Virus record (IMG/VR): IMGVR_UViG_2824993554_000003
Coordinates: 1 to 64,000 of that record
Direction: 5' to 3' (one strand)
Source: a virus
Lineage: Duplodnaviria > Caudoviricetes
Length of the DNA stretch: 64,000 nucleotides
This document shows positions 1 to 64,000 of the stretch, piece by piece; position 1 is the first letter of the stretch, and each line of letters starts with the position of its first letter. The position numbers and the translations under genes are program-made. The notes below the pieces were generated by a model. That model made no database searches. It worked only from the letters and a program-made list of their open reading frames with translations, and was not told where the DNA came from.

Positions 1-44
1 TCATAATCCTTGTGTCGGGGGTTCAAATCCCTCCTCCGCTACCA
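1..44 (+). tRNA. 3' half of tRNA-Met (CAT), cut by the window edge; prophage target
   Basis: T-CAT-AA anticodon loop, T-arm GGGGG-TTCAAAT-CCCTC, acceptor strand CTCCGCT-A-CCA. Confidence 0.9.
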
Positions 45-1620
45 CACGTCCCCCCAACATTTCGGCCCGATCGCCAATCAGCGCTGATAGGTGGCCGATC
101 ACCTCGGCTTCTACGCGGCCATCCGGCCGATCTCTGATGACGACGCTGTGGACGAGTTCGCGGAATGAGGTGAAGACCTCGGCGCCGCTGATGTCGTCGA
201 GGTCGTTCAGTCTGGCAGCTAGATTTTCCACGGTTCGCTTATATTGGCCGAAGGCCTGCGGATGTAGTTCGATGGCTGGAGACTGTGGCACGGTTGCGAG
301 CTGCGACTTGATGCGGTCGCGCTCGCCCTCGAGCGGCTTATATTGCGCCTCTATGACTTCAATCGGCAGGACGCCACGGGTCAAAGCCTGCATCAGGCGA
401 TCGAGCTGGCCGTTGAGGTCGAGCAGCTTACGTTCCAGTGCCGCCCTATCCCGAACCGCGTCGGCGATCTCTGCGCGTCTTTCCTCCCGATAGACTCTGA
501 CATATTCAGCCAGCAGCTCGGGATGGGCCAGTTGTTCTTTGAGGCCGGAGATGACGGCGGCCTCGATCTTGTCGAGCCTGTAGCGGCGCTCATTGGTGCA
601 GGCGCCGCTTTCGGTCGCGCGGCTGCAGCGGATCCTGATGGCGCCGCTATCCTTATGCCTGTCATGGATCGACATGCCGCCGCCGCAGTGTTCACACCGC
701 AGGATGCCGGAGAGCAGCCGCTTCGGCCGGCGCGTGTTGGTAATGCCTCCCTGCCTCGTGGCGCGGCCTTCGATGATCGCCAGTGCGGTTTCGTAGGTTT
801 CGGTATCGACCAGGGCCAGGTGCGGCGCGTCGGCCTCCCGCCATTCTTCCTGCGGGTTCGGGCGGCTGACCCGCTTCCCGGTCTCAGGATCCCGCACCAT
901 GCGAATCCGGTTCCAGATAATCCGCCCGGCATACAGTGGATTGCGGATGATGCCGTTCCCCCGCTGTGCCGATCCGCAGATCGTGCTTGAATTCCAGGTG
1001 GCGCCGCGAGGCGGTGTTATTAGGTCGCGATTCAGGCCGCCGGCGATCTCCCGAGAGTTCCGGCCAGCGATGACTTCCGCATAGATGCGCCTGACGATCT
1101 CAGCTTCGGGTTCATGGATTTGCATAACGCCGGGCTGGCCAGGTGTCGGCCGATAGCCATAAGCCCGGCCGCCGGCGTGACGGCCGTCCTTGATGACGCC
1201 AGTCATGCCGCGCCGGATCTTGTTCTTGAGGTCGGCCAGAAACAGGGTGGAGACGAGGCCGCGGATGCCGATCTGAATGGCGTCTGCGGCGCCATCATGC
1301 ACGGCGATGATCTCGACGCCGGCATGCGTCAGCCGCTTGTAAATGCCGGGGAGATCTTCCTGGTCGCGCGAGAGGCGGTCTAGAGCTTCGACGACGACGA
1401 CGTCGAAGGCGTTTGCCTTAGCATCGTCCATGAGACTGAGTAATCCGTCTCGTCCGAAAATCGACGCGCCCGTGCGCGCTTTGTCGAAATAGGTTCTGGC
1501 GACGACGAAGCCGCTTTTGGCTGCGAATTCGCGGCAGAGATCGATCTGGTCGTCGACGGATCTGTCGTTCTGGAGATCAGTGGAGAAACGGGCATAGATT
1601 GCCGCTCGCTTGGACTGCAT
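1..1620 (-). CDS. Large serine recombinase (prophage integrase)
   Basis: YARFSTDLQ catalytic motif, DRLSR, recombinase domain, CEHCGG...C zinc ribbon, coiled coil. Confidence 0.95.
   Translation of the reverse strand: MQSKRAAIYARFSTDLQNDRSVDDQIDLCREFAAKSGFVVARTYFDKARTGASIFGRDGLLSLMDDAKANAFDVVVVEALDRLSRDQEDLPGIYKRLTHAGVEIIAVHDGAADAIQIGIRGLVSTLFLADLKNKIRRGMTGVIKDGRHAGGRAYGYRPTPGQPGVMQIHEPEAEIVRRIYAEVIAGRNSREIAGGLNRDLITPPRGATWNSSTICGSAQRGNGIIRNPLYAGRIIWNRIRMVRDPETGKRVSRPNPQEEWREADAPHLALVDTETYETALAIIEGRATRQGGITNTRRPKRLLSGILRCEHCGGGMSIHDRHKDSGAIRIRCSRATESGACTNERRYRLDKIEAAVISGLKEQLAHPELLAEYVRVYREERRAEIADAVRDRAALERKLLDLNGQLDRLMQALTRGVLPIEVIEAQYKPLEGERDRIKSQLATVPQSPAIELHPQAFGQYKRTVENLAARLNDLDDISGAEVFTSFRELVHSVVIRDRPDGRVEAEVIGHLSALIGDRAEMLGGRVVAEEGFEPPTQGL
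33..45 (+). repeat. Left att core CCTCCGCTACCAC
   Basis: Identical 13-mer at 62005..62017; overlaps the tRNA 3' end. Confidence 0.88.
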
Positions 1621-1724
1621 TCTTTTTCCTCGTTCTGCCGTCTGGCCGCCGCGCTGTCGCGCCGCGCGTCAGCTTTCGCCAAAGCGCGAACGAAATCAAG
1701 CAGCAGCGGATCCGGAGGCATCAT
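1380..1724 (-). CDS. Small protein upstream of and overlapping the integrase; candidate directionality factor
   Basis: ATGA coupling to the upstream gene; PLLLDFVRALAKADARRD resembles the ORF at 63571..63699. Confidence 0.5.
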   Translation of the reverse strand: MMPPDPLLLDFVRALAKADARRDSAAARRQNEEKECSPSERQSMPVSPLISRTTDPSTTRSISAANSQPKAASSSPEPISTKRARARRFSDETDYSVSWTMLRQTPSTSSSSKL

Positions 1725-2233
1725 CTCCCGCGCCTCCATTGTTCAAACGCGCTGCGGAAATCTCTCCAGCGGCCGGCCGCAACCTCGTCGGTGTCGAGAT
1801 CGTTCAGCGATTCAATGCGCAAGATGAAATGCATCTTCGTCTTGATGCGCTCGAAATCGGTGGCGTCGCGCAGGTCGTGGCGCTCGATCAGGAACTGTCG
1901 GAACGCCTGGTCGTTTTTGCACTTCATCGCGCACTCGGCTGCGTGGCGCTTTGGCTTTGGCTGCCTGCGCAGGAGATCGCGATAGGCGCGGCTGCAGCGG
2001 TCGAGCATGTCGAGCAGGAATTGCTGGCGCTCGCCGGCGCGGATCAGGAACTCCTGGAAGGTGAAGGGGACGTCGGCGGCGATCGAGGCGATCGCGCGCG
2101 GTTTATCGTCGGCCGGATCCCGCACAACGAGGGAAAGCCTGATGCCGTCGGTCTCGATCGACCAGTCGGCGCCGACCATCGACAGGTCCTGCCGGATCAT
2201 CTCGAGCTTTCGCTTTTCGGCCTCCGTCGCCAT
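1721..2233 (-). CDS. Hypothetical phage protein
   Basis: Translationally coupled ORF in the leftward operon. Confidence 0.7.
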   Translation of the reverse strand: MATEAEKRKLEMIRQDLSMVGADWSIETDGIRLSLVVRDPADDKPRAIASIAADVPFTFQEFLIRAGERQQFLLDMLDRCSRAYRDLLRRQPKPKRHAAECAMKCKNDQAFRQFLIERHDLRDATDFERIKTKMHFILRIESLNDLDTDEVAAGRWRDFRSAFEQWRRGR

Positions 2234-2826
2234 CAGGAACCTTTCGCCTCCTGTACGGCGGGCGCTGTATCGCCAACGGCCATTGCGTTCTGGAACATGA
2301 TTGGCTGTTGGTCGCTCGGGATGCGGTGCCGGCCGCGGGCCATCGGGTGTTTGGGCGCGCCGTCTAGCGTGGTGCCGAGACAGACAAGGTGCACCATGTG
2401 GTGACGGGCGCGGGCGAGCAGCTTATCCCTCGTAGGGATCATGATCGGCTGCGGCAGGTTTCCCCAGGCAGCGAGCGCCGGCTTGCCGCGGTGGCGCGCC
2501 ATGTTGAAAGCCTCGTCGATATAGAGGTTGTTGTCGGGGCCGATCGCCTCGACGATGTTTCCCGGCAGGTCCTTCGGCTGCGAGGCGCGGAAGGCGAAGA
2601 GGTTGACGACGTAAAGGCCGCCGTAGCCCCAGAGCGTGGCGAAGCCGATAAGCTGGCGGATGGTCGGATCGTCCTTCTCGGCGTCGGCCGTCGAGGGATT
2701 GAGCATGCAGGCAGCCAGGGCGGGCTTTTGCTTGTCCCATGTGCGGCGCAGCTCGTAGCGGTAGCGCCCGCAGGGCGAGATCGTTGCGTCCTTCCGCATG
2801 ACCGGCTTGAAGAGGTCGGAGGTCAT
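2233..2826 (-). CDS. DUF1643 family protein
   Basis: SPCGRYRYELRRTW, MLNPSTADA..DDPTIR, VVNLFAFRA, AAWG, PKHP motifs. Confidence 0.88.
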   Translation of the reverse strand: MTSDLFKPVMRKDATISPCGRYRYELRRTWDKQKPALAACMLNPSTADAEKDDPTIRQLIGFATLWGYGGLYVVNLFAFRASQPKDLPGNIVEAIGPDNNLYIDEAFNMARHRGKPALAAWGNLPQPIMIPTRDKLLARARHHMVHLVCLGTTLDGAPKHPMARGRHRIPSDQQPIMFQNAMAVGDTAPAVQEAKGS

Positions 2827-3044
2827 GGTTGTTCCTCCAGAAAGCAATCCACGGCGCCGCGAAGAGACCGCATGGCGTCATTGTATCCCTCGCGAAAGCC
2901 GGGTGGCTTGCTGTCGAAGATGTTGTCGGCCTTCGCCTGGAGCTCGGTGACCGTCCAGTTTTTGGCGCACCAGTCGGCAAACTCCTCCATCTTCAGGCGA
3001 AACAGCTCCGCGACCTGGTATTCGAGATTGATGCGGTCGCTCAT
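2823..3044 (-). CDS. Hypothetical protein
   Basis: Overlapping start/stop coupling. Confidence 0.65.
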   Translation of the reverse strand: MSDRINLEYQVAELFRLKMEEFADWCAKNWTVTELQAKADNIFDSKPPGFREGYNDAMRSLRGAVDCFLEEQP

Positions 3045-3574
3045 CCGTTCGACCTCGCCCTATTCGCGGCGACCGCCTGTTTCATGGCCGCCCGGGCGGC
3101 GATCAGCTGGCGGAGGCTTTCGGCGGATTGGCGGATGGATTTGCGGGTGCGGAGCTGCGCCAGGCGGATACGGTTCGGCCTCGGTTCAAACCAGCCGCGC
3201 GCGGCGTACATCAGGGCGTCGAATTCCGGCTGCAGCGGCTGCGAGTCCCAGATCGGGAGCGGCCCCATCATCACCATGGCGCCGTGGCACCAGAGATCTC
3301 GGAACATCTCCAGCACGGTGCACTGAACCGGATCTTGGCCCGAGCTGTAATAGTCGGGCTTATCCGGGCTGTTGAAACCGAAGAAGCAGATCAGGCCGGC
3401 CTCATGGTTCCACATCGACGGATGGTTCAGGGTTCCGTTCCAGGTGCCGCCATGCGTCCAGAGGGTGACGTCGGCAAGATCGCCGAGCAGCTCCGGGATG
3501 CCGGGAACGACCTTGAGGAGGTCGGTATCGAAGTCGTCGCACCACATGGGGCGAAGGGCGGGGCTCTGGTCCAT
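3041..3574 (-). CDS. Hypothetical protein
   Basis: Coupled ORF starting MDQSP after a GAGG RBS. Confidence 0.65.
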   Translation of the reverse strand: MDQSPALRPMWCDDFDTDLLKVVPGIPELLGDLADVTLWTHGGTWNGTLNHPSMWNHEAGLICFFGFNSPDKPDYYSSGQDPVQCTVLEMFRDLWCHGAMVMMGPLPIWDSQPLQPEFDALMYAARGWFEPRPNRIRLAQLRTRKSIRQSAESLRQLIAARAAMKQAVAANRARSNG

Positions 3575-3825
3575 CAGTTCGACCTCGCCTTGCGATGTGC
3601 TGCCACCTCGGTAGCGTGGGCCGCGACCTGCACCGGCAGCTGTTCGATTGTGATCTCCAGCGCCTTGGCGTGGTTTTCCAGCGGCATCATGGTGGCGATG
3701 ATCGCGGCGCAGGCGCCCGAGCATGCGGCCATGGCCTCGACCTCGGTCAAGACGCCGGTGCGGACGCCGTTTGCCATCATCTCGACGATCAGGTCTCGGA
3801 TCTGGATCTGGGCTTCCCTGCTCAT
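3574..3825 (-). CDS. Hypothetical protein
   Basis: Coupled ORF. Confidence 0.65.
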   Translation of the reverse strand: MSREAQIQIRDLIVEMMANGVRTGVLTEVEAMAACSGACAAIIATMMPLENHAKALEITIEQLPVQVAAHATEVAAHRKARSN

Positions 3826-4040
3826 ATCAGCGACCCCCTGTTTCTCGATTGGCGGCAGGACGGGCAGAAGTGCTGCCAGGCGTCGGCGTGGCGCTCGATC
3901 AGCCAGCGGGCGATCTTGGCGACGCGGACGGCTTTGTCGCGGGCGGCGCGCGGATCGGCGTCCATCACAGATTCCATTGCTGTCGGGCAGCTGTCGCAGG
4001 TGATCCGCGCCGTGCCGGCGGTGGCGTCGGTCTTCAGCAT
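3822..4040 (-). CDS. Small Zn-finger-like protein
   Basis: ITCDSC ... HFCPSC. Confidence 0.65.
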   Translation of the reverse strand: MLKTDATAGTARITCDSCPTAMESVMDADPRAARDKAVRVAKIARWLIERHADAWQHFCPSCRQSRNRGSLI

Positions 4041-4231
4041 CGGCCTTGCTCCCTGAGTGCGGCGACGAACATGCTGATCGCCGGTAGCGAGAAGGGGCGA
4101 TCGGCGACGCCGCCGTGATCGCCGGCGACGACGCGCCGGATGGTGACCACCTTGCCGGGCAGGGTGATCTTGCGCTGGCGCTGGGCAGTCAGCAGGGGGC
4201 GGCCGGCGAGCTTTCTGACGTGGATGGTCAT
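4034..4231 (-). CDS. Hypothetical protein
   Basis: Coupled ORF; C-terminal SLPAISMF motif shared with 5611..6081. Confidence 0.6.
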   Translation of the reverse strand: MTIHVRKLAGRPLLTAQRQRKITLPGKVVTIRRVVAGDHGGVADRPFSLPAISMFVAALREQGRC

Positions 4232-4719
4232 TGGCCGCTCCAGGTCCACAAGCCCTGCAGGCCGCGCGCCGGGACGGGCGGTTCAAGCAGCTCGATATCG
4301 AGCATCGGCCAGCCCCAGTTGAAGGTGCCTTCGCGGTCGCTGTCATTGCCGGCGTCGTCGCCGAACTCGCGGGCGCATTCCTCGCCCGACTTCGGCTCGC
4401 CGACGGTGACCGTGCAGAGCACGTGGGCGAGCGGCAGGAAGGTCGGGACGGCGCTCTTCGGCTGCTCGAGGATACGATCGAGGAGGGGAATGGCGAGATC
4501 CGGCAACAGGCAGGCCCCTGTGTTGCGAACGGTTTTCGTCAGGGCGATGCGCAGCGCCAGGACCTCGGCGCGCCGCATCGGCCGTGCGCCAGCATGGATG
4601 GCGAGGCGCTGGCCGATCAGTGATTCCGGCGGTCGCCAGCCGCGGAACTCATAGGGCTTGGCGCCGATCGCGATCAGCGACGTCCATGGCTGCCAGACGG
4701 TGAGGGCTTTCATCATCAT
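4228..4719 (-). CDS. ASCH domain protein
   Basis: KALTVWQPW..LIAIGAKPYEFRGW, LAIHAG, PVPARGLQGLW. Confidence 0.85.
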   Translation of the reverse strand: MMMKALTVWQPWTSLIAIGAKPYEFRGWRPPESLIGQRLAIHAGARPMRRAEVLALRIALTKTVRNTGACLLPDLAIPLLDRILEQPKSAVPTFLPLAHVLCTVTVGEPKSGEECAREFGDDAGNDSDREGTFNWGWPMLDIELLEPPVPARGLQGLWTWSGQ

Positions 4720-5147
4720 CGCGAGACCACCTCCTGCAGTGGCGCGTTGGCGATCTCCAGCAGGATATCGGCGTGGCAGGGCTCGCCCGGCTTGCACCAG
4801 CAGGCGAGGTTGAAGCCGCGCAGCGCCTTGGCGATAGCGGCGGGCGTCGGGACTGGGTAGAGGGGCCGGGTGTTATGCGGCCCAGTGGCCGACACTTCGG
4901 CCTTGTGGCAGGCGATTGCGAAGTCGATCGCTTCCCGCTTTGACGGGCAGCTCTTGACGATCGTGCCGTGGCTGAAGACATCCCATAGCGCCGGCTTGAC
5001 GAACGGATCCTTGCTAAAGACGAAGTGATTGCCGAAGGGCGAGGTGCGATCGACCTTGATCGCGTCAAGGCCGTTGGCGGCCCTCGACGCGGCTTGCAGG
5101 TTGAAGCCTTTCTGGCGCGACAGCTGGATTCGGACGGGCGCGGTCAT
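4716..5147 (-). CDS. DUF4326 domain protein
   Basis: VDRTSPFGN and LRGFNLACWC...CHADILLEIAN. Confidence 0.85.
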   Translation of the reverse strand: MTAPVRIQLSRQKGFNLQAASRAANGLDAIKVDRTSPFGNHFVFSKDPFVKPALWDVFSHGTIVKSCPSKREAIDFAIACHKAEVSATGPHNTRPLYPVPTPAAIAKALRGFNLACWCKPGEPCHADILLEIANAPLQEVVSR

Positions 5148-5614
5148 TGAACCACTCCGGCCTGCGTCAGTTGGCCCTTGCCCTCGACGATGCCGAAGGT
5201 GAAGACGGTTTCGGCCTCGGACCACCAGCAGGCGTCTATGGCGTGAACGCCGGGTTTCAGGCCGCCGTTGACGACGAGCTCCTGCAGGGTCGGCTGCATC
5301 CCGTCCGTGTCGCGATCGACCCGGAAGTTGTTCGCCTTGATTGGGATGTCGCGATCGGTTTCGAAGCTGCCGTCATCGCGGACGGTGAGTTCGAAATCGC
5401 CGTAATAGATGGAGGCACTAAACCTCACCACCTGACCGTCGACCAAGCGAAGGATGCCGAAACCTTCGTCCAGATCCTCATCCTGCTCCTCGACCGGCCG
5501 TAGCATCCATCCGAGTTCGGCGTGGTGGCAAATGAAGGCGTTGGGATCGGTCTGCAGCGCCGGAAGCTCTTCATCCAGCCAATCGGAAGGGATCCATTTC
5601 ATCTCGTCGCTCAC
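5144..5614 (-). CDS. Hypothetical acidic protein
   Basis: Coupled ORF. Confidence 0.65.
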   Translation of the reverse strand: MSDEMKWIPSDWLDEELPALQTDPNAFICHHAELGWMLRPVEEQDEDLDEGFGILRLVDGQVVRFSASIYYGDFELTVRDDGSFETDRDIPIKANNFRVDRDTDGMQPTLQELVVNGGLKPGVHAIDACWWSEAETVFTFGIVEGKGQLTQAGVVQ

Positions 5615-6081
5615 TGGCCGAGGCTCCCTTCGCTGCGCTGCAGGCGTGCGGCCGCGAACATGCTGATCGGCGGCAGGCTGATCGCCACGCGGACGGTGCG
5701 GGCGGAGCCGCTTTTATCGGTGGCGGTGGCGGTGATGCCGACGATGATCTTGTCGTCGCGGATCTCGGTATCGGGAATTTCGGGAATGAGCCCGTGGCTG
5801 CGGCAGAAGACCCAGGCGCAGCCGACCGTCCGGCCATAGTGCCGATCGATATCGGAATAGCTCATGCCGCTGCGCAGGAATTGCGCGACCGCCTCGACCG
5901 AGAACGGCTTGCGCTGCCCCGGCTCCGGCGCCACGGCATCGATCAGGCCGAGCTCCGTCAGCTTTTCGCCAAGCGTCGTGCGGTGCACCTGGTAGCGCTT
6001 GACGATCTCGGAGCGCGTCAGGCCTTCGGCGACCAGCCGGCGCAGGGTGTCGTCGTCCGGAAGCTTTTTCGGTTTCGTCAT
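5611..6081 (-). CDS. Putative tandem HTH protein
   Basis: GLTRSEIVKRYQVHRTTL and GMSYSDIDRHYGRT HTH-like segments. Confidence 0.65.
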   Translation of the reverse strand: MTKPKKLPDDDTLRRLVAEGLTRSEIVKRYQVHRTTLGEKLTELGLIDAVAPEPGQRKPFSVEAVAQFLRSGMSYSDIDRHYGRTVGCAWVFCRSHGLIPEIPDTEIRDDKIIVGITATATDKSGSARTVRVAISLPPISMFAAARLQRSEGSLGQ

Positions 6082-7274
6082 TCTGCGGCCTCCTTGGCGA
6101 AATGGGCGGGCAGGGGCGGGTAGCCGTTGTGCTCGACGCCCGAAAGCAGCCGGCCGGCGCGCGCCTTGGTGACGCGGAACATGCCGATCGGCTCGCGCAT
6201 GCCGTCGCAGCTGGGCTTCGCCTGGCGGCCGTCGACGTCGAGCCAGATAGCGTCGTTCGTCACCATGCTGCTTTCGGTGTGGCCGTTCTCGGCGCTGGCG
6301 ACGATCCAGTTGCCCCATTGCTTGAAGAGGAAGGGGGTATCGGCGATCTCGCACTGATCGCGCAGCGCGTAGATCCAGTGCGGGTGCGCCGGACGGCAGC
6401 CGACGCCGCTTTCTCCGCCGGCGACCATCCAGCCAATCCGCGGGATTTCGTCGCAAGCTGTGAACTGATGGCAGTTGCAGCAGGCAACATCGTAGTCTCC
6501 GGTATCGGCGATCTGGCTGACGTGCTGAAGTTCGGACGAGCCTATCCACCCGCAATGCTCGCATTTTGTCATGAAGTATTCCGGGGCAATGAACTCGTGG
6601 CCCTGAGGGCTTCGGGCGCGCCGGCCCGTGGGGAGCCAGCGCTTCCAGTCGATCGGGCCTAGAGACGGCTCGTTCGACACCCAAAGGACGGCGGCCGGGA
6701 TTTCGTGAAGGATGGGCAGGCGCTCGTCAGCGCGTTTCTGATCCTCGACCGAGACGCCGAGCCAGACGTTTGGAAGAGGCAGCCCCTTGGTATGGCCGCA
6801 GTGAAAATCGGCGGCCCAGCTGGCGCCTTCCTCGCAATCGATCCGCATCGCCTCGGTCATCAGGCGATCGTGCAGGCCGGACGCCTTGAGATAATCCCGC
6901 ATCCGCTCCGGCCGCTTGGTCAGGACCTGGAAGATGTGCTCGGGCGCCAGTGCCATGACCGCGAAGATCTTGTCGATCCACTCGTCCGGCACGCCCTCGG
7001 CGAAGAGATCGCCATGGGCGCAGACGAAGATCATCCGCGGACGCGACCACGTGAGCGGCTGGGTCAGCCACTCTTCATTGAAGCGCACTTCGCCGCTCCA
7101 GACCGGGCCGGCCTTGCTGTCGCGGGTGAGGCCGGCGCGGCTGGGGTGATGCTGCAAGCGTGTGCCGGCGAGCTTCATGGCGTAGCAGTTGGTGCAGCCG
7201 GGGGAGACGATCGCGCAGCCGGTGATCGGGTTCCAAGTCGCGTCGGTCCATTCGATCTTGGTGCCATCAGACAT
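6078..7274 (-). CDS. DUF5131 (phage Gp37/Gp68) family protein
   Basis: TKIEWTDATWNPITGC..VSPGCTNCYA, FQVLTKRP, NVWLGVSVEDQ, GGESG, PFLFKQWG. Confidence 0.92.
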   Translation of the reverse strand: MSDGTKIEWTDATWNPITGCAIVSPGCTNCYAMKLAGTRLQHHPSRAGLTRDSKAGPVWSGEVRFNEEWLTQPLTWSRPRMIFVCAHGDLFAEGVPDEWIDKIFAVMALAPEHIFQVLTKRPERMRDYLKASGLHDRLMTEAMRIDCEEGASWAADFHCGHTKGLPLPNVWLGVSVEDQKRADERLPILHEIPAAVLWVSNEPSLGPIDWKRWLPTGRRARSPQGHEFIAPEYFMTKCEHCGWIGSSELQHVSQIADTGDYDVACCNCHQFTACDEIPRIGWMVAGGESGVGCRPAHPHWIYALRDQCEIADTPFLFKQWGNWIVASAENGHTESSMVTNDAIWLDVDGRQAKPSCDGMREPIGMFRVTKARAGRLLSGVEHNGYPPLPAHFAKEAAE

Positions 7275-7878
7275 GGGCGCGCTCCTTCTTGTTCTCCTCG
7301 CGGTAATGCGCGAGCAGCTGATCGCCGGCGGCGGCGTCGATGTGATCGAGCTTGAGGAGCGCCCAGTTCAGACCATTGGCAAAGCCGCGAGCTTCGGCGC
7401 GCTGGTGATCAGCGATCTGGCGGGTGGTTGCCTTGATCTGCCGATCTTCGATAGCGGTCGTTACGGTGACGGCGAAAGCGCCGCGGGATTTCGGTTCGGC
7501 GGAGCAATATTGCACCATGCCAGGCTCGCCGGTGACCGGCACCGTGCGCCACCATTCCTGCCGGATGCTGCTGGTTTCGCCGACGTAGCGCTCGTCATAT
7601 CGGGCGTCGGCGCCGGTGTAGTAATTCGCCGCCTCCTTGAAATGATGCAGCGCGTAGTGGCCCCGCGCCCAATAGCCCATCAGGTCCCCGTCGAGGTCCC
7701 GGAGTTCTTCGATCTGAATGCCGTGGGTTCTCTCTTCGGCCCATTTAAAGCTGGCGAGATGAAGGTATTCCGTCAGTTCCTCACGCGTGATCAGGCGCAT
7801 GTTAGGATGATCGGCTGAGGTACGACCTTCCTTGTCGGTCAATTCCTGCCAGAGTCGGTTGGCGAGCGTTTCAGTCAT
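7267..7878 (-). CDS. Hypothetical protein
   Basis: Long ORF in the operon. Confidence 0.7.
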   Translation of the reverse strand: MTETLANRLWQELTDKEGRTSADHPNMRLITREELTEYLHLASFKWAEERTHGIQIEELRDLDGDLMGYWARGHYALHHFKEAANYYTGADARYDERYVGETSSIRQEWWRTVPVTGEPGMVQYCSAEPKSRGAFAVTVTTAIEDRQIKATTRQIADHQRAEARGFANGLNWALLKLDHIDAAAGDQLLAHYREENKKERAHV

Positions 7879-8077
7879 TGCTATTTTCTTTCTTCGCTGA
7901 AGCAGTGATGTCCCGAACGTCGCACTGAAAGCCGTCGCGGTAGGCCCACGCCGTCGCGGTTGCTATTCCTTCGGAGACGAGCTCGTCGACCGCTGCGATC
8001 TCTTCGCGGGCTGCCCATTCCTCCTGGCGCAGTCGCCGGCCGGCGAGGAGCCCAGCTTTCATTTGAGCCTTATTCAC
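7871..8077 (-). CDS. Hypothetical protein (GTG start)
   Basis: Fills the gap between coupled ORFs. Confidence 0.5.
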   Translation of the reverse strand: MNKAQMKAGLLAGRRLRQEEWAAREEIAAVDELVSEGIATATAWAYRDGFQCDVRDITASAKKENSND

Positions 8078-8327
8078 TGACGCGGCCCTCCGTCGTGGTG
8101 GGCACTCTCTCCCCAGTCTGAATGTCGAACCGAACGCCGCAGCCGTAGCGAGCGCGACTTGGCAGGCCGAGCATTGCGAATGCATTGTCGAACGTCGTGT
8201 CGCGCACTGGCTCGCACCACATCGTTCGGCCGTCGGCCTCCAATGTCATGCGCATCATCGTTTCGCAGTTAAGGCAGTAGGGCCGGTAATCCGGCTCTGT
8301 CTTCAATCGTTCGGACAATCCGCTCAT
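8070..8327 (-). CDS. Small Cys-rich protein
   Basis: YCLNC...WC...GCG. Confidence 0.6.
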   Translation of the reverse strand: MSGLSERLKTEPDYRPYCLNCETMMRMTLEADGRTMWCEPVRDTTFDNAFAMLGLPSRARYGCGVRFDIQTGERVPTTTEGRVSE

Positions 8328-9298
8328 GCCGCCACCTTGCTTTCTGCAAAGTGCCGATCGAGGATCATGCGTGCGCCGTGCTGGATGGCGGCGATCTGAA
8401 TGAACGCCTGCTCCGGGTACTCATAGACGCCCGAATAGTTGTCCATATCGAGCTCGCGGTAGATCCAGGCGCCGACTTCCTCGTCGGAAAGCTCACGGAT
8501 GTGATCGGTGATGGCGCAGTAGAGATCGTTGCGGCCCTCTTCGGTCAGCAGCGTGTTCGGGTCTTCGTCGACGTAGGGGCTGTAGTCTTCGCGGAAGAAT
8601 TTCCAGACCTTGGCCATCAGCTCCCAATTGTCGGGGACGTGCCAGCCAATGCGCTCATGCAGGCGCCAGAGGTTCTTGTTCAGGTACTCCGGCTGCTTGC
8701 ACGGTCGGAAGCCGTAATGGATGCGCGGGTGATCTTCCTCGTAGTAGCGCATCTCCTGCTCGAACTCGGCCTTGGTCATGCCGTCGCGCTTGCGCCATTT
8801 CGGCTTGTCGGCCTCGTAGGCCTTGATCTCTTTTTCCATCTCGGCGAGGTGTTCCGGCACGTATTCCGTCAGGCGGTGCCAGAGGTCATTGACGGTGAGC
8901 TCGCGGGAAAAGACTCGGCGAATGCCGGTCTTCGACAGCAGATAGTCATAGTCGGGCGATTGCAGCCAGTTGCACGCGGCCCCGAGCGTCGGCATGGCAT
9001 TGTAGTGCACCACGGTGAGCTGGCCGAGATCGCCGACGATCGTCATGTGGCCGGGCGTCCATGTCAGCGTGAAGCAATAGGTTGAGTTGTAAGCGAATTT
9101 CGCACTTTCAGTCGGCGGCAGGAAAGTGACGAATCCCGGACCGCGGTCGATGCGCGTTGGTCGGCTGCAACTCTTGTCGACATAGTGGCCGTGGAAGCGG
9201 AACGACCTGACCGGCTCCTCGACCATGACGTGCTTGTCGCACCACTTCGCAATGTCTTCTTTGGCTTCCTCGCGCCGTTCCTTGTATGAGCGGCCCAT
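8324..9298 (-). CDS. Hypothetical phage protein
   Basis: 324-aa ORF in the operon. Confidence 0.75.
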   Translation of the reverse strand: MGRSYKERREEAKEDIAKWCDKHVMVEEPVRSFRFHGHYVDKSCSRPTRIDRGPGFVTFLPPTESAKFAYNSTYCFTLTWTPGHMTIVGDLGQLTVVHYNAMPTLGAACNWLQSPDYDYLLSKTGIRRVFSRELTVNDLWHRLTEYVPEHLAEMEKEIKAYEADKPKWRKRDGMTKAEFEQEMRYYEEDHPRIHYGFRPCKQPEYLNKNLWRLHERIGWHVPDNWELMAKVWKFFREDYSPYVDEDPNTLLTEEGRNDLYCAITDHIRELSDEEVGAWIYRELDMDNYSGVYEYPEQAFIQIAAIQHGARMILDRHFAESKVAA

Positions 9299-9444
9299 CA
9301 GCGGTCCCCCTTCACACGCTTGACCTTCTTGATGATGCCGTCGTGCTGGTCTCCGGCGGCCTTGGTGGCGGCCTTGGTGTCGGCGGCGGTGACGTCGAGC
9401 TTGGTGCCGTCTTCGAAGTGGACGCGGAAGAGCGTGTCAGCCAT
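9298..9444 (-). CDS. Small hypothetical protein (48 aa, not in the ORF track)
   Basis: GGAGG RBS, MADTLFRVHFEDGTKLDV..., TGATG coupling. Confidence 0.6.
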   Translation of the reverse strand: MADTLFRVHFEDGTKLDVTAADTKAATKAAGDQHDGIIKKVKRVKGDR

Positions 9445-9706
9445 GGGCGGCCTCCGGCGGGTAACCGGCGTGGACGTTGATCGCGAGCACCAGCAGCGTG
9501 GCGATGTCGGTGACCTCGGCGTCAGGGCGCTCGCGGTCTTTGTCGATGACGAAAATCATGTTGCCGTCGGCATCGACGATCGTGCCGCAGTGGGTGGTGT
9601 CGTGGCGGAGCGGCAGGCGGATATCGAGGCCGGAAAGGGCCGCGGTGAAGAGCGTCGATGCGGTGACGGCTGCGCGCGGCAGCTGGGCGAGGGCGCTAGT
9701 GGCCAT
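9437..9706 (-). CDS. Hypothetical protein
   Basis: RBS plus coupled ORF. Confidence 0.65.
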   Translation of the reverse strand: MATSALAQLPRAAVTASTLFTAALSGLDIRLPLRHDTTHCGTIVDADGNMIFVIDKDRERPDAEVTDIATLLVLAINVHAGYPPEAAHG

Positions 9707-10043
9707 GGTGGCTTCCTTCCCGTTCGGCGATCGTCTTGGCGGCGGCATTGCGCAGCGGCCGGTCGTCGGTGCGGCAGCCCCTGGCGTCGATGACCGAGAT
9801 CAGGGCGTGGCACATGCTGATGACGACCTCGTCGCTGACGAGGTCGGATGTGTCGCCCTGATCGAGCAGGATGACATTGGCGGCGTTCAGCTCCAGATTG
9901 GCAGAGGCCATGTTCTCCAGGGCCTTGGCGATGTAGTCGCGGCACCTGGCGTTCATCTCTGCCGTCACCATGTCGTCGATATCGCTGACGAGGCGCAGCG
10001 CCGGGCGCGGGCCGCGTGCGGGGAAATGCACGATCTCTGCCAT
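9696..10043 (-). CDS. Hypothetical protein
   Basis: GGAGG RBS, starts MAEIVHFP. Confidence 0.65.
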   Translation of the reverse strand: MAEIVHFPARGPRPALRLVSDIDDMVTAEMNARCRDYIAKALENMASANLELNAANVILLDQGDTSDLVSDEVVISMCHALISVIDARGCRTDDRPLRNAAAKTIAEREGSHHGH

Positions 10044-10044
10044 G

Positions 10045-10305
10045 TCAAAAGCCCTCCAGGGCGTGAAACTGGGCGCGGTATTCGGCCCATTCGGGATAGT
10101 CGCGATTGAGGGCGGCATGCTCGCCGTCGACGAAGAGGCGAAGGAAATTTCTCTGCCGGAAGAGATTGAGGCCGAGCGCGAACTCGATCGCGGCGGTGAT
10201 ATCCTTTTCGCGCCGGCCATCCCTTCGGACGAGCCAGAGAAGGACACCGATAATGACGGCGGCCTCCGCGATGGCGACGATCAGTGCGGCGAAGAGCCAG
10301 GTCAT
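10045..10305 (-). CDS. Small membrane-anchored protein
   Basis: N-terminal hydrophobic helix. Confidence 0.65.
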   Translation of the reverse strand: MTWLFAALIVAIAEAAVIIGVLLWLVRRDGRREKDITAAIEFALGLNLFRQRNFLRLFVDGEHAALNRDYPEWAEYRAQFHALEGF

Positions 10306-10308
10306 GGG

Positions 10309-10506
10309 TTACATCTGCGCCGCGAAGCAGAAAGCGAACACGAAGGCGGCGAGGAGCAGCAGCGCCGCTTCGGCGCGGCGCTGGGTCTTCACCCGCATGC
10401 GCATGCTGTCCAGCATCCGCTCTTCGAGATCGCGGCAGCTGTCATCGGAGGTCAGCATGTCGGCCAGGCTCATGCGCGCCGGCAGAAAAGGTGTGAAATG
10501 GTTCAT
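10309..10506 (-). CDS. Small protein with C-terminal TM helix
   Basis: AALLLLAAFVFAFCFAA. Confidence 0.6.
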   Translation of the reverse strand: MNHFTPFLPARMSLADMLTSDDSCRDLEERMLDSMRMRVKTQRRAEAALLLLAAFVFAFCFAAQM

Positions 10507-10596
10507 GGGAGTGCCCTTTGCATCCGTTTGGGAGACCGCCCCGTTTCCTGGCCGGGGCGGAGACCGAAACCGGATCCTCGGCTCAAGGCCGAGGAC

Positions 10597-10791
10597 TTAG
10601 GCGGCGGCCGCAAACTCGTCGCTGCGAAGCTGCTCGGCGACGGCGGGCGCCAGCGTTTCGATCTGCTCTTTGGTGAAGCCGGCGCGGATGAGATCGGTTT
10701 CGGTCTGGGCACCGCGCTCGCGGTAGAGATCCAGCATCTCCGTCTTGATGTCGCGGACAGGCGCGGCTGGTGTCTTGGACTTGGCTTTCAT
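10597..10791 (-). CDS. First gene of the leftward operon, 64 aa
   Basis: AAGGAG RBS; ends DEFAAAA. Confidence 0.65.
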   Translation of the reverse strand: MKAKSKTPAAPVRDIKTEMLDLYRERGAQTETDLIRAGFTKEQIETLAPAVAEQLRSDEFAAAA

Positions 10792-10906
10792 TATGCGCTC
10801 CTTGAGCCTCCCTTCTCCTACGCGGCCGCCGCTTCTCGTGAAGGTAGGACGCGGCGGCCGGAGTTGCGGTCGTCCGGATAGGGAGGAGGTCACCGGACGG
10901 ACATAT

Positions 10907-10946
10907 GAAAAGCACAGCTTTCAAATCAATACAAGCAAAACTTTCA
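10907..10946. promoter_or_regulatory. Two putative left operators
   Basis: GAAAAG-N5-CTTTCA (10907) and TACAAG-N5-CTTTCA (10930) match the sites between cI and cro. Confidence 0.65.
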
Positions 10947-10999
10947 ATCTGGATTTTACGGAAACGACTCGACTCGTCGAAAAAAAGAATCAATTATGA

Positions 11000-11014
11000 G
11001 AACAGAAAAAGAAC
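11000..11014 (+). promoter_or_regulatory. LexA (SOS) box, alphaproteobacterial type
   Basis: GAAC-AGAAAAA-GAAC, 12 bp upstream of the ATG at 11027. Confidence 0.8.
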
Positions 11015-11026
11015 AGGGAGATTGTC

Positions 11027-11311
11027 ATGCGAAGCGAACCCTGCTTGGGCGACGCGAGTAATCTGGCGATTGAATGCAGAGACTGTGGGCATACGCGCTG
11101 GCGCAGGCCGACAGAACTTTATCGCTCTGGCTTTGAGCCCAGCGCAGGTATTGCCGATGTGGGAAAACGCCTGTTTTGCTCGGTGTGCCGAGAGGCGGGC
11201 CTGCCCGCCAAGAACATCGCGATCGATGTGATGTTTCAGACCGAAGAGGGGCGGCGCGAAGCTGACCTATATCGTCTATCTAGAAGCCCAGCAGTTCGCG
11301 CTGTGGGATAA
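11027..11311 (+). CDS. Zn-ribbon protein, probably SOS-controlled
   Basis: CRDC...CSVC, GGGAG RBS, LexA box. Confidence 0.75.
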   Translation: MRSEPCLGDASNLAIECRDCGHTRWRRPTELYRSGFEPSAGIADVGKRLFCSVCREAGLPAKNIAIDVMFQTEEGRREADLYRLSRSPAVRAVG

Positions 11312-11972
11312 TGCGCCACATGTTTTTCAGCGAGTAAACGCTGAAGGTCACTATCTTTGGCGGATTGTATTGCTCGCAAACCAGCTCGGTCTTGGTTCTG
11401 GTGACCAGTTTCTTCACATAGGCTTTGCCTGCCGTCTCACCCTCTTCAGGATGCATCTCAATCAACACGTGGTCGCCTGGAATTGGCGCCCGTCCCCCGC
11501 AATAGAGCAGTTCGCCGGGGTCGTATCTCGGAACCATGCTTGTGCTCAAAATGTGGATCGCAAAGACATTCGTCAGATTTGTAATGCCAGGAGGGCGTCT
11601 GGCTCGGTCGGTGGCCTGGCCATTAAGCGAGAAATCTCCGTCATCCCCACCGACAGCTGATCCGAGTACCGGAACGTCCATTGGCCCGACATCCGGATTG
11701 AACGTGCCGGTGACGATTTCGGCGTCATTTCGCGGAGAGCTGTCACGCGGGGACACTTCGCCACGACCGAGTGCTGTGGCGTCAACCCCAAGAAATTCGG
11801 CGACCTTAAACAGATTTTCTGTGGACGGCAGGTTCTCGCCGCGTTCCCAGTTCCCAACGGCGACAACGCTGGTCTCCAGCGCAGCGGCAATGGCTTGCAT
11901 CGGCAAGCCTTTTTGCTTCCTCGCGCTCCTGATCGCGACACCAACCGCCGCTGCTTTCGAACTCTTCGCCAT
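11280..11972 (-). CDS. CI-like repressor (XRE HTH plus S24 peptidase)
   Basis: IRSARKQKG..NWERGENLP HTH; SMVPRY and YVKKL catalytic Ser/Lys; divergent from cro. Confidence 0.92.
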   Translation of the reverse strand: MAKSSKAAAVGVAIRSARKQKGLPMQAIAAALETSVVAVGNWERGENLPSTENLFKVAEFLGVDATALGRGEVSPRDSSPRNDAEIVTGTFNPDVGPMDVPVLGSAVGGDDGDFSLNGQATDRARRPPGITNLTNVFAIHILSTSMVPRYDPGELLYCGGRAPIPGDHVLIEMHPEEGETAGKAYVKKLVTRTKTELVCEQYNPPKIVTFSVYSLKNMWRIIPQRELLGF

Positions 11973-11981
11973 AGGGGAACT

Positions 11982-12047
11982 TGTAAGCGATACTTTCAAA
12001 AGGTCCATGTAAGAGTACCTTGCATTAAAATTAAAGTTATGCTTTCT
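11982..12047. promoter_or_regulatory. Three putative right operators and divergent promoters
   Basis: TGTAAG-N5-CTTTCA (11982), TGTAAG-N5-CTTGCA (12008), TTAAAG-N5-CTTTCT (12031) in an AT-rich spacer. Confidence 0.7.
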
Positions 12048-12055
12048 ATCGCAGC

Positions 12056-12283
12056 ATGGAACGCGAAGAAGCCTGTATGGAAGCACTGAATGAAGCCCGC
12101 AACGTCGCCGGAGGCTCAAGCGCACTTGCGCGCGGTCTCGGGCTGACGCCCCAAGCTGTCCTGCAATGGAAAGCTGTCCCAGCGGAGCGCGTGCTCGAAG
12201 TCGAGAAGATCTCGGGCGTCTCGCGGTACCGGCTCCGTCCGGATGTTTTCGGCGCGCCTCCTGATTCGGAGGCTGCTGCATGA
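12056..12283 (+). CDS. Cro-like (YdaS-type) regulator
   Basis: GGSSALARGLGLTPQAVLQW..VPAERV..LRPDVF. Confidence 0.9.
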   Translation: MEREEACMEALNEARNVAGGSSALARGLGLTPQAVLQWKAVPAERVLEVEKISGVSRYRLRPDVFGAPPDSEAAA

Positions 12284-12450
12284 CGAACCTTCTTTTGTCA
12301 GTCCTGATCGTTCTCACGTCAATCCCGATCGCAAGCGGCATCGCCCGACGCAGACGCAACGAAGCCAAGCTGCGGGCGAGCCGCCGGCAGGCAGTTTTGC
12401 GCAAGCACTGCCGTCGGTTCGTGGATGGCTATCGACGAGGTGCGCCGTGA
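12280..12450 (+). CDS. Small membrane-anchored basic protein (56 aa, not in the ORF track)
   Basis: ATGA overlap with the cro stop; MTNLLLSVLIVLTSIPIASGIARRRR. Confidence 0.5.
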   Translation: MTNLLLSVLIVLTSIPIASGIARRRRNEAKLRASRRQAVLRKHCRRFVDGYRRGAP

Positions 12451-12452
12451 AG

Positions 12453-12722
12453 TCAGGATTGCGACATTTCGGTCAGTGCCTTGATGGCTTCCTGCGCCCC
12501 TTCTTGGAGCTGGGAGAGGTAATCCCATTTTTCCATGTCGCTGGCCGCCATGGCATCCATAGCGTCGTCGGTCAGGGACGCGGCAAGGCCGCCAACCTCC
12601 GTCAGGAGCGCATTGCGCTCGACGGATTGCTTCAGCAGTCCAGCGACGAGGACTTGAAGGACCATGATGGCGCCCGCCATGCGGCCGTCCAGCGGATAAG
12701 AATTCATAAAGATGTGCTCCAT
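12453..12722 (-). CDS. Hypothetical protein opposite to the rightward operon
   Basis: 89-aa helical-looking ORF. Confidence 0.5.
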   Translation of the reverse strand: MEHIFMNSYPLDGRMAGAIMVLQVLVAGLLKQSVERNALLTEVGGLAASLTDDAMDAMAASDMEKWDYLSQLQEGAQEAIKALTEMSQS

Positions 12723-13072
12723 GTGTCTGACAACTCATCGGAGCATCGTGCGCGCTGCGGGTCAAGAGCCTGCGGCGACGCAACAAACCGGGATGCAGAA
12801 CGCCTTCTGCATCCCGGAAACATTCCATCCCAGCAGCGCGACGCATGTAGCCATCGCCGCGCCGCCTCGCGCCGGACGGGCGGACCCCTGACGTCCGGCG
12901 CGCCTTCTCTTTGCGGCTTTGCCGCTTTGTATCAGTCGCACATCCAGTCATGCGGTCCCCCGTGATCTCTTGACGGCTTGAGTTCTCACATTTCCGAACC
13001 GTTCCCGCCACGGGAATAACCCGCCGGAATTCCCGGCGCGGGAAACTGTTTTTGTTTTCTGGAGTCAAGGAC

Positions 13073-13561
13073 ATGGACGCATTTCTCTACCGCATCAAAG
13101 CGGCCCAGAGGGACCTGATCGAGCGCTGCGGCGGCATCATGCGCGTCGTCGAAAAGTCCGGCTATTCGAAGAGCGAGGTTGGCCGCTGGAACAACGGCTC
13201 GGAGCCAGACCTGATGCCTGTCGGCGCGATCGCAATGCTGGAGCGCGATTGCGGCCAAGCGCTGGTGACGGCGGTGCTCGCCGAGACGAACGGCCGGCGG
13301 CTGACGGACCCGGACGAAGCGCGCAAGGCCGAGATCAATGTGCTGACCAGCCATGCTGAACTGATGCGGCATTCCGCCGAGGTCGCCAACGCCATTGCGA
13401 TGGCGATCAGCGACGGCCAGGTAACGCCGGCCGAGGCGACGACGGTCGACCGGCTGGCGAGGGGGCTGGAGCAGGCGGCTTCCGATCTCAGGCAGGCGCT
13501 CGCCGTGATCAAGGCTTCGGGCGGCGCGAAGGCCGGCCTCAAGATTGTGGGCGGCGAATGA
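13073..13561 (+). CDS. CII-like phage regulatory protein
   Basis: Position after cro; N-terminal HTH-like region, AISDGQVTPAEA motif. Confidence 0.7.
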   Translation: MDAFLYRIKAAQRDLIERCGGIMRVVEKSGYSKSEVGRWNNGSEPDLMPVGAIAMLERDCGQALVTAVLAETNGRRLTDPDEARKAEINVLTSHAELMRHSAEVANAIAMAISDGQVTPAEATTVDRLARGLEQAASDLRQALAVIKASGGAKAGLKIVGGE

Positions 13562-13794
13562 TGCGGGTGACCGAACCGGGGCTCAATCGCGACGGCCGCG
13601 TCCTGCTCTATCGGGCGGCGCGGTTTTACGCGCGCCACGGCCGCGCCTTTCCGCTGACGCTCGACAGGGACAGGCACGGCGTCGAGACGGCGCTCGCCGG
13701 CGGCTATGTCGAGCACCTTCCCGGCGACCCGCAGTTTGTGACCGTGACCGACAAGGGGCGCGGCTATCTCGACGCTTTGATGAGGGCTGAATGA
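13558..13794 (+). CDS. Small winged-helix-like protein
   Basis: VTVTDKGRGYL motif; coupled. Confidence 0.6.
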   Translation: MMRVTEPGLNRDGRVLLYRAARFYARHGRAFPLTLDRDRHGVETALAGGYVEHLPGDPQFVTVTDKGRGYLDALMRAE

Positions 13795-13862
13795 CCGTGC
13801 CGCAAGGCGGCACGGGATGATTGGGCAGGATCCGCGCGGCGGATTTTTACGAGGGGACTACC

Positions 13863-14312
13863 ATGGGATTCAGCATGATCGTGCCGGCGCCGAAGGCGAA
13901 GACGGGCACATTCAAGATTTCGACGGTCTCGATGCGCGGCAGCCCTTTCCGACTGCAGATCAGCATCCCGGCCGCGCTCTTCACGCTGCTGTTCAAGCAG
14001 GCCGAGCGGTTCGACCTGCTTGTCGGCGAGAATGGCGACAAGGGCAAGCTGATGCTCAAGCCCAGTGACGCCGGGCATTTCAAGCCGACCTTCATGAAGC
14101 ATACCGTCATCTTCCGCCTGCCCGAAACAGCCTGGACGCCGCAGATCGCACTTGCCGCTGAAGATCCGAAGCGGCGCGAGGTCGAGGGGGGGGCAATCGT
14201 CATCGATCTGCCTGACTGGATGGAAGAGGAGCGCTGGAAAGCCATCCAGAAGGCCAGGTTGCAGGTTACGCGGGAACGCGAAACTTCGTCGCTGCGGGGT
14301 GCTGCTAAGTGA
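13863..14312 (+). CDS. Hypothetical protein
   Basis: GAGGGG RBS plus ORF. Confidence 0.7.
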   Translation: MGFSMIVPAPKAKTGTFKISTVSMRGSPFRLQISIPAALFTLLFKQAERFDLLVGENGDKGKLMLKPSDAGHFKPTFMKHTVIFRLPETAWTPQIALAAEDPKRREVEGGAIVIDLPDWMEEERWKAIQKARLQVTRERETSSLRGAAK

Positions 14313-14521
14313 ACGCGCGCACGGCGATCGACAGCCGCCGTAGCACCGCGGCCCGCATGCTGGAAGCGGCCGAGCGCGACGGCGTCGTCATCGATCGCAC
14401 GCCGCAAGAGCGGCAGGCCTGCCTGCGGCTGAACGGCCATGGGCTACTGCGGCGCGACCGCAAGCTCGCCTCGCGCTGGTATCCGGTAGCGGCGGCGCAG
14501 CGTGGCGAGGTTTCGATATGA
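14309..14521 (+). CDS. Hypothetical protein
   Basis: GTGA coupling. Confidence 0.6.
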   Translation: MNARTAIDSRRSTAARMLEAAERDGVVIDRTPQERQACLRLNGHGLLRRDRKLASRWYPVAAAQRGEVSI

Positions 14522-15255
14522 ACGCGATTGCGCCGGCCCTGAAAACCTCTGATCTCGCCGATACCGTCAATCGCGCGCGGCAGCTCCTGAACGAAGGAGA
14601 CTATCGGGCGGCGCTTATGCTGTCCGGCGCGGCATACGACCAGGCCCGGGCAGCTGCCAATTTCGCTTCGCGTATGAAAGCAAGCGACGCTCTGGTTTCC
14701 AAAGCGCGAACGCTGCAGGCGGATGCCATTCTTATCGAAGCCGGAGCGAAAATCGCTCTAGCCGAGGATTATGACCGCGCCGTCAGGGAAGGCCAGATGG
14801 CTCCCACTGGGCGTCCGCGTAAAGAAGCTGGCGATCTTCCAACGCTCTCCGATGTCGGCCTGTCGAACAAGGTCGTATTCGAAGCCCGTCAGCTGCGTCG
14901 CGCCGAAGGTCTCCACCCTGGATTTGTGAGCCGCTGCATTCAAGATCGTCTGGAAGCTGGCCTCGAGCCAAGCCGAGCTGGACTACGCCGTGCGATTGAG
15001 AGGCAGGTTGACGCTGGGCGTGATCCGGATGAGGCGCCGAAAGAGGCGCGACTGATGCTTCGCGCGACCGGGGATTGCCTGGGTGACCTTCATTGGTACG
15101 AGCTCGACGAAATCATGCGCAATCTTCGCGGAGATCTCTTCGCCCTGGAAGCAGTGATTTCTCATTCGGTCCCTTCTGACCCCAGCCAGAGGATCGGCGA
15201 AACGTTCTCTGACGTCCAACTCCGCGAGATCATTGAGCGAAGGGCGCAGAAATGA
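14518..15255 (+). CDS. Paralog of the N-terminal domain of the downstream MTase
   Basis: Clear alignment by eye to the first ~155 aa of 15252..16709. Confidence 0.75.
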   Translation: MNAIAPALKTSDLADTVNRARQLLNEGDYRAALMLSGAAYDQARAAANFASRMKASDALVSKARTLQADAILIEAGAKIALAEDYDRAVREGQMAPTGRPRKEAGDLPTLSDVGLSNKVVFEARQLRRAEGLHPGFVSRCIQDRLEAGLEPSRAGLRRAIERQVDAGRDPDEAPKEARLMLRATGDCLGDLHWYELDEIMRNLRGDLFALEAVISHSVPSDPSQRIGETFSDVQLREIIERRAQK

Positions 15256-16709
15256 CCGCTGTGGAAATTGTCCGTGCCGATGCATCCGATCTCGTCGCAA
15301 CCGTGGAGCGCGCGCGCCAGCTACTCGATGATGGTGACGTCATGGCAGCGCGCATGATCGCGTCAGCGGCATATGCCGAAGCAAAAGCCGCTGCTGGCTT
15401 CGCCAAACAGTTTGGTGCGGCGGAGCAGTTGGTGGCGAAAGCGCGGCGGCTGCAAGCTGATGCCCTGCTGATAGAGGCGCGCGCGAAAATCAAAATAGCC
15501 GACGCGTGGGACGAGGCCGCCGGTAAAGGCAAGGTCCATCGTGGGCGTCCAAAAAGCGTCGCAGATGACAACGCTTTTACCGCTGAGCAAGCCGGTCTTT
15601 CGCGCCATGAGATTCACGAAGCCCGCAAGCTGCGCGACGCCGAGGTAAAGCAACCGGGTCTCGTCGAGCGGGCGATCGAAGCGCGCCTGGCGCAGGGATT
15701 TGAGCCCAGCCGCGCCAACCTGCGCGCCGCCGTCGGCACGGCCTCGGCCAGCAAGGAAGATCGCGGCGACAATTTCTATCAGACCCCGATCGAGGCGACG
15801 CGGACGCTGCTCGCCTACGAGAGTTTTTCGGGCACGGTCTGGGAACCGTCCTGCGGGCTCGGCGCGATTTCGCGGGTGCTGGAGGCGGCAGGGTACGAGG
15901 TAGTGATCTCCGACCTCGTCGAACGTGGCACGGTGACCCAGCATGGCGAGCTGCAGACGGTCGGCGATTTCCTCACGACAGCGCCCGCCGAGGCAGGCGA
16001 GGGGCCTGACATCGTCACCAACCCGCCCTATGGCGAAGTGCTGAACGATTACGTCGCGCATGCGCTGCGCGTCCACCGGCCGCGCAAGATGGCGCTGCTG
16101 CTCAATCTCAACTTCCTCTGCGGCTTCGACGACGACGACCGCAACTTCGTCATGGACGAGAACCCGCCGGCACGCGTCTACGTGTTCAAGCGCCGCCTGC
16201 CGATGATGCATCGCGAGGGCTACGAGGGGCCGAAGGCGTCGAGCCGGATGAACACCGCCTGGTTCGTCTGGGAGCGGCAGGATGACGGCAGCTATGGCGA
16301 CACGACCGTCATCAAGCGCGTGGACTGGAAGGAATTCGAGGATGCCGAAGCTCTGCAGCCGGGCGCCGGCGGCAATATCGGCGATATCAACTTCGACGAG
16401 TTCAAGCGCGATACGCCGCGCAAGACGCTCGACGAGCGGGTCGAGGAAGTTGCTTCCAAGGCGCTGATCTGGTGCGCGGGCAAGGATGATTTCGACGCAA
16501 TAGAGCTGCGCCGTGCGATCGGCGTACGCCCCTCGACTGCGGAAGGCGCCATCCATTGGATGCTGGAAAAGCGGCTCATCGACCCGGCCGGCGAAAGCCG
16601 CTTCAGGGTGGCGCGCGACGGCTGGACCGCACTGAAGGCGACGGCGGCCGTCATCAATGACCCCAAGCTCTTCGAGCTGATCGAACAGATACAGGGGGTG
16701 GCGGCGTGA
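15252..16709 (+). CDS. Amino (N6A/N4C) DNA methyltransferase with long N-terminal domain
   Basis: FYQTP, WEPSCGLG (motif I), IVTNPPY (motif IV). Confidence 0.85.
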   Translation: MTAVEIVRADASDLVATVERARQLLDDGDVMAARMIASAAYAEAKAAAGFAKQFGAAEQLVAKARRLQADALLIEARAKIKIADAWDEAAGKGKVHRGRPKSVADDNAFTAEQAGLSRHEIHEARKLRDAEVKQPGLVERAIEARLAQGFEPSRANLRAAVGTASASKEDRGDNFYQTPIEATRTLLAYESFSGTVWEPSCGLGAISRVLEAAGYEVVISDLVERGTVTQHGELQTVGDFLTTAPAEAGEGPDIVTNPPYGEVLNDYVAHALRVHRPRKMALLLNLNFLCGFDDDDRNFVMDENPPARVYVFKRRLPMMHREGYEGPKASSRMNTAWFVWERQDDGSYGDTTVIKRVDWKEFEDAEALQPGAGGNIGDINFDEFKRDTPRKTLDERVEEVASKALIWCAGKDDFDAIELRRAIGVRPSTAEGAIHWMLEKRLIDPAGESRFRVARDGWTALKATAAVINDPKLFELIEQIQGVAA

Positions 16710-16996
16710 CGCCTGATTTCTCCCCGGCCATGCTCAAGAAGTTCCTCGCCCTTCGCGTTGCGATGATGGTGCGGCTCGACTTCCCGTCGCTGCCACGCAA
16801 CGGCGAGAAGGCCGCCCTTACCGATCTGCGCAAGCGCTCGCGCCTGACGCGTGAGGAGTTCGAGCTTGCCTGCAATGGCCGGCTGAAGGGTGGTGCGGCC
16901 CGGGCCAAGATCTGGGCGACGCTGTGGATCGACCCGGCGAGCCTCGGCATTCGCCTGACCGATGACGGCCGGCAGGAGGGTGGCGATGCAGCCTGA
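16706..16996 (+). CDS. Hypothetical protein
   Basis: Coupled ORF. Confidence 0.6.
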   Translation: MTPDFSPAMLKKFLALRVAMMVRLDFPSLPRNGEKAALTDLRKRSRLTREEFELACNGRLKGGAARAKIWATLWIDPASLGIRLTDDGRQEGGDAA

Positions 16997-17261
16997 AATC
17001 GACCGCGCCCGTTTTGCTCGCGATGTTCGCCAGTGGCTCGCCGACAATCGCCTAACGACACGCAGTGCACCGCAGATCTATGCCGGGCTCAACCCGGCGA
17101 TGATCTCGCGGGCCTGCCGCGAAAGCGTGCTTTCGGCGGCGAGCATGCTGGCGCTCTGCGCGGCAATGAAGCGCGATCCGACCGCCTACCTGACCTTCCT
17201 CGATAAGCGAAATCAAACTGTTACAGCAAGTGTTCACCGTGAAACAAGAGGTGCGGCATGA
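16986..17261 (+). CDS. Putative HTH protein
   Basis: GLNPAMISRAC..LSAASMLALC. Confidence 0.6.
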   Translation: MQPEIDRARFARDVRQWLADNRLTTRSAPQIYAGLNPAMISRACRESVLSAASMLALCAAMKRDPTAYLTFLDKRNQTVTASVHRETRGAA

Positions 17262-17458
17262 CCGTCGAACTGGGCAACTGGGTTCTGCCGCTCGGCGTGA
17301 CCGTCGTCGCTTTCGGTTTCGCACTGGCGCTGGTCAAGGCGGCCGACGTTCCGGGATACGGCCGAACGGTCAATTTGCTTTTCAATCTGCTGATCATGTC
17401 GCTGGCCTCGATCGCATCGCTCTCTTCCTTGCTCGTCTGGGCGGTGGTGATCCGATGA
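17258..17458 (+). CDS. Small two-TM membrane protein
   Basis: Two hydrophobic segments. Confidence 0.6.
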   Translation: MTVELGNWVLPLGVTVVAFGFALALVKAADVPGYGRTVNLLFNLLIMSLASIASLSSLLVWAVVIR

Positions 17459-17748
17459 GCGATGTGCTGCCGATCATAGAAGGGTCGCTGGGTGCCGGGC
17501 CATCCGACTGGGCGTCGTGGCTGCAGCGCTGCCCGCTCGGGATCATCCACCGCGAGCAGTCGACGATCCGCGCCATCCTGCAGCGGCACGGCTTTGGCCC
17601 TGGCATCGAGTACCTCGACGCCTTGCTCGCCTATTCGAACGCAACACGACTTGCCGACGGCGGTTTCCCGCCGACGGTCGTCATGCCCGTGCACATGGCC
17701 GCCGGCGCAATGAGGGAAGCGGCGCGTGCCGCTGAGGGGGAAGAATGA
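17455..17748 (+). CDS. Hypothetical protein
   Basis: ATGA coupling on both sides. Confidence 0.6.
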   Translation: MSDVLPIIEGSLGAGPSDWASWLQRCPLGIIHREQSTIRAILQRHGFGPGIEYLDALLAYSNATRLADGGFPPTVVMPVHMAAGAMREAARAAEGEE

Positions 17749-20009
17749 ATGCAATTGTCACCGATTTGTTCGGGGCGGAAGAACCGGTTGGCAAATCGTT
17801 CAAGCCGCTCGGACCGTCCGGTTTCGTGCGAGCGGCGCGGGTGCCTTTCGAATGCCCGCCGCCGCCAAAATTCGGTCCGCGGCGGGTTGTCAACGCCGAT
17901 AGCTTTGCAGGCGGTGGCGGCGCGACCAACGCCGTTGAAGAGGCGCTCAAGGTGCTGGCGTTCCTGCAGCTGCTTCCGCCAGAGCACAGTCTCAAAGTCG
18001 ACTGGGCTATCAATCACAATGAGCCGGCCCTTGCTATGCATGAGGCCAATCATCCGGAGACGGTGCACCTTCCGCACAATGTCTGGAAGGTCTCGATGCG
18101 CGAGATCCTCGGCGACAACCTCTTCGGCATTCTCTGGCTCTCGCCGGACTGCCGCGACCACTCGCCCGCGAAGGGTGGTCCGATCACCTCGCGCTCGGTG
18201 CGCGACCTCGCTTGGGTGCTCGTCCGCTGGCTGAAGGAACTGCCGGATTGGCAGAAGCCCCGGCTGATCTGCTTAGAGAACGTTCCGGCCTTTTCGAAAT
18301 GGAGCCCGCTGATCGATCATCCTGACGGCGGCTACCAGCGCGATGAAACGCGTCTCGGCGAAGTGTTCCACCGCTTTGTCATGGCGATTGCCGGTTTCGG
18401 CTATTCCGTCGGCTGGACGGAACTTGTCGCTTGCGAGCACGGCGACCCGACGATCCGCAAGCGCCTTCAGATGGTGATGCGGCGCGATGGCGAGCGGGCG
18501 GAATGGCCGGAGCCGACACACGGCGACCCGAAGTCGGAGGCTGTAGCGTCCGGCGAGTTGGAGCCGTGGCCCGTGGCGGCCGATATTATCGATTTCGATC
18601 GGCCTTGCCCGTCGATCCTGATGAGCAAGGAAGAGGCGGCGGCATACACGCGGGAAACGGGCATCAAGATCATCCGCCCGCTTGCTTTTAAAACCGATGC
18701 CCGCCTCGCCAAGGGCGTCAAGCGCCACGTGCTCGATGAGGCGGAGCCTTTCCTCGTCACCTGCAATCATGGCGGTGACGGTTTCCGGGGGCAAGGGCTT
18801 CAGGTCCCATTAGCGACTGTGACGCGGGCGCGGGATGCGCACGGGCTCGTCGTGCCTCATGTCGTCGCTTTCCGTGGCGACCAGGTCGGCCGTCAAGTCA
18901 ACTTGCCGCTGGCGACTGTTACAGCCAATAGCTTTCAGAAGCGTCCCGGCGGCGCATCGCCGCTCGGTATCGCGAAAACGACGATCGCGCCGTTCATCTC
19001 CTACGGCCAGCATGGTGGCCGCAGCAGATCAGCCGAATGCCCGCACCACACCGTGAAGGCCTCGGCGAAAGACCAGAACCAGGTCGTTGCGGCTGCGATC
19101 GCGCCGTTCATCTCGCAGCAGAATGGCGACAGGAAGGAAAATGGCGTTGACTATGCCCGTGCCGGTCGTTCGGTGGGCCTGCCACTGGGAACGGCGACCA
19201 CTTATCCCACGCAAACCCTGACGGCTCTTTATCTTGCCCAGCACAACACGGGCGTGGTCGGCCATCATCTCCGCAAGCCTGTGTCTACTATCGTCAAGGA
19301 AGCCAGCACACAGGCGCTGGTGTCCGCCACCTTCATCAAGCGCGATTTCGGCCGTTCTGTCGGTGCGGATATGCGGCGGCCGGTCGGGGCACTTATGGCG
19401 GGCGGAAGTGGCAAGGCGGATCTCGTAGCCGCACACATGATGTCGCTGAAGGGCAGCACGAGGCGCGACGGGAGTTGTGAGCGCCCGCATGCGGCGGTCT
19501 GCGCCAGCGGGCAGCATTCTGCAGTCGTAACCCTGCCGCTGATGACGGCATATTATTCAACCGGCGGCCAGAGCGCGGCGATCGACGATCCCATGCTTGC
19601 GGTTCCGACGAGAGCACGGTTTGGCCTGACCGAGGTCGACGCCAGCATGTTGCCCTTGACGGAAGCGCAGCTCGACCGCGCCCGAAAGGTTGCCGATTTC
19701 CTTCGCCGCCACGATTGCTGGGATGAACGCGAATTCGTGACCCTCACCATTGGCGGCCAACTCTTCATCCTCATTGATATCGGCATGCGGATGCTGACGC
19801 CGCGAGAGCTCGCCCGCGCTCAAGGCTTCCCTGATTCCTACATTCTCGCCGCGCCCTACAAGGGCGGAACGCTCTCTGAGACCGAGCAGCGCCACAAGAT
19901 CGGCAACTCGGTCTGCATGCGCCCAGCGGCAGCAACCATCATCGCAAATTATCGGCCCATCGGCGCATGGGGCGCTGATCCGGCGGAATACTTGGAGGCG
20001 GCAGAGTGA
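17745..20009 (+). CDS. C5-cytosine DNA methyltransferase with long repetitive variable region
   Basis: FAGGGG, SPDC, ENV, RKRL, RMLTPRELARAQGFP, IGNSV. Confidence 0.9.
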   Translation: MNAIVTDLFGAEEPVGKSFKPLGPSGFVRAARVPFECPPPPKFGPRRVVNADSFAGGGGATNAVEEALKVLAFLQLLPPEHSLKVDWAINHNEPALAMHEANHPETVHLPHNVWKVSMREILGDNLFGILWLSPDCRDHSPAKGGPITSRSVRDLAWVLVRWLKELPDWQKPRLICLENVPAFSKWSPLIDHPDGGYQRDETRLGEVFHRFVMAIAGFGYSVGWTELVACEHGDPTIRKRLQMVMRRDGERAEWPEPTHGDPKSEAVASGELEPWPVAADIIDFDRPCPSILMSKEEAAAYTRETGIKIIRPLAFKTDARLAKGVKRHVLDEAEPFLVTCNHGGDGFRGQGLQVPLATVTRARDAHGLVVPHVVAFRGDQVGRQVNLPLATVTANSFQKRPGGASPLGIAKTTIAPFISYGQHGGRSRSAECPHHTVKASAKDQNQVVAAAIAPFISQQNGDRKENGVDYARAGRSVGLPLGTATTYPTQTLTALYLAQHNTGVVGHHLRKPVSTIVKEASTQALVSATFIKRDFGRSVGADMRRPVGALMAGGSGKADLVAAHMMSLKGSTRRDGSCERPHAAVCASGQHSAVVTLPLMTAYYSTGGQSAAIDDPMLAVPTRARFGLTEVDASMLPLTEAQLDRARKVADFLRRHDCWDEREFVTLTIGGQLFILIDIGMRMLTPRELARAQGFPDSYILAAPYKGGTLSETEQRHKIGNSVCMRPAAATIIANYRPIGAWGADPAEYLEAAE

Positions 20010-20872
20010 TTACGCCTTCCCGTCCCATCATTCGCTGGCATGGCAGCAAGTGGCGGATCGCCGAATGGGTGATCGCGCATTTCCCACCGCACAAACTCTA
20101 TATCGAACCTTTTGGCGGCTCTGCCTCGGTGCTGCTTCAGAAGCCCCGCTCGGTGACCGAGGTCTACAACGACCTCGATCGGGATCTCGTGAATATGTTC
20201 AAGATGATCCGGGAGCGGCCGGACGAACTCGCTCTGCAACTGGCGTTAACGCCTTATGCGAGGGACGAATATCAGGCGCTCTACCGCTCGTCTGAGGACG
20301 ACATGGAAAGGGCTCGCGCCTTTATCGCCCGTTCGTTCATGGGGATGAGTTCCAAGGGCGCGCTACAGAAGAGCGGCTTTGACGCGCGGACCAATCCAGA
20401 CGGTTACACCGGCCGCCTGAGGTCGCTGGCCTCGCTTCCGGACGAGATCGTCACTGTAGCTGGGCGCTTCATCCATGTCGTGATTGAGAACGTGCCGGCG
20501 GTGGCCTGCCTCGATCGGTATGACCGGCCGGATGCATTGATCTATCTGGACCCTCCCTATCTGGCCTCGACGCGATCGTCTGGAAAACTCTATCGCCACG
20601 AAATGAGCGATGACCAGCACCGCGACCTGCTGGCGCGTGCGCGGGAAAGCGCTGCGATGGTCATCGTCTCAGGGTACCCGTCCGCCGTCTATGACGAGCT
20701 GCTGAGCGACTGGGTGCGCGTCGAGACCGACGCCTATGCCGACGGCGGCGTGCCTCGATCGGAAGTGCTGTGGATCAATCCGGCGGCTGCTGCGGCGTTG
20801 GACAGCAAGAATTCAGCCCATGCGCAAGGTCACGGCACGCCGCTCTTTGCGGCGGCGGAGCTTGCGCGATGA
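20006..20872 (+). CDS. Dam-family DNA adenine methylase
   Basis: RWHGSK, YIEPFGGS, EVYNDL, YLDPPY. Confidence 0.92.
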   Translation: MITPSRPIIRWHGSKWRIAEWVIAHFPPHKLYIEPFGGSASVLLQKPRSVTEVYNDLDRDLVNMFKMIRERPDELALQLALTPYARDEYQALYRSSEDDMERARAFIARSFMGMSSKGALQKSGFDARTNPDGYTGRLRSLASLPDEIVTVAGRFIHVVIENVPAVACLDRYDRPDALIYLDPPYLASTRSSGKLYRHEMSDDQHRDLLARARESAAMVIVSGYPSAVYDELLSDWVRVETDAYADGGVPRSEVLWINPAAAAALDSKNSAHAQGHGTPLFAAAELAR

Positions 20873-21132
20873 CGACCGGGTCGGCGGAACTGCAATGGCG
20901 TGACGAAGTCTACCGGCAGCTCGCCAAGAGCGGCTCGGTCGATATCGGCGCCGTCTATCCGCCGCGCGCGCCTGGGCGGCTCTGGCGCTGGCGCGTCTGG
21001 GTGACGGAAAGCGGCACGGCCGCGAATGGCACGGAACTGCGGGAGGACGCGGCACGGCGCCGGGTCGGCGAGCGATTCCAGGGATTTCTGACAGCGGCGG
21101 GGCTGGCGCCGAAAAATCACCAGCCGGAATGA
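20869..21132 (+). CDS. Hypothetical protein
   Basis: ATGA coupling. Confidence 0.6.
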   Translation: MTTGSAELQWRDEVYRQLAKSGSVDIGAVYPPRAPGRLWRWRVWVTESGTAANGTELREDAARRRVGERFQGFLTAAGLAPKNHQPE

Positions 21133-21256
21133 GACGAGGGCAATGACAATGGGCATTTTGACGCGCATGGCGGGATGCGCGGGATCGAAGGCGACGGGCG
21201 ATCCCCGGCGCCGCTATGCGGACCCGGCGGGCCGACGCGGTGTGGCACGTGGGATG

Positions 21257-21682
21257 TCAGGCGGCTTCCAGCCCGATCACCAGGCGCTTGCCCATGACGG
21301 CAAGGGCGTGGACGAGCAGCGGCAGCTTCGTCGCGAAATCCGGGTCGAGCAGCCGGCGCGCTTCCTTCTCGTCCTTGCCCATGCGGCGGGCGAGCTCGCT
21401 GCGCGAAATCCCGGCCTGCTGGAAGGTTTCGATGACGGCGATCTTGGCGGCCACCTCGGGGTCGGGCGTGACCATTACGCCTTCGGCCGTCGGCTCCGGC
21501 AAGGGCTTGCCGATCTCCAGGTATGTGAGCAGGGCGACGCCGAGCGCATCGGCCGCCATCTCGCGCGCGTCGGCCATGTCGTTCCCCTCGGTGATCGCCT
21601 CGGGGATATCGGCGAAGGTCACGGTAAAGCCGCCTTCGCGTTCGGTCGGCTCGAAGGTCGCCGCATATGCGTAAGTCTTCAT
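21257..21682 (-). CDS. hicB: HicB family antitoxin
   Basis: GGFTVTFADIPEAITEG..EMAADAL, C-terminal HTH. Confidence 0.9.
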   Translation of the reverse strand: MKTYAYAATFEPTEREGGFTVTFADIPEAITEGNDMADAREMAADALGVALLTYLEIGKPLPEPTAEGVMVTPDPEVAAKIAVIETFQQAGISRSELARRMGKDEKEARRLLDPDFATKLPLLVHALAVMGKRLVIGLEAA

Positions 21683-21771
21683 GGTTCGGTCTCCCTGGTG
21701 GCCGCGATCGGCCGGTCTGGACATGGGCAAGCGGTACATGGACAAGCGGTTTCGCCACGAAGGTCCGGGGC

Positions 21772-21969
21772 TCATGTGAGCCCCAGACCCTTTCTTATCT
21801 TCGCTGCCGTCTTCGGGTCTATCTCCCGGCTCGGGAGGGTCGTGAAGCGGTCTCCTAACCAGACCGTTGCATGCCCGCCCTTGCCCTTCGACTTGCTGAC
21901 CCGGAAGGGGAGGCCGCGTTGTTTTGCTTCGTCTCTGAGTTCAGCGATGAAGCGATCCCGCTTGTCCAT
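21772..21969 (-). CDS. hicA: HicA family toxin
   Basis: Small basic ORF with GKGGH and KIRKGLGL upstream of hicB. Confidence 0.82.
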   Translation of the reverse strand: MDKRDRFIAELRDEAKQRGLPFRVSKSKGKGGHATVWLGDRFTTLPSREIDPKTAAKIRKGLGLT

Positions 21970-21995
21970 GTCCGTCTCCGTTTCAATGAGGAGAT

Positions 21996-22047
21996 ATTCG
22001 GACATTTTTGTCCGAATGTCAAGCGTGTTCGGACATTTTTGTCCGAA
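21996..22047 (-). promoter_or_regulatory. Twin palindromic operators around the hicAB promoter
   Basis: Two copies of TTCGGACA-TTTT-TGTCCGAA flanking a minus-strand TTGACA (22017..22022). Confidence 0.78.
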
Positions 22048-22070
22048 TTTGCAGAGATCGGAGGTTGGTC

Positions 22071-23405
22071 ATGGGTAGCCCGCGCTTCTCGATCATTCCC
22101 GCATGGATCGTCACCGACAGCCGCCTGAAGGGCAGCGATCTCAAGGTGTTGTGTCTGCTCGGGACCTATACGAACAAGGAAGGCTGGTGCCGGCGCAGCC
22201 AGGTGAAGATGGCCGAGCAGCTCAACTGCGGCCGCTCGACCGTTCAGGATTCGCTCAATCGCCTCGCCGAGATCGGGGCTGTCGAAAAGCAGAAGGTGGC
22301 AAGCGCTGACGGCCGCGACAGTGCGCACTGGTACCGCGTCGTGCTCGATCGGGCGCCGATCAGCGATGCGTTTGGTGCATGGGACAGCGAGGACGAGCAG
22401 GAATTTGGTCCTATCGAGACCGATAATTCCGGGCCCCCCCCTGCCGGTATACCGGCACCCCCTGCCGGTCCTAGATCGGCACCCCCTGCCGGTTCTGGAC
22501 CGGCACCTATTAACGACAGTAATTTAACTCCCCCTATCGAACGAAGGGAGAGAGAGCGCGAGCGTGACGAGGAAGGGGTAGAAAATTCCAAAGCGATCGA
22601 GCGGCGGTTTCGGGCATGGTTTGCCAAGATGCCGGGCTATCTCGACGACAGCGAGCCGAACGCCCGACGCGAATGGAATGCGCTGACCTCGGCCGAGCGG
22701 GACGAATGCGAGCGGCTTACGCCGATCTGGCTGGAAGAGCGCAAGAAGATCGGCCGCACCAAGGCGGTCGCCGCCTCGACCTATCTCGCCGAAAAGCGCT
22801 GGGAGCGCATTCCAGACGAGGCGAAGGCGGCCCATCAGCGCGCCAAGGCGCAGGAAGAGCAGGTCCTGGTCAAGCCGTTCGGGCCAATCTGGGCAGGACT
22901 GCGCAGCCTGGCGCTGCTCGACGGGCCGGTGCATGTCGAGGTTCCCGACGACATCCTGCAGTCGACGACGCGCGTCTTCGAGGTCTACAAGCGCACCAGC
23001 GCCAGCAAGGCAGCGGCCTACCTCGATGAGCGCGGCATTGTCGTCGACGGCGCCGATCTCGTCTTTCCCCCTGATTTCCATGCGCAGGAATACCGTCGGC
23101 GCGTGCTGCAAGAGGGGTATCCGGAAGTCAACCGTCTGCACAAGCTGGCCGCCGATCGCGCCCGCGAACCGATCGACAAGCGCTTTCTCGCGCTGGTGCA
23201 GCTCTGCGAGGCAGTGCCGGTCGGCTCGCCCCTCTATGACCGCTGGCGCGATTATCACACGCAGATGAACTGGCAGTTCGTGCCGGATCCCGGCCAGATG
23301 CCAGTCGTCTATTTCCCAAGAGGCGGGCCGGAAGGCCTTGGTGAGTTCGAGATAGCCGCAAGAGCGGTTCTGGGCATGGAGCGGGGCGATGACGATGCAG
23401 TATAG
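22071..23405 (+). CDS. Phage replication initiator-like protein (N-terminal HTH)
   Basis: DLKVLCLLG..GWC..SQVKMAEQLNCGRSTV; internal iterons; AASTYLAEKRWE. Confidence 0.75.
   Translation: MGSPRFSIIPAWIVTDSRLKGSDLKVLCLLGTYTNKEGWCRRSQVKMAEQLNCGRSTVQDSLNRLAEIGAVEKQKVASADGRDSAHWYRVVLDRAPISDAFGAWDSEDEQEFGPIETDNSGPPPAGIPAPPAGPRSAPPAGSGPAPINDSNLTPPIERRERERERDEEGVENSKAIERRFRAWFAKMPGYLDDSEPNARREWNALTSAERDECERLTPIWLEERKKIGRTKAVAASTYLAEKRWERIPDEAKAAHQRAKAQEEQVLVKPFGPIWAGLRSLALLDGPVHVEVPDDILQSTTRVFEVYKRTSASKAAAYLDERGIVVDGADLVFPPDFHAQEYRRRVLQEGYPEVNRLHKLAADRAREPIDKRFLALVQLCEAVPVGSPLYDRWRDYHTQMNWQFVPDPGQMPVVYFPRGGPEGLGEFEIAARAVLGMERGDDDAV
22436..22530. repeat. Putative replication origin: three iterons plus AT-rich tract
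   Basis: 3x CCCCCTGCCGGT...CGGCA followed by TATTAACGACAGTAATTTAA inside the replication gene. Confidence 0.65.
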
Positions 23406-24069
23406 GAAAGGTGATCTTGGCGGCAGCATCGTCGTCAGTGTCGAAGCCTGGCGCAAGCGCGACAAGGTAGCGGGCGCAAACAGACTGCGGATTGATCATC
23501 TGAATATGGCTTCGAGGGGGACAGTGATTCGCTTGGCGCGTGATCCGGAAGTGCCAAGAGCGGGCTGGTTCTGCCTGAGGGTCACGACCGGGCGTGAGAT
23601 CGCTGTGGAAAAAGTGCTGAATGCCTCCGACGTGGAATCACTAGTTGTGATGACGAACGAGTGCAAGGTGGTGAAGCGTGGCCGCGTATGCATCGTTCCG
23701 CCACGGCCTGTCATCCTCGGTTATGTGCTCGTTCACTGCTGCCCAATCGCCCAGGCGATGATGGGTCTGCTGCACGTAAAGGATGTCATCGACGTGGTAG
23801 GCGGTGCTATTCGTCCATACCGGGCCGATGAGGATTCGATCAGTCGATTCAAGAAGATGGCGGAAGAGGGGAAGTACGATGCCAGCGCGCGGAAAGAGCG
23901 CAAGTTTGAGCTGAAGGAACGGGTGCGGATCGCCGATGGACCGTTCGCATCATTCCCTGGGATCGTCGTGTCGATCGATGATGAGAAGGGTTATGTCTCG
24001 CTCGATGTGGACATCTTCGGCCGCCCGACCCCCGTGCAATTGATGCTTGATCAGATCGAAAAGATGTGA
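23389..24069 (+). CDS. NusG-family antiterminator (phage paralog)
   Basis: NGN domain (WFCLRVTTGRE, GYVLV) and KOW domain (VRIADGPFASFPG, IFGRPTPV). Confidence 0.9.
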   Translation: MTMQYRKGDLGGSIVVSVEAWRKRDKVAGANRLRIDHLNMASRGTVIRLARDPEVPRAGWFCLRVTTGREIAVEKVLNASDVESLVVMTNECKVVKRGRVCIVPPRPVILGYVLVHCCPIAQAMMGLLHVKDVIDVVGGAIRPYRADEDSISRFKKMAEEGKYDASARKERKFELKERVRIADGPFASFPGIVVSIDDEKGYVSLDVDIFGRPTPVQLMLDQIEKM

Positions 24070-24242
24070 TCAGAGTCCGAGCCGTGGACGATCCTAGATC
24101 CCAGCGTGGGCTTTGAGTCGGTGACCTGATCACCGGCAAACGATGCGAAAGCTTCGGAGCTGCTTACCGGTAGGACCCTGCTTTGACAGCCTCCTGATGA
24201 GGCATCGAGTCAAGGCTAGTGCCACTGCTATGAGATGTTGAT

Positions 24243-24266
24243 GGGCGACCTTCGGGTCGCCTTTTT
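24243..24266 (+). terminator. Intrinsic terminator before the late genes
   Basis: GGGCGACC-TTCG-GGTCGCCT plus T-run. Confidence 0.85.
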
Positions 24267-24278
24267 GCGTTCTTGAGT

Positions 24279-24611
24279 ATGGGGAAGATTCGCACGATCA
24301 GCACCACGCTTCGCACGATCGACACGCGCACCGTCATCCCTGAAAGCAAGAAGGCCGATGCCTTCTATCTCTCGCCGGAGTGGCGGGCACTGATGGCTGC
24401 GATCATCAAGGATCGTGGCAGGATCTGTGAGGATCCGCGCTGCGACGGCCGAACCCATAAGCCTGGCATGCGTGTCTTCGGTGATCACGTCGTCGAACTC
24501 AAGGACGGCGGCGCGCCTCTCGACCCTCGCAACATCATGCTCCGATGTGGGGCATCCCATACCCGCAAGACCGCGGCGGCAAGGGCGAAGCGCCTCGCCG
24601 AGCGGTTCTGA
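24279..24611 (+). CDS. Packaging-associated HNH endonuclease
   Basis: FYLSPEWR, CEDPRC, DHVVELKDGG..NIMLRC..HTRKT; upstream of terS. Confidence 0.88.
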   Translation: MGKIRTISTTLRTIDTRTVIPESKKADAFYLSPEWRALMAAIIKDRGRICEDPRCDGRTHKPGMRVFGDHVVELKDGGAPLDPRNIMLRCGASHTRKTAAARAKRLAERF

Positions 24612-24714
24612 CCCCTCCCCATGGCCGCCGAGGCCGAAGGGGTAGGGGGTTTAAAAGTCCAGACCCCCTTTAGGCCCCTAACCGCATTGGTCCCATTCGC
24701 ATCTTTTTTTTCCG
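24612..24714. other. Probable cos region
   Basis: Non-coding gap between HNH and terS with G/C runs, as in HK97-like phages; cut site not resolved. Confidence 0.5.
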
Positions 24715-25230
24715 ATGGCTGACGATTTAGACCTCTTTGGCAACCCTTACCACTCTGCCGGTCGCGGGCAGGGAAGGCCGGAGCACGTCCCGTCTGAGGA
24801 AAACATCATAAATGTCATGGTGTTACTGGCGTCTGGAATGACGAACGCCGAAGTGGCTAAAACTGTCGGGCTTTCGACGCCGACTTTGCGCAAACATTAT
24901 TTTCACTTGCTCAAGCAACGCGAGGTCATGCTGACCCGTTTGAAGGGAAGGCTTCGGACGGCGCAGATCCAGCAGGGCCTGGCCGGTAGCGCGGCCGCCC
25001 TGTCCGGCGCTCTGAAGATGCTGGATTCAGTGAGCGCCGAGAAGGTGAACCGCGACATGCAGAGCAAGGCGGCGAACAAGCCGGCTGCGGCAAAGGGCTA
25101 CGTCTCGAAGAAAGAGCAGCGGCTCGACAATGCGCGGGTGATCAGCGGTGGCGGCCGATACGCTGTCCCAGCTGGACCGCGGTTGATTGCAAACAACGGT
25201 CAGCCCGTCGCGGCTGGCGATGAGGTCTGA
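24715..25230 (+). CDS. Terminase small subunit
   Basis: GRPEH, HTH TPTLRKHY, SKKEQR; position. Confidence 0.78.
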   Translation: MADDLDLFGNPYHSAGRGQGRPEHVPSEENIINVMVLLASGMTNAEVAKTVGLSTPTLRKHYFHLLKQREVMLTRLKGRLRTAQIQQGLAGSAAALSGALKMLDSVSAEKVNRDMQSKAANKPAAAKGYVSKKEQRLDNARVISGGGRYAVPAGPRLIANNGQPVAAGDEV

Positions 25231-25526
25231 TGATGTCTCGCCCTATGATCGCCGCAGCCGTCATCCTGCTTATCGCATCGCCACCTGCATGCCAGACGCA
25301 CCAGCCGCCAGGCAAAGATCTGTGGCTAATGGTGCCGGGCGTGGGTAAGGCGGAGGCCAAGCAGGTGGCGGAGAAGCCTGTCATCAGCGAGAAGCCGGCG
25401 AGCATCATATCACAAGCCAGGTGCGCCGCCTCGGGCGCGATCGGGCGGCGTATTGCGTGGGTTGTTCGCGCGGCCGATGGCAGTGTCAAATCCTTCGGAT
25501 CGGTCACCATCCGGAAGTGCAGCTGA
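25230..25526 (+). CDS. Small exported or lipoprotein-like protein
   Basis: Signal-like N-terminus ending PPAC; TGATG coupling. Confidence 0.5.
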   Translation: MMSRPMIAAAVILLIASPPACQTHQPPGKDLWLMVPGVGKAEAKQVAEKPVISEKPASIISQARCAASGAIGRRIAWVVRAADGSVKSFGSVTIRKCS

Positions 25527-25532
25527 TAGACG

Positions 25533-27329
25533 ATGCGGTATTCGACGGCTTGCCTTGACTGGGAGCGGCGGATTGTTGCGGGTGAAAGCCTGATCCCGAT
25601 CGCGCCGCTCTTTCCCGACGAGGCGGAGGCGGCGCTCGAGGTTTTCAAGTCGCTCCAGATCACCGATCTTCCTCAGGTCTATGATCGCAAGACGGGGCAA
25701 CACCGTCACCCGACATTCGGCGAGTCCTGCGAACCCTTCGTGTTCGATTTCGTGGCGGCTGTCTTCGGGGCCTATGACGAGGGCTCGGCTCGACGGCTGA
25801 TCGAAGAGTTCTTCCTGCTGATCAGCAAGAAGAACGGCAAGTCGACCATCGTTGCCGGCATCATGGTGACGGCGCTGATCCGCAACTGGCGTTCGCACCA
25901 GGAGCTGATGATCCTGGCGCCGACGCGCGAAGTCGCGGAAAACTCGTTCGGGCCGGCGGCGGCAATGATCCGCGCGGATCCGGAGCTGGGGGTGCTCCTG
26001 CATGTGCAAGACAACATCAAGTCGATCACGCATACCGTCACCAAGGCCGTGCTGAAGATCGTCTCGGCGGATTCGGGAACGGCGGCGGGCAAAAAGGCTG
26101 GCTTCGTTCTGATTGACGAGCTGTGGCTGTTCGGCAAGAAGGCAGGCGCGGCAGGGATGCTGCAGGAAGCCACGGGCGGTTTGATTTCGAGGCCGGAAGG
26201 CTTCGTCATCTACATCTCGACGCAGGCGGACGCGCCGCCGACGGGTGTCTTCAAGGAAAAGCTGGATTATTTCCGGGATGTCCGGGACGGCAAGATTAAC
26301 GATCCGCAAAGCCTGGCCGTGCTCTACGAATTCCCCGAAGCGATGATCGCCAGCGAGGCGTATCTCGATCCGGAAAATTGGTACGTCACCAACCCGAATA
26401 TCGGGCGGTCGGTTCGCCGGGAATGGCTAGAGCGGAAAATGCTCAACGTCAGATCCGGCGAGGACCAGGAAGGCGACACCTATCAGAGCTTCCTGGCGAA
26501 GCACCTGAACGTCGAAATCGGCATGGGGCTGCGGGCCAACCGCTGGCCCGGCGCCAACCACTGGTCGGCCGCTGCCGATGAAGAGCTTTGCACGCTTGAG
26601 CCTTTCGATGCCCTGGAGCGAATGCTCGAGCGTTGCGACGTGGCGGTGATCGGCGCCGATGGCGGCGGCCTCGACGACCTATTTGGCCTGACGATCGTTG
26701 GACGCGAGCCCGAAGAGATCGAGGTCAAGATCAAGGTGAACGGCCGCGAGACCGTCGTCTGGATGAAGCGGTGGCTGAGTTGGTCGCACGCGTGGTGCCA
26801 TCGCGAAGTGCTGAAGCGGCGCAAGAAGATCGCGCCGACCCTGCTCGACTTCGCGAAGACGGGACATCTGACGATTATCGACAATGCGCTCGAGGACATC
26901 GCTGCGATCGTCGACATCGTCAAGTTGGTCAAGGATCGCGAGCTGCTGGCGGCCGTGGCGGTCGACCCGGCTGGGATTGGCGATTTTGTCGACGCGCTGG
27001 CGATGCCGGAGATCGACGTAACGCAGGAAAACGGCCTGCTTGTCGGCGTGCCGCAGGGCTACGCGCTGATGAATGCAATCAAGACTGCGGAGCGGCGGCT
27101 GTCGAACAAGATGCTGCTTCACGCCGGCAGCCCGATGATGACCTGGACGGTCTCCAACCTGAAGATCGAGCCGACGGCGACAGCGATCAGGGCGACGAAG
27201 CAGACGGCGGGCGATGCGAAGATCGACCCCGTGATGGCGCTCTTCGATGCTGTGACCATCATGACCAAGAACCCCGAACCGAAGAAAATCCGGTCGGTTT
27301 ATGAGAAACGTGGATTGAGGGTGGCCTGA
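25533..27329 (+). CDS. Terminase large subunit
   Basis: SKKNGKS Walker A, LIDELW Walker B, GADGGGLDDL, KIDPVMA. Confidence 0.95.
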   Translation: MRYSTACLDWERRIVAGESLIPIAPLFPDEAEAALEVFKSLQITDLPQVYDRKTGQHRHPTFGESCEPFVFDFVAAVFGAYDEGSARRLIEEFFLLISKKNGKSTIVAGIMVTALIRNWRSHQELMILAPTREVAENSFGPAAAMIRADPELGVLLHVQDNIKSITHTVTKAVLKIVSADSGTAAGKKAGFVLIDELWLFGKKAGAAGMLQEATGGLISRPEGFVIYISTQADAPPTGVFKEKLDYFRDVRDGKINDPQSLAVLYEFPEAMIASEAYLDPENWYVTNPNIGRSVRREWLERKMLNVRSGEDQEGDTYQSFLAKHLNVEIGMGLRANRWPGANHWSAAADEELCTLEPFDALERMLERCDVAVIGADGGGLDDLFGLTIVGREPEEIEVKIKVNGRETVVWMKRWLSWSHAWCHREVLKRRKKIAPTLLDFAKTGHLTIIDNALEDIAAIVDIVKLVKDRELLAAVAVDPAGIGDFVDALAMPEIDVTQENGLLVGVPQGYALMNAIKTAERRLSNKMLLHAGSPMMTWTVSNLKIEPTATAIRATKQTAGDAKIDPVMALFDAVTIMTKNPEPKKIRSVYEKRGLRVA

Positions 27330-27529
27330 TGGCGGAGAGACCACAGAACGATCGCTCGGACGCGAGCCTGAAGGTCGACCGCCAGACGATCCGTGAGATC
27401 GTGGGCGCGGCCGGCGCGGCGCTCGCGGGATATGGGGCGTGGCTGTCGTATCCGCCGGCCGGCTTCATGGTTGCCGGCGGCATCCTCGTCGGCTTGGCTG
27501 TCCTCGGTACACTGCGCGGTGGCAAGTAA
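27329..27529 (+). CDS. Small membrane protein between terL and portal
   Basis: Two TM segments, YGAWLSYPPAGFMVAG. Confidence 0.7.
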   Translation: MAERPQNDRSDASLKVDRQTIREIVGAAGAALAGYGAWLSYPPAGFMVAGGILVGLAVLGTLRGGK

Positions 27530-28860
27530 TGGGGCTGTTGTCTGCCATTCTCGGCGGTGGGCTCCGCGCTTCGGATGACGAGGCTTCGGACCCTTTGTAT
27601 CTCGACGATTCGGCCGATCGTTGGTTCGATGGTGACCTCTCGCGAACGAGCAATGCCGGACGGCGGGTGTCGGTCGATGGGTCGCTGCGTGTTTCGGCCG
27701 CCTATGCCTGCATCGCGCTGCTGTCGAAGACGGTGGCGACCCTTCCCTTGCGAATGTATCGCAAGGATCCGGCGACCCGGAAGCGGTTCGAAGCGCCGGA
27801 ACATCCGTTGAACGAGCTGCTCGAGCATCAGCCAAATCCATGGCAATCGGCTTGGGACTTCAAGGCGATGCTGATGGGTCACCTGGCGCTCAGAGGCAAT
27901 GGATATGCCGAGATCATCGCCGGCCCCCGCGGTTTTGCCGACCGGCTGGAGCCCATCCATCCCGATCGCGTCATCGCCGAGCGGATGCCGGATTATTCGA
28001 TCCGTTATATCGTGTCCGACCCGATGAAAGGAACGCGCGTCCTGCTGCAGGATGAGATGTTTCACCTGCGCAGCCATATGGCTCCTGGCGGCATAGTCGG
28101 CATCAGCCCGATCTCCTATGCCAGGGAAACAATCGGGCTCGCGCTTGCCGCCGAAGAGCACGGCGCCCGGATGTTCTCCGGTGGTGCGCGGCCCTCTGGT
28201 GTCGTCACACTCGATGGGGAGATGAGCGACGCGGCCTTTGATCGGTTCAAAACGCAGTTTAACGAAGCTTATGTCGGCCTCGGAAACGTCGGCAAGACAC
28301 CCATCCTCGAGCAGGGCGCCAAGTTCAACTCGATCAGCATGAACGCCGAAGAATCCCAGTTCATCCAGAGCCGGGAGTTCTCGATCGAGGAGATCGCGCG
28401 CTGGTTCGACGTGCCTCTGGTGCTTCTGCATCACATGACCAAGACCAGCTCCTGGGGCACCGGCGTCGAAGCGATCATGCTGGCCTTCGTCCGCAACAAT
28501 CTCATGCCCTGGCTCGGCTGCTGGACGTCGGCCATTCGTCGCGACCTCATTCTCGCGCCGAACCTCTATGAGGCGGAATTCGACGTCGAGCCGCTGATCA
28601 AGGGCGATTCGCGGGCACTTGCGGATTTCTATTCCCGTCTGGTGCTGAACGGCATCCTGACGCGCAACGAAGCCCGCGAAGCGCTGGGATATAACCCGCT
28701 TGCAGGTTTGGACGATCCGCTCGTTCCGACCAATACGACCACTCCCGACAATATGCCGGTCAATAATTCGGCAGGCCCAACGGAGGCGCAGATCGGCCAC
28801 AACGGCGGTCCGGCCCTCGACGATCAAGACGTATTATCGGAGCAAAGCAATGACGACTAG
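27529..28860 (+). CDS. HK97-family portal protein
   Basis: AYACI..VATLPL, LRGNGYA, EIARWFDVP, TRNEAR. Confidence 0.95.
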   Translation: MGLLSAILGGGLRASDDEASDPLYLDDSADRWFDGDLSRTSNAGRRVSVDGSLRVSAAYACIALLSKTVATLPLRMYRKDPATRKRFEAPEHPLNELLEHQPNPWQSAWDFKAMLMGHLALRGNGYAEIIAGPRGFADRLEPIHPDRVIAERMPDYSIRYIVSDPMKGTRVLLQDEMFHLRSHMAPGGIVGISPISYARETIGLALAAEEHGARMFSGGARPSGVVTLDGEMSDAAFDRFKTQFNEAYVGLGNVGKTPILEQGAKFNSISMNAEESQFIQSREFSIEEIARWFDVPLVLLHHMTKTSSWGTGVEAIMLAFVRNNLMPWLGCWTSAIRRDLILAPNLYEAEFDVEPLIKGDSRALADFYSRLVLNGILTRNEAREALGYNPLAGLDDPLVPTNTTTPDNMPVNNSAGPTEAQIGHNGGPALDDQDVLSEQSNDD

Positions 28861-29971
28861 GTTTCCGCATCTTCGTGCAGCGATCATGCAGCAGCCGTGG
28901 GCCATCATGCCGGAGCGGCTCGAAGCGATTGCCGAGGTGATCGAGCGGCGCGTCGAAGGCATACGACTGTCGCCTGAGGAAATCGCCGGCATCAAGGGTG
29001 AGCGCCAGCCAAACGGCGTCGCGTCCTATTTCGATGCCAGTACCGGGCAGCCCATGGATATTGCCGCGGCTGCACCTGGTGGATCCGCCGGTGCCAGCGT
29101 CATCGCCGTCATCTCTTTCTTCGGGATTGTCGCCCAGCACGCATCGCAGGTTGATGATATCAGCGGACCCGGCGGCACCTCGACCGAGCGCGTCGCCAAC
29201 AGCTACCGCGCGGCGAAGAGCGACCCGTCGGTCAAGGCGATCGTCATCAATTTCGACAGCCCAGGCGGCAACGTCAACGGCGTCCAGGTGTTGGCGGACG
29301 AGATCTTCAATGGCCGGGGCGATAAGCCCGTCATCGCCCAGGTAAACAGCCTCTGCGCCTCGGCTGCCTATTGGGTTGCCGCTTCGTGCGACGAGATCGT
29401 CATGACGCCCGGCGCGATGGCAGGTTCGATCGGCGTGTATTCGCTTCACCAGGATGTTTCAAAGGCCGTTGATGCCGCTGGCCTGAAATTCACCTTCATC
29501 TCGGCCGGCAAGTACAAGGTCGAGGGGAATGCTTTCGAGCCTCTTTCGGACGAAGCGGCGCAGGCTGCCCAGTCGAACGTCGATGCCTTCTATGGCGATT
29601 TTGTTTCGGCCGTTGCTCGCGGCCGTGGCGTCTCTGCCGATGACGTCATCTCCGGCTTTGGCGAAGGCCGCGTCGTGAAGGACAAGCAGGCCGTGAAGGC
29701 TGGCATGGCAGACCGTGTCGACACCCTTGACGGCACGATCCGTCGGCTCTCTTCGGCCAAGAAGACGGCGTCCGCCAAGGCGGCCGCGCTGGACCTGGTC
29801 GAGATCCAAGGCGAGCAGCAGGAAACCTCTGGTGCTGACGCGCAAACCGATATCGGTGCCTCAGAGGAGGGCGCCCGCGCAGTTGAGGAGGATATCCCGT
29901 CTCTGTCGGCATCCGAAAGCGACGCCTTCCGCCGCCGCCGTCACGCCCATCGCCTCAGATCCGCTCAGTAA
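28850..29971 (+). CDS. S49-family prohead protease
   Basis: DSPGG, CASAAYWVAA, GSIGV, AGKYK. Confidence 0.93.
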   Translation: MTTRFPHLRAAIMQQPWAIMPERLEAIAEVIERRVEGIRLSPEEIAGIKGERQPNGVASYFDASTGQPMDIAAAAPGGSAGASVIAVISFFGIVAQHASQVDDISGPGGTSTERVANSYRAAKSDPSVKAIVINFDSPGGNVNGVQVLADEIFNGRGDKPVIAQVNSLCASAAYWVAASCDEIVMTPGAMAGSIGVYSLHQDVSKAVDAAGLKFTFISAGKYKVEGNAFEPLSDEAAQAAQSNVDAFYGDFVSAVARGRGVSADDVISGFGEGRVVKDKQAVKAGMADRVDTLDGTIRRLSSAKKTASAKAAALDLVEIQGEQQETSGADAQTDIGASEEGARAVEEDIPSLSASESDAFRRRRHAHRLRSAQ

Positions 29972-30074
29972 CGAGCGTCAGCCCCGAAAATCTTTAGCGC
30001 CCCACGCCCCGCCGGGACGTGGGCAGAATTCCGCGCCCATCCTCCCGGCACCACCAAACTTTGGAGCTATAGAC

Positions 30075-31412
30075 ATGACTATCAAGGCATTCCGCCAGCG
30101 TCGCGCCGATCTCGTCCGCGAAGCCCAGGCGATCTTCGATCTCGCGGCAAAGGAAGACCGTAACCTCACGGCCGCCGAAAACACGCGTGACGACGCAATC
30201 ACCGCTGAACTCATCGAACTCGACGCCAATATCGAACGCGCCGAGCGGCAAATGGAACGCCAGCGCTCCGTCGGTGGCGCCCAGGACGGCAATGAGGCTG
30301 CCGATCGCCGCGGCAACGGCCGCGACGACGTCGCTCGCTTCGCTTCGCTTGGCGAGCAAATGATGGCGGTCGCGCGGGCAGACCATCCTTCTTATCGCTC
30401 GATTGATCCGCGCCTTATCGCTGCTCCCTCGGCCGGTCCGACCGGCATGTCGGAAGGCATTGCCGCCGACGGTGGATTCCTCGTCCAGACTGATTTTGCG
30501 AACGATCTTCTGCAAAACACCTATGAAGCAGGCGAGATTGCCAGCCGCGTCAACCGCATCCCGATCGGCGCTAATTTCAGCGGCATCCGCATGAACGGCG
30601 TCGATGAGACGAGCCGTGCGAACGGCTCTCGCTGGGGCGGCGTGCAAGCGTTCTGGACCGGTGAAGCGCAGCTGAAGACGGCTTCCCGTCCGAAGTTCCG
30701 CCAGATCAAGATGGATCTCGATAAGCTCACCGGGCTCTGCTATGCAACCGACGAGCTGCTGCAGGACAGCACCGCTCTTGCTGCGTGGCTCTACCAGGCG
30801 TTCTCCGACGAGTTCCTGTTCAAGATCGAAGACGCGATCGTAAACGGCTCTGGCGCGGGCATGCCGCTCGGCTTCCTCAACAGTGGCGCGGTCATTACCG
30901 TTCCGAAGGAGACCGGCCAGATCGCCGGGAGCATCGTTGCGGAGAACGTGCTGAATATGTGGGCGCGTATGCCAGCCCGCTCGCGCAAGAACGCTGTCTG
31001 GGTGGTCAATCAGGACGTAGAGCCGCAGCTCTATCAGTTCAACATCAAGATCAAGAATGTCGCCGGAACCGAAAACGTCGGTGGCATCGCGGCGCCGCAG
31101 ATCATGTTCACGCCGGCCGGCCAGGGCGGCAACCAGTATGCGACGCTGATGGGCCGTCCCGTTATCCCCGTCGAGTATGCAGCAACACTCGGAACCGCCG
31201 GCGACATCATGCTGGTCGATCTCTCGCAGTACCTGGCGATCGACAAGGGGCCGATGGAATCCGCATCGTCCATCCACGTGCGGTTCATCTATGACGAGAC
31301 CTGCTTCCGCTTCGTCTATCGCTTCAACGGTCAGCCGATCTGGTCCGTTCCGATGACGCCCTACAAGGGTACGAAGACGCAGAGCCCGTTCATCGCGCTG
31401 CAAACGCGCTGA
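30075..31412 (+). CDS. Major capsid protein (HK97 fold)
   Basis: Coiled-coil delta domain, DGGFLV, ELLQDS, NGSGAGMPLG, TLMGRPV. Confidence 0.95.
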   Translation: MTIKAFRQRRADLVREAQAIFDLAAKEDRNLTAAENTRDDAITAELIELDANIERAERQMERQRSVGGAQDGNEAADRRGNGRDDVARFASLGEQMMAVARADHPSYRSIDPRLIAAPSAGPTGMSEGIAADGGFLVQTDFANDLLQNTYEAGEIASRVNRIPIGANFSGIRMNGVDETSRANGSRWGGVQAFWTGEAQLKTASRPKFRQIKMDLDKLTGLCYATDELLQDSTALAAWLYQAFSDEFLFKIEDAIVNGSGAGMPLGFLNSGAVITVPKETGQIAGSIVAENVLNMWARMPARSRKNAVWVVNQDVEPQLYQFNIKIKNVAGTENVGGIAAPQIMFTPAGQGGNQYATLMGRPVIPVEYAATLGTAGDIMLVDLSQYLAIDKGPMESASSIHVRFIYDETCFRFVYRFNGQPIWSVPMTPYKGTKTQSPFIALQTR

Positions 31413-31480
31413 TCCTGACCACGTTGGAGCGGCCCCTAGGCCGCTTCCTCCCATCCACCATTTTTGAAGGATAACGCGAA

Positions 31481-31966
31481 ATGACTCGCTTGACGCTTCC
31501 CCAGCAGCTGAAGATCGTCGAGGGCATCGCTCCTGCTGCAGACGCAGCCGGCCGCAGCTCCGACATCATCTCCCTGAAAAACGCGGGTAAGGCTTACATC
31601 CTCGTCTCACTGACGCAGGGCAACGCCGCTACCGTGGCTCTGACCCCGATGCAGGCGCAGGACGTCGCCGGTACCGGCGCCAAGGTTCTGGCCAATGCCG
31701 TGCCGATCTGGTCGAACCTCGACACGGCAACCTCCGACACCCTGGTTCGCCGAACCGATGCCGTCAACTACACGACGGATGCGGCTCTCAAGAACAAGCA
31801 GGTCGTCTTCGAGATCGACCCGGCGCTGCTCGATATCAACAACGGTTTCGACTGCATCTATTTCACCACGGGTGCGTCGAATGCGGCAAATATCACGGCG
31901 GCAGTCTTTCTGCTGACGGACCTTCGCTATGGGCAGGAAACGCCGCCGAGCGCGATCGCAGATTGA
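31481..31966 (+). CDS. Probable head decoration protein
   Basis: Position after the capsid gene, beta-rich composition. Confidence 0.65.
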   Translation: MTRLTLPQQLKIVEGIAPAADAAGRSSDIISLKNAGKAYILVSLTQGNAATVALTPMQAQDVAGTGAKVLANAVPIWSNLDTATSDTLVRRTDAVNYTTDAALKNKQVVFEIDPALLDINNGFDCIYFTTGASNAANITAAVFLLTDLRYGQETPPSAIAD

Positions 31967-32036
31967 TCTTTGACGTGATAGCCGCCGGGCTTCGGCCCGG
32001 CGGAGATCTCCGATCGACACATTTCAGGGGTTACCC

Positions 32037-32672
32037 ATGTTTGTCAGACAGCTGATCGGCCGAGAGGCCGGAAACATCATCAATATGCCGTATGACGCCG
32101 CTCAGTCGTGCCTGGCAATGGGAACGGTCGCGGCGGTCACGGACGAAGAAATCGCCGATGCCGGACTGCAAGCGCCCGAACCGGTCGTCGCCAACCGACC
32201 CGATGAACTGCCGCGCGGCTTCCGCGTCGAGGTGATCCCCAGCGGGGGATACGATCTCTTCGACCCCGGCGGAGTCAACATCAGCAAAGATGTCGATCTT
32301 CCGAATCTGATCGCGGCCAGGGATCTTGCCTGGAGCGTCATTCATCCTGTGGATGTTGCTCCCGATACTGAGGCCCTCGAGGCGCTGAAGAAAGACAAAC
32401 TGCAGGAGATCGCCAACACGGCGGGTCTCGATATTCCAAGCAATGCCAAGAAGGGGGATATCATCGCAGCGCTGGTTGCCGCCGGCATCACCGCGCCTCC
32501 GGTCGCCGAGGATGAGGATTCCGAGGATGGCGAGGATGGCGAGGGCGGTGAGGGCGGTGAAGGCGAAGGCCAGCCCGATAACGTCCCTGGTGAAAACGAT
32601 GCTCCGGCTGAAGGCGGCGGTGACGGCTCCGATGGCGCCGCTGGCGGCGAAGGCGACGGGCAGGCGGAATAA
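32037..32672 (+). CDS. Head-region protein with Rho-N/HeH-like motif and acidic tail
   Basis: LKKDKLQEIA..GLDI...AKKGDIIAAL. Confidence 0.65.
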   Translation: MFVRQLIGREAGNIINMPYDAAQSCLAMGTVAAVTDEEIADAGLQAPEPVVANRPDELPRGFRVEVIPSGGYDLFDPGGVNISKDVDLPNLIAARDLAWSVIHPVDVAPDTEALEALKKDKLQEIANTAGLDIPSNAKKGDIIAALVAAGITAPPVAEDEDSEDGEDGEGGEGGEGEGQPDNVPGENDAPAEGGGDGSDGAAGGEGDGQAE

Positions 32673-32674
32673 GC

Positions 32675-33340
32675 ATGATCCGGCATCCGATGCGAAGCAC
32701 GCTCGTCGTCACGACGAAGGCCACAGACCTGGCGCTCCTGACCGAGGCGGAGCGCCGGGAGGCTGCTGGGCTGGCCGCGGATGATACGAGCAAGGACACC
32801 GCTCTGGAGGCCCTTGACCAGCGTATTGCCGCGGCGATCATGTCGGAATGCAATATTGCCATCGGAAGCGGCGCAGAGCCGACGTTATGGAAGGAAACTC
32901 TGACAGAGACCTTCTACAGCGTCCATCTCGATCGTCTGGTGCTGGCTCGTCGTCACAATGTCGTCATCACCAGCCTGACCGATAGTGACACCGCTCTGCT
33001 GGATTCGGATTATATCGTTGATCCGGAGGCGGGGATCATCACGCGCATGCGGTCCAGTTGCCCCTCGTCCTGGCGAGCCGCCAAAATTGTCGCGGTCTAT
33101 ACGGCTGGTTTCGAGGCTATCCCTGCAGACCTGAAGTTCGCCGCTATGGATTTCTTTCGATCCGAGTGGCTTGCGAGGTCGCGCGATCCTCTCGTGAAGC
33201 GCGTGCAGACTGACGTTTTCGAAGTCGAGAGCACGACTACGGATTATTGGGTCGGCTCTGTACCAGGGCAAGCGAGAGAAGGCGCTGTTCCGGATATGGT
33301 GGCAGGCCAATTAAAGCGGTTCCGGAACGTGCGGGTTTAA
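32675..33340 (+). CDS. Head-tail adaptor
   Basis: YTAGFEAIPADLK; position. Confidence 0.75.
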   Translation: MIRHPMRSTLVVTTKATDLALLTEAERREAAGLAADDTSKDTALEALDQRIAAAIMSECNIAIGSGAEPTLWKETLTETFYSVHLDRLVLARRHNVVITSLTDSDTALLDSDYIVDPEAGIITRMRSSCPSSWRAAKIVAVYTAGFEAIPADLKFAAMDFFRSEWLARSRDPLVKRVQTDVFEVESTTTDYWVGSVPGQAREGAVPDMVAGQLKRFRNVRV

Positions 33341-33341
33341 T

Positions 33342-33716
33342 ATGCTGTCTCCGGAGCAGATCATAGCAGATCTCGATGCCGCGCTGAGGGATTCCGGCGA
33401 GGATGTTATCCTGCGCAGAAAATCAAATGCGGGAAACGCAGACGTTGACTGCCGCGCACGCGTTCGGGGCGTCAACGCGCAAAGGGTGGTTGGTACGATC
33501 ACCCAGAACGATTTGAGCGTCGTCATTTCGCCGACCGAAATCCTTGCCGCCGGCTGGCCAGGCGGTTCCCCACCTGCTCCAGGAGCTGTCGATCCTCGAT
33601 TGCCGCGGGCCAACGACTTCATGGTGGTGAAAGGCAAGGAACGGCAGGTGAAGTTTTCCGATCCGATCTATGTCGGCGGGAAATGGGTTCGCTGTAACCT
33701 GATCGTGGCCGGCTGA
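33342..33716 (+). CDS. Head closure protein (probable)
   Basis: Position and size. Confidence 0.65.
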   Translation: MLSPEQIIADLDAALRDSGEDVILRRKSNAGNADVDCRARVRGVNAQRVVGTITQNDLSVVISPTEILAAGWPGGSPPAPGAVDPRLPRANDFMVVKGKERQVKFSDPIYVGGKWVRCNLIVAG

Positions 33717-34363
33717 TGGCTGGTGTTGATTTCTTCGATCGCGAGCTGAAGCTGGCGACGGCGGATCTGGAGCCGGCGGCGATCAATGCAATGCTCGCGA
33801 GATTTGCCAAGGAAAGCGTGCGGGAGGTGATCTCCGGCGGGCGGGCGAGCGGGACCTATGAGCGCTATGTGAACGGCCGGCAGGGTGCGCCTGAAGAGAC
33901 TGTCCAGGCGCCGGGACCGATCATTTATGAATTCTCCCTCTGGGAGCCTATCATCACCTTCGCGCTCGATGAGCTGCGCCGCCGATCGCCGGTCAAAAGT
34001 GGACGGTTCCGCGGCAGCTTCATCGTGCTGGCGAACCAGCGCGAAGTGATCGACTACAATACCATCGGCCCTGATGCCGAGGTCATCATCACCAACTTCC
34101 AGCCCTATGTCCGCAAGGCGGAGAACGGGCTGCTCGGCGCAAAGCGCTATTCGATCTTCGACGGAACGAAGCGGGCGCTCGCCTCTCGTTTCGGCAATGA
34201 GGGGCGCAATTCGGCGGCATTCGTTTTCGAGACGCGGTGGCTTGACGTCGGGGCAGGGGTGCATCCGGGGATGCCTTATGTCCTCAAGCGCGCAGGGCGG
34301 CGAAAGGATCGGCAGGCCGGCATGCGGATCACCTATCCCGCCGTCGTGATCAATCAGGTGTAG
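33716..34363 (+). CDS. Neck/tail completion protein (HK97 gp10-like)
   Basis: SPVKSGRFRGS, NFQPYVRKAE. Confidence 0.7.
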   Translation: MAGVDFFDRELKLATADLEPAAINAMLARFAKESVREVISGGRASGTYERYVNGRQGAPEETVQAPGPIIYEFSLWEPIITFALDELRRRSPVKSGRFRGSFIVLANQREVIDYNTIGPDAEVIITNFQPYVRKAENGLLGAKRYSIFDGTKRALASRFGNEGRNSAAFVFETRWLDVGAGVHPGMPYVLKRAGRRKDRQAGMRITYPAVVINQV

Positions 34364-34368
34364 GATTC

Positions 34369-34815
34369 ATGGCATCCGTCGAAGTCTATGACGCATTCGA
34401 ACTGCGGCTGCGCGACGCCTGGACGGCGACGGCTCTCGTTTTCGAGAACGAATTCGCGCAGGAACTGATCGATGCGGGCCTGCCGTTCGTTTATGTCGAG
34501 ATCGTCGGCGACGTGCTCGACCAGGAGACTTTCGGCGCTCCGCAGGCCAATCAGTGGCTGGAGCGCGGGGCGACATATCTGCATGTCATGACGGCGTCGG
34601 GCGAGGGTAGTCGCCAGGCGCGCAACTGGGCGAAGGCTTTGACGAACTTGTTTCGCGAGCAGCCGATTGTCGTCGACGCGGTCACCGGAGAGGCGCTGTT
34701 CATGCCGACCATGTCGCTCGGCGCCGGCGAGCCCGGGCGAGACTTCCCGAATTACTGGGCCTTCACCGCGACGATCGGCTGGTACCGGCGCGACTATACG
34801 AATTTGAGCCCCTGA
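34369..34815 (+). CDS. Tail terminator protein (probable)
   Basis: Position before the tail tube gene. Confidence 0.65.
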   Translation: MASVEVYDAFELRLRDAWTATALVFENEFAQELIDAGLPFVYVEIVGDVLDQETFGAPQANQWLERGATYLHVMTASGEGSRQARNWAKALTNLFREQPIVVDAVTGEALFMPTMSLGAGEPGRDFPNYWAFTATIGWYRRDYTNLSP

Positions 34816-34905
34816 CATTCCGGCTTTGCCGGTCGCCTTACCCGTGCCTTGGGCAAGCACGCCGCCAACGTCTGATGACGTGGCAAATCCGCTATGGAGC
34901 CTTCA

Positions 34906-35838
34906 ATGACGGTAGCTGACGGCAGTCAGGTGCGCCTTGCCGATGTCTCGGAAGTAACGATCGGCACGACGCCCGCAAGCCCTGTTTTCCAGATCATGCG
35001 TTACGTCTCATCCGACGTACGCATTTCGAAGCAGACGGATATCCCGAACGAGATCCGCGCCGACCGCAATGTGGCGTCGATCGTCGACGTCGGCCGGTCG
35101 GTGCAGGGGACGATCAACACATTCCTCTCCTACGGCACCTTTGACACCTGGCTTCAGCGCCTGCTCTGCTCGACCTGGGCGAGCGACGTGCTGAAGAACG
35201 GCATCCTGCAGCAGGCTGGCACGCTGGAATATTTCTACGAGCAGGGGGCCACCGATACCTTCGTGCGCTTCCAGGCGGTTCGCTTCAACACCCTGGCGCT
35301 GACGCTGAGGGCGCGCCAGTCGGTGCAGGCGAACTGGGGCATCATGGGCATCCGTTCTCCGACACCGACGAGCGCGATTCTGACCGGCGCCACCTATACG
35401 CCTGCGACGACGACGCCGGTGCTGAATGCCGGCCTCAACGTCTCCGCTCTCAGCTTCACCGGCCTCACCAATGCGCCGAAGGTGCAGGCGATGACGCTCA
35501 ATATCACCAACAACATCTACCAGAACGATGTTGTTGGTGCATACGAGCCATATTCGCACGGTCTCGGCCGCTTCGAGCTCACAGGCTCGCTGACCACATA
35601 TTTCGAGAACATGGACGCCTATGCCGCCATCCTCGATCACGACGATATCGGCATCTCGACCACGCTTCTCGACGAGCTCGGCAATTCCTACGCCATCGCA
35701 CTCGCCAAGACCAAATTCCTCGATGGCGGCCCTGTCGTCGGCGGAAACGGGCAGGCCGTAATGATCGAAATTCCGTTCCAGTCCTACTTCGACGCGACTG
35801 CGGCCGGTTCGATCACCATCACCCGCGATCCCGCTTAA
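34906..35838 (+). CDS. Major tail tube protein
   Basis: EVTIGTTPASP, EIRADR, GSLTTYF; position. Confidence 0.85.
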   Translation: MTVADGSQVRLADVSEVTIGTTPASPVFQIMRYVSSDVRISKQTDIPNEIRADRNVASIVDVGRSVQGTINTFLSYGTFDTWLQRLLCSTWASDVLKNGILQQAGTLEYFYEQGATDTFVRFQAVRFNTLALTLRARQSVQANWGIMGIRSPTPTSAILTGATYTPATTTPVLNAGLNVSALSFTGLTNAPKVQAMTLNITNNIYQNDVVGAYEPYSHGLGRFELTGSLTTYFENMDAYAAILDHDDIGISTTLLDELGNSYAIALAKTKFLDGGPVVGGNGQAVMIEIPFQSYFDATAAGSITITRDPA

Positions 35839-35944
35839 CCGAGATCGCCGGCGCTCCTCCCTGCGCCGGCGGTATGGGCGGCGGACGAATTCGGGGCCGT
35901 CCGCCGCTCGCCTTCCCCGAAGCCCCCGACCATGGAGTCCCGAT

Positions 35945-36388
35945 ATGTCTGTTGTGAAGCTTGCCTCGCTGAAGGCGGATCTGAAGCGCGAGGCCGAGGG
36001 CGACTGGGTTGCCTTCCCGGACTGGCCTGGTGTGGAGTTCAACGTCTCTTCACTGCATCTGCCGGCCTATCAGGCGGCGCGAGACGACCTGCTGATGCGT
36101 GTCGCGCGGCAGGCCAGCCAGGCAAAGCCGAAGCCAGGTGAGGCTGCGTCGGCCAAGCTGGACATGAAGGTGGAATTGGGAAAGCTCTATGCCGAGCACC
36201 TGCTGCACGGCTGGCGCGGTCTCGATGTCGACTACTCGCCGGAAAGGGCGAGGGACGTGCTGGGTGATCCGGAGTACCGCAATGTTGTCGCCGCGGTCGA
36301 GTGGTGCGCCGGCAAGATCTCCGAGGTCAATGTCGAGTTCGTCGAGGCCGAAGCAAAAAACTCCGCAAAGCCTTCCGCAGCCGCGTAA
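35945..36388 (+). CDS. Tail assembly chaperone (G-like)
   Basis: Between tail tube and tape measure genes; slippery site near the 3' end. Confidence 0.8.
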   Translation: MSVVKLASLKADLKREAEGDWVAFPDWPGVEFNVSSLHLPAYQAARDDLLMRVARQASQAKPKPGEAASAKLDMKVELGKLYAEHLLHGWRGLDVDYSPERARDVLGDPEYRNVVAAVEWCAGKISEVNVEFVEAEAKNSAKPSAAA

Positions 36389-36759
36389 GCGGGCCGAAGG
36401 CTTCGTCTGAGATGCTCGAATGGCTTGAAGAGCTGTTCGAGCAGGAACCGGATAAGGAATGGCTGCGGCCGCGGCCGTCTGTCGAGCATGGCAACTTCGA
36501 GCCTCAGGCCTGGCATGCCATGTATTTCGAGGCGTTTGATTCCCTGCAATATGACCGGTTCTACGGTGCGATGGGCGGCGAGGGGCCGATCTACTATTCG
36601 GCCCTCAGTCAATATGCCCGCGATCACTCCATTGCAGGGGACCGGCTGAAGCGGTTCCACATCTTCATGAACGCGATCGACGGCGAGTGGCTGAAGATCC
36701 AGCGAGAGCGCGCAGAGGCCGCCGAGGCCGAGCGCAAGAGCAAGGAAGCGCGGCGATAG
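36355..36759 (+). CDS. -1 frameshift extension of the tail chaperone (GT-like)
   Basis: In-frame A AAA AAC at 36355..36361; -1 frame open to 36759. Confidence 0.75.
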   Translation, partial: KKLRKAFRSRVSGPKASSEMLEWLEELFEQEPDKEWLRPRPSVEHGNFEPQAWHAMYFEAFDSLQYDRFYGAMGGEGPIYYSALSQYARDHSIAGDRLKRFHIFMNAIDGEWLKIQRERAEAAEAERKSKEARR

Positions 36760-36790
36760 GGCCGCGCTGCCATTCCCAAAGAGGCTTCCC

Positions 36791-39700
36791 TTGGCTAACG
36801 TCGAAATCCGTACGCTGCGCGTCTCGGCAGAGATGGATGCGAGCAAATACGCTGCTGGCGCCCAGCAGAAGGCTGCTGCCGACGATCGCATGAAGCAATC
36901 GGGCAAGGGGCTCGGCGACAGCTTCACGGAAAACGACCAGAAGATCAGCGCCGCGACCAACGTGTTGGCGAAGCTATCTCGTCAGTATGTCGACGGCTAT
37001 GCGACCACGCAGCGTTTCAACCAGGCGGTCAACCAGCTGACGCGCGGCGTCGAGCTCGGCAAGATCGAGATGACGCAGGCTTCGGCCATCCTCGACGGCA
37101 TCTATCGCAAATACGGGATGATGGCCGATGCGGCCAAGATCGCCGAACGAGGGCAGCTTGAGCTTTCCAAGGCGGTGCAGGAGGCAAACACTCGCTTCGA
37201 GCAGCAGGCGAGGGTGGTGCCGGCTGGCCAGAGCAGGCCAGCCGCCGGCGTCGCCAACGATAACCAAGCGCAATTCCGACGGCAAAACCTGGGCGCGCAG
37301 GTGCAGGATATCGGCGTGTCGCTGTATGGCGGCATGCCGATCACCACCGTTCTCCTGCAGCAGGGGTCGCAGATCGTCGGCATCTATGGCGGCAATGGTG
37401 GTGTCAACGCGCTCCTCAAGGATCTCGGCGCGATCTTAGCGGCGGCGACCCGCTATGTTCTTCCATTCGCGGCGGCCGGCGCCCTGGCTTATGGCGCCTA
37501 CAAGCTGTTTGCCGCCAATACCGTCGAAGCGCGGCTGGCGGTCGACGATATCACCAAATCGTTGGCGGCACAGGCGGCGCCGATGGGTGCCGTTCAGTCG
37601 CAGCTCGCCGAGCTGCAAAAGCTCCAGTCGGAATATGCGCAGGCGCTGAACACGACTGCCCGCACGCAAAGCGTGGCTTCGGCCGCTATCGTCGCCGGCA
37701 CCGAACGAGAATATGAGGCCAAGCGCACGCTGCTGGAGCTCGAGCTGAAGCGGCAAGAGGCTGCGCGGGCCGTTGCGCAGTCCGAGCTGGAGATCACGTC
37801 TTCTCGCCTGCGGGGCGCAATTGCCCAGCAGGTGACGACGAATATGGATCTTGAACGGCAGGGCTTTTCGGATCCGCGCATCGGACGCTTCACCCAAGTG
37901 CCGGACAGCATCACCGGCATTCAGAAAACCCGCGATCTCCTTGCTACGAATCCGCTCTCGGACACGGTGAAGGAACTCAATGCCAATCTGAGTTTGACCG
38001 ACATCGCGCTGCAGAAGCTGCGAGAAGGCCTTAGGCTGGTCGGGCCAGCGGCATCCGGCCAGGTCGGACAGATTAACGAACTCAGCAAGGCGCTCGAGGA
38101 GTTGCGCAAGATTGGCGTCGCCGCAGCTTCGCAGGCCGACGAGGCGGCAGGGCGGGCTATGGCTGCGGTGCCCGTCGTCAACGGCGTCCTCGACGAAGAG
38201 GCCCGTCGCCGCGTGCTGGCGGCTCAGCGCGCGGCACAGCAGCGCCTTGATAACCAGAACCCGACCGTGATCAACGGCGACGGCGCGCGGGTCGGTGTGC
38301 CAGTTCCCATGCAGCGGCCAAACATCGAACTGGAAGGGCTGCCGGGCGAAGAGAAGGCCGGGAAATCGGCGGCGGAGGCGTATCGCGATCTGGTCAAGAG
38401 CGCCAACGATCGCATCGACCAGATGAAGCTCGAGGCGGCGACTGCGGGGCAGACGGGAATTCAGGCGCAAAAGATGCGCATGGAACTGGAGCTGCTTCAG
38501 CAGGCGCAGGAGAAGGGGCGCACGGTCACGGCGGATCAGCGCGCCGAGATCGAAAAGCTTTCTGAAGCCTATGCCAGGGCTGCGACGGAGGCGGCCAAGG
38601 TGCGGCTGAATGCCGACCTGTCATTCGAGCGCCAGCAGCTTTTCCGCTCGTCCGACGATCAGCAGATCGCGTCGCGGCTGCGCGGTGCGGGTCTGCCGGT
38701 CGATCTGACCTCGCAGGAAGCGCAGGTCATGCGTGACAACATCCGGATTCAGGAGCTGCGCAACGGGGTGAAGGGCTTCTTCACCGACTTCCGTGACGGA
38801 CTTCTGCAGGGCGACAGCGTCGGTAAGGCGCTCGGTGATGCCATCGTCAACGCACTCAATAACGTGCTGACGAAAGTGACCGACCGTTTGATCGAGCAGC
38901 TGGTGAACTCAATTGTCGGTACAGGATCGGGAGGCGGATTGCTCGGCAAGCTCGGTGTCGGCGGAATCGCTGCCAATGACAATTTCTCGGCCAACACCAC
39001 TCTCGGGAAGTTGCTGGGGGCCGGTGGCAGCGGCGCTGCGCCGGTCATTCCGGTTACAAAGGCTCCGCTTGGCGATATCTCCGCCTATGCGGCAGCCATC
39101 AAGTCGATCGAGAGCAGCGGAAACTATAGGGCGCTCGGTCCGATCACGGCTTCTGGCGATCGAGCCTATGGCGGCTACCAGGTCATGGGCGCCAATGTCG
39201 GGCCTTGGACCCGGCAGGCGCTTGGCTACTCTCTGACGCCGGCGCAATTTCTTGAGAATTCCTCTGCGCAAGATGCAGTCTTTCAGAAGGTCTTCGGCGG
39301 CTACGCCTCGAAATACGGCGCTTCTGGTGCAGCGCAGGCCTGGTTCGGCGGGCCGGGATCGGTTGGTCGCTGTGGCAACGTCGCAGATCAGTTGGGAACG
39401 ACTGGGACGCAATATGTCGATAAATTCAATTCAGCCCTTTCGCGTCTTTCGGGCACGACTGAGTCGGCTTCCTCCGGCCTGCAAAATTTCAATCCCGCCC
39501 TTGGCTCCGCGACGCAAAACCTCGGGACGTTTGGCGGCGGCCTCGGTCAGTTCTCACAGCAGCTGGCGGCGGCAGCAAGCGGTGCAAATAGCCCATCGAG
39601 CATGCTTGGCGGTCTCGGCAGTCTGTTCGGCGGGATTTCGCCGACAAGCTCGCTCTGGGCACCGAATACGACCCTCGGCAGCTTCCTCGTCCGAGGCTTT

Positions 39701-40039
39701 GCAGAGGGCACCGACTTCGCGCCAGGCGGCGTTGCCATGGTTGGGGAACGCGGACGTGAATTGGTGAACCTGCCGCGCGGGTCGCAGGTCGTGCCGAACC
39801 ACACGACGGAAGCAATGCTTTCCGGCAGCCGGAGCCCCGCAAACCTGAACGTGAAATTCAACGTGATCAACAACAACGGATCAAACGTGAGAACGCAGCG
39901 GCGCGATACAAATGATGGCCCGCAATTCGACGTGATCATCGACGAGGTAGTGGCTGCCAAGCTTAACACGCCGGGCTCCAGCTCGCGACGTGCTGCCAAA
40001 TCGCAATTCGGTCTATCTGAAGGGCTCGCTCGTCGATGA
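36791..40039 (+). CDS. Tape measure protein with lysozyme/transglycosylase-like domain
   Basis: QVQDIGVSL..LLQQGSQ, IKSIESSGNY..AYGGYQ, MVGERGRELV. Confidence 0.92.
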   Translation: MANVEIRTLRVSAEMDASKYAAGAQQKAAADDRMKQSGKGLGDSFTENDQKISAATNVLAKLSRQYVDGYATTQRFNQAVNQLTRGVELGKIEMTQASAILDGIYRKYGMMADAAKIAERGQLELSKAVQEANTRFEQQARVVPAGQSRPAAGVANDNQAQFRRQNLGAQVQDIGVSLYGGMPITTVLLQQGSQIVGIYGGNGGVNALLKDLGAILAAATRYVLPFAAAGALAYGAYKLFAANTVEARLAVDDITKSLAAQAAPMGAVQSQLAELQKLQSEYAQALNTTARTQSVASAAIVAGTEREYEAKRTLLELELKRQEAARAVAQSELEITSSRLRGAIAQQVTTNMDLERQGFSDPRIGRFTQVPDSITGIQKTRDLLATNPLSDTVKELNANLSLTDIALQKLREGLRLVGPAASGQVGQINELSKALEELRKIGVAAASQADEAAGRAMAAVPVVNGVLDEEARRRVLAAQRAAQQRLDNQNPTVINGDGARVGVPVPMQRPNIELEGLPGEEKAGKSAAEAYRDLVKSANDRIDQMKLEAATAGQTGIQAQKMRMELELLQQAQEKGRTVTADQRAEIEKLSEAYARAATEAAKVRLNADLSFERQQLFRSSDDQQIASRLRGAGLPVDLTSQEAQVMRDNIRIQELRNGVKGFFTDFRDGLLQGDSVGKALGDAIVNALNNVLTKVTDRLIEQLVNSIVGTGSGGGLLGKLGVGGIAANDNFSANTTLGKLLGAGGSGAAPVIPVTKAPLGDISAYAAAIKSIESSGNYRALGPITASGDRAYGGYQVMGANVGPWTRQALGYSLTPAQFLENSSAQDAVFQKVFGGYASKYGASGAAQAWFGGPGSVGRCGNVADQLGTTGTQYVDKFNSALSRLSGTTESASSGLQNFNPALGSATQNLGTFGGGLGQFSQQLAAAASGANSPSSMLGGLGSLFGGISPTSSLWAPNTTLGSFLVRGFAEGTDFAPGGVAMVGERGRELVNLPRGSQVVPNHTTEAMLSGSRSPANLNVKFNVINNNGSNVRTQRRDTNDGPQFDVIIDEVVAAKLNTPGSSSRRAAKSQFGLSEGLARR

Positions 40040-40389
40040 CCGTTCCTTCCTGGCCCAGCGACCTGCCGCAGGTTTTTCTGCGGGATGGCTACTCCGAGGA
40101 GGGGGCTGACAACCTCCTCGCCAGCAATGTCTCCGTCGGACCGGCGAAGGTGAGGCGCCGAACGACGGCAAATGTCCGGCCAATCACCGGCAGCATGATG
40201 ATGAACGAGACGCAATTCCAGGCGCTCGTCGACTTCGTGGCTGACGACATCAAGGATCGGGCGATCGCCTTTACCTTCCCGAATCCACATGGCGGCTCAC
40301 CGTTGCTGGTGAGGATGCGCCAGGCGGTCTCCGCGTCGGCCGTCGGGATCGACTGGCGTGTGCAGATCGGCCTCGAGGTGCTGCCTTGA
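40036..40389 (+). CDS. Distal/minor tail protein
   Basis: WPSDLP, GPAKVRRR; follows tape measure. Confidence 0.75.
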   Translation: MTVPSWPSDLPQVFLRDGYSEEGADNLLASNVSVGPAKVRRRTTANVRPITGSMMMNETQFQALVDFVADDIKDRAIAFTFPNPHGGSPLLVRMRQAVSASAVGIDWRVQIGLEVLP

Positions 40390-40889
40390 GCCGCGACGTT
40401 TCCAGCGGGTTCTTGAGCGCGATTTACGGGCAGGAAACGGACGAGGTTCCGATCTGCCTGCTGACCGTGACGCATGAGAGCCTCGACGAGCCGATCTACA
40501 TCTCCAGCGACCCGACGACGCGTCTGTCCGACGAGCCGCTGGTTTACGGCACGGATAGCAGGGGCGAGCAGTACACCTTCCTGCCGTTCGAATTCACGCT
40601 GCCTGACGACAGAAGCGACAGCCCGCCGCGCGTCGAACTGACGATGGACAACATCGATCGGACGCTGGTTTCGATCCTGCGCACCTTCATGACGCCGCCA
40701 AGCATCAAGCTAGAGATCATTCTTGCTTCCGATCCTGACGTCGTCGAGATCACGATGCCCGTGCTGCAGATGTCCGATGCGACGATCGAGGATCACACGA
40801 TATCGGTGACGCTGGTCGCAGATGCGCTGATCAATGAGCCTCATCCGGCCGGCCAGTTCACTCCGGGTTCCTTTCCGGGGTTGTTCTGA
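40386..40889 (+). CDS. DUF1833-like minor tail protein
   Basis: PFEFTLP, DNIDR, FTPGSFPGLF. Confidence 0.8.
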   Translation: MSRDVSSGFLSAIYGQETDEVPICLLTVTHESLDEPIYISSDPTTRLSDEPLVYGTDSRGEQYTFLPFEFTLPDDRSDSPPRVELTMDNIDRTLVSILRTFMTPPSIKLEIILASDPDVVEITMPVLQMSDATIEDHTISVTLVADALINEPHPAGQFTPGSFPGLF

Positions 40890-41281
40890 TGGAGCGCTTC
40901 ATCGGCATTCCCTACCTGCCGCACGGCCGCAGCTACGATGGTGCGGACTGCTGGGGTGTCCTGTTTCTCTATTACCGCGATGTGCTCGGCCAGATGCTTC
41001 CTTCCTATTCAGCCGAGATGCAGGACCTAGAGTTCCATCGCCGGGAAATCTCGCGGCTGGTTGCTGCCGAGAAGGGACATAACTGGGCAGAGGTCGTTGC
41101 GCCGGCGCCCGGCGATTGCGTGCTGATGCGGGTCGGCCGCGACGAAAGCCACGTCGGTGTGTTCCTTGGCGGCGGGCGCATGTTGCATTCCGAGGGGCCG
41201 CATCCCTCGCAGATCGAACGAATGGGCGACATGCGCTGGCGTGATCGCATCACCGGGTATTTCAGGTACATCTCATGCTGA
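40889..41281 (+). CDS. NlpC/P60 tail-associated protein
   Basis: GADCWG, HVGVFLG, MLHS. Confidence 0.9.
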   Translation: MERFIGIPYLPHGRSYDGADCWGVLFLYYRDVLGQMLPSYSAEMQDLEFHRREISRLVAAEKGHNWAEVVAPAPGDCVLMRVGRDESHVGVFLGGGRMLHSEGPHPSQIERMGDMRWRDRITGYFRYISC

Positions 41282-44200
41282 CGGTCCGCGACGCGGCTGC
41301 CCAGATCATCGCGCCTGAAGAGCGGGTCGATGTTTATCTGCGTCGATCGCCTCTAAGGCATGAGCGCGAGCACATTGAGGTGCCGGCCGGTCTCTCGATC
41401 GAGGAGATCAGTGCTTGCTGCGGGCTGGAGCCGGCGCGGCTGCATGTCACCATCGCCGGCCATGTCATTGAGCAGCGGAACTGGGCGCGGGTACGGGTAA
41501 AACCCGGCGTCGTCGTCGTCATCGTCAAGGTGCCTGGCAAGGGTGCGCTACGTGCAATCGCCGGCCTGGTCGTCGCGATCTTTGCTGCGGTTGTGGCTCC
41601 CTGGCTTGCGACCACCGTGCTTGGATTCACTGCGGGAACCGCGGCGGCCAGTGTTGCCACCGGCCTAATCGGAGCGGGCATCTCTCTTGCCGGCAGTCTG
41701 ATCATCAACGCCCTTTTTCCGGTGGCAAAGCCGGATTCCCTGCCGAAGACGACCACGCTCTACTCGATCGGCGGAGCGCAAAACCAGGCGGCGCAATATG
41801 GTGCCATACCCGAGATCTTCGGCACGCACCGGATCTCGCCGCCCTATGCTGCCGGCCCCTATACCGAACTGGTGGGCGATGATCAGTATCTGCGCATGCT
41901 CTTCGTCGTCGGGTACGGGCCGATCGCTGTATCCGATCTGAAGATCGGCGAGACGGCGATTTCCAAGTTCGAAGACGTCAGCTATGAGATCCTGGAGGAT
42001 CATACGGTCACGCCGCCGACGCTCTACACCAAACCCGTCTATCAGGAAGACGTCTCCGTGGTCCTGGATGCCGATACGGGGTGGGTTCAGCGGACCACCG
42101 CCGACAATGTCGACGAGATATCGGTCGACGTCAGCGCCCCGAGCGGGATCTATCGCTACAAATCGTCGAATGGCAGCCGCGTCAACTATACCGTCACCAT
42201 CGAGGTTCAGTACAAGCTTTCGAGCAGCAGCACATGGCTTTCGTTCGGCACTTTCGATCTGACATCGAACTCACCGCAGGCGGTGCGTCGGACGCAGACA
42301 AGGACCGTTACCCGAGGCAAATATGATGTTCGGCTAAGCAAATCATCGCCGGACTACAGCGGTAAGGATACCGTGTCGGAGACTGTCTACTGGACGGCAG
42401 TCCGTGGCAGGCGCAACGAGCCGGTCATCAGCTTCTCGAAGCCGTTGACGCTGATCGCCATGCGGATCCGGGCAACGGGGCAGCTCAACGGCACAGTCAA
42501 CACGCTGAACTGCATCGCCAGCCCGAAAATTCGCGCATGGAACGGAACGACGTGGTCATCTGGCCAGGTCACCCGCAATCCTGCCGATCACTTCAGGCAA
42601 GTCTTGCAGGGAAATGCGAATGCCAGACCAGTCGACGGAGCGACGATCGATCTCATCAGCTTGCAGGATTGGCACGCTTACTGCGAGGCTAAGGGCTTCA
42701 CATTCGATCTGGTGGCGAGTGAGCAGAAGTCGGTTTATGACCGACTGACGGAAATCGCCGCGGCCGGCCGGGCGGCCGTGTCCTTCCGGGACGGGCGCTG
42801 GGGCGTGATCTGGGACGTCGCTGATTCGCCGATCGTGCAGCATTTTTCGCCACGTAACTCGGCGAATTTTTCCTCTATAAGGGCTTATGCGGATCTGCCG
42901 CACGGCTTCCGGGTGAAGTTCATAAACCGTGACAACAGCTACCTGAACGACGAGCGGGTGGTCTACGACGACGGATACACCGAGGATAATGCCACCAAAT
43001 TCGAGGGCATCGATTTTTCCGGCGTGACCGACAAGGATCTCGTCTGGAAGCATGGACGCTATCACATCGCGCAGCTGCGGCTGCAGCGGGAGACCTATTC
43101 GCTCGATACGGATTTCGAGCATCTGGTTTGCACCCGCGGCGATCGGGTGCGCGTCAATCATGACGTCGTGCTCTGGGGCGCCGGCGCGGCCAGGGTGAGG
43201 AGCGTCAGCTCGGCGCCGGACGGCGTCGTGATCGATGATCTGCTGACGATGGAGTCCGGCAAGACCTATTCCATGCGGTTCCGGGCGGCCGACGGGTCGT
43301 CGATCGTGCGGACGATCACGGGTGTCGACGGCGAGTTCAACTCATTCCTCTTCTCCGACGCTGGTTCCCTGCCAGCGGCGGGCGACCTTGCGATGTTCGG
43401 CGAGAACGGCTTAGAGAGCGTCGTCTTGCGGGTCAAAAGCATCATGGCGCGGCAAGACCTTTCCGCTCGCCTGGAGCTGGTCGACGACGCGCCAGCGATC
43501 ATGCAGGCTGACACCGGCACGATCCCGCCCTTCGAGACGGGTATCGCGCCGGTGCCAGACTATCGCGCCTCGGCGCCATCGGGATTTTCCTATGTCGAGA
43601 CAGTCTGGACAACGGCGCCGGCGACATCGGCGATCGACATGGCCTGGCAGGCACCGGATGCCGGCGCGGCCGCATCCTACATCGTGCAGTACCGGGCCAA
43701 TGGTGACACCGAATGGATCACGACATCGAGCGTCAGTGCGCCGGCAATCCGTCTGGTCGATCTCGCCACGGGCGTCTTTGACGTTCGTATCCGCGCGGTG
43801 TTTGCCAATGGTGAATTGTCCGGCTTCCTGACGGCATCCTTCGTCTGCGCAATCTTCGCCTCCAACCCGGCCGATGTCGAAGACTTCCGGGTCGCGATCA
43901 GCGGCGATGTCGCAATGCTGCAGTGGACGCTTCAGGTCGACCAAGCGCTCTCGCACTGCGAAATTCGTTTTACGCCGGCGATAACAGGCGCAACCTGGCA
44001 GACTGCCACGCAGTTGCGGACAAATGTGCTCGGCTCGCAGGCGCAGGTTCCGGCCATGATCGGCACCTATCTGATCAAGGCCGTGAACTACGCGGGGCTA
44101 ATGTCGGTGAATGCGGCGCTCGTCGTCAGTACCGTCAACCCGCTCACGGCATTCAATGCGGTCGAGGCCCTGCAGGAAGCTCCGGGTTTTGTGGGGACCA

Positions 44201-44916
44201 AGACCGGGGTCGTCGTTGCCGGCGGAACCCTCATGCTGGATTCCGCCACGAATGTGTTTGAGCTCGTCGATTGGTTTGCAGTCGACGACTATTTCCTGTC
44301 GGTGGGTGGCTTTGAAGTTGAGGGCATCTACGAGTTCGCCGACATCATCGATCTCGGGGACATCTACACGTCCCGCGTGACGGCTGCGGTCGGAGCGTTC
44401 GGAGTTGTGGCGAGCCTCGATTTGTTCGCCCGTCCGGATTGGTATGGGGTGCCTGAATTCTTCGGGCTGGTTTCGGATTCGCTCTGGAACGTACGCGTGG
44501 AGGTTTCCTCGACATCGGATAATCCAGCAGGATCGCCAACGTGGTCTGATTGGGCCGAACTGGTGACGTCGGATGTCTCTGCCAGGGCTTATCGGTTTCG
44601 GGCGAAGTTACAGTCGCTTCAGTTCGATGTGACGCCTGTGGTGGCTGCGCTGGGTGTCACCGTCGATATGCCGGACCGCGTCATTGCCGAAAACGATCTG
44701 TTAGTGACGACGTCAGGGCGCACGATCAGCTTCTCTCCGTCTTATTATGTCCTCAGCGGAATTTCGATTGCCGCGCAGAACATGCTGACCGGAGATTATT
44801 CCGAGATCACGGCAAAAACTGCATCCGGTTTCACCATCAGATTCAGGAACTCGTCGGGCACGCCGGTCGCGCGGACATTCGACTATGTGGCAAAAGGGTA
44901 TGGATACGTTCAATGA
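41275..44916 (+). CDS. Tail tip / host-specificity protein (J-like)
   Basis: IPEIFG, TRNPA, RGDRV, FnIII-like segments. Confidence 0.88.
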   Translation: MLTVRDAAAQIIAPEERVDVYLRRSPLRHEREHIEVPAGLSIEEISACCGLEPARLHVTIAGHVIEQRNWARVRVKPGVVVVIVKVPGKGALRAIAGLVVAIFAAVVAPWLATTVLGFTAGTAAASVATGLIGAGISLAGSLIINALFPVAKPDSLPKTTTLYSIGGAQNQAAQYGAIPEIFGTHRISPPYAAGPYTELVGDDQYLRMLFVVGYGPIAVSDLKIGETAISKFEDVSYEILEDHTVTPPTLYTKPVYQEDVSVVLDADTGWVQRTTADNVDEISVDVSAPSGIYRYKSSNGSRVNYTVTIEVQYKLSSSSTWLSFGTFDLTSNSPQAVRRTQTRTVTRGKYDVRLSKSSPDYSGKDTVSETVYWTAVRGRRNEPVISFSKPLTLIAMRIRATGQLNGTVNTLNCIASPKIRAWNGTTWSSGQVTRNPADHFRQVLQGNANARPVDGATIDLISLQDWHAYCEAKGFTFDLVASEQKSVYDRLTEIAAAGRAAVSFRDGRWGVIWDVADSPIVQHFSPRNSANFSSIRAYADLPHGFRVKFINRDNSYLNDERVVYDDGYTEDNATKFEGIDFSGVTDKDLVWKHGRYHIAQLRLQRETYSLDTDFEHLVCTRGDRVRVNHDVVLWGAGAARVRSVSSAPDGVVIDDLLTMESGKTYSMRFRAADGSSIVRTITGVDGEFNSFLFSDAGSLPAAGDLAMFGENGLESVVLRVKSIMARQDLSARLELVDDAPAIMQADTGTIPPFETGIAPVPDYRASAPSGFSYVETVWTTAPATSAIDMAWQAPDAGAAASYIVQYRANGDTEWITTSSVSAPAIRLVDLATGVFDVRIRAVFANGELSGFLTASFVCAIFASNPADVEDFRVAISGDVAMLQWTLQVDQALSHCEIRFTPAITGATWQTATQLRTNVLGSQAQVPAMIGTYLIKAVNYAGLMSVNAALVVSTVNPLTAFNAVEALQEAPGFVGTKTGVVVAGGTLMLDSATNVFELVDWFAVDDYFLSVGGFEVEGIYEFADIIDLGDIYTSRVTAAVGAFGVVASLDLFARPDWYGVPEFFGLVSDSLWNVRVEVSSTSDNPAGSPTWSDWAELVTSDVSARAYRFRAKLQSLQFDVTPVVAALGVTVDMPDRVIAENDLLVTTSGRTISFSPSYYVLSGISIAAQNMLTGDYSEITAKTASGFTIRFRNSSGTPVARTFDYVAKGYGYVQ

Positions 44917-46055
44917 GCCAAGCAACCAACTTTAGTGTTCCCACAACGGGGCCGGCATCGCCGACTGTGATGGCGACGCGCATGGATGATAGCTATCAAG
45001 CGCTTCTCAGCAGCCATTCAGGTGCTTCGCGGCCGGCCTATGCGGTTGCGGGCACGTTCTGGATCTCGACGGCCACAGCGGGTCAGCTGAAACTTTATCT
45101 TTATGACGGATCCGATGACGTTTTGCTGATGGTGCTCGACACGGCGACCAATGCCGTGACTTTCAGCGGCCTCGGCGCTGCGATCAACGCTGCGACGGCG
45201 AAGACGGCGCCGGTCGGCGCCGACAAGCTGGGAATCTGGGACAGCGTGGCCGGGGACACGAAGAGCCTCACGCTCACCGTTCTGAGCACCTGGCTGGCTC
45301 CTCTCCTGGGGCCAGACTTCGTTCAAGGGGGGATTGTTCTTCCCAATGGGTCTACACCGCTCACGCATCTGGATATCGCCGCATTCACGGTAAAAGCGCT
45401 GAGCAAGGTCGCGATATCGGCAGGCACGCTGACGAAGAACATCAACGGAACCTGGGTGGCTGGAAATGGCGGCGGTCTCGATACGGGCACCAAGGCGGCA
45501 AACGCGACCTATTTCGTCTATGCACTGCGCAAGCAGTCGGACGGAAGCGGCGAGGTGGTGCTTTCGACGTCGGCGACTGTCGGCGGCGTCAACACCTCGC
45601 TTCTGACCGGCTACGACGTCCTGGCGCCGATCGGCGTCGCGCTGACGGACGGCAGCTCGAACATTCGCGAGTTCGTCATGAATGCCCGTGATGAATACAC
45701 TTTCACGTCGCCTGTTAGGGACGCGGCGAGTGTCGCCGTCTCCACAACGTCGGCACTCCTAACCTTGACCGTGCCCAACGGCGTGAAGGTGAAAGCAAAG
45801 CTTCGTTTTGAGCTAACGTCCAGCGCCACCACCAACGCTGCCCTCTTTTCTGATCCGGCCCAGGGAACTCTTGTTGCCGGCATTGCTGATTCCGGCGCAA
45901 ACGTGGGTGCGATCCAAGTCGCGAGCAGCTTTGCGGTCGGCAGCCAAGACGTGTGGACGAACACGGCCAAGCAGGTTCGGCAAGTTTCAGGTGCGTCCGG
46001 CAGCGTGTGGGTTTGGACGGACGGGTTTTACTTCCCATGCAAGAGGATCGCATAA
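44913..46055 (+). CDS. Tail fibre / receptor-binding protein
   Basis: HSGASRPAYAVAG N-terminus, GGLDTG; position. Confidence 0.75.
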   Translation: MSQATNFSVPTTGPASPTVMATRMDDSYQALLSSHSGASRPAYAVAGTFWISTATAGQLKLYLYDGSDDVLLMVLDTATNAVTFSGLGAAINAATAKTAPVGADKLGIWDSVAGDTKSLTLTVLSTWLAPLLGPDFVQGGIVLPNGSTPLTHLDIAAFTVKALSKVAISAGTLTKNINGTWVAGNGGGLDTGTKAANATYFVYALRKQSDGSGEVVLSTSATVGGVNTSLLTGYDVLAPIGVALTDGSSNIREFVMNARDEYTFTSPVRDAASVAVSTTSALLTLTVPNGVKVKAKLRFELTSSATTNAALFSDPAQGTLVAGIADSGANVGAIQVASSFAVGSQDVWTNTAKQVRQVSGASGSVWVWTDGFYFPCKRIA

Positions 46056-46411
46056 TGGCTTATGTATCACGATCGGATGATGGTGCTATCAACGGCGTGT
46101 TCGAGCAGCTTCAGCAAGGTCGGGCGGAGGAGTTTCTTGACGACGGTGACTCCTCCGTCATTTCCTATCTGACCAAGCAGCCCGTAGCAACGGCAGTATC
46201 TGCTCGGCAATTCAAGCTGCAGCTTTTGGCTGCGGGACTTTTAGATGAAGTTGATACTTGGGTGGCACAACAATCGCGCGACGTTCAGATTGCCTACGAA
46301 TACAGTGGCACATTCGTGAAAGACAGTCAGATGATGGCGGAAGGGTTCGCTGCCATGGGCTTTTCAGCTCAGCAGATCGATGCCTTCTTTCAAGCTGCTG
46401 CTGCTCTCTGA
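46055..46411 (+). CDS. Tail fibre-associated small protein
   Basis: VSARQFKLQL..QIDAFFQAAA. Confidence 0.7.
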   Translation: MAYVSRSDDGAINGVFEQLQQGRAEEFLDDGDSSVISYLTKQPVATAVSARQFKLQLLAAGLLDEVDTWVAQQSRDVQIAYEYSGTFVKDSQMMAEGFAAMGFSAQQIDAFFQAAAAL

Positions 46412-47350
46412 GCACTCCCAAGCCTTCTTCGCGCGCCTTGCGGCAGCATGAGAGGGCTTCTCCACCCACCTATAGAACGGATAAACCAGCGCAAGTGAAA
46501 TGGAACAGACGACCACTGGAGGCGTCACGATCCACTCGACTGCGGTCGCCGCGATTACGTGGACGAGATAAATAGAGAAGCAGGCGGCGCCGATGCTTTC
46601 TAGGGCCTTGATGGGGCCTTGATAGGTCGCACTGCTAATCTCGGCCGATATCCAGCAGGCTGCCAGCACAGAGAATGGCGTCATGGTCAGATAGAAGCCG
46701 GCAGGGGTGTTGATTGTTGCCCAATAGAGGATGGAAGCAATGACCGCGGTGACGACGCGCCAGAGCCACACATTGCCGGGGAGCTTAAGACGATCGAAGT
46801 TCTCGGCGAGATAGCAGCCGATCAACCAAGCGGGAAGCCCGACAACCCAGTTGAGCATCGGCCCATATGATTGAGCATTGCCATATCGATCAGGCCCCAC
46901 GCCGATCGCAACACCATACGATGCGATCACCGAAGTGGCGATGAGCAGCGGCCACCCTATGCGACGGGCCGCAGGCAACAATATGGGGTAAAGGCAATAG
47001 TAAACCGCCTCGCAGATGACGGACCAGAGAATGTAGCCGTCAACCGGATTGTAAGCCGCAATTCCGACGGCCTGGGCCAGAAGGAAGGCAACAGCGGCCG
47101 GCGGGACTATCCGAAGAAAACGCCCGGCCAGGAACGGGGCCGCCGCAAGGTCGGCGCTTCGATACGGGTAATGGATGCAGAACCCTGAAACCACAAAGAA
47201 GGCGATGACCGCCGGGTGCCCTGTGAAAATGTACTTGGCAATGCCTGGCATAGAGGGGCCGAGCAGGTGGGCAAACATCACGGATAGGGCCGCGATAGCT
47301 CTGACAGTATTGAGGCCAACCACATGGCGCTTCGAAAGAAGACTCGACAT
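46364..47350 (-). CDS. Acyltransferase family 3 (OafA/Oac-like) moron
   Basis: GLNTVRAIAALSVMFAH, FFVVSGF, WSVICEAVYY, FSIYLVH, VEKP; many TM segments. Confidence 0.9.
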   Translation of the reverse strand: MSSLLSKRHVVGLNTVRAIAALSVMFAHLLGPSMPGIAKYIFTGHPAVIAFFVVSGFCIHYPYRSADLAAAPFLAGRFLRIVPPAAVAFLLAQAVGIAAYNPVDGYILWSVICEAVYYCLYPILLPAARRIGWPLLIATSVIASYGVAIGVGPDRYGNAQSYGPMLNWVVGLPAWLIGCYLAENFDRLKLPGNVWLWRVVTAVIASILYWATINTPAGFYLTMTPFSVLAACWISAEISSATYQGPIKALESIGAACFSIYLVHVIAATAVEWIVTPPVVVCSISLALVYPFYRWVEKPSHAAARRAKKAWECSESSSSLKEGIDLLS

Positions 47351-47496
47351 GAAGGCCAGTAAATACACGTAACCGCAGAAATAGACAGGCGAAATTTGTC
47401 TGTCTTATTAAGGTACTAACTGGTACTTTATAATTATATAGTACTGTAGAGTACCTTTAATAGGTAAATGCCTCCTTCATCACCGGAGATCACTCA

Positions 47497-47751
47497 ATGC
47501 TCGTCCATAACTGGCGCGAGGTGCTGAAGCTTGCCTGGTCGGTGCGGCTGATGGCGCTTGCGCTGCTCATCATCATTCTAGAGCCCGTCTACCTCTTCTT
47601 CGCGGCGACCTGGGTATCTCACAACATCTACATTCAGCTCGGCATGTCGGTAGTGACCGGGCTTCTCGCTGCGGCGGCGATCGTCGCCCGCATCTTCGTT
47701 CAACGGAAAATCTCAGGAGACCTCAATGGCAAACCGCCTGCAGAAGGGTAG
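47497..47751 (+). CDS. Holin (probable)
   Basis: NWREVLKLAWSVRL, two TM segments, upstream of endolysin. Confidence 0.75.
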   Translation: MLVHNWREVLKLAWSVRLMALALLIIILEPVYLFFAATWVSHNIYIQLGMSVVTGLLAAAAIVARIFVQRKISGDLNGKPPAEG

Positions 47752-48190
47752 TGCCGCCGCGGCCATGGCCGTGGCGCTCGTCGGCTCGTTCGAGGGGCTT
47801 CGCCAGAATGCCTATCCGGATCCGGCAACGCAGGGGCAGCCGTGGACGATCTGCTACGGCAGCACCAATGGCGTGAAACCTGGCGACCGCAAGACGGTCG
47901 AGCAATGCAAGGCGCTGCTGGCGCTGGAGCTGCAGACCTATGCCAAGGGGATCGATGGCTGCGTGCGCGTGCCGCTGCCGGATCCTCGCTTCGTCGCGCT
48001 AACGTCATTTGCTTACAATGTCGGCATCAAGGCAGCCTGTGGTTCGAGCGCGGTCAAGCTCATCAACCAGGGTCGGACCGCCGAGGGCTGCGAGGCGCTG
48101 CTGAAGTGGAACCGCGCCGCCGGCATCACCTTTCCCGGCCTGACGCGGCGCCGGCAGAAAGAGCGCCAGTTCTGCCTCGAGGGGATTTGA
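47726..48190 (+). CDS. GH24 lysozyme endolysin, possibly SAR type
   Basis: FEGLRQNAYPD..WTICYGST, FAYNVG, GLTRRR. Confidence 0.93.
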   Translation: MANRLQKGSAAAAMAVALVGSFEGLRQNAYPDPATQGQPWTICYGSTNGVKPGDRKTVEQCKALLALELQTYAKGIDGCVRVPLPDPRFVALTSFAYNVGIKAACGSSAVKLINQGRTAEGCEALLKWNRAAGITFPGLTRRRQKERQFCLEGI

Positions 48191-48549
48191 TGTTCGGCCT
48201 GTCGAAACCCATCGCGATCGGCTTGGCGGCGCTGGCCTTGCTGCTCGCCATCTCCGGCCTCGTCTTCGGGTCCATCCGCGAAATCCGTTCCATGGTCGAC
48301 GCCGCCGCATCCTCCGCCAAGGCGCTCTCCGACGCCGAGTGGACGGCGAAAACCGAAAAGTCCAATGCCGAGGCGAACAAGAAGATCGCCGACCAGGCGA
48401 ACGCCGTCATCCAGATCCAGGCGGACGCGAGCGATCGCGTCAACGCCGCTTCCCAGCAGCTCGAGGAATTGAGGAAACGAAATGCGGCCCTTCCTGATGG
48501 TGGCGCTATTGGCCTTTCCCGCGATCGTGTCCGGATGCTCCCTGACTGA
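48190..48549 (+). CDS. i-spanin (Rz-like)
   Basis: N-terminal TM plus coiled coil after the endolysin. Confidence 0.75.
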   Translation: MFGLSKPIAIGLAALALLLAISGLVFGSIREIRSMVDAAASSAKALSDAEWTAKTEKSNAEANKKIADQANAVIQIQADASDRVNAASQQLEELRKRNAALPDGGAIGLSRDRVRMLPD

Positions 48550-48757
48550 CCGGCCGGCGCCCGTCGTCATCACCAAGGTGGTGAAGCCGGTGCTGCCGCC
48601 GGAATGCCGGAAGGAAACGCCGGCGCTTTCGCCGAAGCCCGACCGGGGCATGTCGCAGCAGGAGATCTTCGACAACTGGTCTGAAGATCGCACGGCCCGC
48701 AACATCGGCGAGGCGCGACGTGCGGCGTGCGTAACCGCGGTCGACGCGGCGAACTGA
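48482..48757 (+). CDS. o-spanin (Rz1-like lipoprotein)
   Basis: Lipobox VSGC, Pro-rich, overlaps the i-spanin. Confidence 0.75.
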   Translation: MRPFLMVALLAFPAIVSGCSLTDRPAPVVITKVVKPVLPPECRKETPALSPKPDRGMSQQEIFDNWSEDRTARNIGEARRAACVTAVDAAN

Positions 48758-48858
48758 ACTTTCGAGTGAACGAGATCCTGCGCTGCCGGCTGGCTGCGTA
48801 GCGCGAAACCGCGTGGCTTAGCCGCGCCGAAAACCACCTCAATCAAGGAGACTGAACC

Positions 48859-49194
48859 ATGGCAATTTCTGGTGCTCATGTGCAGTGCGGCTACGTCAAG
48901 GACGTCCGCGGCGCGAAGCTGTTCTTCCCGATCTGGTCGGAGACGATCACTCTCGGGCAGAGCACCACGCAGAGCGCGCCTTCGACGCTCTCGGCAGAAG
49001 ATGCTGCTTCGCTGGTGTTCCGCGTCCGGGCGCCGGCCAGCGGTGAAATGTTTGCGGTGGCGGGATCGTCTCCCGATGCGAGCCAGGCGGTCGGCTCGAC
49101 GGAGAACACTGCGCGTTCGCATTTCCTCGCGAGCGATGAAAAGGACATTCCGATCCGGCTTGCCGGGTGGAAATGCAACGTTGTGAGCGCCTGA
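48859..49194 (+). CDS. Hypothetical protein
   Basis: AAGGAG RBS. Confidence 0.7.
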   Translation: MAISGAHVQCGYVKDVRGAKLFFPIWSETITLGQSTTQSAPSTLSAEDAASLVFRVRAPASGEMFAVAGSSPDASQAVGSTENTARSHFLASDEKDIPIRLAGWKCNVVSA

Positions 49195-49196
49195 TC

Positions 49197-50861
49197 ATGG
49201 CGGGCGTTGCAACGAGACTTGCCAATATTCGCGGGCTGGCGAAGACGGTCGAGAAGATCGTCGATCGCCGGCCCTTCTCCGCCAGGGAGCGTGCCAGCCA
49301 CCCACAATGGGTGCCAAATCCGAACCGCTACATGCCGGCGGCGACCGGAATTCATTGGTCGCAGAGCTTTGTGCAGACCTATGCGGACGGCCTGAATTAC
49401 CAGTGCTCAAAGCTGTTCTTTGGCTCGCCGGATTATCCCACGAACAATTTCCTGATACCCTACCTGGGCTTCGGGTTGACTGATGGCGGCAATGCACCGC
49501 AAGAGACGATCAACCCCAACGGCGATATGCTCCTTGATGGGTCAAACTTCGTTCATCCGGACGGCAACAAGTATCCAGTTCTTTTCGGTGGAAACGTTGC
49601 AGGAGCCGTTACAGCGGCTACCGGCGTGCTCTTCGGTCTACTCACGCTTCCCGACTGGCTTCCGCCCTGGTCTATCTACGGTATTGAAACCTACTATCAT
49701 GGCACAGTAGGGAACACCTACATCGGTGGCTATCGCTGCCAGCGCCATCGTGGGGAGAAGTATTGGGCAGCCGGCGATCTCGCGTCTGTCCAAACGCTCG
49801 CAACAGCCGATGGTCCGAGCACCGCAGATCTCGACCCCGACGCCCGCTACAACGCAGTTGGTAACGTCTCCACGTCACAGCCGCTGGCCTATGGTCCCGC
49901 GCAGATTTTCGCCAAGGGCTGGGACGGTCGTCCGGTCGCTATGGTTCTCTCGGACAGCCTAGTTGAGCGGCAGGAAATCGCCGCATCCGCCGACGCACGA
50001 CGCAACATGGGCGTGGTCGGCCGGTGGCTCGATCAGCGCGATCCTGTGTGGGGCAGCACACCGCATATCATCATGGGCTTGCCCGGAGCCAAATCCGCAA
50101 ACGAGCTGAATGCGAGCGCACTGCTACGCTGGAACAGCTTCCTGGACGCGGTCAAAAACACCTACAACGGCGGTCTGGATGCTTGGACATTTGGCCTCGA
50201 CCAGTCGGGCCGCAACGACAACAATGCGACGGCCGCGACCTGGCTTGGATCCAAGACGGCGCTGCCGGGCACCCGGATCAGAAACAGGTATGGCGCGGGA
50301 ACGCGCATTGTTGGCATGACAATCTTGCCGACAATGGGCTCGACCGATGGCGGCCGGACAGTCGCGGCCTACACCGTCTCGACGCTGTGGGATGCGGTCT
50401 CAGGGACGCTCAAGACGGTAAACGACGGCATCAAGGCGAGCGCCGTTTACAATGCGGTCATCGATCTGCAGGCGGCCTTCATGTCGAGCAGCGACCCGTT
50501 GCGCGCGGCGGCGGCTGAAAATTTCCCCCTCGGCAACGTCATCGGCCATCCCGGCAATCAGGACGGGATGACGACATGGGACACGATGAAACTACCGAAT
50601 ACCGTTCTTCTCGGCGCGCGCGTCATGTTCGAATATCAGCCGGGATTGTGGACGAGCCGGACGCTTATCAGCAAGACGGATAATGGCGACGGGACAGCCG
50701 ACTATAAGGTCGCCGAGGTGCTGGCGACGAACGTGCAGGACAATGCAACGCTGCTTGGCCATGCCTTCACGGCTGCCGATTTTGTCCACCCTGCGCTCTA
50801 CGCTGTCCTTAGGACGGTGGGCAGGTTGCCGCAGGCCGAGAAGGCAAAATTCTATCCGTAA
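49197..50861 (+). CDS. SGNH/GDSL hydrolase-like protein
   Basis: VLSDSL (block I), GLPG (II), SGRND (III), DFVHP (V). Confidence 0.65.
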   Translation: MAGVATRLANIRGLAKTVEKIVDRRPFSARERASHPQWVPNPNRYMPAATGIHWSQSFVQTYADGLNYQCSKLFFGSPDYPTNNFLIPYLGFGLTDGGNAPQETINPNGDMLLDGSNFVHPDGNKYPVLFGGNVAGAVTAATGVLFGLLTLPDWLPPWSIYGIETYYHGTVGNTYIGGYRCQRHRGEKYWAAGDLASVQTLATADGPSTADLDPDARYNAVGNVSTSQPLAYGPAQIFAKGWDGRPVAMVLSDSLVERQEIAASADARRNMGVVGRWLDQRDPVWGSTPHIIMGLPGAKSANELNASALLRWNSFLDAVKNTYNGGLDAWTFGLDQSGRNDNNATAATWLGSKTALPGTRIRNRYGAGTRIVGMTILPTMGSTDGGRTVAAYTVSTLWDAVSGTLKTVNDGIKASAVYNAVIDLQAAFMSSSDPLRAAAAENFPLGNVIGHPGNQDGMTTWDTMKLPNTVLLGARVMFEYQPGLWTSRTLISKTDNGDGTADYKVAEVLATNVQDNATLLGHAFTAADFVHPALYAVLRTVGRLPQAEKAKFYP

Positions 50862-50874
50862 CGCCAACAACCCA

Positions 50875-51711
50875 CTATCGAATATCTTCCAGCTCCGACT
50901 TGTTTTCTTCTAGGACTACTTCGTAAGCAGGAGTGCCATATCCGCCTAGGAGGTAAACATAGACAACAATGCGGCGCTGCACCGTCTTGATAGATAGGAA
51001 ATGCAGGTGTCTGCGTTTGCGAACCTGTTGGGCGGGCTCCATCCCCACGAAGTTGTATATATCGCTCCGCCTACCAAACAGAATGTCAAGGACGGGCGCT
51101 GTGTCGAAACCGTCTAATCCCTTCTCTGCGACTGCGAAACAGTACGCGATTTTAAGGACTGAAAGGGCCATCGAGGTATGATCATATCGATGCTTCGTGG
51201 CGATACTTCCTCCGAGTGGCTGCCACGGCTTTCCCGTGTGTACCGTGTACGTTCGCGGCTTCTGAAGCGAACCGCCTCGTTCAGTTCCAGCAAGAATACC
51301 TGCTCGTTGAAGGCCAGTTATACTGAGAATTGGAGGGTACTGCTCGACCTTCAGGATCACTTCCTGTTCGAGGGCCATCTCCTCGGGATAGCCTTCTGAT
51401 GGATTTAGAATTGCGGGAGGCAATGAAGGAGGGGTCGATTTTCTTCGTGCGCGCTTGAGCCGGAGGATAATGCGAGGCACCAGTAGATCGGCGTACATCG
51501 CCTTGTGCTCGAAGGTATTTGACATGGCCCTGCAGAGTTCGCAGCACGCCTTCTCGATGACAACGCTGCCTTCAAGCTGAAGCGGTATAATGTGCTCGTC
51601 CGTCAATTCGTTCGGCGGAAAAACCTTCAGACAGTATATGCATTTGCCAAATGAGGGATAAGTTTTTGGCGTCATAGGCAGGGGGTCAAGTACGTTGTCA
51701 ATGGCGGGCAA
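50875..51711 (-). CDS. HNH endonuclease domain protein (moron; start may be 51675)
   Basis: CIYC..TDEHIIP..G...CCELC..N. Confidence 0.75.
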   Translation of the reverse strand: MPAIDNVLDPLPMTPKTYPSFGKCIYCLKVFPPNELTDEHIIPLQLEGSVVIEKACCELCRAMSNTFEHKAMYADLLVPRIILRLKRARRKSTPPSLPPAILNPSEGYPEEMALEQEVILKVEQYPPILSITGLQRAGILAGTERGGSLQKPRTYTVHTGKPWQPLGGSIATKHRYDHTSMALSVLKIAYCFAVAEKGLDGFDTAPVLDILFGRRSDIYNFVGMEPAQQVRKRRHLHFLSIKTVQRRIVVYVYLLGGYGTPAYEVVLEENKSELEDIR

Positions 51712-52083
51712 TAGAAGGACCTCCGTGTGGGCAAATTCCCCATAACTGATTCAGGGATGGCAAAGCGAGTCCAACCGAAGCATCGGCGGCTTGATCCGTG
51801 CGCGGTCCAGAATCCTCGGCGCCATCATCGAGTTTTAAGCGAAGGCGGCTTCTCAGGCAAAGGGGCAGACGGCAGCGGCGGATCGAGTTTTCCCATTATC
51901 GGCCGCCTGCACGGCATACGTCGAGCGCGTGAGGCTGGAACTCGGCGAGAACTTCCGCTGGATCAATCAGCGCTGGAAGTGGCCGCAGACAATCGAGATC
52001 TCCTCGCCGACGACTGCGCGGCCTGGGGTAGGGACATGCAGACGCATTACGCGGGCAGCCGCTGATAGATTGGCAGATGACGA

Positions 52084-52359
52084 ATGATACCTATTCCGCC
52101 AGAGGTGGCCAAATGGATGCTACAGAATGGCGGCGTGTTTGCCGTCACGACACTGATCTTTCTCGGTCTCTATCTTTATGAACGTTATGGCAGAGCGAAA
52201 GACAGGGCGGCGTTCGACGAAGCCCTGGCTAAGGCGCAGCAGGAACATGTCGCTACCCTTAAACTCGTAACCCCGCTTGCGCAGAAATTCACCGACACAA
52301 TGGATGTGATCCTGCCTCTCGCCATGGCGCAGATTAACGGCAGGAGGAGGGGCGAATGA
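52084..52359 (+). CDS. Single-TM protein (holin/antiholin-like)
   Basis: TM segment plus helical tail. Confidence 0.6.
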   Translation: MIPIPPEVAKWMLQNGGVFAVTTLIFLGLYLYERYGRAKDRAAFDEALAKAQQEHVATLKLVTPLAQKFTDTMDVILPLAMAQINGRRRGE

Positions 52360-52550
52360 TGCTGCTCAAGTGGTTCCGACGGTCGCGCGGGAGATGGGCT
52401 CTGTGGGTCGATCCCGATGTCGAGGAGGAAAAACGCGTGCTTCAGGCAAAGCTTGCGCAGACTGTCGTGACCTTTGAGCGCCGGCGCAATGGTGTCCACC
52501 AGGTGGCGTCCGAGACGCTGAATATCTTAAAGAAGGGAAAGCACCGATGA
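52356..52550 (+). CDS. Hypothetical protein
   Basis: ATGA coupling on both sides. Confidence 0.6.
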   Translation: MMLLKWFRRSRGRWALWVDPDVEEEKRVLQAKLAQTVVTFERRRNGVHQVASETLNILKKGKHR

Positions 52551-53023
52551 AGCGGCTGAAAACGAGCATTGCGGCCTGGTCTGCCTTGTCGGCCGTTGTT
52601 TCCTTCTGGCTGCTCAACATCTTCATTCCCTACGAGCGGATGGTCGAGATCTCCTCAAGCCTGGTGCTCGGCGTGACCTTTGCTGTGCTGATGCGGTGGG
52701 CAAGCGACGCGGCAAGGGCGCTGCGCTCCGGCCGGGAAGGGCCGGACTTCCTGATCGTCGCGGTCTTCTCGATCGTGTTGATCATTTTCTTTCAGCGCGT
52801 GTGGGTGATCGTCGTGCGGTACTATGATCGGGCCGAGCATTTGGTCAATTCGCCGGTGAGCGCCTTCATCGCCTGGATGCTCGCCTGGGCTTGCATGCTG
52901 GTGCTGATCGCGCCCGACGCCGAAAACGGCACGATTGGCGGCCGCGGCCGCGTGTTCGTCGGCGTGGCGCTGTTCATCGCCGGGATGGTTTCGGGACTGG
53001 GTTTGGCGCTGGCGATCGTCTAG
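52547..53023 (+). CDS. Multi-pass membrane protein
   Basis: About five hydrophobic segments. Confidence 0.7.
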   Translation: MKRLKTSIAAWSALSAVVSFWLLNIFIPYERMVEISSSLVLGVTFAVLMRWASDAARALRSGREGPDFLIVAVFSIVLIIFFQRVWVIVVRYYDRAEHLVNSPVSAFIAWMLAWACMLVLIAPDAENGTIGGRGRVFVGVALFIAGMVSGLGLALAIV

Positions 53024-53255
53024 CGGCATTCCATGCGCTAACTGCCCGCCAAGTCTGATGCTCCAGCTGCGCGGCCGCGCTGCGAAAGAATGGCGCCGTT
53101 TCGACGGTGATTTTCTCTCCGCACGCTGCGCATGACACAATCGAGACCGGGCCATAGGAGGCCTGAGGCCGGTGCTTGGGCTGGCATCGTGCGATCTCCG
53201 GGATCGCGTCCTCGACAGACGTAAATCGCCAGCGCATCACTCCTCCCTCATTCAA
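52974..53255 (-). CDS. Hypothetical protein with CxxC
   Basis: GGAGGAG RBS before the internal MRWRF start; CAAC. Confidence 0.45.
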   Translation of the reverse strand: MNEGGVMRWRFTSVEDAIPEIARCQPKHRPQASYGPVSIVSCAACGEKITVETAPFFRSAAAQLEHQTWRAVSAWNAARRSPAPNPVPKPSRR

Positions 53256-53302
53256 CTATTATCCCGTCCAGTAGCGAAAACCTTCATAAGCTTGCTGACA
53301 AT

Positions 53303-53328
53303 AAAAAAAGCCCCGCCGAAGCAGGGGC
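53303..53328 (-). terminator. Intrinsic terminator
   Basis: GCCCC stem plus T7 on the minus strand. Confidence 0.75.
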
Positions 53329-53550
53329 AGTTGGGGAAACTCGAGATGAAGTGGAGATGCCTTGTTCATCATGCCATGTGCGGGCCACGCAGAAGGGAAG
53401 GAAGGGACCATTGCCCTCTGCGCGGCCCGAACCCCTTATAAGGGGCAGATCGCGAATAGACAGGGTAGATGCTATCCAACGATCCAAGCGGTTAACCACC
53501 AGTCGGCGGATGCGGTTCCCGTACGGTTGCGCACAAATCATTTCGCCGGA

Positions 53551-53748
53551 TCAGATCAGAAGCCTTAGCAGCGCTTCCTCGTCCTTCACCCCATGCCGGA
53601 ATGACTGTATAATCCGGCTGGCTAGATCCTCACGCTCAGCGTCTGTGTTGATTTGCTTCACCAAAACGACGTGGTCATAGACCCTTTGGCAGAGCGCCAC
53701 CTCGGCCTCGTTCAGCACGTTTTGCGCTACGGTTTGGAATGGAAGCAT
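53551..53748 (-). CDS. 65-aa protein, copy A
   Basis: Near-identical to 56323..56523; AAAGGGG RBS. Confidence 0.75.
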   Translation of the reverse strand: MLPFQTVAQNVLNEAEVALCQRVYDHVVLVKQINTDAEREDLASRIIQSFRHGVKDEEALLRLLI

Positions 53749-53917
53749 GGTGGCCCCTTTCCAGCACAACATACAACGAAAAAAAGCCGATGCTAGGGCG
53801 AATGTGGACTTACTACAGGAGAAGCGTATGGTGGCTATATCGTCAGCAACCGAAAACGTAGGCGTTGGCGGCTGAAGGTTCTCATGTGCCTCCGCCTGCA
53901 AGTAGCGGTGTGCAACA

Positions 53918-54109
53918 ATGAACAAGGACCTCTTCGAGGCCGCGATTGAATCCTCCCTTCTTCGATTAGACCAATCATACAAGCTGCTAAGATCAACCCT
54001 CCCGGATCGATATCTCCCCGATGTGTCAGCGAAACGCAGCTTCTCCACGTCAGATTCAGAGCAACCGACGCCAAGCTCTCTAAAAAAGCCGAAGCTGCCC
54101 TTCAAGTGA
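53918..54109 (+). CDS. Hypothetical protein
   Basis: ORF only. Confidence 0.4.
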   Translation: MNKDLFEAAIESSLLRLDQSYKLLRSTLPDRYLPDVSAKRSFSTSDSEQPTPSSLKKPKLPFK

Positions 54110-54178
54110 GGTGCGGCCGGCGTGCCGCGCGTTGTTGACCTGCGGGTGGATCGGGCTCCGTTTCACATCACGGTCTGG

Positions 54179-54367
54179 TCATGGCCAGTATACAGCGTCC
54201 TGATCAGCGCATTCCTCCGGGCTCAATTCGTTCCCCAACTCGCGCCAATAGATTGGAGCGATTCTGTCACAGTAGGTTTTTGGATCCAGCCCAAAGGGTC
54301 TGCGGCCTGTGCGGCAATGGAGAGTTACGCGTTGAAAGAACCGTTCGCAGAATTCCTCTTTGGTCAT
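54179..54367 (-). CDS. Hypothetical protein
   Basis: ORF with protein-like composition. Confidence 0.55.
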   Translation of the reverse strand: MTKEEFCERFFQRVTLHCRTGRRPFGLDPKTYCDRIAPIYWRELGNELSPEECADQDAVYWP

Positions 54368-54489
54368 ACAAATAAACTGCGCGGGGCTGGAAATCGTTCA
54401 ACTGAAGTGCGGCTGTACCGCGCTTTCAACAGCTCCGCCGGGGGCCACAGCTTTGGTGCTCGTAATTTTGAACTCAAAGTTTGGCGCCC

Positions 54490-54828
54490 TCAGCGGCGAC
54501 CTGTCGATGTCGCGCATCTTTCCTCCTGGAACTGCCAGCCCGCTTTTGGCTTAGGCCATCCATTCTTCGCTGCCCGGAAATCGGCTTCCATCTCGGCTTT
54601 CGCCTTCGCTGCCGTGGGGCCAGTCGCCCAGACAGTGATGCGCATGCGGCCCGCTCTAAACACGAAGCGGCGCTCGGAGGCGTTCTTGCCGGCGGTATAG
54701 CCTGCTCGAAAGCAGGCGCGCGCAGTCGACGGGGTAACACTGTCTCGGAAAGAGCCCCGCTGCGATCGCCACCAGTCGTTAAATGCCACATCGAAGGCCA
54801 CGGCTTTTGGTTGAAGACGATCCAGCAT
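54490..54828 (-). CDS. Hypothetical protein
   Basis: Second gene behind the LexA box. Confidence 0.6.
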   Translation of the reverse strand: MLDRLQPKAVAFDVAFNDWWRSQRGSFRDSVTPSTARACFRAGYTAGKNASERRFVFRAGRMRITVWATGPTAAKAKAEMEADFRAAKNGWPKPKAGWQFQEERCATSTGRR

Positions 54829-54829
54829 A

Positions 54830-55030
54830 TCAATCTCGCTCGTAGCTCGGCCGCCACCCGCGCACGATGCCTCGGCCCATGGCGCCTTCGGTTAAAACTA
54901 ACTGCCAGCGGAGGTGGCGAATGTCTCCCAGGAGGGTCCCTATCGCTGCTTTCACGTCACCTTTGTGATAGGCAAGCACTTCTGCAATCTCATCATCAAC
55001 CACGGCTTCGCCGATCGGCTGCTCGCGCAT
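54830..55030 (-). CDS. Hypothetical protein, probably SOS-controlled
   Basis: GGAG RBS; LexA box 50 bp upstream. Confidence 0.65.
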   Translation of the reverse strand: MREQPIGEAVVDDEIAEVLAYHKGDVKAAIGTLLGDIRHLRWQLVLTEGAMGRGIVRGWRPSYERD

Positions 55031-55079
55031 ATCCGTGCTCCATATTGTCGGTCTTCAGATTGGCGGCCGCATCGCCGAT

Positions 55080-55094
55080 GTTCTTATTATGTTC
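55080..55094 (-). promoter_or_regulatory. LexA (SOS) box
   Basis: GTTC-TTATTAT-GTTC. Confidence 0.78.
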
Positions 55095-55138
55095 GCCCGA
55101 TGCCGGGAGTCAATAATCAATCTTGTGCAATTGCTCTT

Positions 55139-55340
55139 TAAGCTGTTGCTGATGTCATGTCGGCATGACAAAGCCGCCTCGCAAGTCTGCCCAGCCGCTG
55201 CTCGGTAAAGCCGAAGCGCCGACCCGAAGCAGGCCGCGCAAAAGACAGGGCCAGGCATGGCTCGATGCGCGCCGGCATTGGATCGAGGAGAAGGTTCGGC
55301 TGGGCTGGATCGCGCTTTTGAAGTCGCGCCCGCCGAAAGG
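55139..55340 (+). pseudogene. Degenerate copy of the 5' end of the ligase gene with an internal inversion
   Basis: Aligns to 57246..57443; MTKPPRKSAQPL vs MTKAPRKLSKPL. Confidence 0.8.
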
Positions 55341-55370
55341 CGTGTGCCGGCGCCGTGGCGTTGCACCGGC

Positions 55371-55586
55371 TCAGTGAGTGGTGCAAACCATTTTAATCAA
55401 AGCAGCAAGTTGATCGCCCTCAAGGATCGCGTAACGATGGGTGCCAGTGCGAACAAGGATCTCGATCGCCTGAAGCTCGTCGATGTTCTCCCCAGCGTAT
55501 TCGACTGCTGCTTGCAGCGAGATGAAATTCTTATTCACAGTGCCGGGGAGCCAGCTATGAACGGTGACAAGAGCAGGCGAAGGCAT
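55371..55586 (-). CDS. Hypothetical protein
   Basis: ORF with protein-like composition. Confidence 0.5.
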   Translation of the reverse strand: MPSPALVTVHSWLPGTVNKNFISLQAAVEYAGENIDELQAIEILVRTGTHRYAILEGDQLAALIKMVCTTH

Positions 55587-55736
55587 TTGGTTTCCGATCT
55601 ACAATTTCGACGAGATGACAATATCAGAAAACAACCTGAATGCGCTTGTGACGAGTGTATCTGGTTACCGTTTGATTGACGTCGTCGATTGCCACGTTCT
55701 GATGCTGCGCGGGCGGCCATTGTTCAGCGCCTTCAA

Positions 55737-55763
55737 TAAAAAAGAGCCCCGCCGAGACGGGGC
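55737..55763 (-). terminator. Intrinsic terminator homologous to 53303..53328
   Basis: GCCCCG stem plus T-run on the minus strand. Confidence 0.7.
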
Positions 55764-56322
55764 AATTTTGGAAAGGACGGATCGCACAGGAAGGGACGAG
55801 TTACATACGGCCCCGTCACAAAGGGCCACCCGCGCGATCCGTCCCTCTAACCGACAAAGCAATTGTTAGGTCCTGTACGGTTTCGGACAGAGGGATTTAG
55901 CCGGCCAAAGTCGAATCATACAATGAGAGAATATTGCCGACACAGTTTCGCCAGCCGGAAGAAAACCCCGCTTCGCGGGGCTTTAAATGCAGAAGTGTCC
56001 GATTTCGTACAAAGCAGTCTGCTACCGATACAACCACATTGCAATTTCTGCTAACCTTCATATGGTCGCTCAGCGATCTGCTAAACCCCAAGCATCTACT
56101 TCTCCTGTGCGTTGGGCGGCCGCTAATTTTCTAATTGCTCCAGGCGGCCGCGCAGAAGCGGTTGGAAGAAGGAGTAGACCATAACCTCTGCGCGGTCTGA
56201 ACCCCTGGAAGGGGTAGATCGCGAATAATTCAGAGCAAACGCTATTCGACGATCCAAGTGGTTAACCACCAGTCGGAGGATGCCGTTCCCGTACAGTTCC
56301 GCACAAATCATTCCGCCGCGGA

Positions 56323-56523
56323 TCAAACTAGGAGCCGCAGCAGCGCTGCCTCGTCCTTCACCCCATGCCGGAATGACTGTATAATCCGGCGGGCTAAATC
56401 CTCACGCCCAACGTCTGTGTTGATTTGCTTCACCGAAATGACGTGGTCATAGACCCTTTGGCAGAGCGCCACCTCGGCGTCGTTCAGCACGTTTTGCGCC
56501 TGCGCACTATGGAACGGGATCAT
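56323..56523 (-). CDS. 66-aa protein, copy B
   Basis: Paralog of 53551..53748; GGGAGGG RBS. Confidence 0.75.
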   Translation of the reverse strand: MIPFHSAQAQNVLNDAEVALCQRVYDHVISVKQINTDVGREDLARRIIQSFRHGVKDEAALLRLLV

Positions 56524-56607
56524 GACGGCCCTCCCTTCCCTATAAAAAGGGTAGGGCGGAAAAGGGCCGGATCAAGCGTGGAGGCTGTGGACTATCGGTC
56601 GCACCAG

Positions 56608-56895
56608 TCATTCTTCTTCGTCGGTTGCGAGCGGCCGGTGTGAAGGCGTCCGGTCCACCGCGCCGCTCGACACGATCCGCAAGCCCTTTTCAGCCAGTAG
56701 CTCTTTCAGCTTTCCCTTGGCGATTAGCGCCAGCTTCCGTTCCTTCATGCACTTCGCGTGCGATCCGATCTGCGGCGTGTCTATGCCCGAGAACGGAATA
56801 CCTTCCCCCAACAACCGCATGTTTTGCCCGTCGCATTTTACAGTGTCGCCATCGACCGCCGTCAGCGATGCGCAGAAGATCAATTCAGCGATCAT
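56608..56895 (-). pseudogene. Truncated thermonuclease (SNase)-like gene
   Basis: VDGDT, RLLG, GIDTP motifs; C-terminal half missing. Confidence 0.7.
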
Positions 56896-57226
56896 CCTTG
56901 CTTCCTCGCATTTCGTTTAAACGCATCAGCCGGTGATAGTATTCCTCGACCTTTCGAATAGCCTCGCGCGGTTCAACTTCGAAGCCTTGGTGGAGCGTCA
57001 GCCTTCGGCGCACACTTGGGCCAAGAACACTCCATTGCCACATGCCGTTATTCGGCCCGCCGCTCTCCATTCGTATCCTCCCGATAATTATTTCCCCGTC
57101 ATAGCCCAGCCAATCGAGATCCGTCGGCTGATCGCGTTCGTCGATCTTCGTGCCGCGCCATTTGTAGAGTGGTTGGTATCGAGTGTGCATGTTCCGGAAC
57201 ATCGCCCCGGCCGGCCCAATAATCAA
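56885..57226 (-). CDS. Hypothetical protein
   Basis: IGRIR..GMWQWS ORF divergent from the ligase. Confidence 0.6.
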   Translation of the reverse strand: MIIGPAGAMFRNMHTRYQPLYKWRGTKIDERDQPTDLDWLGYDGEIIIGRIRMESGGPNNGMWQWSVLGPSVRRRLTLHQGFEVEPREAIRKVEEYYHRLMRLNEMRGSKDDR

Positions 57227-57270
57227 TCTGGGTTAGTTGCTTTTTAAGCTGTTGTTGTTGTCATGGTGGC

Positions 57271-58320
57271 ATGACAAAGGCGCCTCGTAAGCTTTCCAAG
57301 CCGCTGCGCGGCGACGCCGAAGCTCCGATCCGAAGCAGGCCGCGCCAAAAGCGCGATCCAGCCCAGCCGAACCTTCTCCTCGATCCAATGCCGGCGCGCA
57401 TCGAGCCATGCCTGGCCCTGTTGAAGTCGCGCCCGCCGAAAGGGCCGCAATGGGTGTTCGAAGTGAAATGGGATGGCTACCGCGTTGCAGTCCACATCGC
57501 GCCGTCCGGCGTTCGCATCCTGACGCGCGGCGGGCACGACTGGACACACCGCTTCCCGGCGATCGCGGCCGAAGCGGCGCAGCTCGGCGCGGCGACGGCA
57601 ATCCTCGATGGCGAAGCCGTAGTGTTGGACGACCAGGGCCGCTCGGATTTCGGCAAGCTGCAGCAGTCGCTGGGCGGCCGGGGCGGGAAGTTGAATTCCG
57701 GCGCATCGGTCCTGATGGCTTTCGATCTTCTATATTTCGATGGCCACGATCTGACGAAGACAGAGCTTTCGACGCGACGGCATCTGCTCGAGGGCCTCAT
57801 CGCGCCCGGTCGAGAAAGCGCGATACGCCTCTCCGAAGACGTCGACGCCGACGGCGAGCAGCTGCTGCGCGTCGCTTGCAAGCATGGGCTCGAAGGCATC
57901 ATCGCGAAAGACCGCAACAGCACGTATCGCAGCGGCCGCCTCGGCGACTGGCTGAAGATCAAGTGCATCCAGAGTGACGGTTTTCTGATCATCGGATATG
58001 AGAGGTCGATGGCATCCTTCGGGGGCATCGGGCGGTTGCTGCTCGCCGCGCGCAAGGGCGACCAACTCGTCTATGTCGGGGGAGTGGGAACGGGGTTTAA
58101 CGAACGGTCCGCGACTGAACTCCGGGGGCAGATGGACCAGCTGGTCATCGGCAAGCCGGCTGTCGATACCGGGCGGAAGCGTAATGCCGTCTTTATCGAG
58201 CCGAAGCTTGTTGCCGAGATCGAATATCGGGCGTGGACGCACGACGGCAAGCTGCGGCATGCGTCGTATAAGGGGCTGCGAGAGGCGGCGGACGAAGTTT
58301 CGATTTGTGAAGTGGAGTGA
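57271..58320 (+). CDS. ATP-dependent DNA ligase (LigD ligase-domain type)
   Basis: EVKWDGYR, LDGEAV, AFDLLY, EGIIAK, WLKIK, LRHASYKGLR. Confidence 0.93.
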   Translation: MTKAPRKLSKPLRGDAEAPIRSRPRQKRDPAQPNLLLDPMPARIEPCLALLKSRPPKGPQWVFEVKWDGYRVAVHIAPSGVRILTRGGHDWTHRFPAIAAEAAQLGAATAILDGEAVVLDDQGRSDFGKLQQSLGGRGGKLNSGASVLMAFDLLYFDGHDLTKTELSTRRHLLEGLIAPGRESAIRLSEDVDADGEQLLRVACKHGLEGIIAKDRNSTYRSGRLGDWLKIKCIQSDGFLIIGYERSMASFGGIGRLLLAARKGDQLVYVGGVGTGFNERSATELRGQMDQLVIGKPAVDTGRKRNAVFIEPKLVAEIEYRAWTHDGKLRHASYKGLREAADEVSICEVE

Positions 58321-58341
58321 AGCTCAACAGCGCGCGGTAGA

Positions 58342-59229
58342 TCAACGGGCAGCCGATCTGGACATAGCTCTTTGTTCGGCCTTGCTTGCGAAAACGCGTT
58401 CGGGGTGGACAGTCTCCGGACCAAAGATCATTACCTCCGAGCCCCTCCCGTAGTTTCGGGCGCTATATCCAATGCTGAATTGTTCCTGATCGCAATCACT
58501 ATAGATACGGCGAATCTGTTCGACATTGTCGTATGAGGCGACCCATGAATGACGCTCGATCGCCTTCACCACCTCGGCGAGATCGACGTGATCAGCGTGC
58601 ACAAAATGGTTCTGGTATAGTGAAGCACCCTTCACATAGTAAGGCGGATCAATATAAATCAGGCTGCGTGGTTTGATAGCCGGCACGTGACTGGCCAAGA
58701 ACGCGCTTGCATCAAGGTTCGTTAAAGTTATTCGACGACGAAACATTCCAATCCTCCTGATCCTCTGGATCAGGTCGTCTTTGTTGAACCGGCAATCAAT
58801 CTTCCAATCGCCCTCTTGGGAAAGACCGCCAATCATGCCGCCGTTCAAGATGCCTGATCGATTTGTCCGGTTTAGAAAGAAAGTTGAGAATCCGACTTCC
58901 ATTACATCGCGATTCTGAGTTTCTCTTTTAATCTCTCTCGCGGCGAGCCAAGTCTCGACGGTTACAGGTGTGGTCTGGATCTTTTTCACAAACTCGTCGG
59001 TGTGGTCGATCACTGCTTTCCAGAAAGCGTAGACCGACCAGTCGATATCATTGATGTGAATGTGCCTCACTCGCTCCGAAAAAAGCAGATCAAGGGCTAC
59101 CGCGGCGCCTCCCGCGAATGGTTCGGCGTAGTGGGCGCCTTCAAGCTTGTTCAACTCCAGCAAGGTGGCAAAGTATGGGGCAAGTTTGCCTTTGCCGCCC
59201 GGATAACGCAGGGGGGAATAGTTTGTCAT
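58342..59229 (-). CDS. Dam-family DNA adenine methylase
   Basis: SPLRYPGGK, EPFAGGA, INDID, FFLNRTNRSG, YIDPPY. Confidence 0.92.
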   Translation of the reverse strand: MTNYSPLRYPGGKGKLAPYFATLLELNKLEGAHYAEPFAGGAAVALDLLFSERVRHIHINDIDWSVYAFWKAVIDHTDEFVKKIQTTPVTVETWLAAREIKRETQNRDVMEVGFSTFFLNRTNRSGILNGGMIGGLSQEGDWKIDCRFNKDDLIQRIRRIGMFRRRITLTNLDASAFLASHVPAIKPRSLIYIDPPYYVKGASLYQNHFVHADHVDLAEVVKAIERHSWVASYDNVEQIRRIYSDCDQEQFSIGYSARNYGRGSEVMIFGPETVHPERVFASKAEQRAMSRSAAR

Positions 59230-59280
59230 GAGAGACTCCGTTTCCCCTGAAATAGCACCGACCTCGTCACTCGGCCAGCG

Positions 59281-60723
59281 TTATTTCCCATTCTTTTCAA
59301 GATGTTCGAAAAGCTTCTCAAAATAGGGCTGAAGCCGATCCCATCCCGTGATGATTTCGAGCGAGGACGGTATAGCTAAATGGCTGTGGATGGCCTGGTT
59401 AAGATGATCCAGCGTATGAGTCTTGCCTTGGGTGGCATTCCCAATGTCTCGCGCATCATCAAGGCGCTTATCAGCTTTCTGAGGGTCAATGATCGTGAGT
59501 ACTGTTGCGACTTTTGTCCGCAGTTTCACCTGCGATTCATGCCAGCCCTGAGGATGTGGACAGGGAACTTGCATGTCATCGAGGAACACCATCGACGCTT
59601 TTTCAAGAAAGATCCGGACCATAACGGCAGCAATATGTGGACTACTATCGACGTTGAGCTTGCGTAGTTCACTGTAGAGCTTATTCAGCCCGTGATTGCT
59701 TATGCGAAGACCCGACGCAGCAAGCCATTTTCTTTGCTTGACTGGCTTCGACCGGGCGATGTTATGGGCTGAATTTGCCTGCTGCACGGCGCCGCCCGTG
59801 CCCGAGCTGGTGCTGTTTCCGCCCGCTGGCGCAACGCCTCCCGCGTTTCCGCCTCCGCTCGAAGATCCTGTCCCGCCAGCTTGCGTGGGGGAACTGGATT
59901 GCGTGCCAGTGCTCCCGATCTGAGGCTTCTTTCGTACATTGAGATTTTCAAAACCCTCGATAAAAGTCTTTTGAAGGTCGGCGGAGGTGACTTTTGTCTC
60001 GGTGAAATCCTTCTTCCCCATCTCCAGGTACATTGCGACCAGTAGCGCGCATGCGGCTTTTACATCGCCATTCTCAGGGGTCAGGTTTCCCGCCCTATCG
60101 AAGGAAAGACCGAGGGTGGTCGCAATATTCGGCGAGCCAAGAACCCTTTCTACTGTCGTGGTTTTTCCAGCAATGCCGTCCATTAGATGGTCGGTGACTT
60201 CCCCGTTCTGATCAAGATAGTTCAGGGCGGTCATCCATCGAGCGAACCTGCCTTCCGATGCGTCGCTTCGGGCGGTTGCAACAGCATTCCATGCAACAAC
60301 ACCCTTGCCGCCCATAGCATTGTAGTGTTTGCGCTTGATCCATTCGAAGGCGTCTTTGCGGCCTAACACCACACACTCCACCTTATCAATGCCCATAGCC
60401 AGGAACGTTGGGCTCAATTTCTTAAAGATAGGGTATCCGGGCGTACCCGCAGCAATCGCTGGACTGACCAGTGTCTTCAATGCGGTGATGCGGCGGTTTC
60501 CTTCCAATGCGATGTAGCCGCCGGGATTATTGGGATCGTCGGTCACGATCAAAAGCGACGAAGGATCGAGACCATTCATATCAATAATATCTTGAGCTAG
60601 CTCTGACACCTTGTGCGTCTTCTCATCGGATAAGATGATTTGCATCGCCTCCCGCTCGGTGCCGACCTTCTTGTGACGGAAATTTTCAACGTCGAGTGAA
60701 ACCGAGCTGATGTCTATTTGCAT
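59281..60723 (-). CDS. ParB/Srx-like N-terminal domain protein with HEPN-like C-terminus
   Basis: LDVENFRH, ALEGNRRITALK; Gly/Ser linker; RIFLE...LNQAIHS. Confidence 0.7.
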   Translation of the reverse strand: MQIDISSVSLDVENFRHKKVGTEREAMQIILSDEKTHKVSELAQDIIDMNGLDPSSLLIVTDDPNNPGGYIALEGNRRITALKTLVSPAIAAGTPGYPIFKKLSPTFLAMGIDKVECVVLGRKDAFEWIKRKHYNAMGGKGVVAWNAVATARSDASEGRFARWMTALNYLDQNGEVTDHLMDGIAGKTTTVERVLGSPNIATTLGLSFDRAGNLTPENGDVKAACALLVAMYLEMGKKDFTETKVTSADLQKTFIEGFENLNVRKKPQIGSTGTQSSSPTQAGGTGSSSGGGNAGGVAPAGGNSTSSGTGGAVQQANSAHNIARSKPVKQRKWLAASGLRISNHGLNKLYSELRKLNVDSSPHIAAVMVRIFLEKASMVFLDDMQVPCPHPQGWHESQVKLRTKVATVLTIIDPQKADKRLDDARDIGNATQGKTHTLDHLNQAIHSHLAIPSSLEIITGWDRLQPYFEKLFEHLEKNGK

Positions 60724-61042
60724 GCTGCCCCTCAAATCAACTGGAAGTATGTATCTGTTATTAAGTAAACGAGCGCGCAAATAAAGAGGGGGAAGAAGAT
60801 AAAGGGAATTTGCGCAGCGGACCGAGTGCGGACCGATTGATTGGCAAAAATCAGAATGGACGGGAACATAAAGAAACCGGCTGTCCCGAATGGGTTTTCG
60901 CGGAGCCTTCTCCGTTCGTGGGGGTCTGATCGCCAGAAAACTCAAGAAAACCTGTAGCTAAGTCGATTTAGCTCCGACACGCCTACACGCGCGCGACCAA
61001 ATGTGAGAGCGTTCTCCCTGTGCGAATCTTTGGAGCGACGAG

Positions 61043-61780
61043 ATGGCCGAACAATGGACATGCCCATTTTGCAACCATCACCAACTCTTTACAGACGCCA
61101 ATCTTCATTCAGCGCTCATTAAATTGCACATTGGCAAGTCGACACACGGGGAGACCGGTTTGGCTTACACTGCAATCCGTTGCGTCAACGCGGATTGTAA
61201 CGAAGTCGATTTGTCAGTTAGGTTTGTTAAGACGGTCGCTCGTGGCAACGGTGCTTGGCTGATAGAGAAGGACATCCAAGGCTGGCAACTCCGCCCAGGC
61301 AGTTCCTCCAAACCTCAGCCCGAATACATCCCCGCTACGCTTCGCGAGGATTATTTGGAAGCGTGTGCGATCGCCAGCACCAGTCCCAAAGCCTCAGCGA
61401 CGCTAGCGCGACGCTGCCTTCAGGGTATGATCCGAGACTTTTGCGGCATTGCCAAGGGCCGCCTGATAGATGAAATCAAGGAACTCAATAAGCGGCTGGA
61501 TGACGGAAGCGCGCCCCGCGGTGTGGAACCTGAGACTGTCGAAGCGATCGACGCGGTGCGCGACATCGGGAACATCGGTGCGCATATGGAAAAGGACATC
61601 AACCTCATTATTGATGTCGAATCTGGTGAAGCTCGAGCCCTGATAGAACTGATCGAGATGCTCTTCGACGAGTGGTATGTCGCACGACACAAGCGAGAGC
61701 AAAGGTTGGCGGCAGTTAAGACTATCGCTGCGGAAAAGAAAGCTGCGATCGCTGCAGGCCGGGCAGGCAACACTGGATGA
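61043..61780 (+). CDS. DUF4145 (HEPN) domain protein
   Basis: CPFC, EDYLEA, SPKASATLARRCLQ, RDIGNIGAH. Confidence 0.88.
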   Translation: MAEQWTCPFCNHHQLFTDANLHSALIKLHIGKSTHGETGLAYTAIRCVNADCNEVDLSVRFVKTVARGNGAWLIEKDIQGWQLRPGSSSKPQPEYIPATLREDYLEACAIASTSPKASATLARRCLQGMIRDFCGIAKGRLIDEIKELNKRLDDGSAPRGVEPETVEAIDAVRDIGNIGAHMEKDINLIIDVESGEARALIELIEMLFDEWYVARHKREQRLAAVKTIAAEKKAAIAAGRAGNTG

Positions 61781-61954
61781 CGCTTCGCCAGCAGATGATC
61801 GGGCTCTCGTCGTCAAAGACTGACGAATGCAATGCTGATCGAGGATTTTCCCGCAGATGCGTTAGCGACCTCGCGTTGGAAGCGCTACCAAATGCTACAC
61901 TATCGCGCAGTCTCTGCCCACATATTGCGCCCAAAAGCATGCCGGCACGCAAAA

Positions 61955-63574
61955 TTATGCTGCGAACCGGCCCAGAATAATTTGGGGGGATAGCGTGAGT
62001 CGGACCTCCGCTACCACTAAAACAGCCGACAGTTCCTCGCCGGCTATCGCGGACAGCCAGCCCTTAATCTCATAGCGATATTCCTGACCCGGTTCTCTCG
62101 GGTGGACGATCACGCTTGAAACGACCTGTCGGAAGGCCGTTCCCAGCTCGATCGATGGCTCGGCGCCGGGGCTGTTGACAATCTCGGCAATGTTTTCGAC
62201 ATCCTCTCGAAATTTCTCCACCGCTTTCGGCTTCAGTTCGATGATGTTCGTTGGCGGCTCTTCGGCTTCAAGTTCCAGCCTGAGGCGGCTGCGTTCCGAT
62301 TTTAGCCCGGGCAAAATCGCCAAGACGTCCTCTTCCTCGATCGTTCCCTTCGCCACCTGCTCTAGCACGCGCGCAATCTGCGCCTGGACGTCCGCCAGTG
62401 CGTTTTCCTTCGCTCCACGGCTGTTGCGCCGCTCCATGGCGATACGCTTGCTCTCTGCCTTGTATTCCTCGACGTAGGCATCGATCACCGAGGTATCGGC
62501 GAACATTATCCGCAGGCGCTCGATTACGTCCCTCTCGATCTTCGCCACGTAGTAGCGGGCGTTGTTGCTGCAACTCTTGGATTCCTTATGGGTGCTGCAG
62601 ACCACACGCGGGCCGCTGCGGTCAGCGCCGATGATTGACAACCCGCCTCCGCAAGCTCCGCACTTGAGCAGTCCCGACAGCAGCCGCTTGTTCTTTGGTG
62701 CCGTGTGCGCATGTTTCCCGCCGACAGCTTCCTTGCGGTTTCTCACGGCCTGAAACAGGTTGTCGTCGATGATGCGCAGGTGAGGAACGTCGATTTCTTC
62801 CACGACCGACTCGTCATTGACGCGGGATACGCGCCGGCCGGTGGCAGGATCTTTGATCATTCGGACTCTGTTCCAGATGAGCTTACCGGCGTAGAGCGGG
62901 TTGCGCAGGATGCCGTAGCCGCGCTTGTCGTTGCCGTTGATCGTGCTGGCGTTCCACTGCTTCCCGCGCGGGGCAGGGCATCGCTCGTCGTTGAGCATGG
63001 CGGCTATCGTCCTCGGGCCGATGCCCGCGGCGTAGAGCTCGAATATGCGGCGCACGATCACCGCTTCTCCCTCGTCGATCTCCAATTGGCCCTTTTGACC
63101 GTAGATCGGCTGGTACCCGTAGGCCTTGCCGCCAGGATGGCGCCCAGAGCGCACGACGCCGGTCATGCCGCGCTTTACCTTGCGGGCCCCTTCCTCGCGC
63201 TGCATCTGTCCGACAATGCCGTACATGCCGATCTGGACAGTATCCATCAGGCCGCCGTTGACGCATTGCATCTCGATGTTGCGGAACTTCAGCACCTTGT
63301 GCACGTGAGCGAGGTCGGCAATGTCACGCGATACGCGATCGGTGGATTCCGTGACCAGGATATCAAACTCGCCCCGTTCGGCGGCCGTCATAAGATCAGC
63401 AAGGCCAGGACGGCCGAACATTGAAGCGCCCGACTTTGCCTTGTCCGAAAACTGCTTGATAACCTTGGCGCCGAGCCGGCCAGCGAAGTCCCGGCATAGG
63501 CTGAACTGGTCCTCGACCGATTTATCGTTCTGCAAATCGGTCGAGTAGCGAGCGTAGATCACCGCGCGTTTCAT
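61955..63574 (-). CDS. Large serine recombinase of a second, tandem element
   Basis: YARYSTDLQ, DRVSR, CGACGG; colinear with 1..1620. Confidence 0.95.
   Translation of the reverse strand: MKRAVIYARYSTDLQNDKSVEDQFSLCRDFAGRLGAKVIKQFSDKAKSGASMFGRPGLADLMTAAERGEFDILVTESTDRVSRDIADLAHVHKVLKFRNIEMQCVNGGLMDTVQIGMYGIVGQMQREEGARKVKRGMTGVVRSGRHPGGKAYGYQPIYGQKGQLEIDEGEAVIVRRIFELYAAGIGPRTIAAMLNDERCPAPRGKQWNASTINGNDKRGYGILRNPLYAGKLIWNRVRMIKDPATGRRVSRVNDESVVEEIDVPHLRIIDDNLFQAVRNRKEAVGGKHAHTAPKNKRLLSGLLKCGACGGGLSIIGADRSGPRVVCSTHKESKSCSNNARYYVAKIERDVIERLRIMFADTSVIDAYVEEYKAESKRIAMERRNSRGAKENALADVQAQIARVLEQVAKGTIEEEDVLAILPGLKSERSRLRLELEAEEPPTNIIELKPKAVEKFREDVENIAEIVNSPGAEPSIELGTAFRQVVSSVIVHPREPGQEYRYEIKGWLSAIAGEELSAVLVVAEVRLTLSPQIILGRFAA
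62005..62017 (+). repeat. Right att core CCTCCGCTACCAC
   Basis: Identical to 33..45. Confidence 0.88.
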
Positions 63575-63699
63575 TGCTTTGTCGCCTGCTGTTCCCCTGA
63601 AAGGTTTTCATTAGCGGGCTTGGGCGGGAGGGCGTCAAGCCGCGCCCGCCGCCTGGCGAGCGCTTTGACGAGTTCGATCAAGGGGGTTTCGGTCGCCAT
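63571..63699 (-). CDS. 42-aa protein coupled to the second recombinase (not in the ORF track)
   Basis: MATETPLIELVKALARRRARLDALPPKPANEN...; ATGA overlap with the recombinase start. Confidence 0.6.
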   Translation of the reverse strand: MATETPLIELVKALARRRARLDALPPKPANENLSGEQQATKQ

Positions 63700-63702
63700 C
63701 GG

Positions 63703-64000
63703 CTACTTTCCCCCGCTATCCACAGGCGCCGGTTCCTCCCCGAGCAACGACCTGAGGAAAACGCGCAAGGCGCGCTCGCTGCCGATTGTGCAGTTGGCGA
63801 TACTGTCGAAGACGTTATCGTCGCGCAGCGCGATTTCCGCTTTTGCTCGGACATCCTCGATCGACCGGCACGGCTCTTTCAACATCGCCGTCTCAGCCTC
63901 TTCCTTCGCTTGCCAGACCTCGTCGTGGTCGTTGCGAGGATTCAGCGTCACCTCATTGCTGAACCGAGTGTCCGCGTCGCGCCAATCCTGGATGACCTGA
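63703..64000 (-). CDS. Hypothetical protein, probably 5'-truncated by the window
   Basis: Open frame containing PCRSIEDVRAKA. Confidence 0.5.
   Translation of the reverse strand, partial: QVIQDWRDADTRFSNEVTLNPRNDHDEVWQAKEEAETAMLKEPCRSIEDVRAKAEIALRDDNVFDSIANCTIGSERALRVFLRSLLGEEPAPVDSGGK

Follow-up and report, generated by a model that had tools for sequence, protein, structure and literature searches.

Predicted exchange of C-terminal tails by integration at tRNA-Met in a family of large serine phage integrases: a candidate proteolytic switch

Large serine integrases catalyse one-way reactions that are governed only by a directionality factor, and this makes them valuable both in biology and for genome engineering. 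The canonical enzymes of Listeria A118/LI, Bxb1 and phiC31 act on short att sites with inverted-repeat arms around a central dinucleotide, and their attP lies outside int. An attP core inside the integrase gene, with a C-terminus that changes upon integration, is a feature of the tyrosine recombinases of the Myxococcus phage Mx8 and of archaeal SSV: In Mx8, integration reportedly alters the C-terminus of IntP (IntP/IntX), as Tojo et al. are said to have described in 1996. The accessible part of the Islander database paper of 2014 states that the Mx8 and SSV integrases 'extend across attP', and also that serine integrases are not known to target tRNA genes. In the integration-dependent immunity of mycobacteriophage BPs and its relatives, a C-terminal proteolysis tag is encoded across attP: According to the available passages of PMC3694055, both Int and Rep are tagged at the C-terminus, integration removes the tag of Rep, and Int is responsive to proteases such as ClpXP. 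The precedents invoked by the initial annotation of the locus described here, i. e. integrases that extend across attP and a tag that is lost on integration, are therefore on record. As to the insertion site, the phage to compare is phiPam-6 (vB_PamS_Pami6), which the excerpts of its description present as a mitomycin-inducible Paracoccus phage with a serine recombinase, inserted at tRNA-Met between 17-bp repeats CCCTCCTCCGCTACCAT, and as the only listed Paracoccus serine-recombinase phage with a known site; these excerpts mention neither a reading frame that crosses the site nor a change of the C-terminus.

We have analysed a window of 64,000 nucleotides at the start of a contig of 100,607 bp. 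It contains a tandem array of two temperate phages, inserted at the 3' end of a tRNA-Met gene. Either phage has its attP core within the final codons of its integrase gene, and we have very high confidence in this architecture. The integrases of prophage 1 (int1, 1..1620, P0001) and prophage 2 (int2, 61955..63574, P0002) are both encoded on the minus strand, are both 539 amino acids long and share 42% identity. Int1 matches PF00239, PF07508, PF13408 and phrog_95, and domain and PHROG matches likewise identify int2 as a large serine integrase. The N-terminal resolvase-type catalytic domain PF00239 is recognized with E-values of 5e-22 (int1) and 4e-23 (int2), both proteins contain the YAR[FY]S motif as well as the recombinase domain and the zinc ribbon (PF07508, PF13408), and long paired helices, corresponding to the coiled-coil insertion, are predicted at residues 349-443 of the int1 model and 343-437 of the int2 model. 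The Pfam matches are restricted to serine recombinase domains, with no tyrosine recombinase among them, and the domain set is that of the A118/LI, Bxb1 and phiC31 enzymes. Prophage 1 (46..62004) is siphovirus-like according to its gene content: It encodes methyltransferases, a replication initiator, terminase, portal, major head protein and tape measure protein, and further tail protein J, a holin and a DNA ligase. The left part of prophage 2 occupies 62018..64000, and this prophage continues to at least contig base 100,607; neither its right att site nor its right end is present in the contig. Small ORFs neighbouring the integrases match PHROGs of unknown function.

The initial annotation had stated that both integrase frames cross the att core in the frame VVAE, and this is borne out by the sequence (33-45, 62005-62017) and by the ends of P0001 and P0002: int1 and int2 cross an identical 13-bp core, CCTCCGCTACCAC, as GTG GTA GCG GAG. 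The first copy (33..45) is attL of prophage 1, and the second (62005..62017) forms the junction between the two prophages, where the P1 arm meets the P2' arm in a hybrid site with prophage genes annotated on both flanks. The core occurs exactly twice in the 100,607-bp contig and not at all on the other strand. With 304 distinct recurring 13-mers in the window, a 13-bp repeat by itself is not beyond chance; this one is significant because it lies at homologous codons of two integrases and equals the acceptor end of the tRNA, and because 12 of its 13 bases are found within the 17-bp repeat of the inducible phage phiPam-6. The phiPam-6 integrase is not among our matches in the phage collection, and this likeness rests on the description of the site. 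The junction at 62005 is real DNA, since 60000-64000 is spanned with zero differences by one Logan contig from the public run X1, from which the DNA analysed here probably originates.

The 3' part of the tRNA-Met(CAU) gene lies at 1..44 on the plus strand, with U33 of the anticodon loop at one end and the encoded CCA at the other; its 5' part precedes the contig start. The anticodon CAT (2-4), the T-arm (17-33, with GGGGG at 17-21 paired to CCCTC at 29-33) and the acceptor strand with ACCA (34-44) can be recognized. ARAGORN called no tRNA in the window, which is explained by the truncation of the gene at the contig start; where relatives retain the complete gene, it called tRNA-Met(cat) in five of six loci. 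From dyad symmetry, the crossover dinucleotide is predicted to be the CC at 33..34: The P' arm repeat TCCCCCCAA (49..57, the codons L-G-G of int1) mirrors the P arm repeat TTTGGGGGGA (61981..61990), and in the rejoined site the two halves are separated by a 30-nt spacer with CC at its centre. The same centre is found in an int2-type attP and in the free phage L051. In the P arm, the G-run occupies bp 17-22 of the half-site, as compared to bp 13-17 in the tRNA arm, and this outward shift by 4-5 bp agrees with that of the zinc-domain motif of the LI integrase (attP 16-24, attB 11-19); canonical large serine integrases share the offset of 4-5 bp between the arms, with the outer motif of the P arm more distant from the centre than that of the B arm. 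Repeat comparison identified the P2' arm repeat AACAGCCGACA inside int2 (62021..62031). The contig lacks the mirror of this repeat, TGTCGGCTGTT; an int2-type provirus has both halves of this type around the core.

The position of the core determines the C-terminus of the enzymes. In the prophage, int1 ends with GGRVVAE followed by EGFEPPTQGL (4..33, minus strand, as read from the letters of the window and the translation): This tail is the antisense of the T-arm and the anticodon arm, and the stop TGA at 1-3, the antisense of tRNA U33-C34-A35, falls in the anticodon loop. Int2 ends with SAVLVVAE followed by VRLTLSPQIILGRFAA, which together with its stop occupies 61955..62005 on the minus strand (TAA at 61955-61957) and terminates in GRFAA, with a non-polar C-terminus that ends with Ala-Ala-COOH. 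As the last codons of int contain the attP core, the integrase of a free phage ends in a peptide encoded by the P arm, and that of the integrated phage in ten tRNA-antisense residues; we hold this with very high confidence. Accordingly, the P-arm peptide of the outer phage forms the end of the inner integrase when two phages lie in tandem, and the C-terminus of int1 in free phage 1 would be VRLTLSPQIILGRFAA, encoded by attP1. The idea that excision of prophage 1 would exchange the tails is in keeping with this geometry. Both tails are predicted to be disordered, with pLDDT values below 50 for residues 521-539 (int1) and 512-539 (int2) of the monomer models. The attP form is also seen in the virion genome of the Rhizobium phage RR1-A (NC_021560), whose integrase is 67.6% identical to int1: It ends with SPQIILGRFVA, and ten of the last eleven residues match the VRLTLSPQIILGRFAA tail, with VA rather than AA as the end. 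The searchable literature on RR1-A, including the accessible part of PMC11476347, mentions neither an att site nor a tail.

In comparison with Mx8 and SSV, the present enzyme is a large serine recombinase, and hence an analogue rather than a member of the same group. What integration replaces here is not a part of the fold but a short disordered tail that is conserved family-wide, and the replacement is read from the antisense strand of a tRNA gene. BPs has its attP in the repressor gene, and its tyrosine integrase keeps its own tag, whereas here the core lies in int, no repressor crosses it, and a VRLTLSPQIILGRFAA-type tail ending in F-A-A, a candidate tag, is removed from int1 by integration. 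Mx8 IntP/IntX and the removal of the BPs tag may be regarded as related precedents for such a tail swap.

The initial annotation had gone further and proposed that the incoming phage tags the integrase of the resident phage for degradation, thereby setting a hierarchy of excision. If a phage that inserts beside the tRNA gene places a degron on the resident's integrase and so suppresses excision of the resident, this would account for the AA tail of phage 1 on int2 as well as for the recurrence of arrays in which an inner integrase reads its neighbour's tail (G029, G028 and probably G020 and G026). Nevertheless, we regard such an adaptive function as very unlikely. Insertion of phage 1 into attL2 and of phage 2 into attR1 result in the same map; the structure fits both histories alike, and the order of arrival cannot be read from it. 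Moreover, Int2 does not have a normal attL in the hybrid of P1 and P2' arms at 62005; excision of prophage 2 on its own is therefore already disfavoured, and no degron is needed to bias excision. Finally, the native tails of the int2 clade have about 50-66 amino acids, with an internal G-x-W motif and without an AA end, and the tail handed to int2 is of a foreign type rather than a like-for-like tag.

The exchange of tails by an att core within int is a property of a large, mainly alphaproteobacterial family of serine integrases. Among 244 full-length homologues, 143 carry EGFEPPTQGL or nearly the same tRNA-antisense tail and 101 have other tails, as assigned with a regular expression of our own making. 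None of the 143 tRNA-antisense tails ends in A; among the 101 others, 55 end in A, 36 in AA and 11 in VA. The survey of attP-encoded tails for AA ends that had been suggested at the outset thus revealed a strong enrichment: An alanine frequency of 0.12 predicts 1.45% AA, 7 of 94 other ORFs of the contig end in AA, and the binomial p is about 6e-16, a value that overstates independence since the sequences are related. With 50%-identity representatives only, 22 of 69 non-tRNA tails end in AA. The AA-ending tails are 12-43 amino acids long, so AA goes with the end of the protein rather than with a set distance from the core. Nor is the AA state confined to one clade: On a tree built from the 101 integrase bodies, it requires 25 changes as compared to 29.8 +/- 2.3 after shuffling.

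The AA ending is, however, far from universal in the family. The enrichment in the protein sets stands against two of the 22 tails that could credibly be assigned to att sites in 19 bacterial genomes (eight of the 22 end in A and five in hydrophobic-hydrophobic-Cys) and three of 25 non-tRNA tails in metagenome loci. Some picks of the longest ORF in the DNA-based surveys are in the wrong frame. Complete phages with terminal repeats have AA in two of three cases (G001, ..FGRFAA; G003, ..ISRAA; the third, G031, ends with KLAASL), and the records of G001 and G003 contain no tRNA. In the clade nearest to int1, VA is as frequent as AA, and the non-tRNA tails of isolated phages include both RR1-A (..ILGRFVA) and Mae-JY30 (..FGVIAA). 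Non-tRNA tails are found on contigs of more than 100 kb in one of 32 clusters as compared to 24 of 85 clusters with tRNA-type tails (Fisher p 0.0015, counted by hand from the homologue table). What recurs in nearly all non-tRNA tail classes, including tails without an AA end, is the motif hydrophobic-x-hydrophobic-G-R-aromatic. In the long int2-type tails it is internal (ISLGTWQI..) and followed by 35-45 more residues.

Such tails might be a neutral by-product of compaction: If attP overlaps the 3' end of int and the frame simply runs to the next stop codon, both tails would be functionless, and their apparent conservation would derive from the DNA site bound by the integrase. This would fit the heterogeneous ends across the family, the natural read-through variants (P0024 as compared to P0023), and the tRNA-coded tail, which is fixed by the tRNA and not selectable. 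Moreover, the G-run of the P arm, when read in antisense, yields the S-P or P-P codons, and it is mirrored by the G-G codons ahead of VAE. Indeed, the first seven to eight tail residues (..R..SP) are dictated by the bound DNA site. The distal tail, usually ending with [A/V/T]-A-COOH after the motif, is a different matter: It is a conserved peptide, predicted to be disordered, and it lies 27-48 nt from the predicted crossover and thus beyond the half-site of about 25 bp of known serine integrases. The last eleven codons of the VRLTLSPQIILGRFAA tail are 88% identical to those of RR1-A, with three synonymous and one non-synonymous differing codons, and over the 60 nt after the stop codon the identity is only 22%. 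Compared to L051, eight of eleven third positions but only five of 22 first and second positions differ. The terminal Ala-Ala is encoded by GCA GCA, GCT GCT, GCC GCC or GCC GCA, and each of the three stop codons is used. Since the codon positions follow this pattern and similarity is lost right after the stop codon, selection acts on the tail peptide and not on the DNA. As the ends A, AA and VA are also strongly enriched, and the short GRFAA-type tails differ in length only once, by a whole codon (17 versus 16 residues, P0043), we consider a neutral origin of the tails improbable.

What could a peptide do that is encoded only by the unintegrated genome and may thus be regulatory? Its most probable identity, although we hold it with less than even confidence, is an ssrA-like C-terminal degron. 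The ssrA tag, RseA(1-108) and CtrA appear, in the available table of a review, among the known C-terminal ClpX signals that end with AA. It is conceivable that the motif acts instead as a short linear motif that alters the action of the integrase rather than its lifetime, by docking to a partner subunit in trans, to the coiled-coil or zinc domain, to the directionality factor or to a host protein. In that case, integration (attP x attB) would be the reaction for which the enzyme of the free phage is tuned, and the prophage form without the motif would behave differently, as reported for Mx8 IntP and IntX. The presence of the motif in nearly all non-tRNA tail classes, including the internal position in int2-type and other non-AA tails, suggests a function that is not necessarily proteolytic, and so does its conservation as a peptide that is disordered in monomer models, as docking motifs are. 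The AA-poor sets obtained from DNA, the KLAASL end of G031 and the other terminal residues of the long native int2-type tails also speak against a degron. On the other hand, the AlphaFold monomer of P0002 shows no docking, and this reading offers no reason why the tail so often stops with AA or VA only two to five residues beyond the motif. To our knowledge, no C-terminal regulatory tail has been described for serine integrases. We therefore consider an effect on activity rather unlikely.

If the distal tail acts as a degron, phage DNA that has just entered the cell or has been excised would give rise to a short-lived integrase whose level depends on the activity of a host AAA+ protease. Prophage-encoded integrase would lack the signal, persist, and be ready for excision once the directionality factor appears, and int2 of the present array would carry the signal of phage 1 as a by-product of tandem insertion. 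It is tempting to speculate, with a probability of roughly one in three, that the family uses an integration-dependent proteolytic switch: Insertion into the tRNA gene would delete a peptide that is sensed by a protease, excision would restore it, and tandem neighbours would trade their peptides and cross-regulate their mobility.

Hundreds of serine integrases target tRNA genes, contrary to the statement of 2014, and the type of tail, tRNA-antisense or attP-encoded, is a simple sequence marker by which integrated copies in assemblies can be distinguished from free or tandem ones. With RR1-A and phiPam-6, culturable systems are at hand for direct testing. If true, the proteolytic switch would link the lifetime of the integrase to the direction in which the phage life cycle proceeds. 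Recombination that rewrites the C-terminus of its own enzyme would then be a second layer, and a new principle, in the control of serine integrases, and a compact natural case in which a DNA rearrangement edits the regulatory tail of a protein.

The large serine integrases int1 (1..1620, minus strand) and int2 (61955..63574, minus strand) of the two tandem prophages both comprise 539 amino acids with resolvase, recombinase and zinc-ribbon domains, and they share 42% identity (224 of 530 aligned positions). According to a PHROG scan of 94 ORFs, a siphovirus-like prophage lies between the two genes and a second prophage follows past int2. The core CCTCCGCTACCAC is present at 33-45 and at 62005-62017, and both integrases read it as GTG GTA GCG GAG, i.e. 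VVAE. After these residues int1 continues with EGFEPPTQGL and a TGA that is the antisense of U33-C34-A35, and int2 continues with VRLTLSPQIILGRFAA and a stop, encoded by the final bases of prophage 1. Sequence and frames thus confirm the initial annotation, which had both integrases crossing the core in this way, int1 into tRNA antisense and int2 into prophage 1 DNA. The core occurs exactly twice in the 100,607-bp contig, of which the window is the first 64 kb; repeated 13-mers are common, with 304 distinct ones recurring within the window, so a 13-bp repeat is by itself not rare and it is the position of the core that carries the weight. A single Logan contig of a public run, which is probably where this DNA comes from, spans 60000-64000 with zero differences. 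The assembled contigs of this one DNA run contained neither a loose end nor an alternative junction at 62005, and since rare forms are lost in contigs, they are uninformative on excision.

The first base of the record is already inside the tRNA-Met gene: bases 1-44 can be read from the sequence as its 3' part from U33 on, with CAT as the anticodon (2-4), followed by the T-arm (17-33) and the acceptor strand plus ACCA (34-44). Because the 5' half of the gene is absent, ARAGORN called no tRNA in the window or the contig; among relatives that keep the whole gene, it called tRNA-Met(cat) at five of six loci tested. In the lysogen, int1 is convergent with the tRNA-Met gene and overlaps it by 44 bp (window 1-44), int1 transcripts would run antisense to its 3' half, and the final 11 nt of the tRNA come from phage DNA.

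The anatomy of the attachment site can be deduced from repeats. In the rejoined attP of phage 1, TTTGGGGGGA of the P arm (61981-61990) and TCCCCCCAA of the P' arm (49-57) form an inverted repeat with a spacing of 30 nt, which would centre the site, and thus the crossover, on the CC dinucleotide at the core's left edge (62005-06 and 33-34). The same centre is obtained from a perfect 11-bp inverted repeat flanking the core in an int2-type provirus and from the G-run and C-run of the free phage L051. In the phage arm the G-run covers half-site positions 17-22, and in the tRNA arm it covers 13-17; the zinc-domain motif of LI integrase is reported at 16-24 in attP and 11-19 in attB (PMC3783163). 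Given this anatomy, the tail's S-P codons, like the G-G codons preceding VAE, would be the DNA site read as protein. Within int2, the P2' arm repeat AACAGCCGACA (62021-31) has no mirror in the contig, so the junction at 62005 would be a hybrid of the phage 1 P arm and the phage 2 P' arm. That mirror, TGTCGGCTGTT, would belong to the right end of prophage 2, and the whole contig, which terminates at a gene end, likewise contains no third core copy or shorter core part at a credible place; the own attP tail of int2 was therefore deduced from relatives. An alignment of one genome case revealed nothing clear that resembles the mirror motif in the B' arm of the native attB, downstream of the tRNA. 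The record of provirus G006, whose integrase is 99% identical to int1, is truncated at the stop of that gene and has one core only. The initial annotation had proposed that prophage 1, by providing the tail of int2, tags this enzyme for degradation and so sets an excision hierarchy. Such a hierarchy is possible but not required: with a hybrid junction, prophage 2 is already unlikely to excise by itself, and the map does not give which phage arrived first.

Although otherwise different, the two prophages have common modules in their right arms (window 53397-58292 and contig 89586-98172, locus L002): contig 95071-96822 is matched at 90-93% identity by 55358-55885, 56147-56628 and 56624-57249, and there is an ATP-dependent DNA ligase gene in both arms (57271-58320 and contig 97151-98197; 79% nucleotide identity). 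The module is partly duplicated within phage 1 (53461-53727 and 56231-56499; 55111-55243 and 57217-57349). Phage 1 also encodes three consecutive DNA methyltransferases of 485, 754 and 288 amino acids (15252-20872; phrog_799, phrog_116, phrog_56) and, at 21257-22005, a HicB-like antitoxin ORF (172 amino acids) with a small ORF upstream on the same strand. The start of the replication-initiator gene (22008-23405) contains a tandem pair of 24-nt repeats (22448-22495), which could be iterons.

The rewriting of the integrase C-terminus by recombination, in either direction, is borne out across a large family. From about 1,800 homologues at E < 1e-30, the best 120 90%-clusters for int1 and the best 150 50%-representatives for int2 gave a pool of 244 full-length proteins, whose tails were sorted with a regular expression that recognises antisense motifs of the T-arm; the class of other tails includes a few fragments or misaligned ends. 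Tails of the tRNA-antisense type (EG[FL]EPPT.GL and variants for other tRNAs) are found in 143 of these best matches, and none of them ends in A. The other 101 tails end in A in 55 cases, in AA in 36 and in VA in 11, and AA ends make up 22 of 69 in the 50%-representative set alone. Composition predicts 1.45% AA, and seven of the 94 remaining ORFs of the contig end in this way; the binomial p for the excess is about 6e-16, uncorrected for relatedness. The AA-ending tails are 12-43 amino acids long. On a FastTree phylogeny of the 101 integrase bodies with the tails removed, the AA state requires 25 changes (29.8 +/- 2.3 with shuffled labels; 25 or fewer in 40 of 1000 shuffles), so AA is scattered across the family. 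Among the nearest relatives of int1 (eight clusters, Rhizobium phage RR1-A, Mae-JY30 and the window's own tail), three end in AA, four in VA, one in TA and three otherwise. The Mae-JY29 recombinase (32% identical, no VAE anchor) was kept out of the tail counts. Between the close relatives P0023 and P0024, the stop after ..MLVA or ..MMVA is lost and the tail is 19 residues longer, a read-through variant that buries the terminal V-A.

Where the tail is not of the tRNA type, the genome is unintegrated or the element is an inner member of an array. Three complete IMG/VR phages with terminal repeats end in ..FGRFAA (G001), ..ISRAA (G003) and ..KLAASL (G031), the first two without a tRNA in the record; the integrase of the RR1-A virion genome ends in ..SPQIILGRFVA, and that of a record named Microcystis phage Mae-JY30 in ..FGVIAA. 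The latter integrase (L334, PP438422) is 68% identical to int1 and has the alphaproteobacterial tRNA-Met core codons VVAE, and the recorded cyanobacterial host may be wrong. In the table of the best 120 int1 clusters, contigs of more than 100 kb account for one of 32 non-tRNA clusters as compared to 24 of 85 tRNA-type clusters. Scanning 19 bacterial genomes with a 12-nt core pattern yielded 48 sites: 21 with tRNA-type tails (one from the unpublished G027, on which none of the conclusions depends) and 27 with other tails, of which five were set aside as chance matches, leaving 22. Many of the sites are paired on one strand 15-62 kb apart, with a tRNA-tailed integrase at one end and VAE plus an attP-type tail without an integrase body at the other, as expected for attL and attR. 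G029 and G028 contain arrays resembling that of the window, as G020 and G026 probably do too. Three cores on one strand occur in several genomes, namely G025:C25 (23490, 52113, 76112), G024:C1 (526948, 567921, 586547) and G018:C7 (617257, 679113, 686442); one inter-core interval of G025 has no integrase at its end, and in G024, G018 and G010 (L204) some tRNA-type sequences lack an adjoining integrase or the tRNA is truncated, which suggests decayed elements or different island types using the same tRNA-Met. In Mesorhizobium and Bradyrhizobium (L236, L237, L239), integrases ending in ..AVAEERHRQDPTITYDSGFRVVAGEGLEPPTPGL show a fossil VAE and the beginning of an attP-type tail ahead of a second VAG with a tRNA tail, as if left by an earlier recombination within the end of the gene.

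As judged from codon comparisons, the distal peptide encoded by attP (..ILGRFAA, 27-48 nt from the predicted crossover) is evidently under selection. The final 11 codons are 88% identical to those of RR1-A, with three synonymous and one non-synonymous difference, and the 60 nt past the stop are 22% identical. In comparison to L051, differences fall on 8 of 11 third positions and on 5 of 22 first and second positions combined; the codons for the terminal alanines vary, and all three stop codons are used. This pattern is hard to reconcile with a tail that is a neutral by-product of the attachment site, and we regard that explanation as improbable. AlphaFold models from 40-sequence alignments have pLDDT values below 50 at residues 521-539 of int1 and 512-539 of int2 with a confident fold before, so both tails fall in ends predicted to be disordered, the attP-encoded peptide being exposed in this prediction.

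What this peptide does is a more tentative matter. ClpX signals ending in AA are listed in a review table for the ssrA tag, RseA and CtrA, and we assign a probability of roughly 0.4 to the idea that the attP-encoded peptide acts as an ssrA-like degron. The AA enrichment of the protein pool (36 of 101) was not matched in the DNA-based sets: the 22 genome sites have two AA ends, eight A ends and five hydrophobic-hydrophobic-Cys ends, and AA ends three of 25 non-tRNA tails at metagenome loci, which are mostly distant relatives read by longest ORF, some rows probably in wrong frames. Moreover, the native tails of the int2 clade, taken from one provirus attR, two viral contigs and one genome attR, are about 50-66 amino acids long (..R..RQQERTEISLGTWQI.L..AI..YL..) and lack an AA end. 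The original interpretation is partly supported: the swap of C-termini holds, and these counts speak against a simple degron story. A hydrophobic-x-hydrophobic-G-[RTN]-aromatic motif is common to nearly all tail classes; it closes the tail in some classes and lies within it in others, so the tail may have a role beyond marking for proteolysis, or an altogether different one. The main rival, a change of activity or partner binding as in Mx8, would accommodate such a motif, and we consider it somewhat less probable than a degron. A beta-clamp-binding motif at the Q-x-x-L-G-x-F part of the tail was considered and then dropped.

There are precedents for parts of this arrangement, as the initial annotation had pointed out. 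The Islander paper cites Mx8 and SSV for an attP within int, but both are tyrosine enzymes, whereas int1 and int2 are serine recombinases, which that paper in 2014 described as then without known tRNA gene targets. Int and Rep of BPs-type phages both carry tags, of which that on Rep is lost on integration (PMC3694055). One serine-recombinase phage is reported at tRNA-Met, the mitomycin-inducible Paracoccus phage phiPam-6, and its 17-bp flanking repeats have 12 of the 13 core bases of the window. Our literature search, which covered main texts and few subscription journals, found no description of a serine integrase frame crossing attP or of such a tail swap. If the attP-encoded peptide is a degron, a free or excised genome would yield short-lived integrase, and the enzyme encoded by the prophage would be stable and would wait for its directionality factor.
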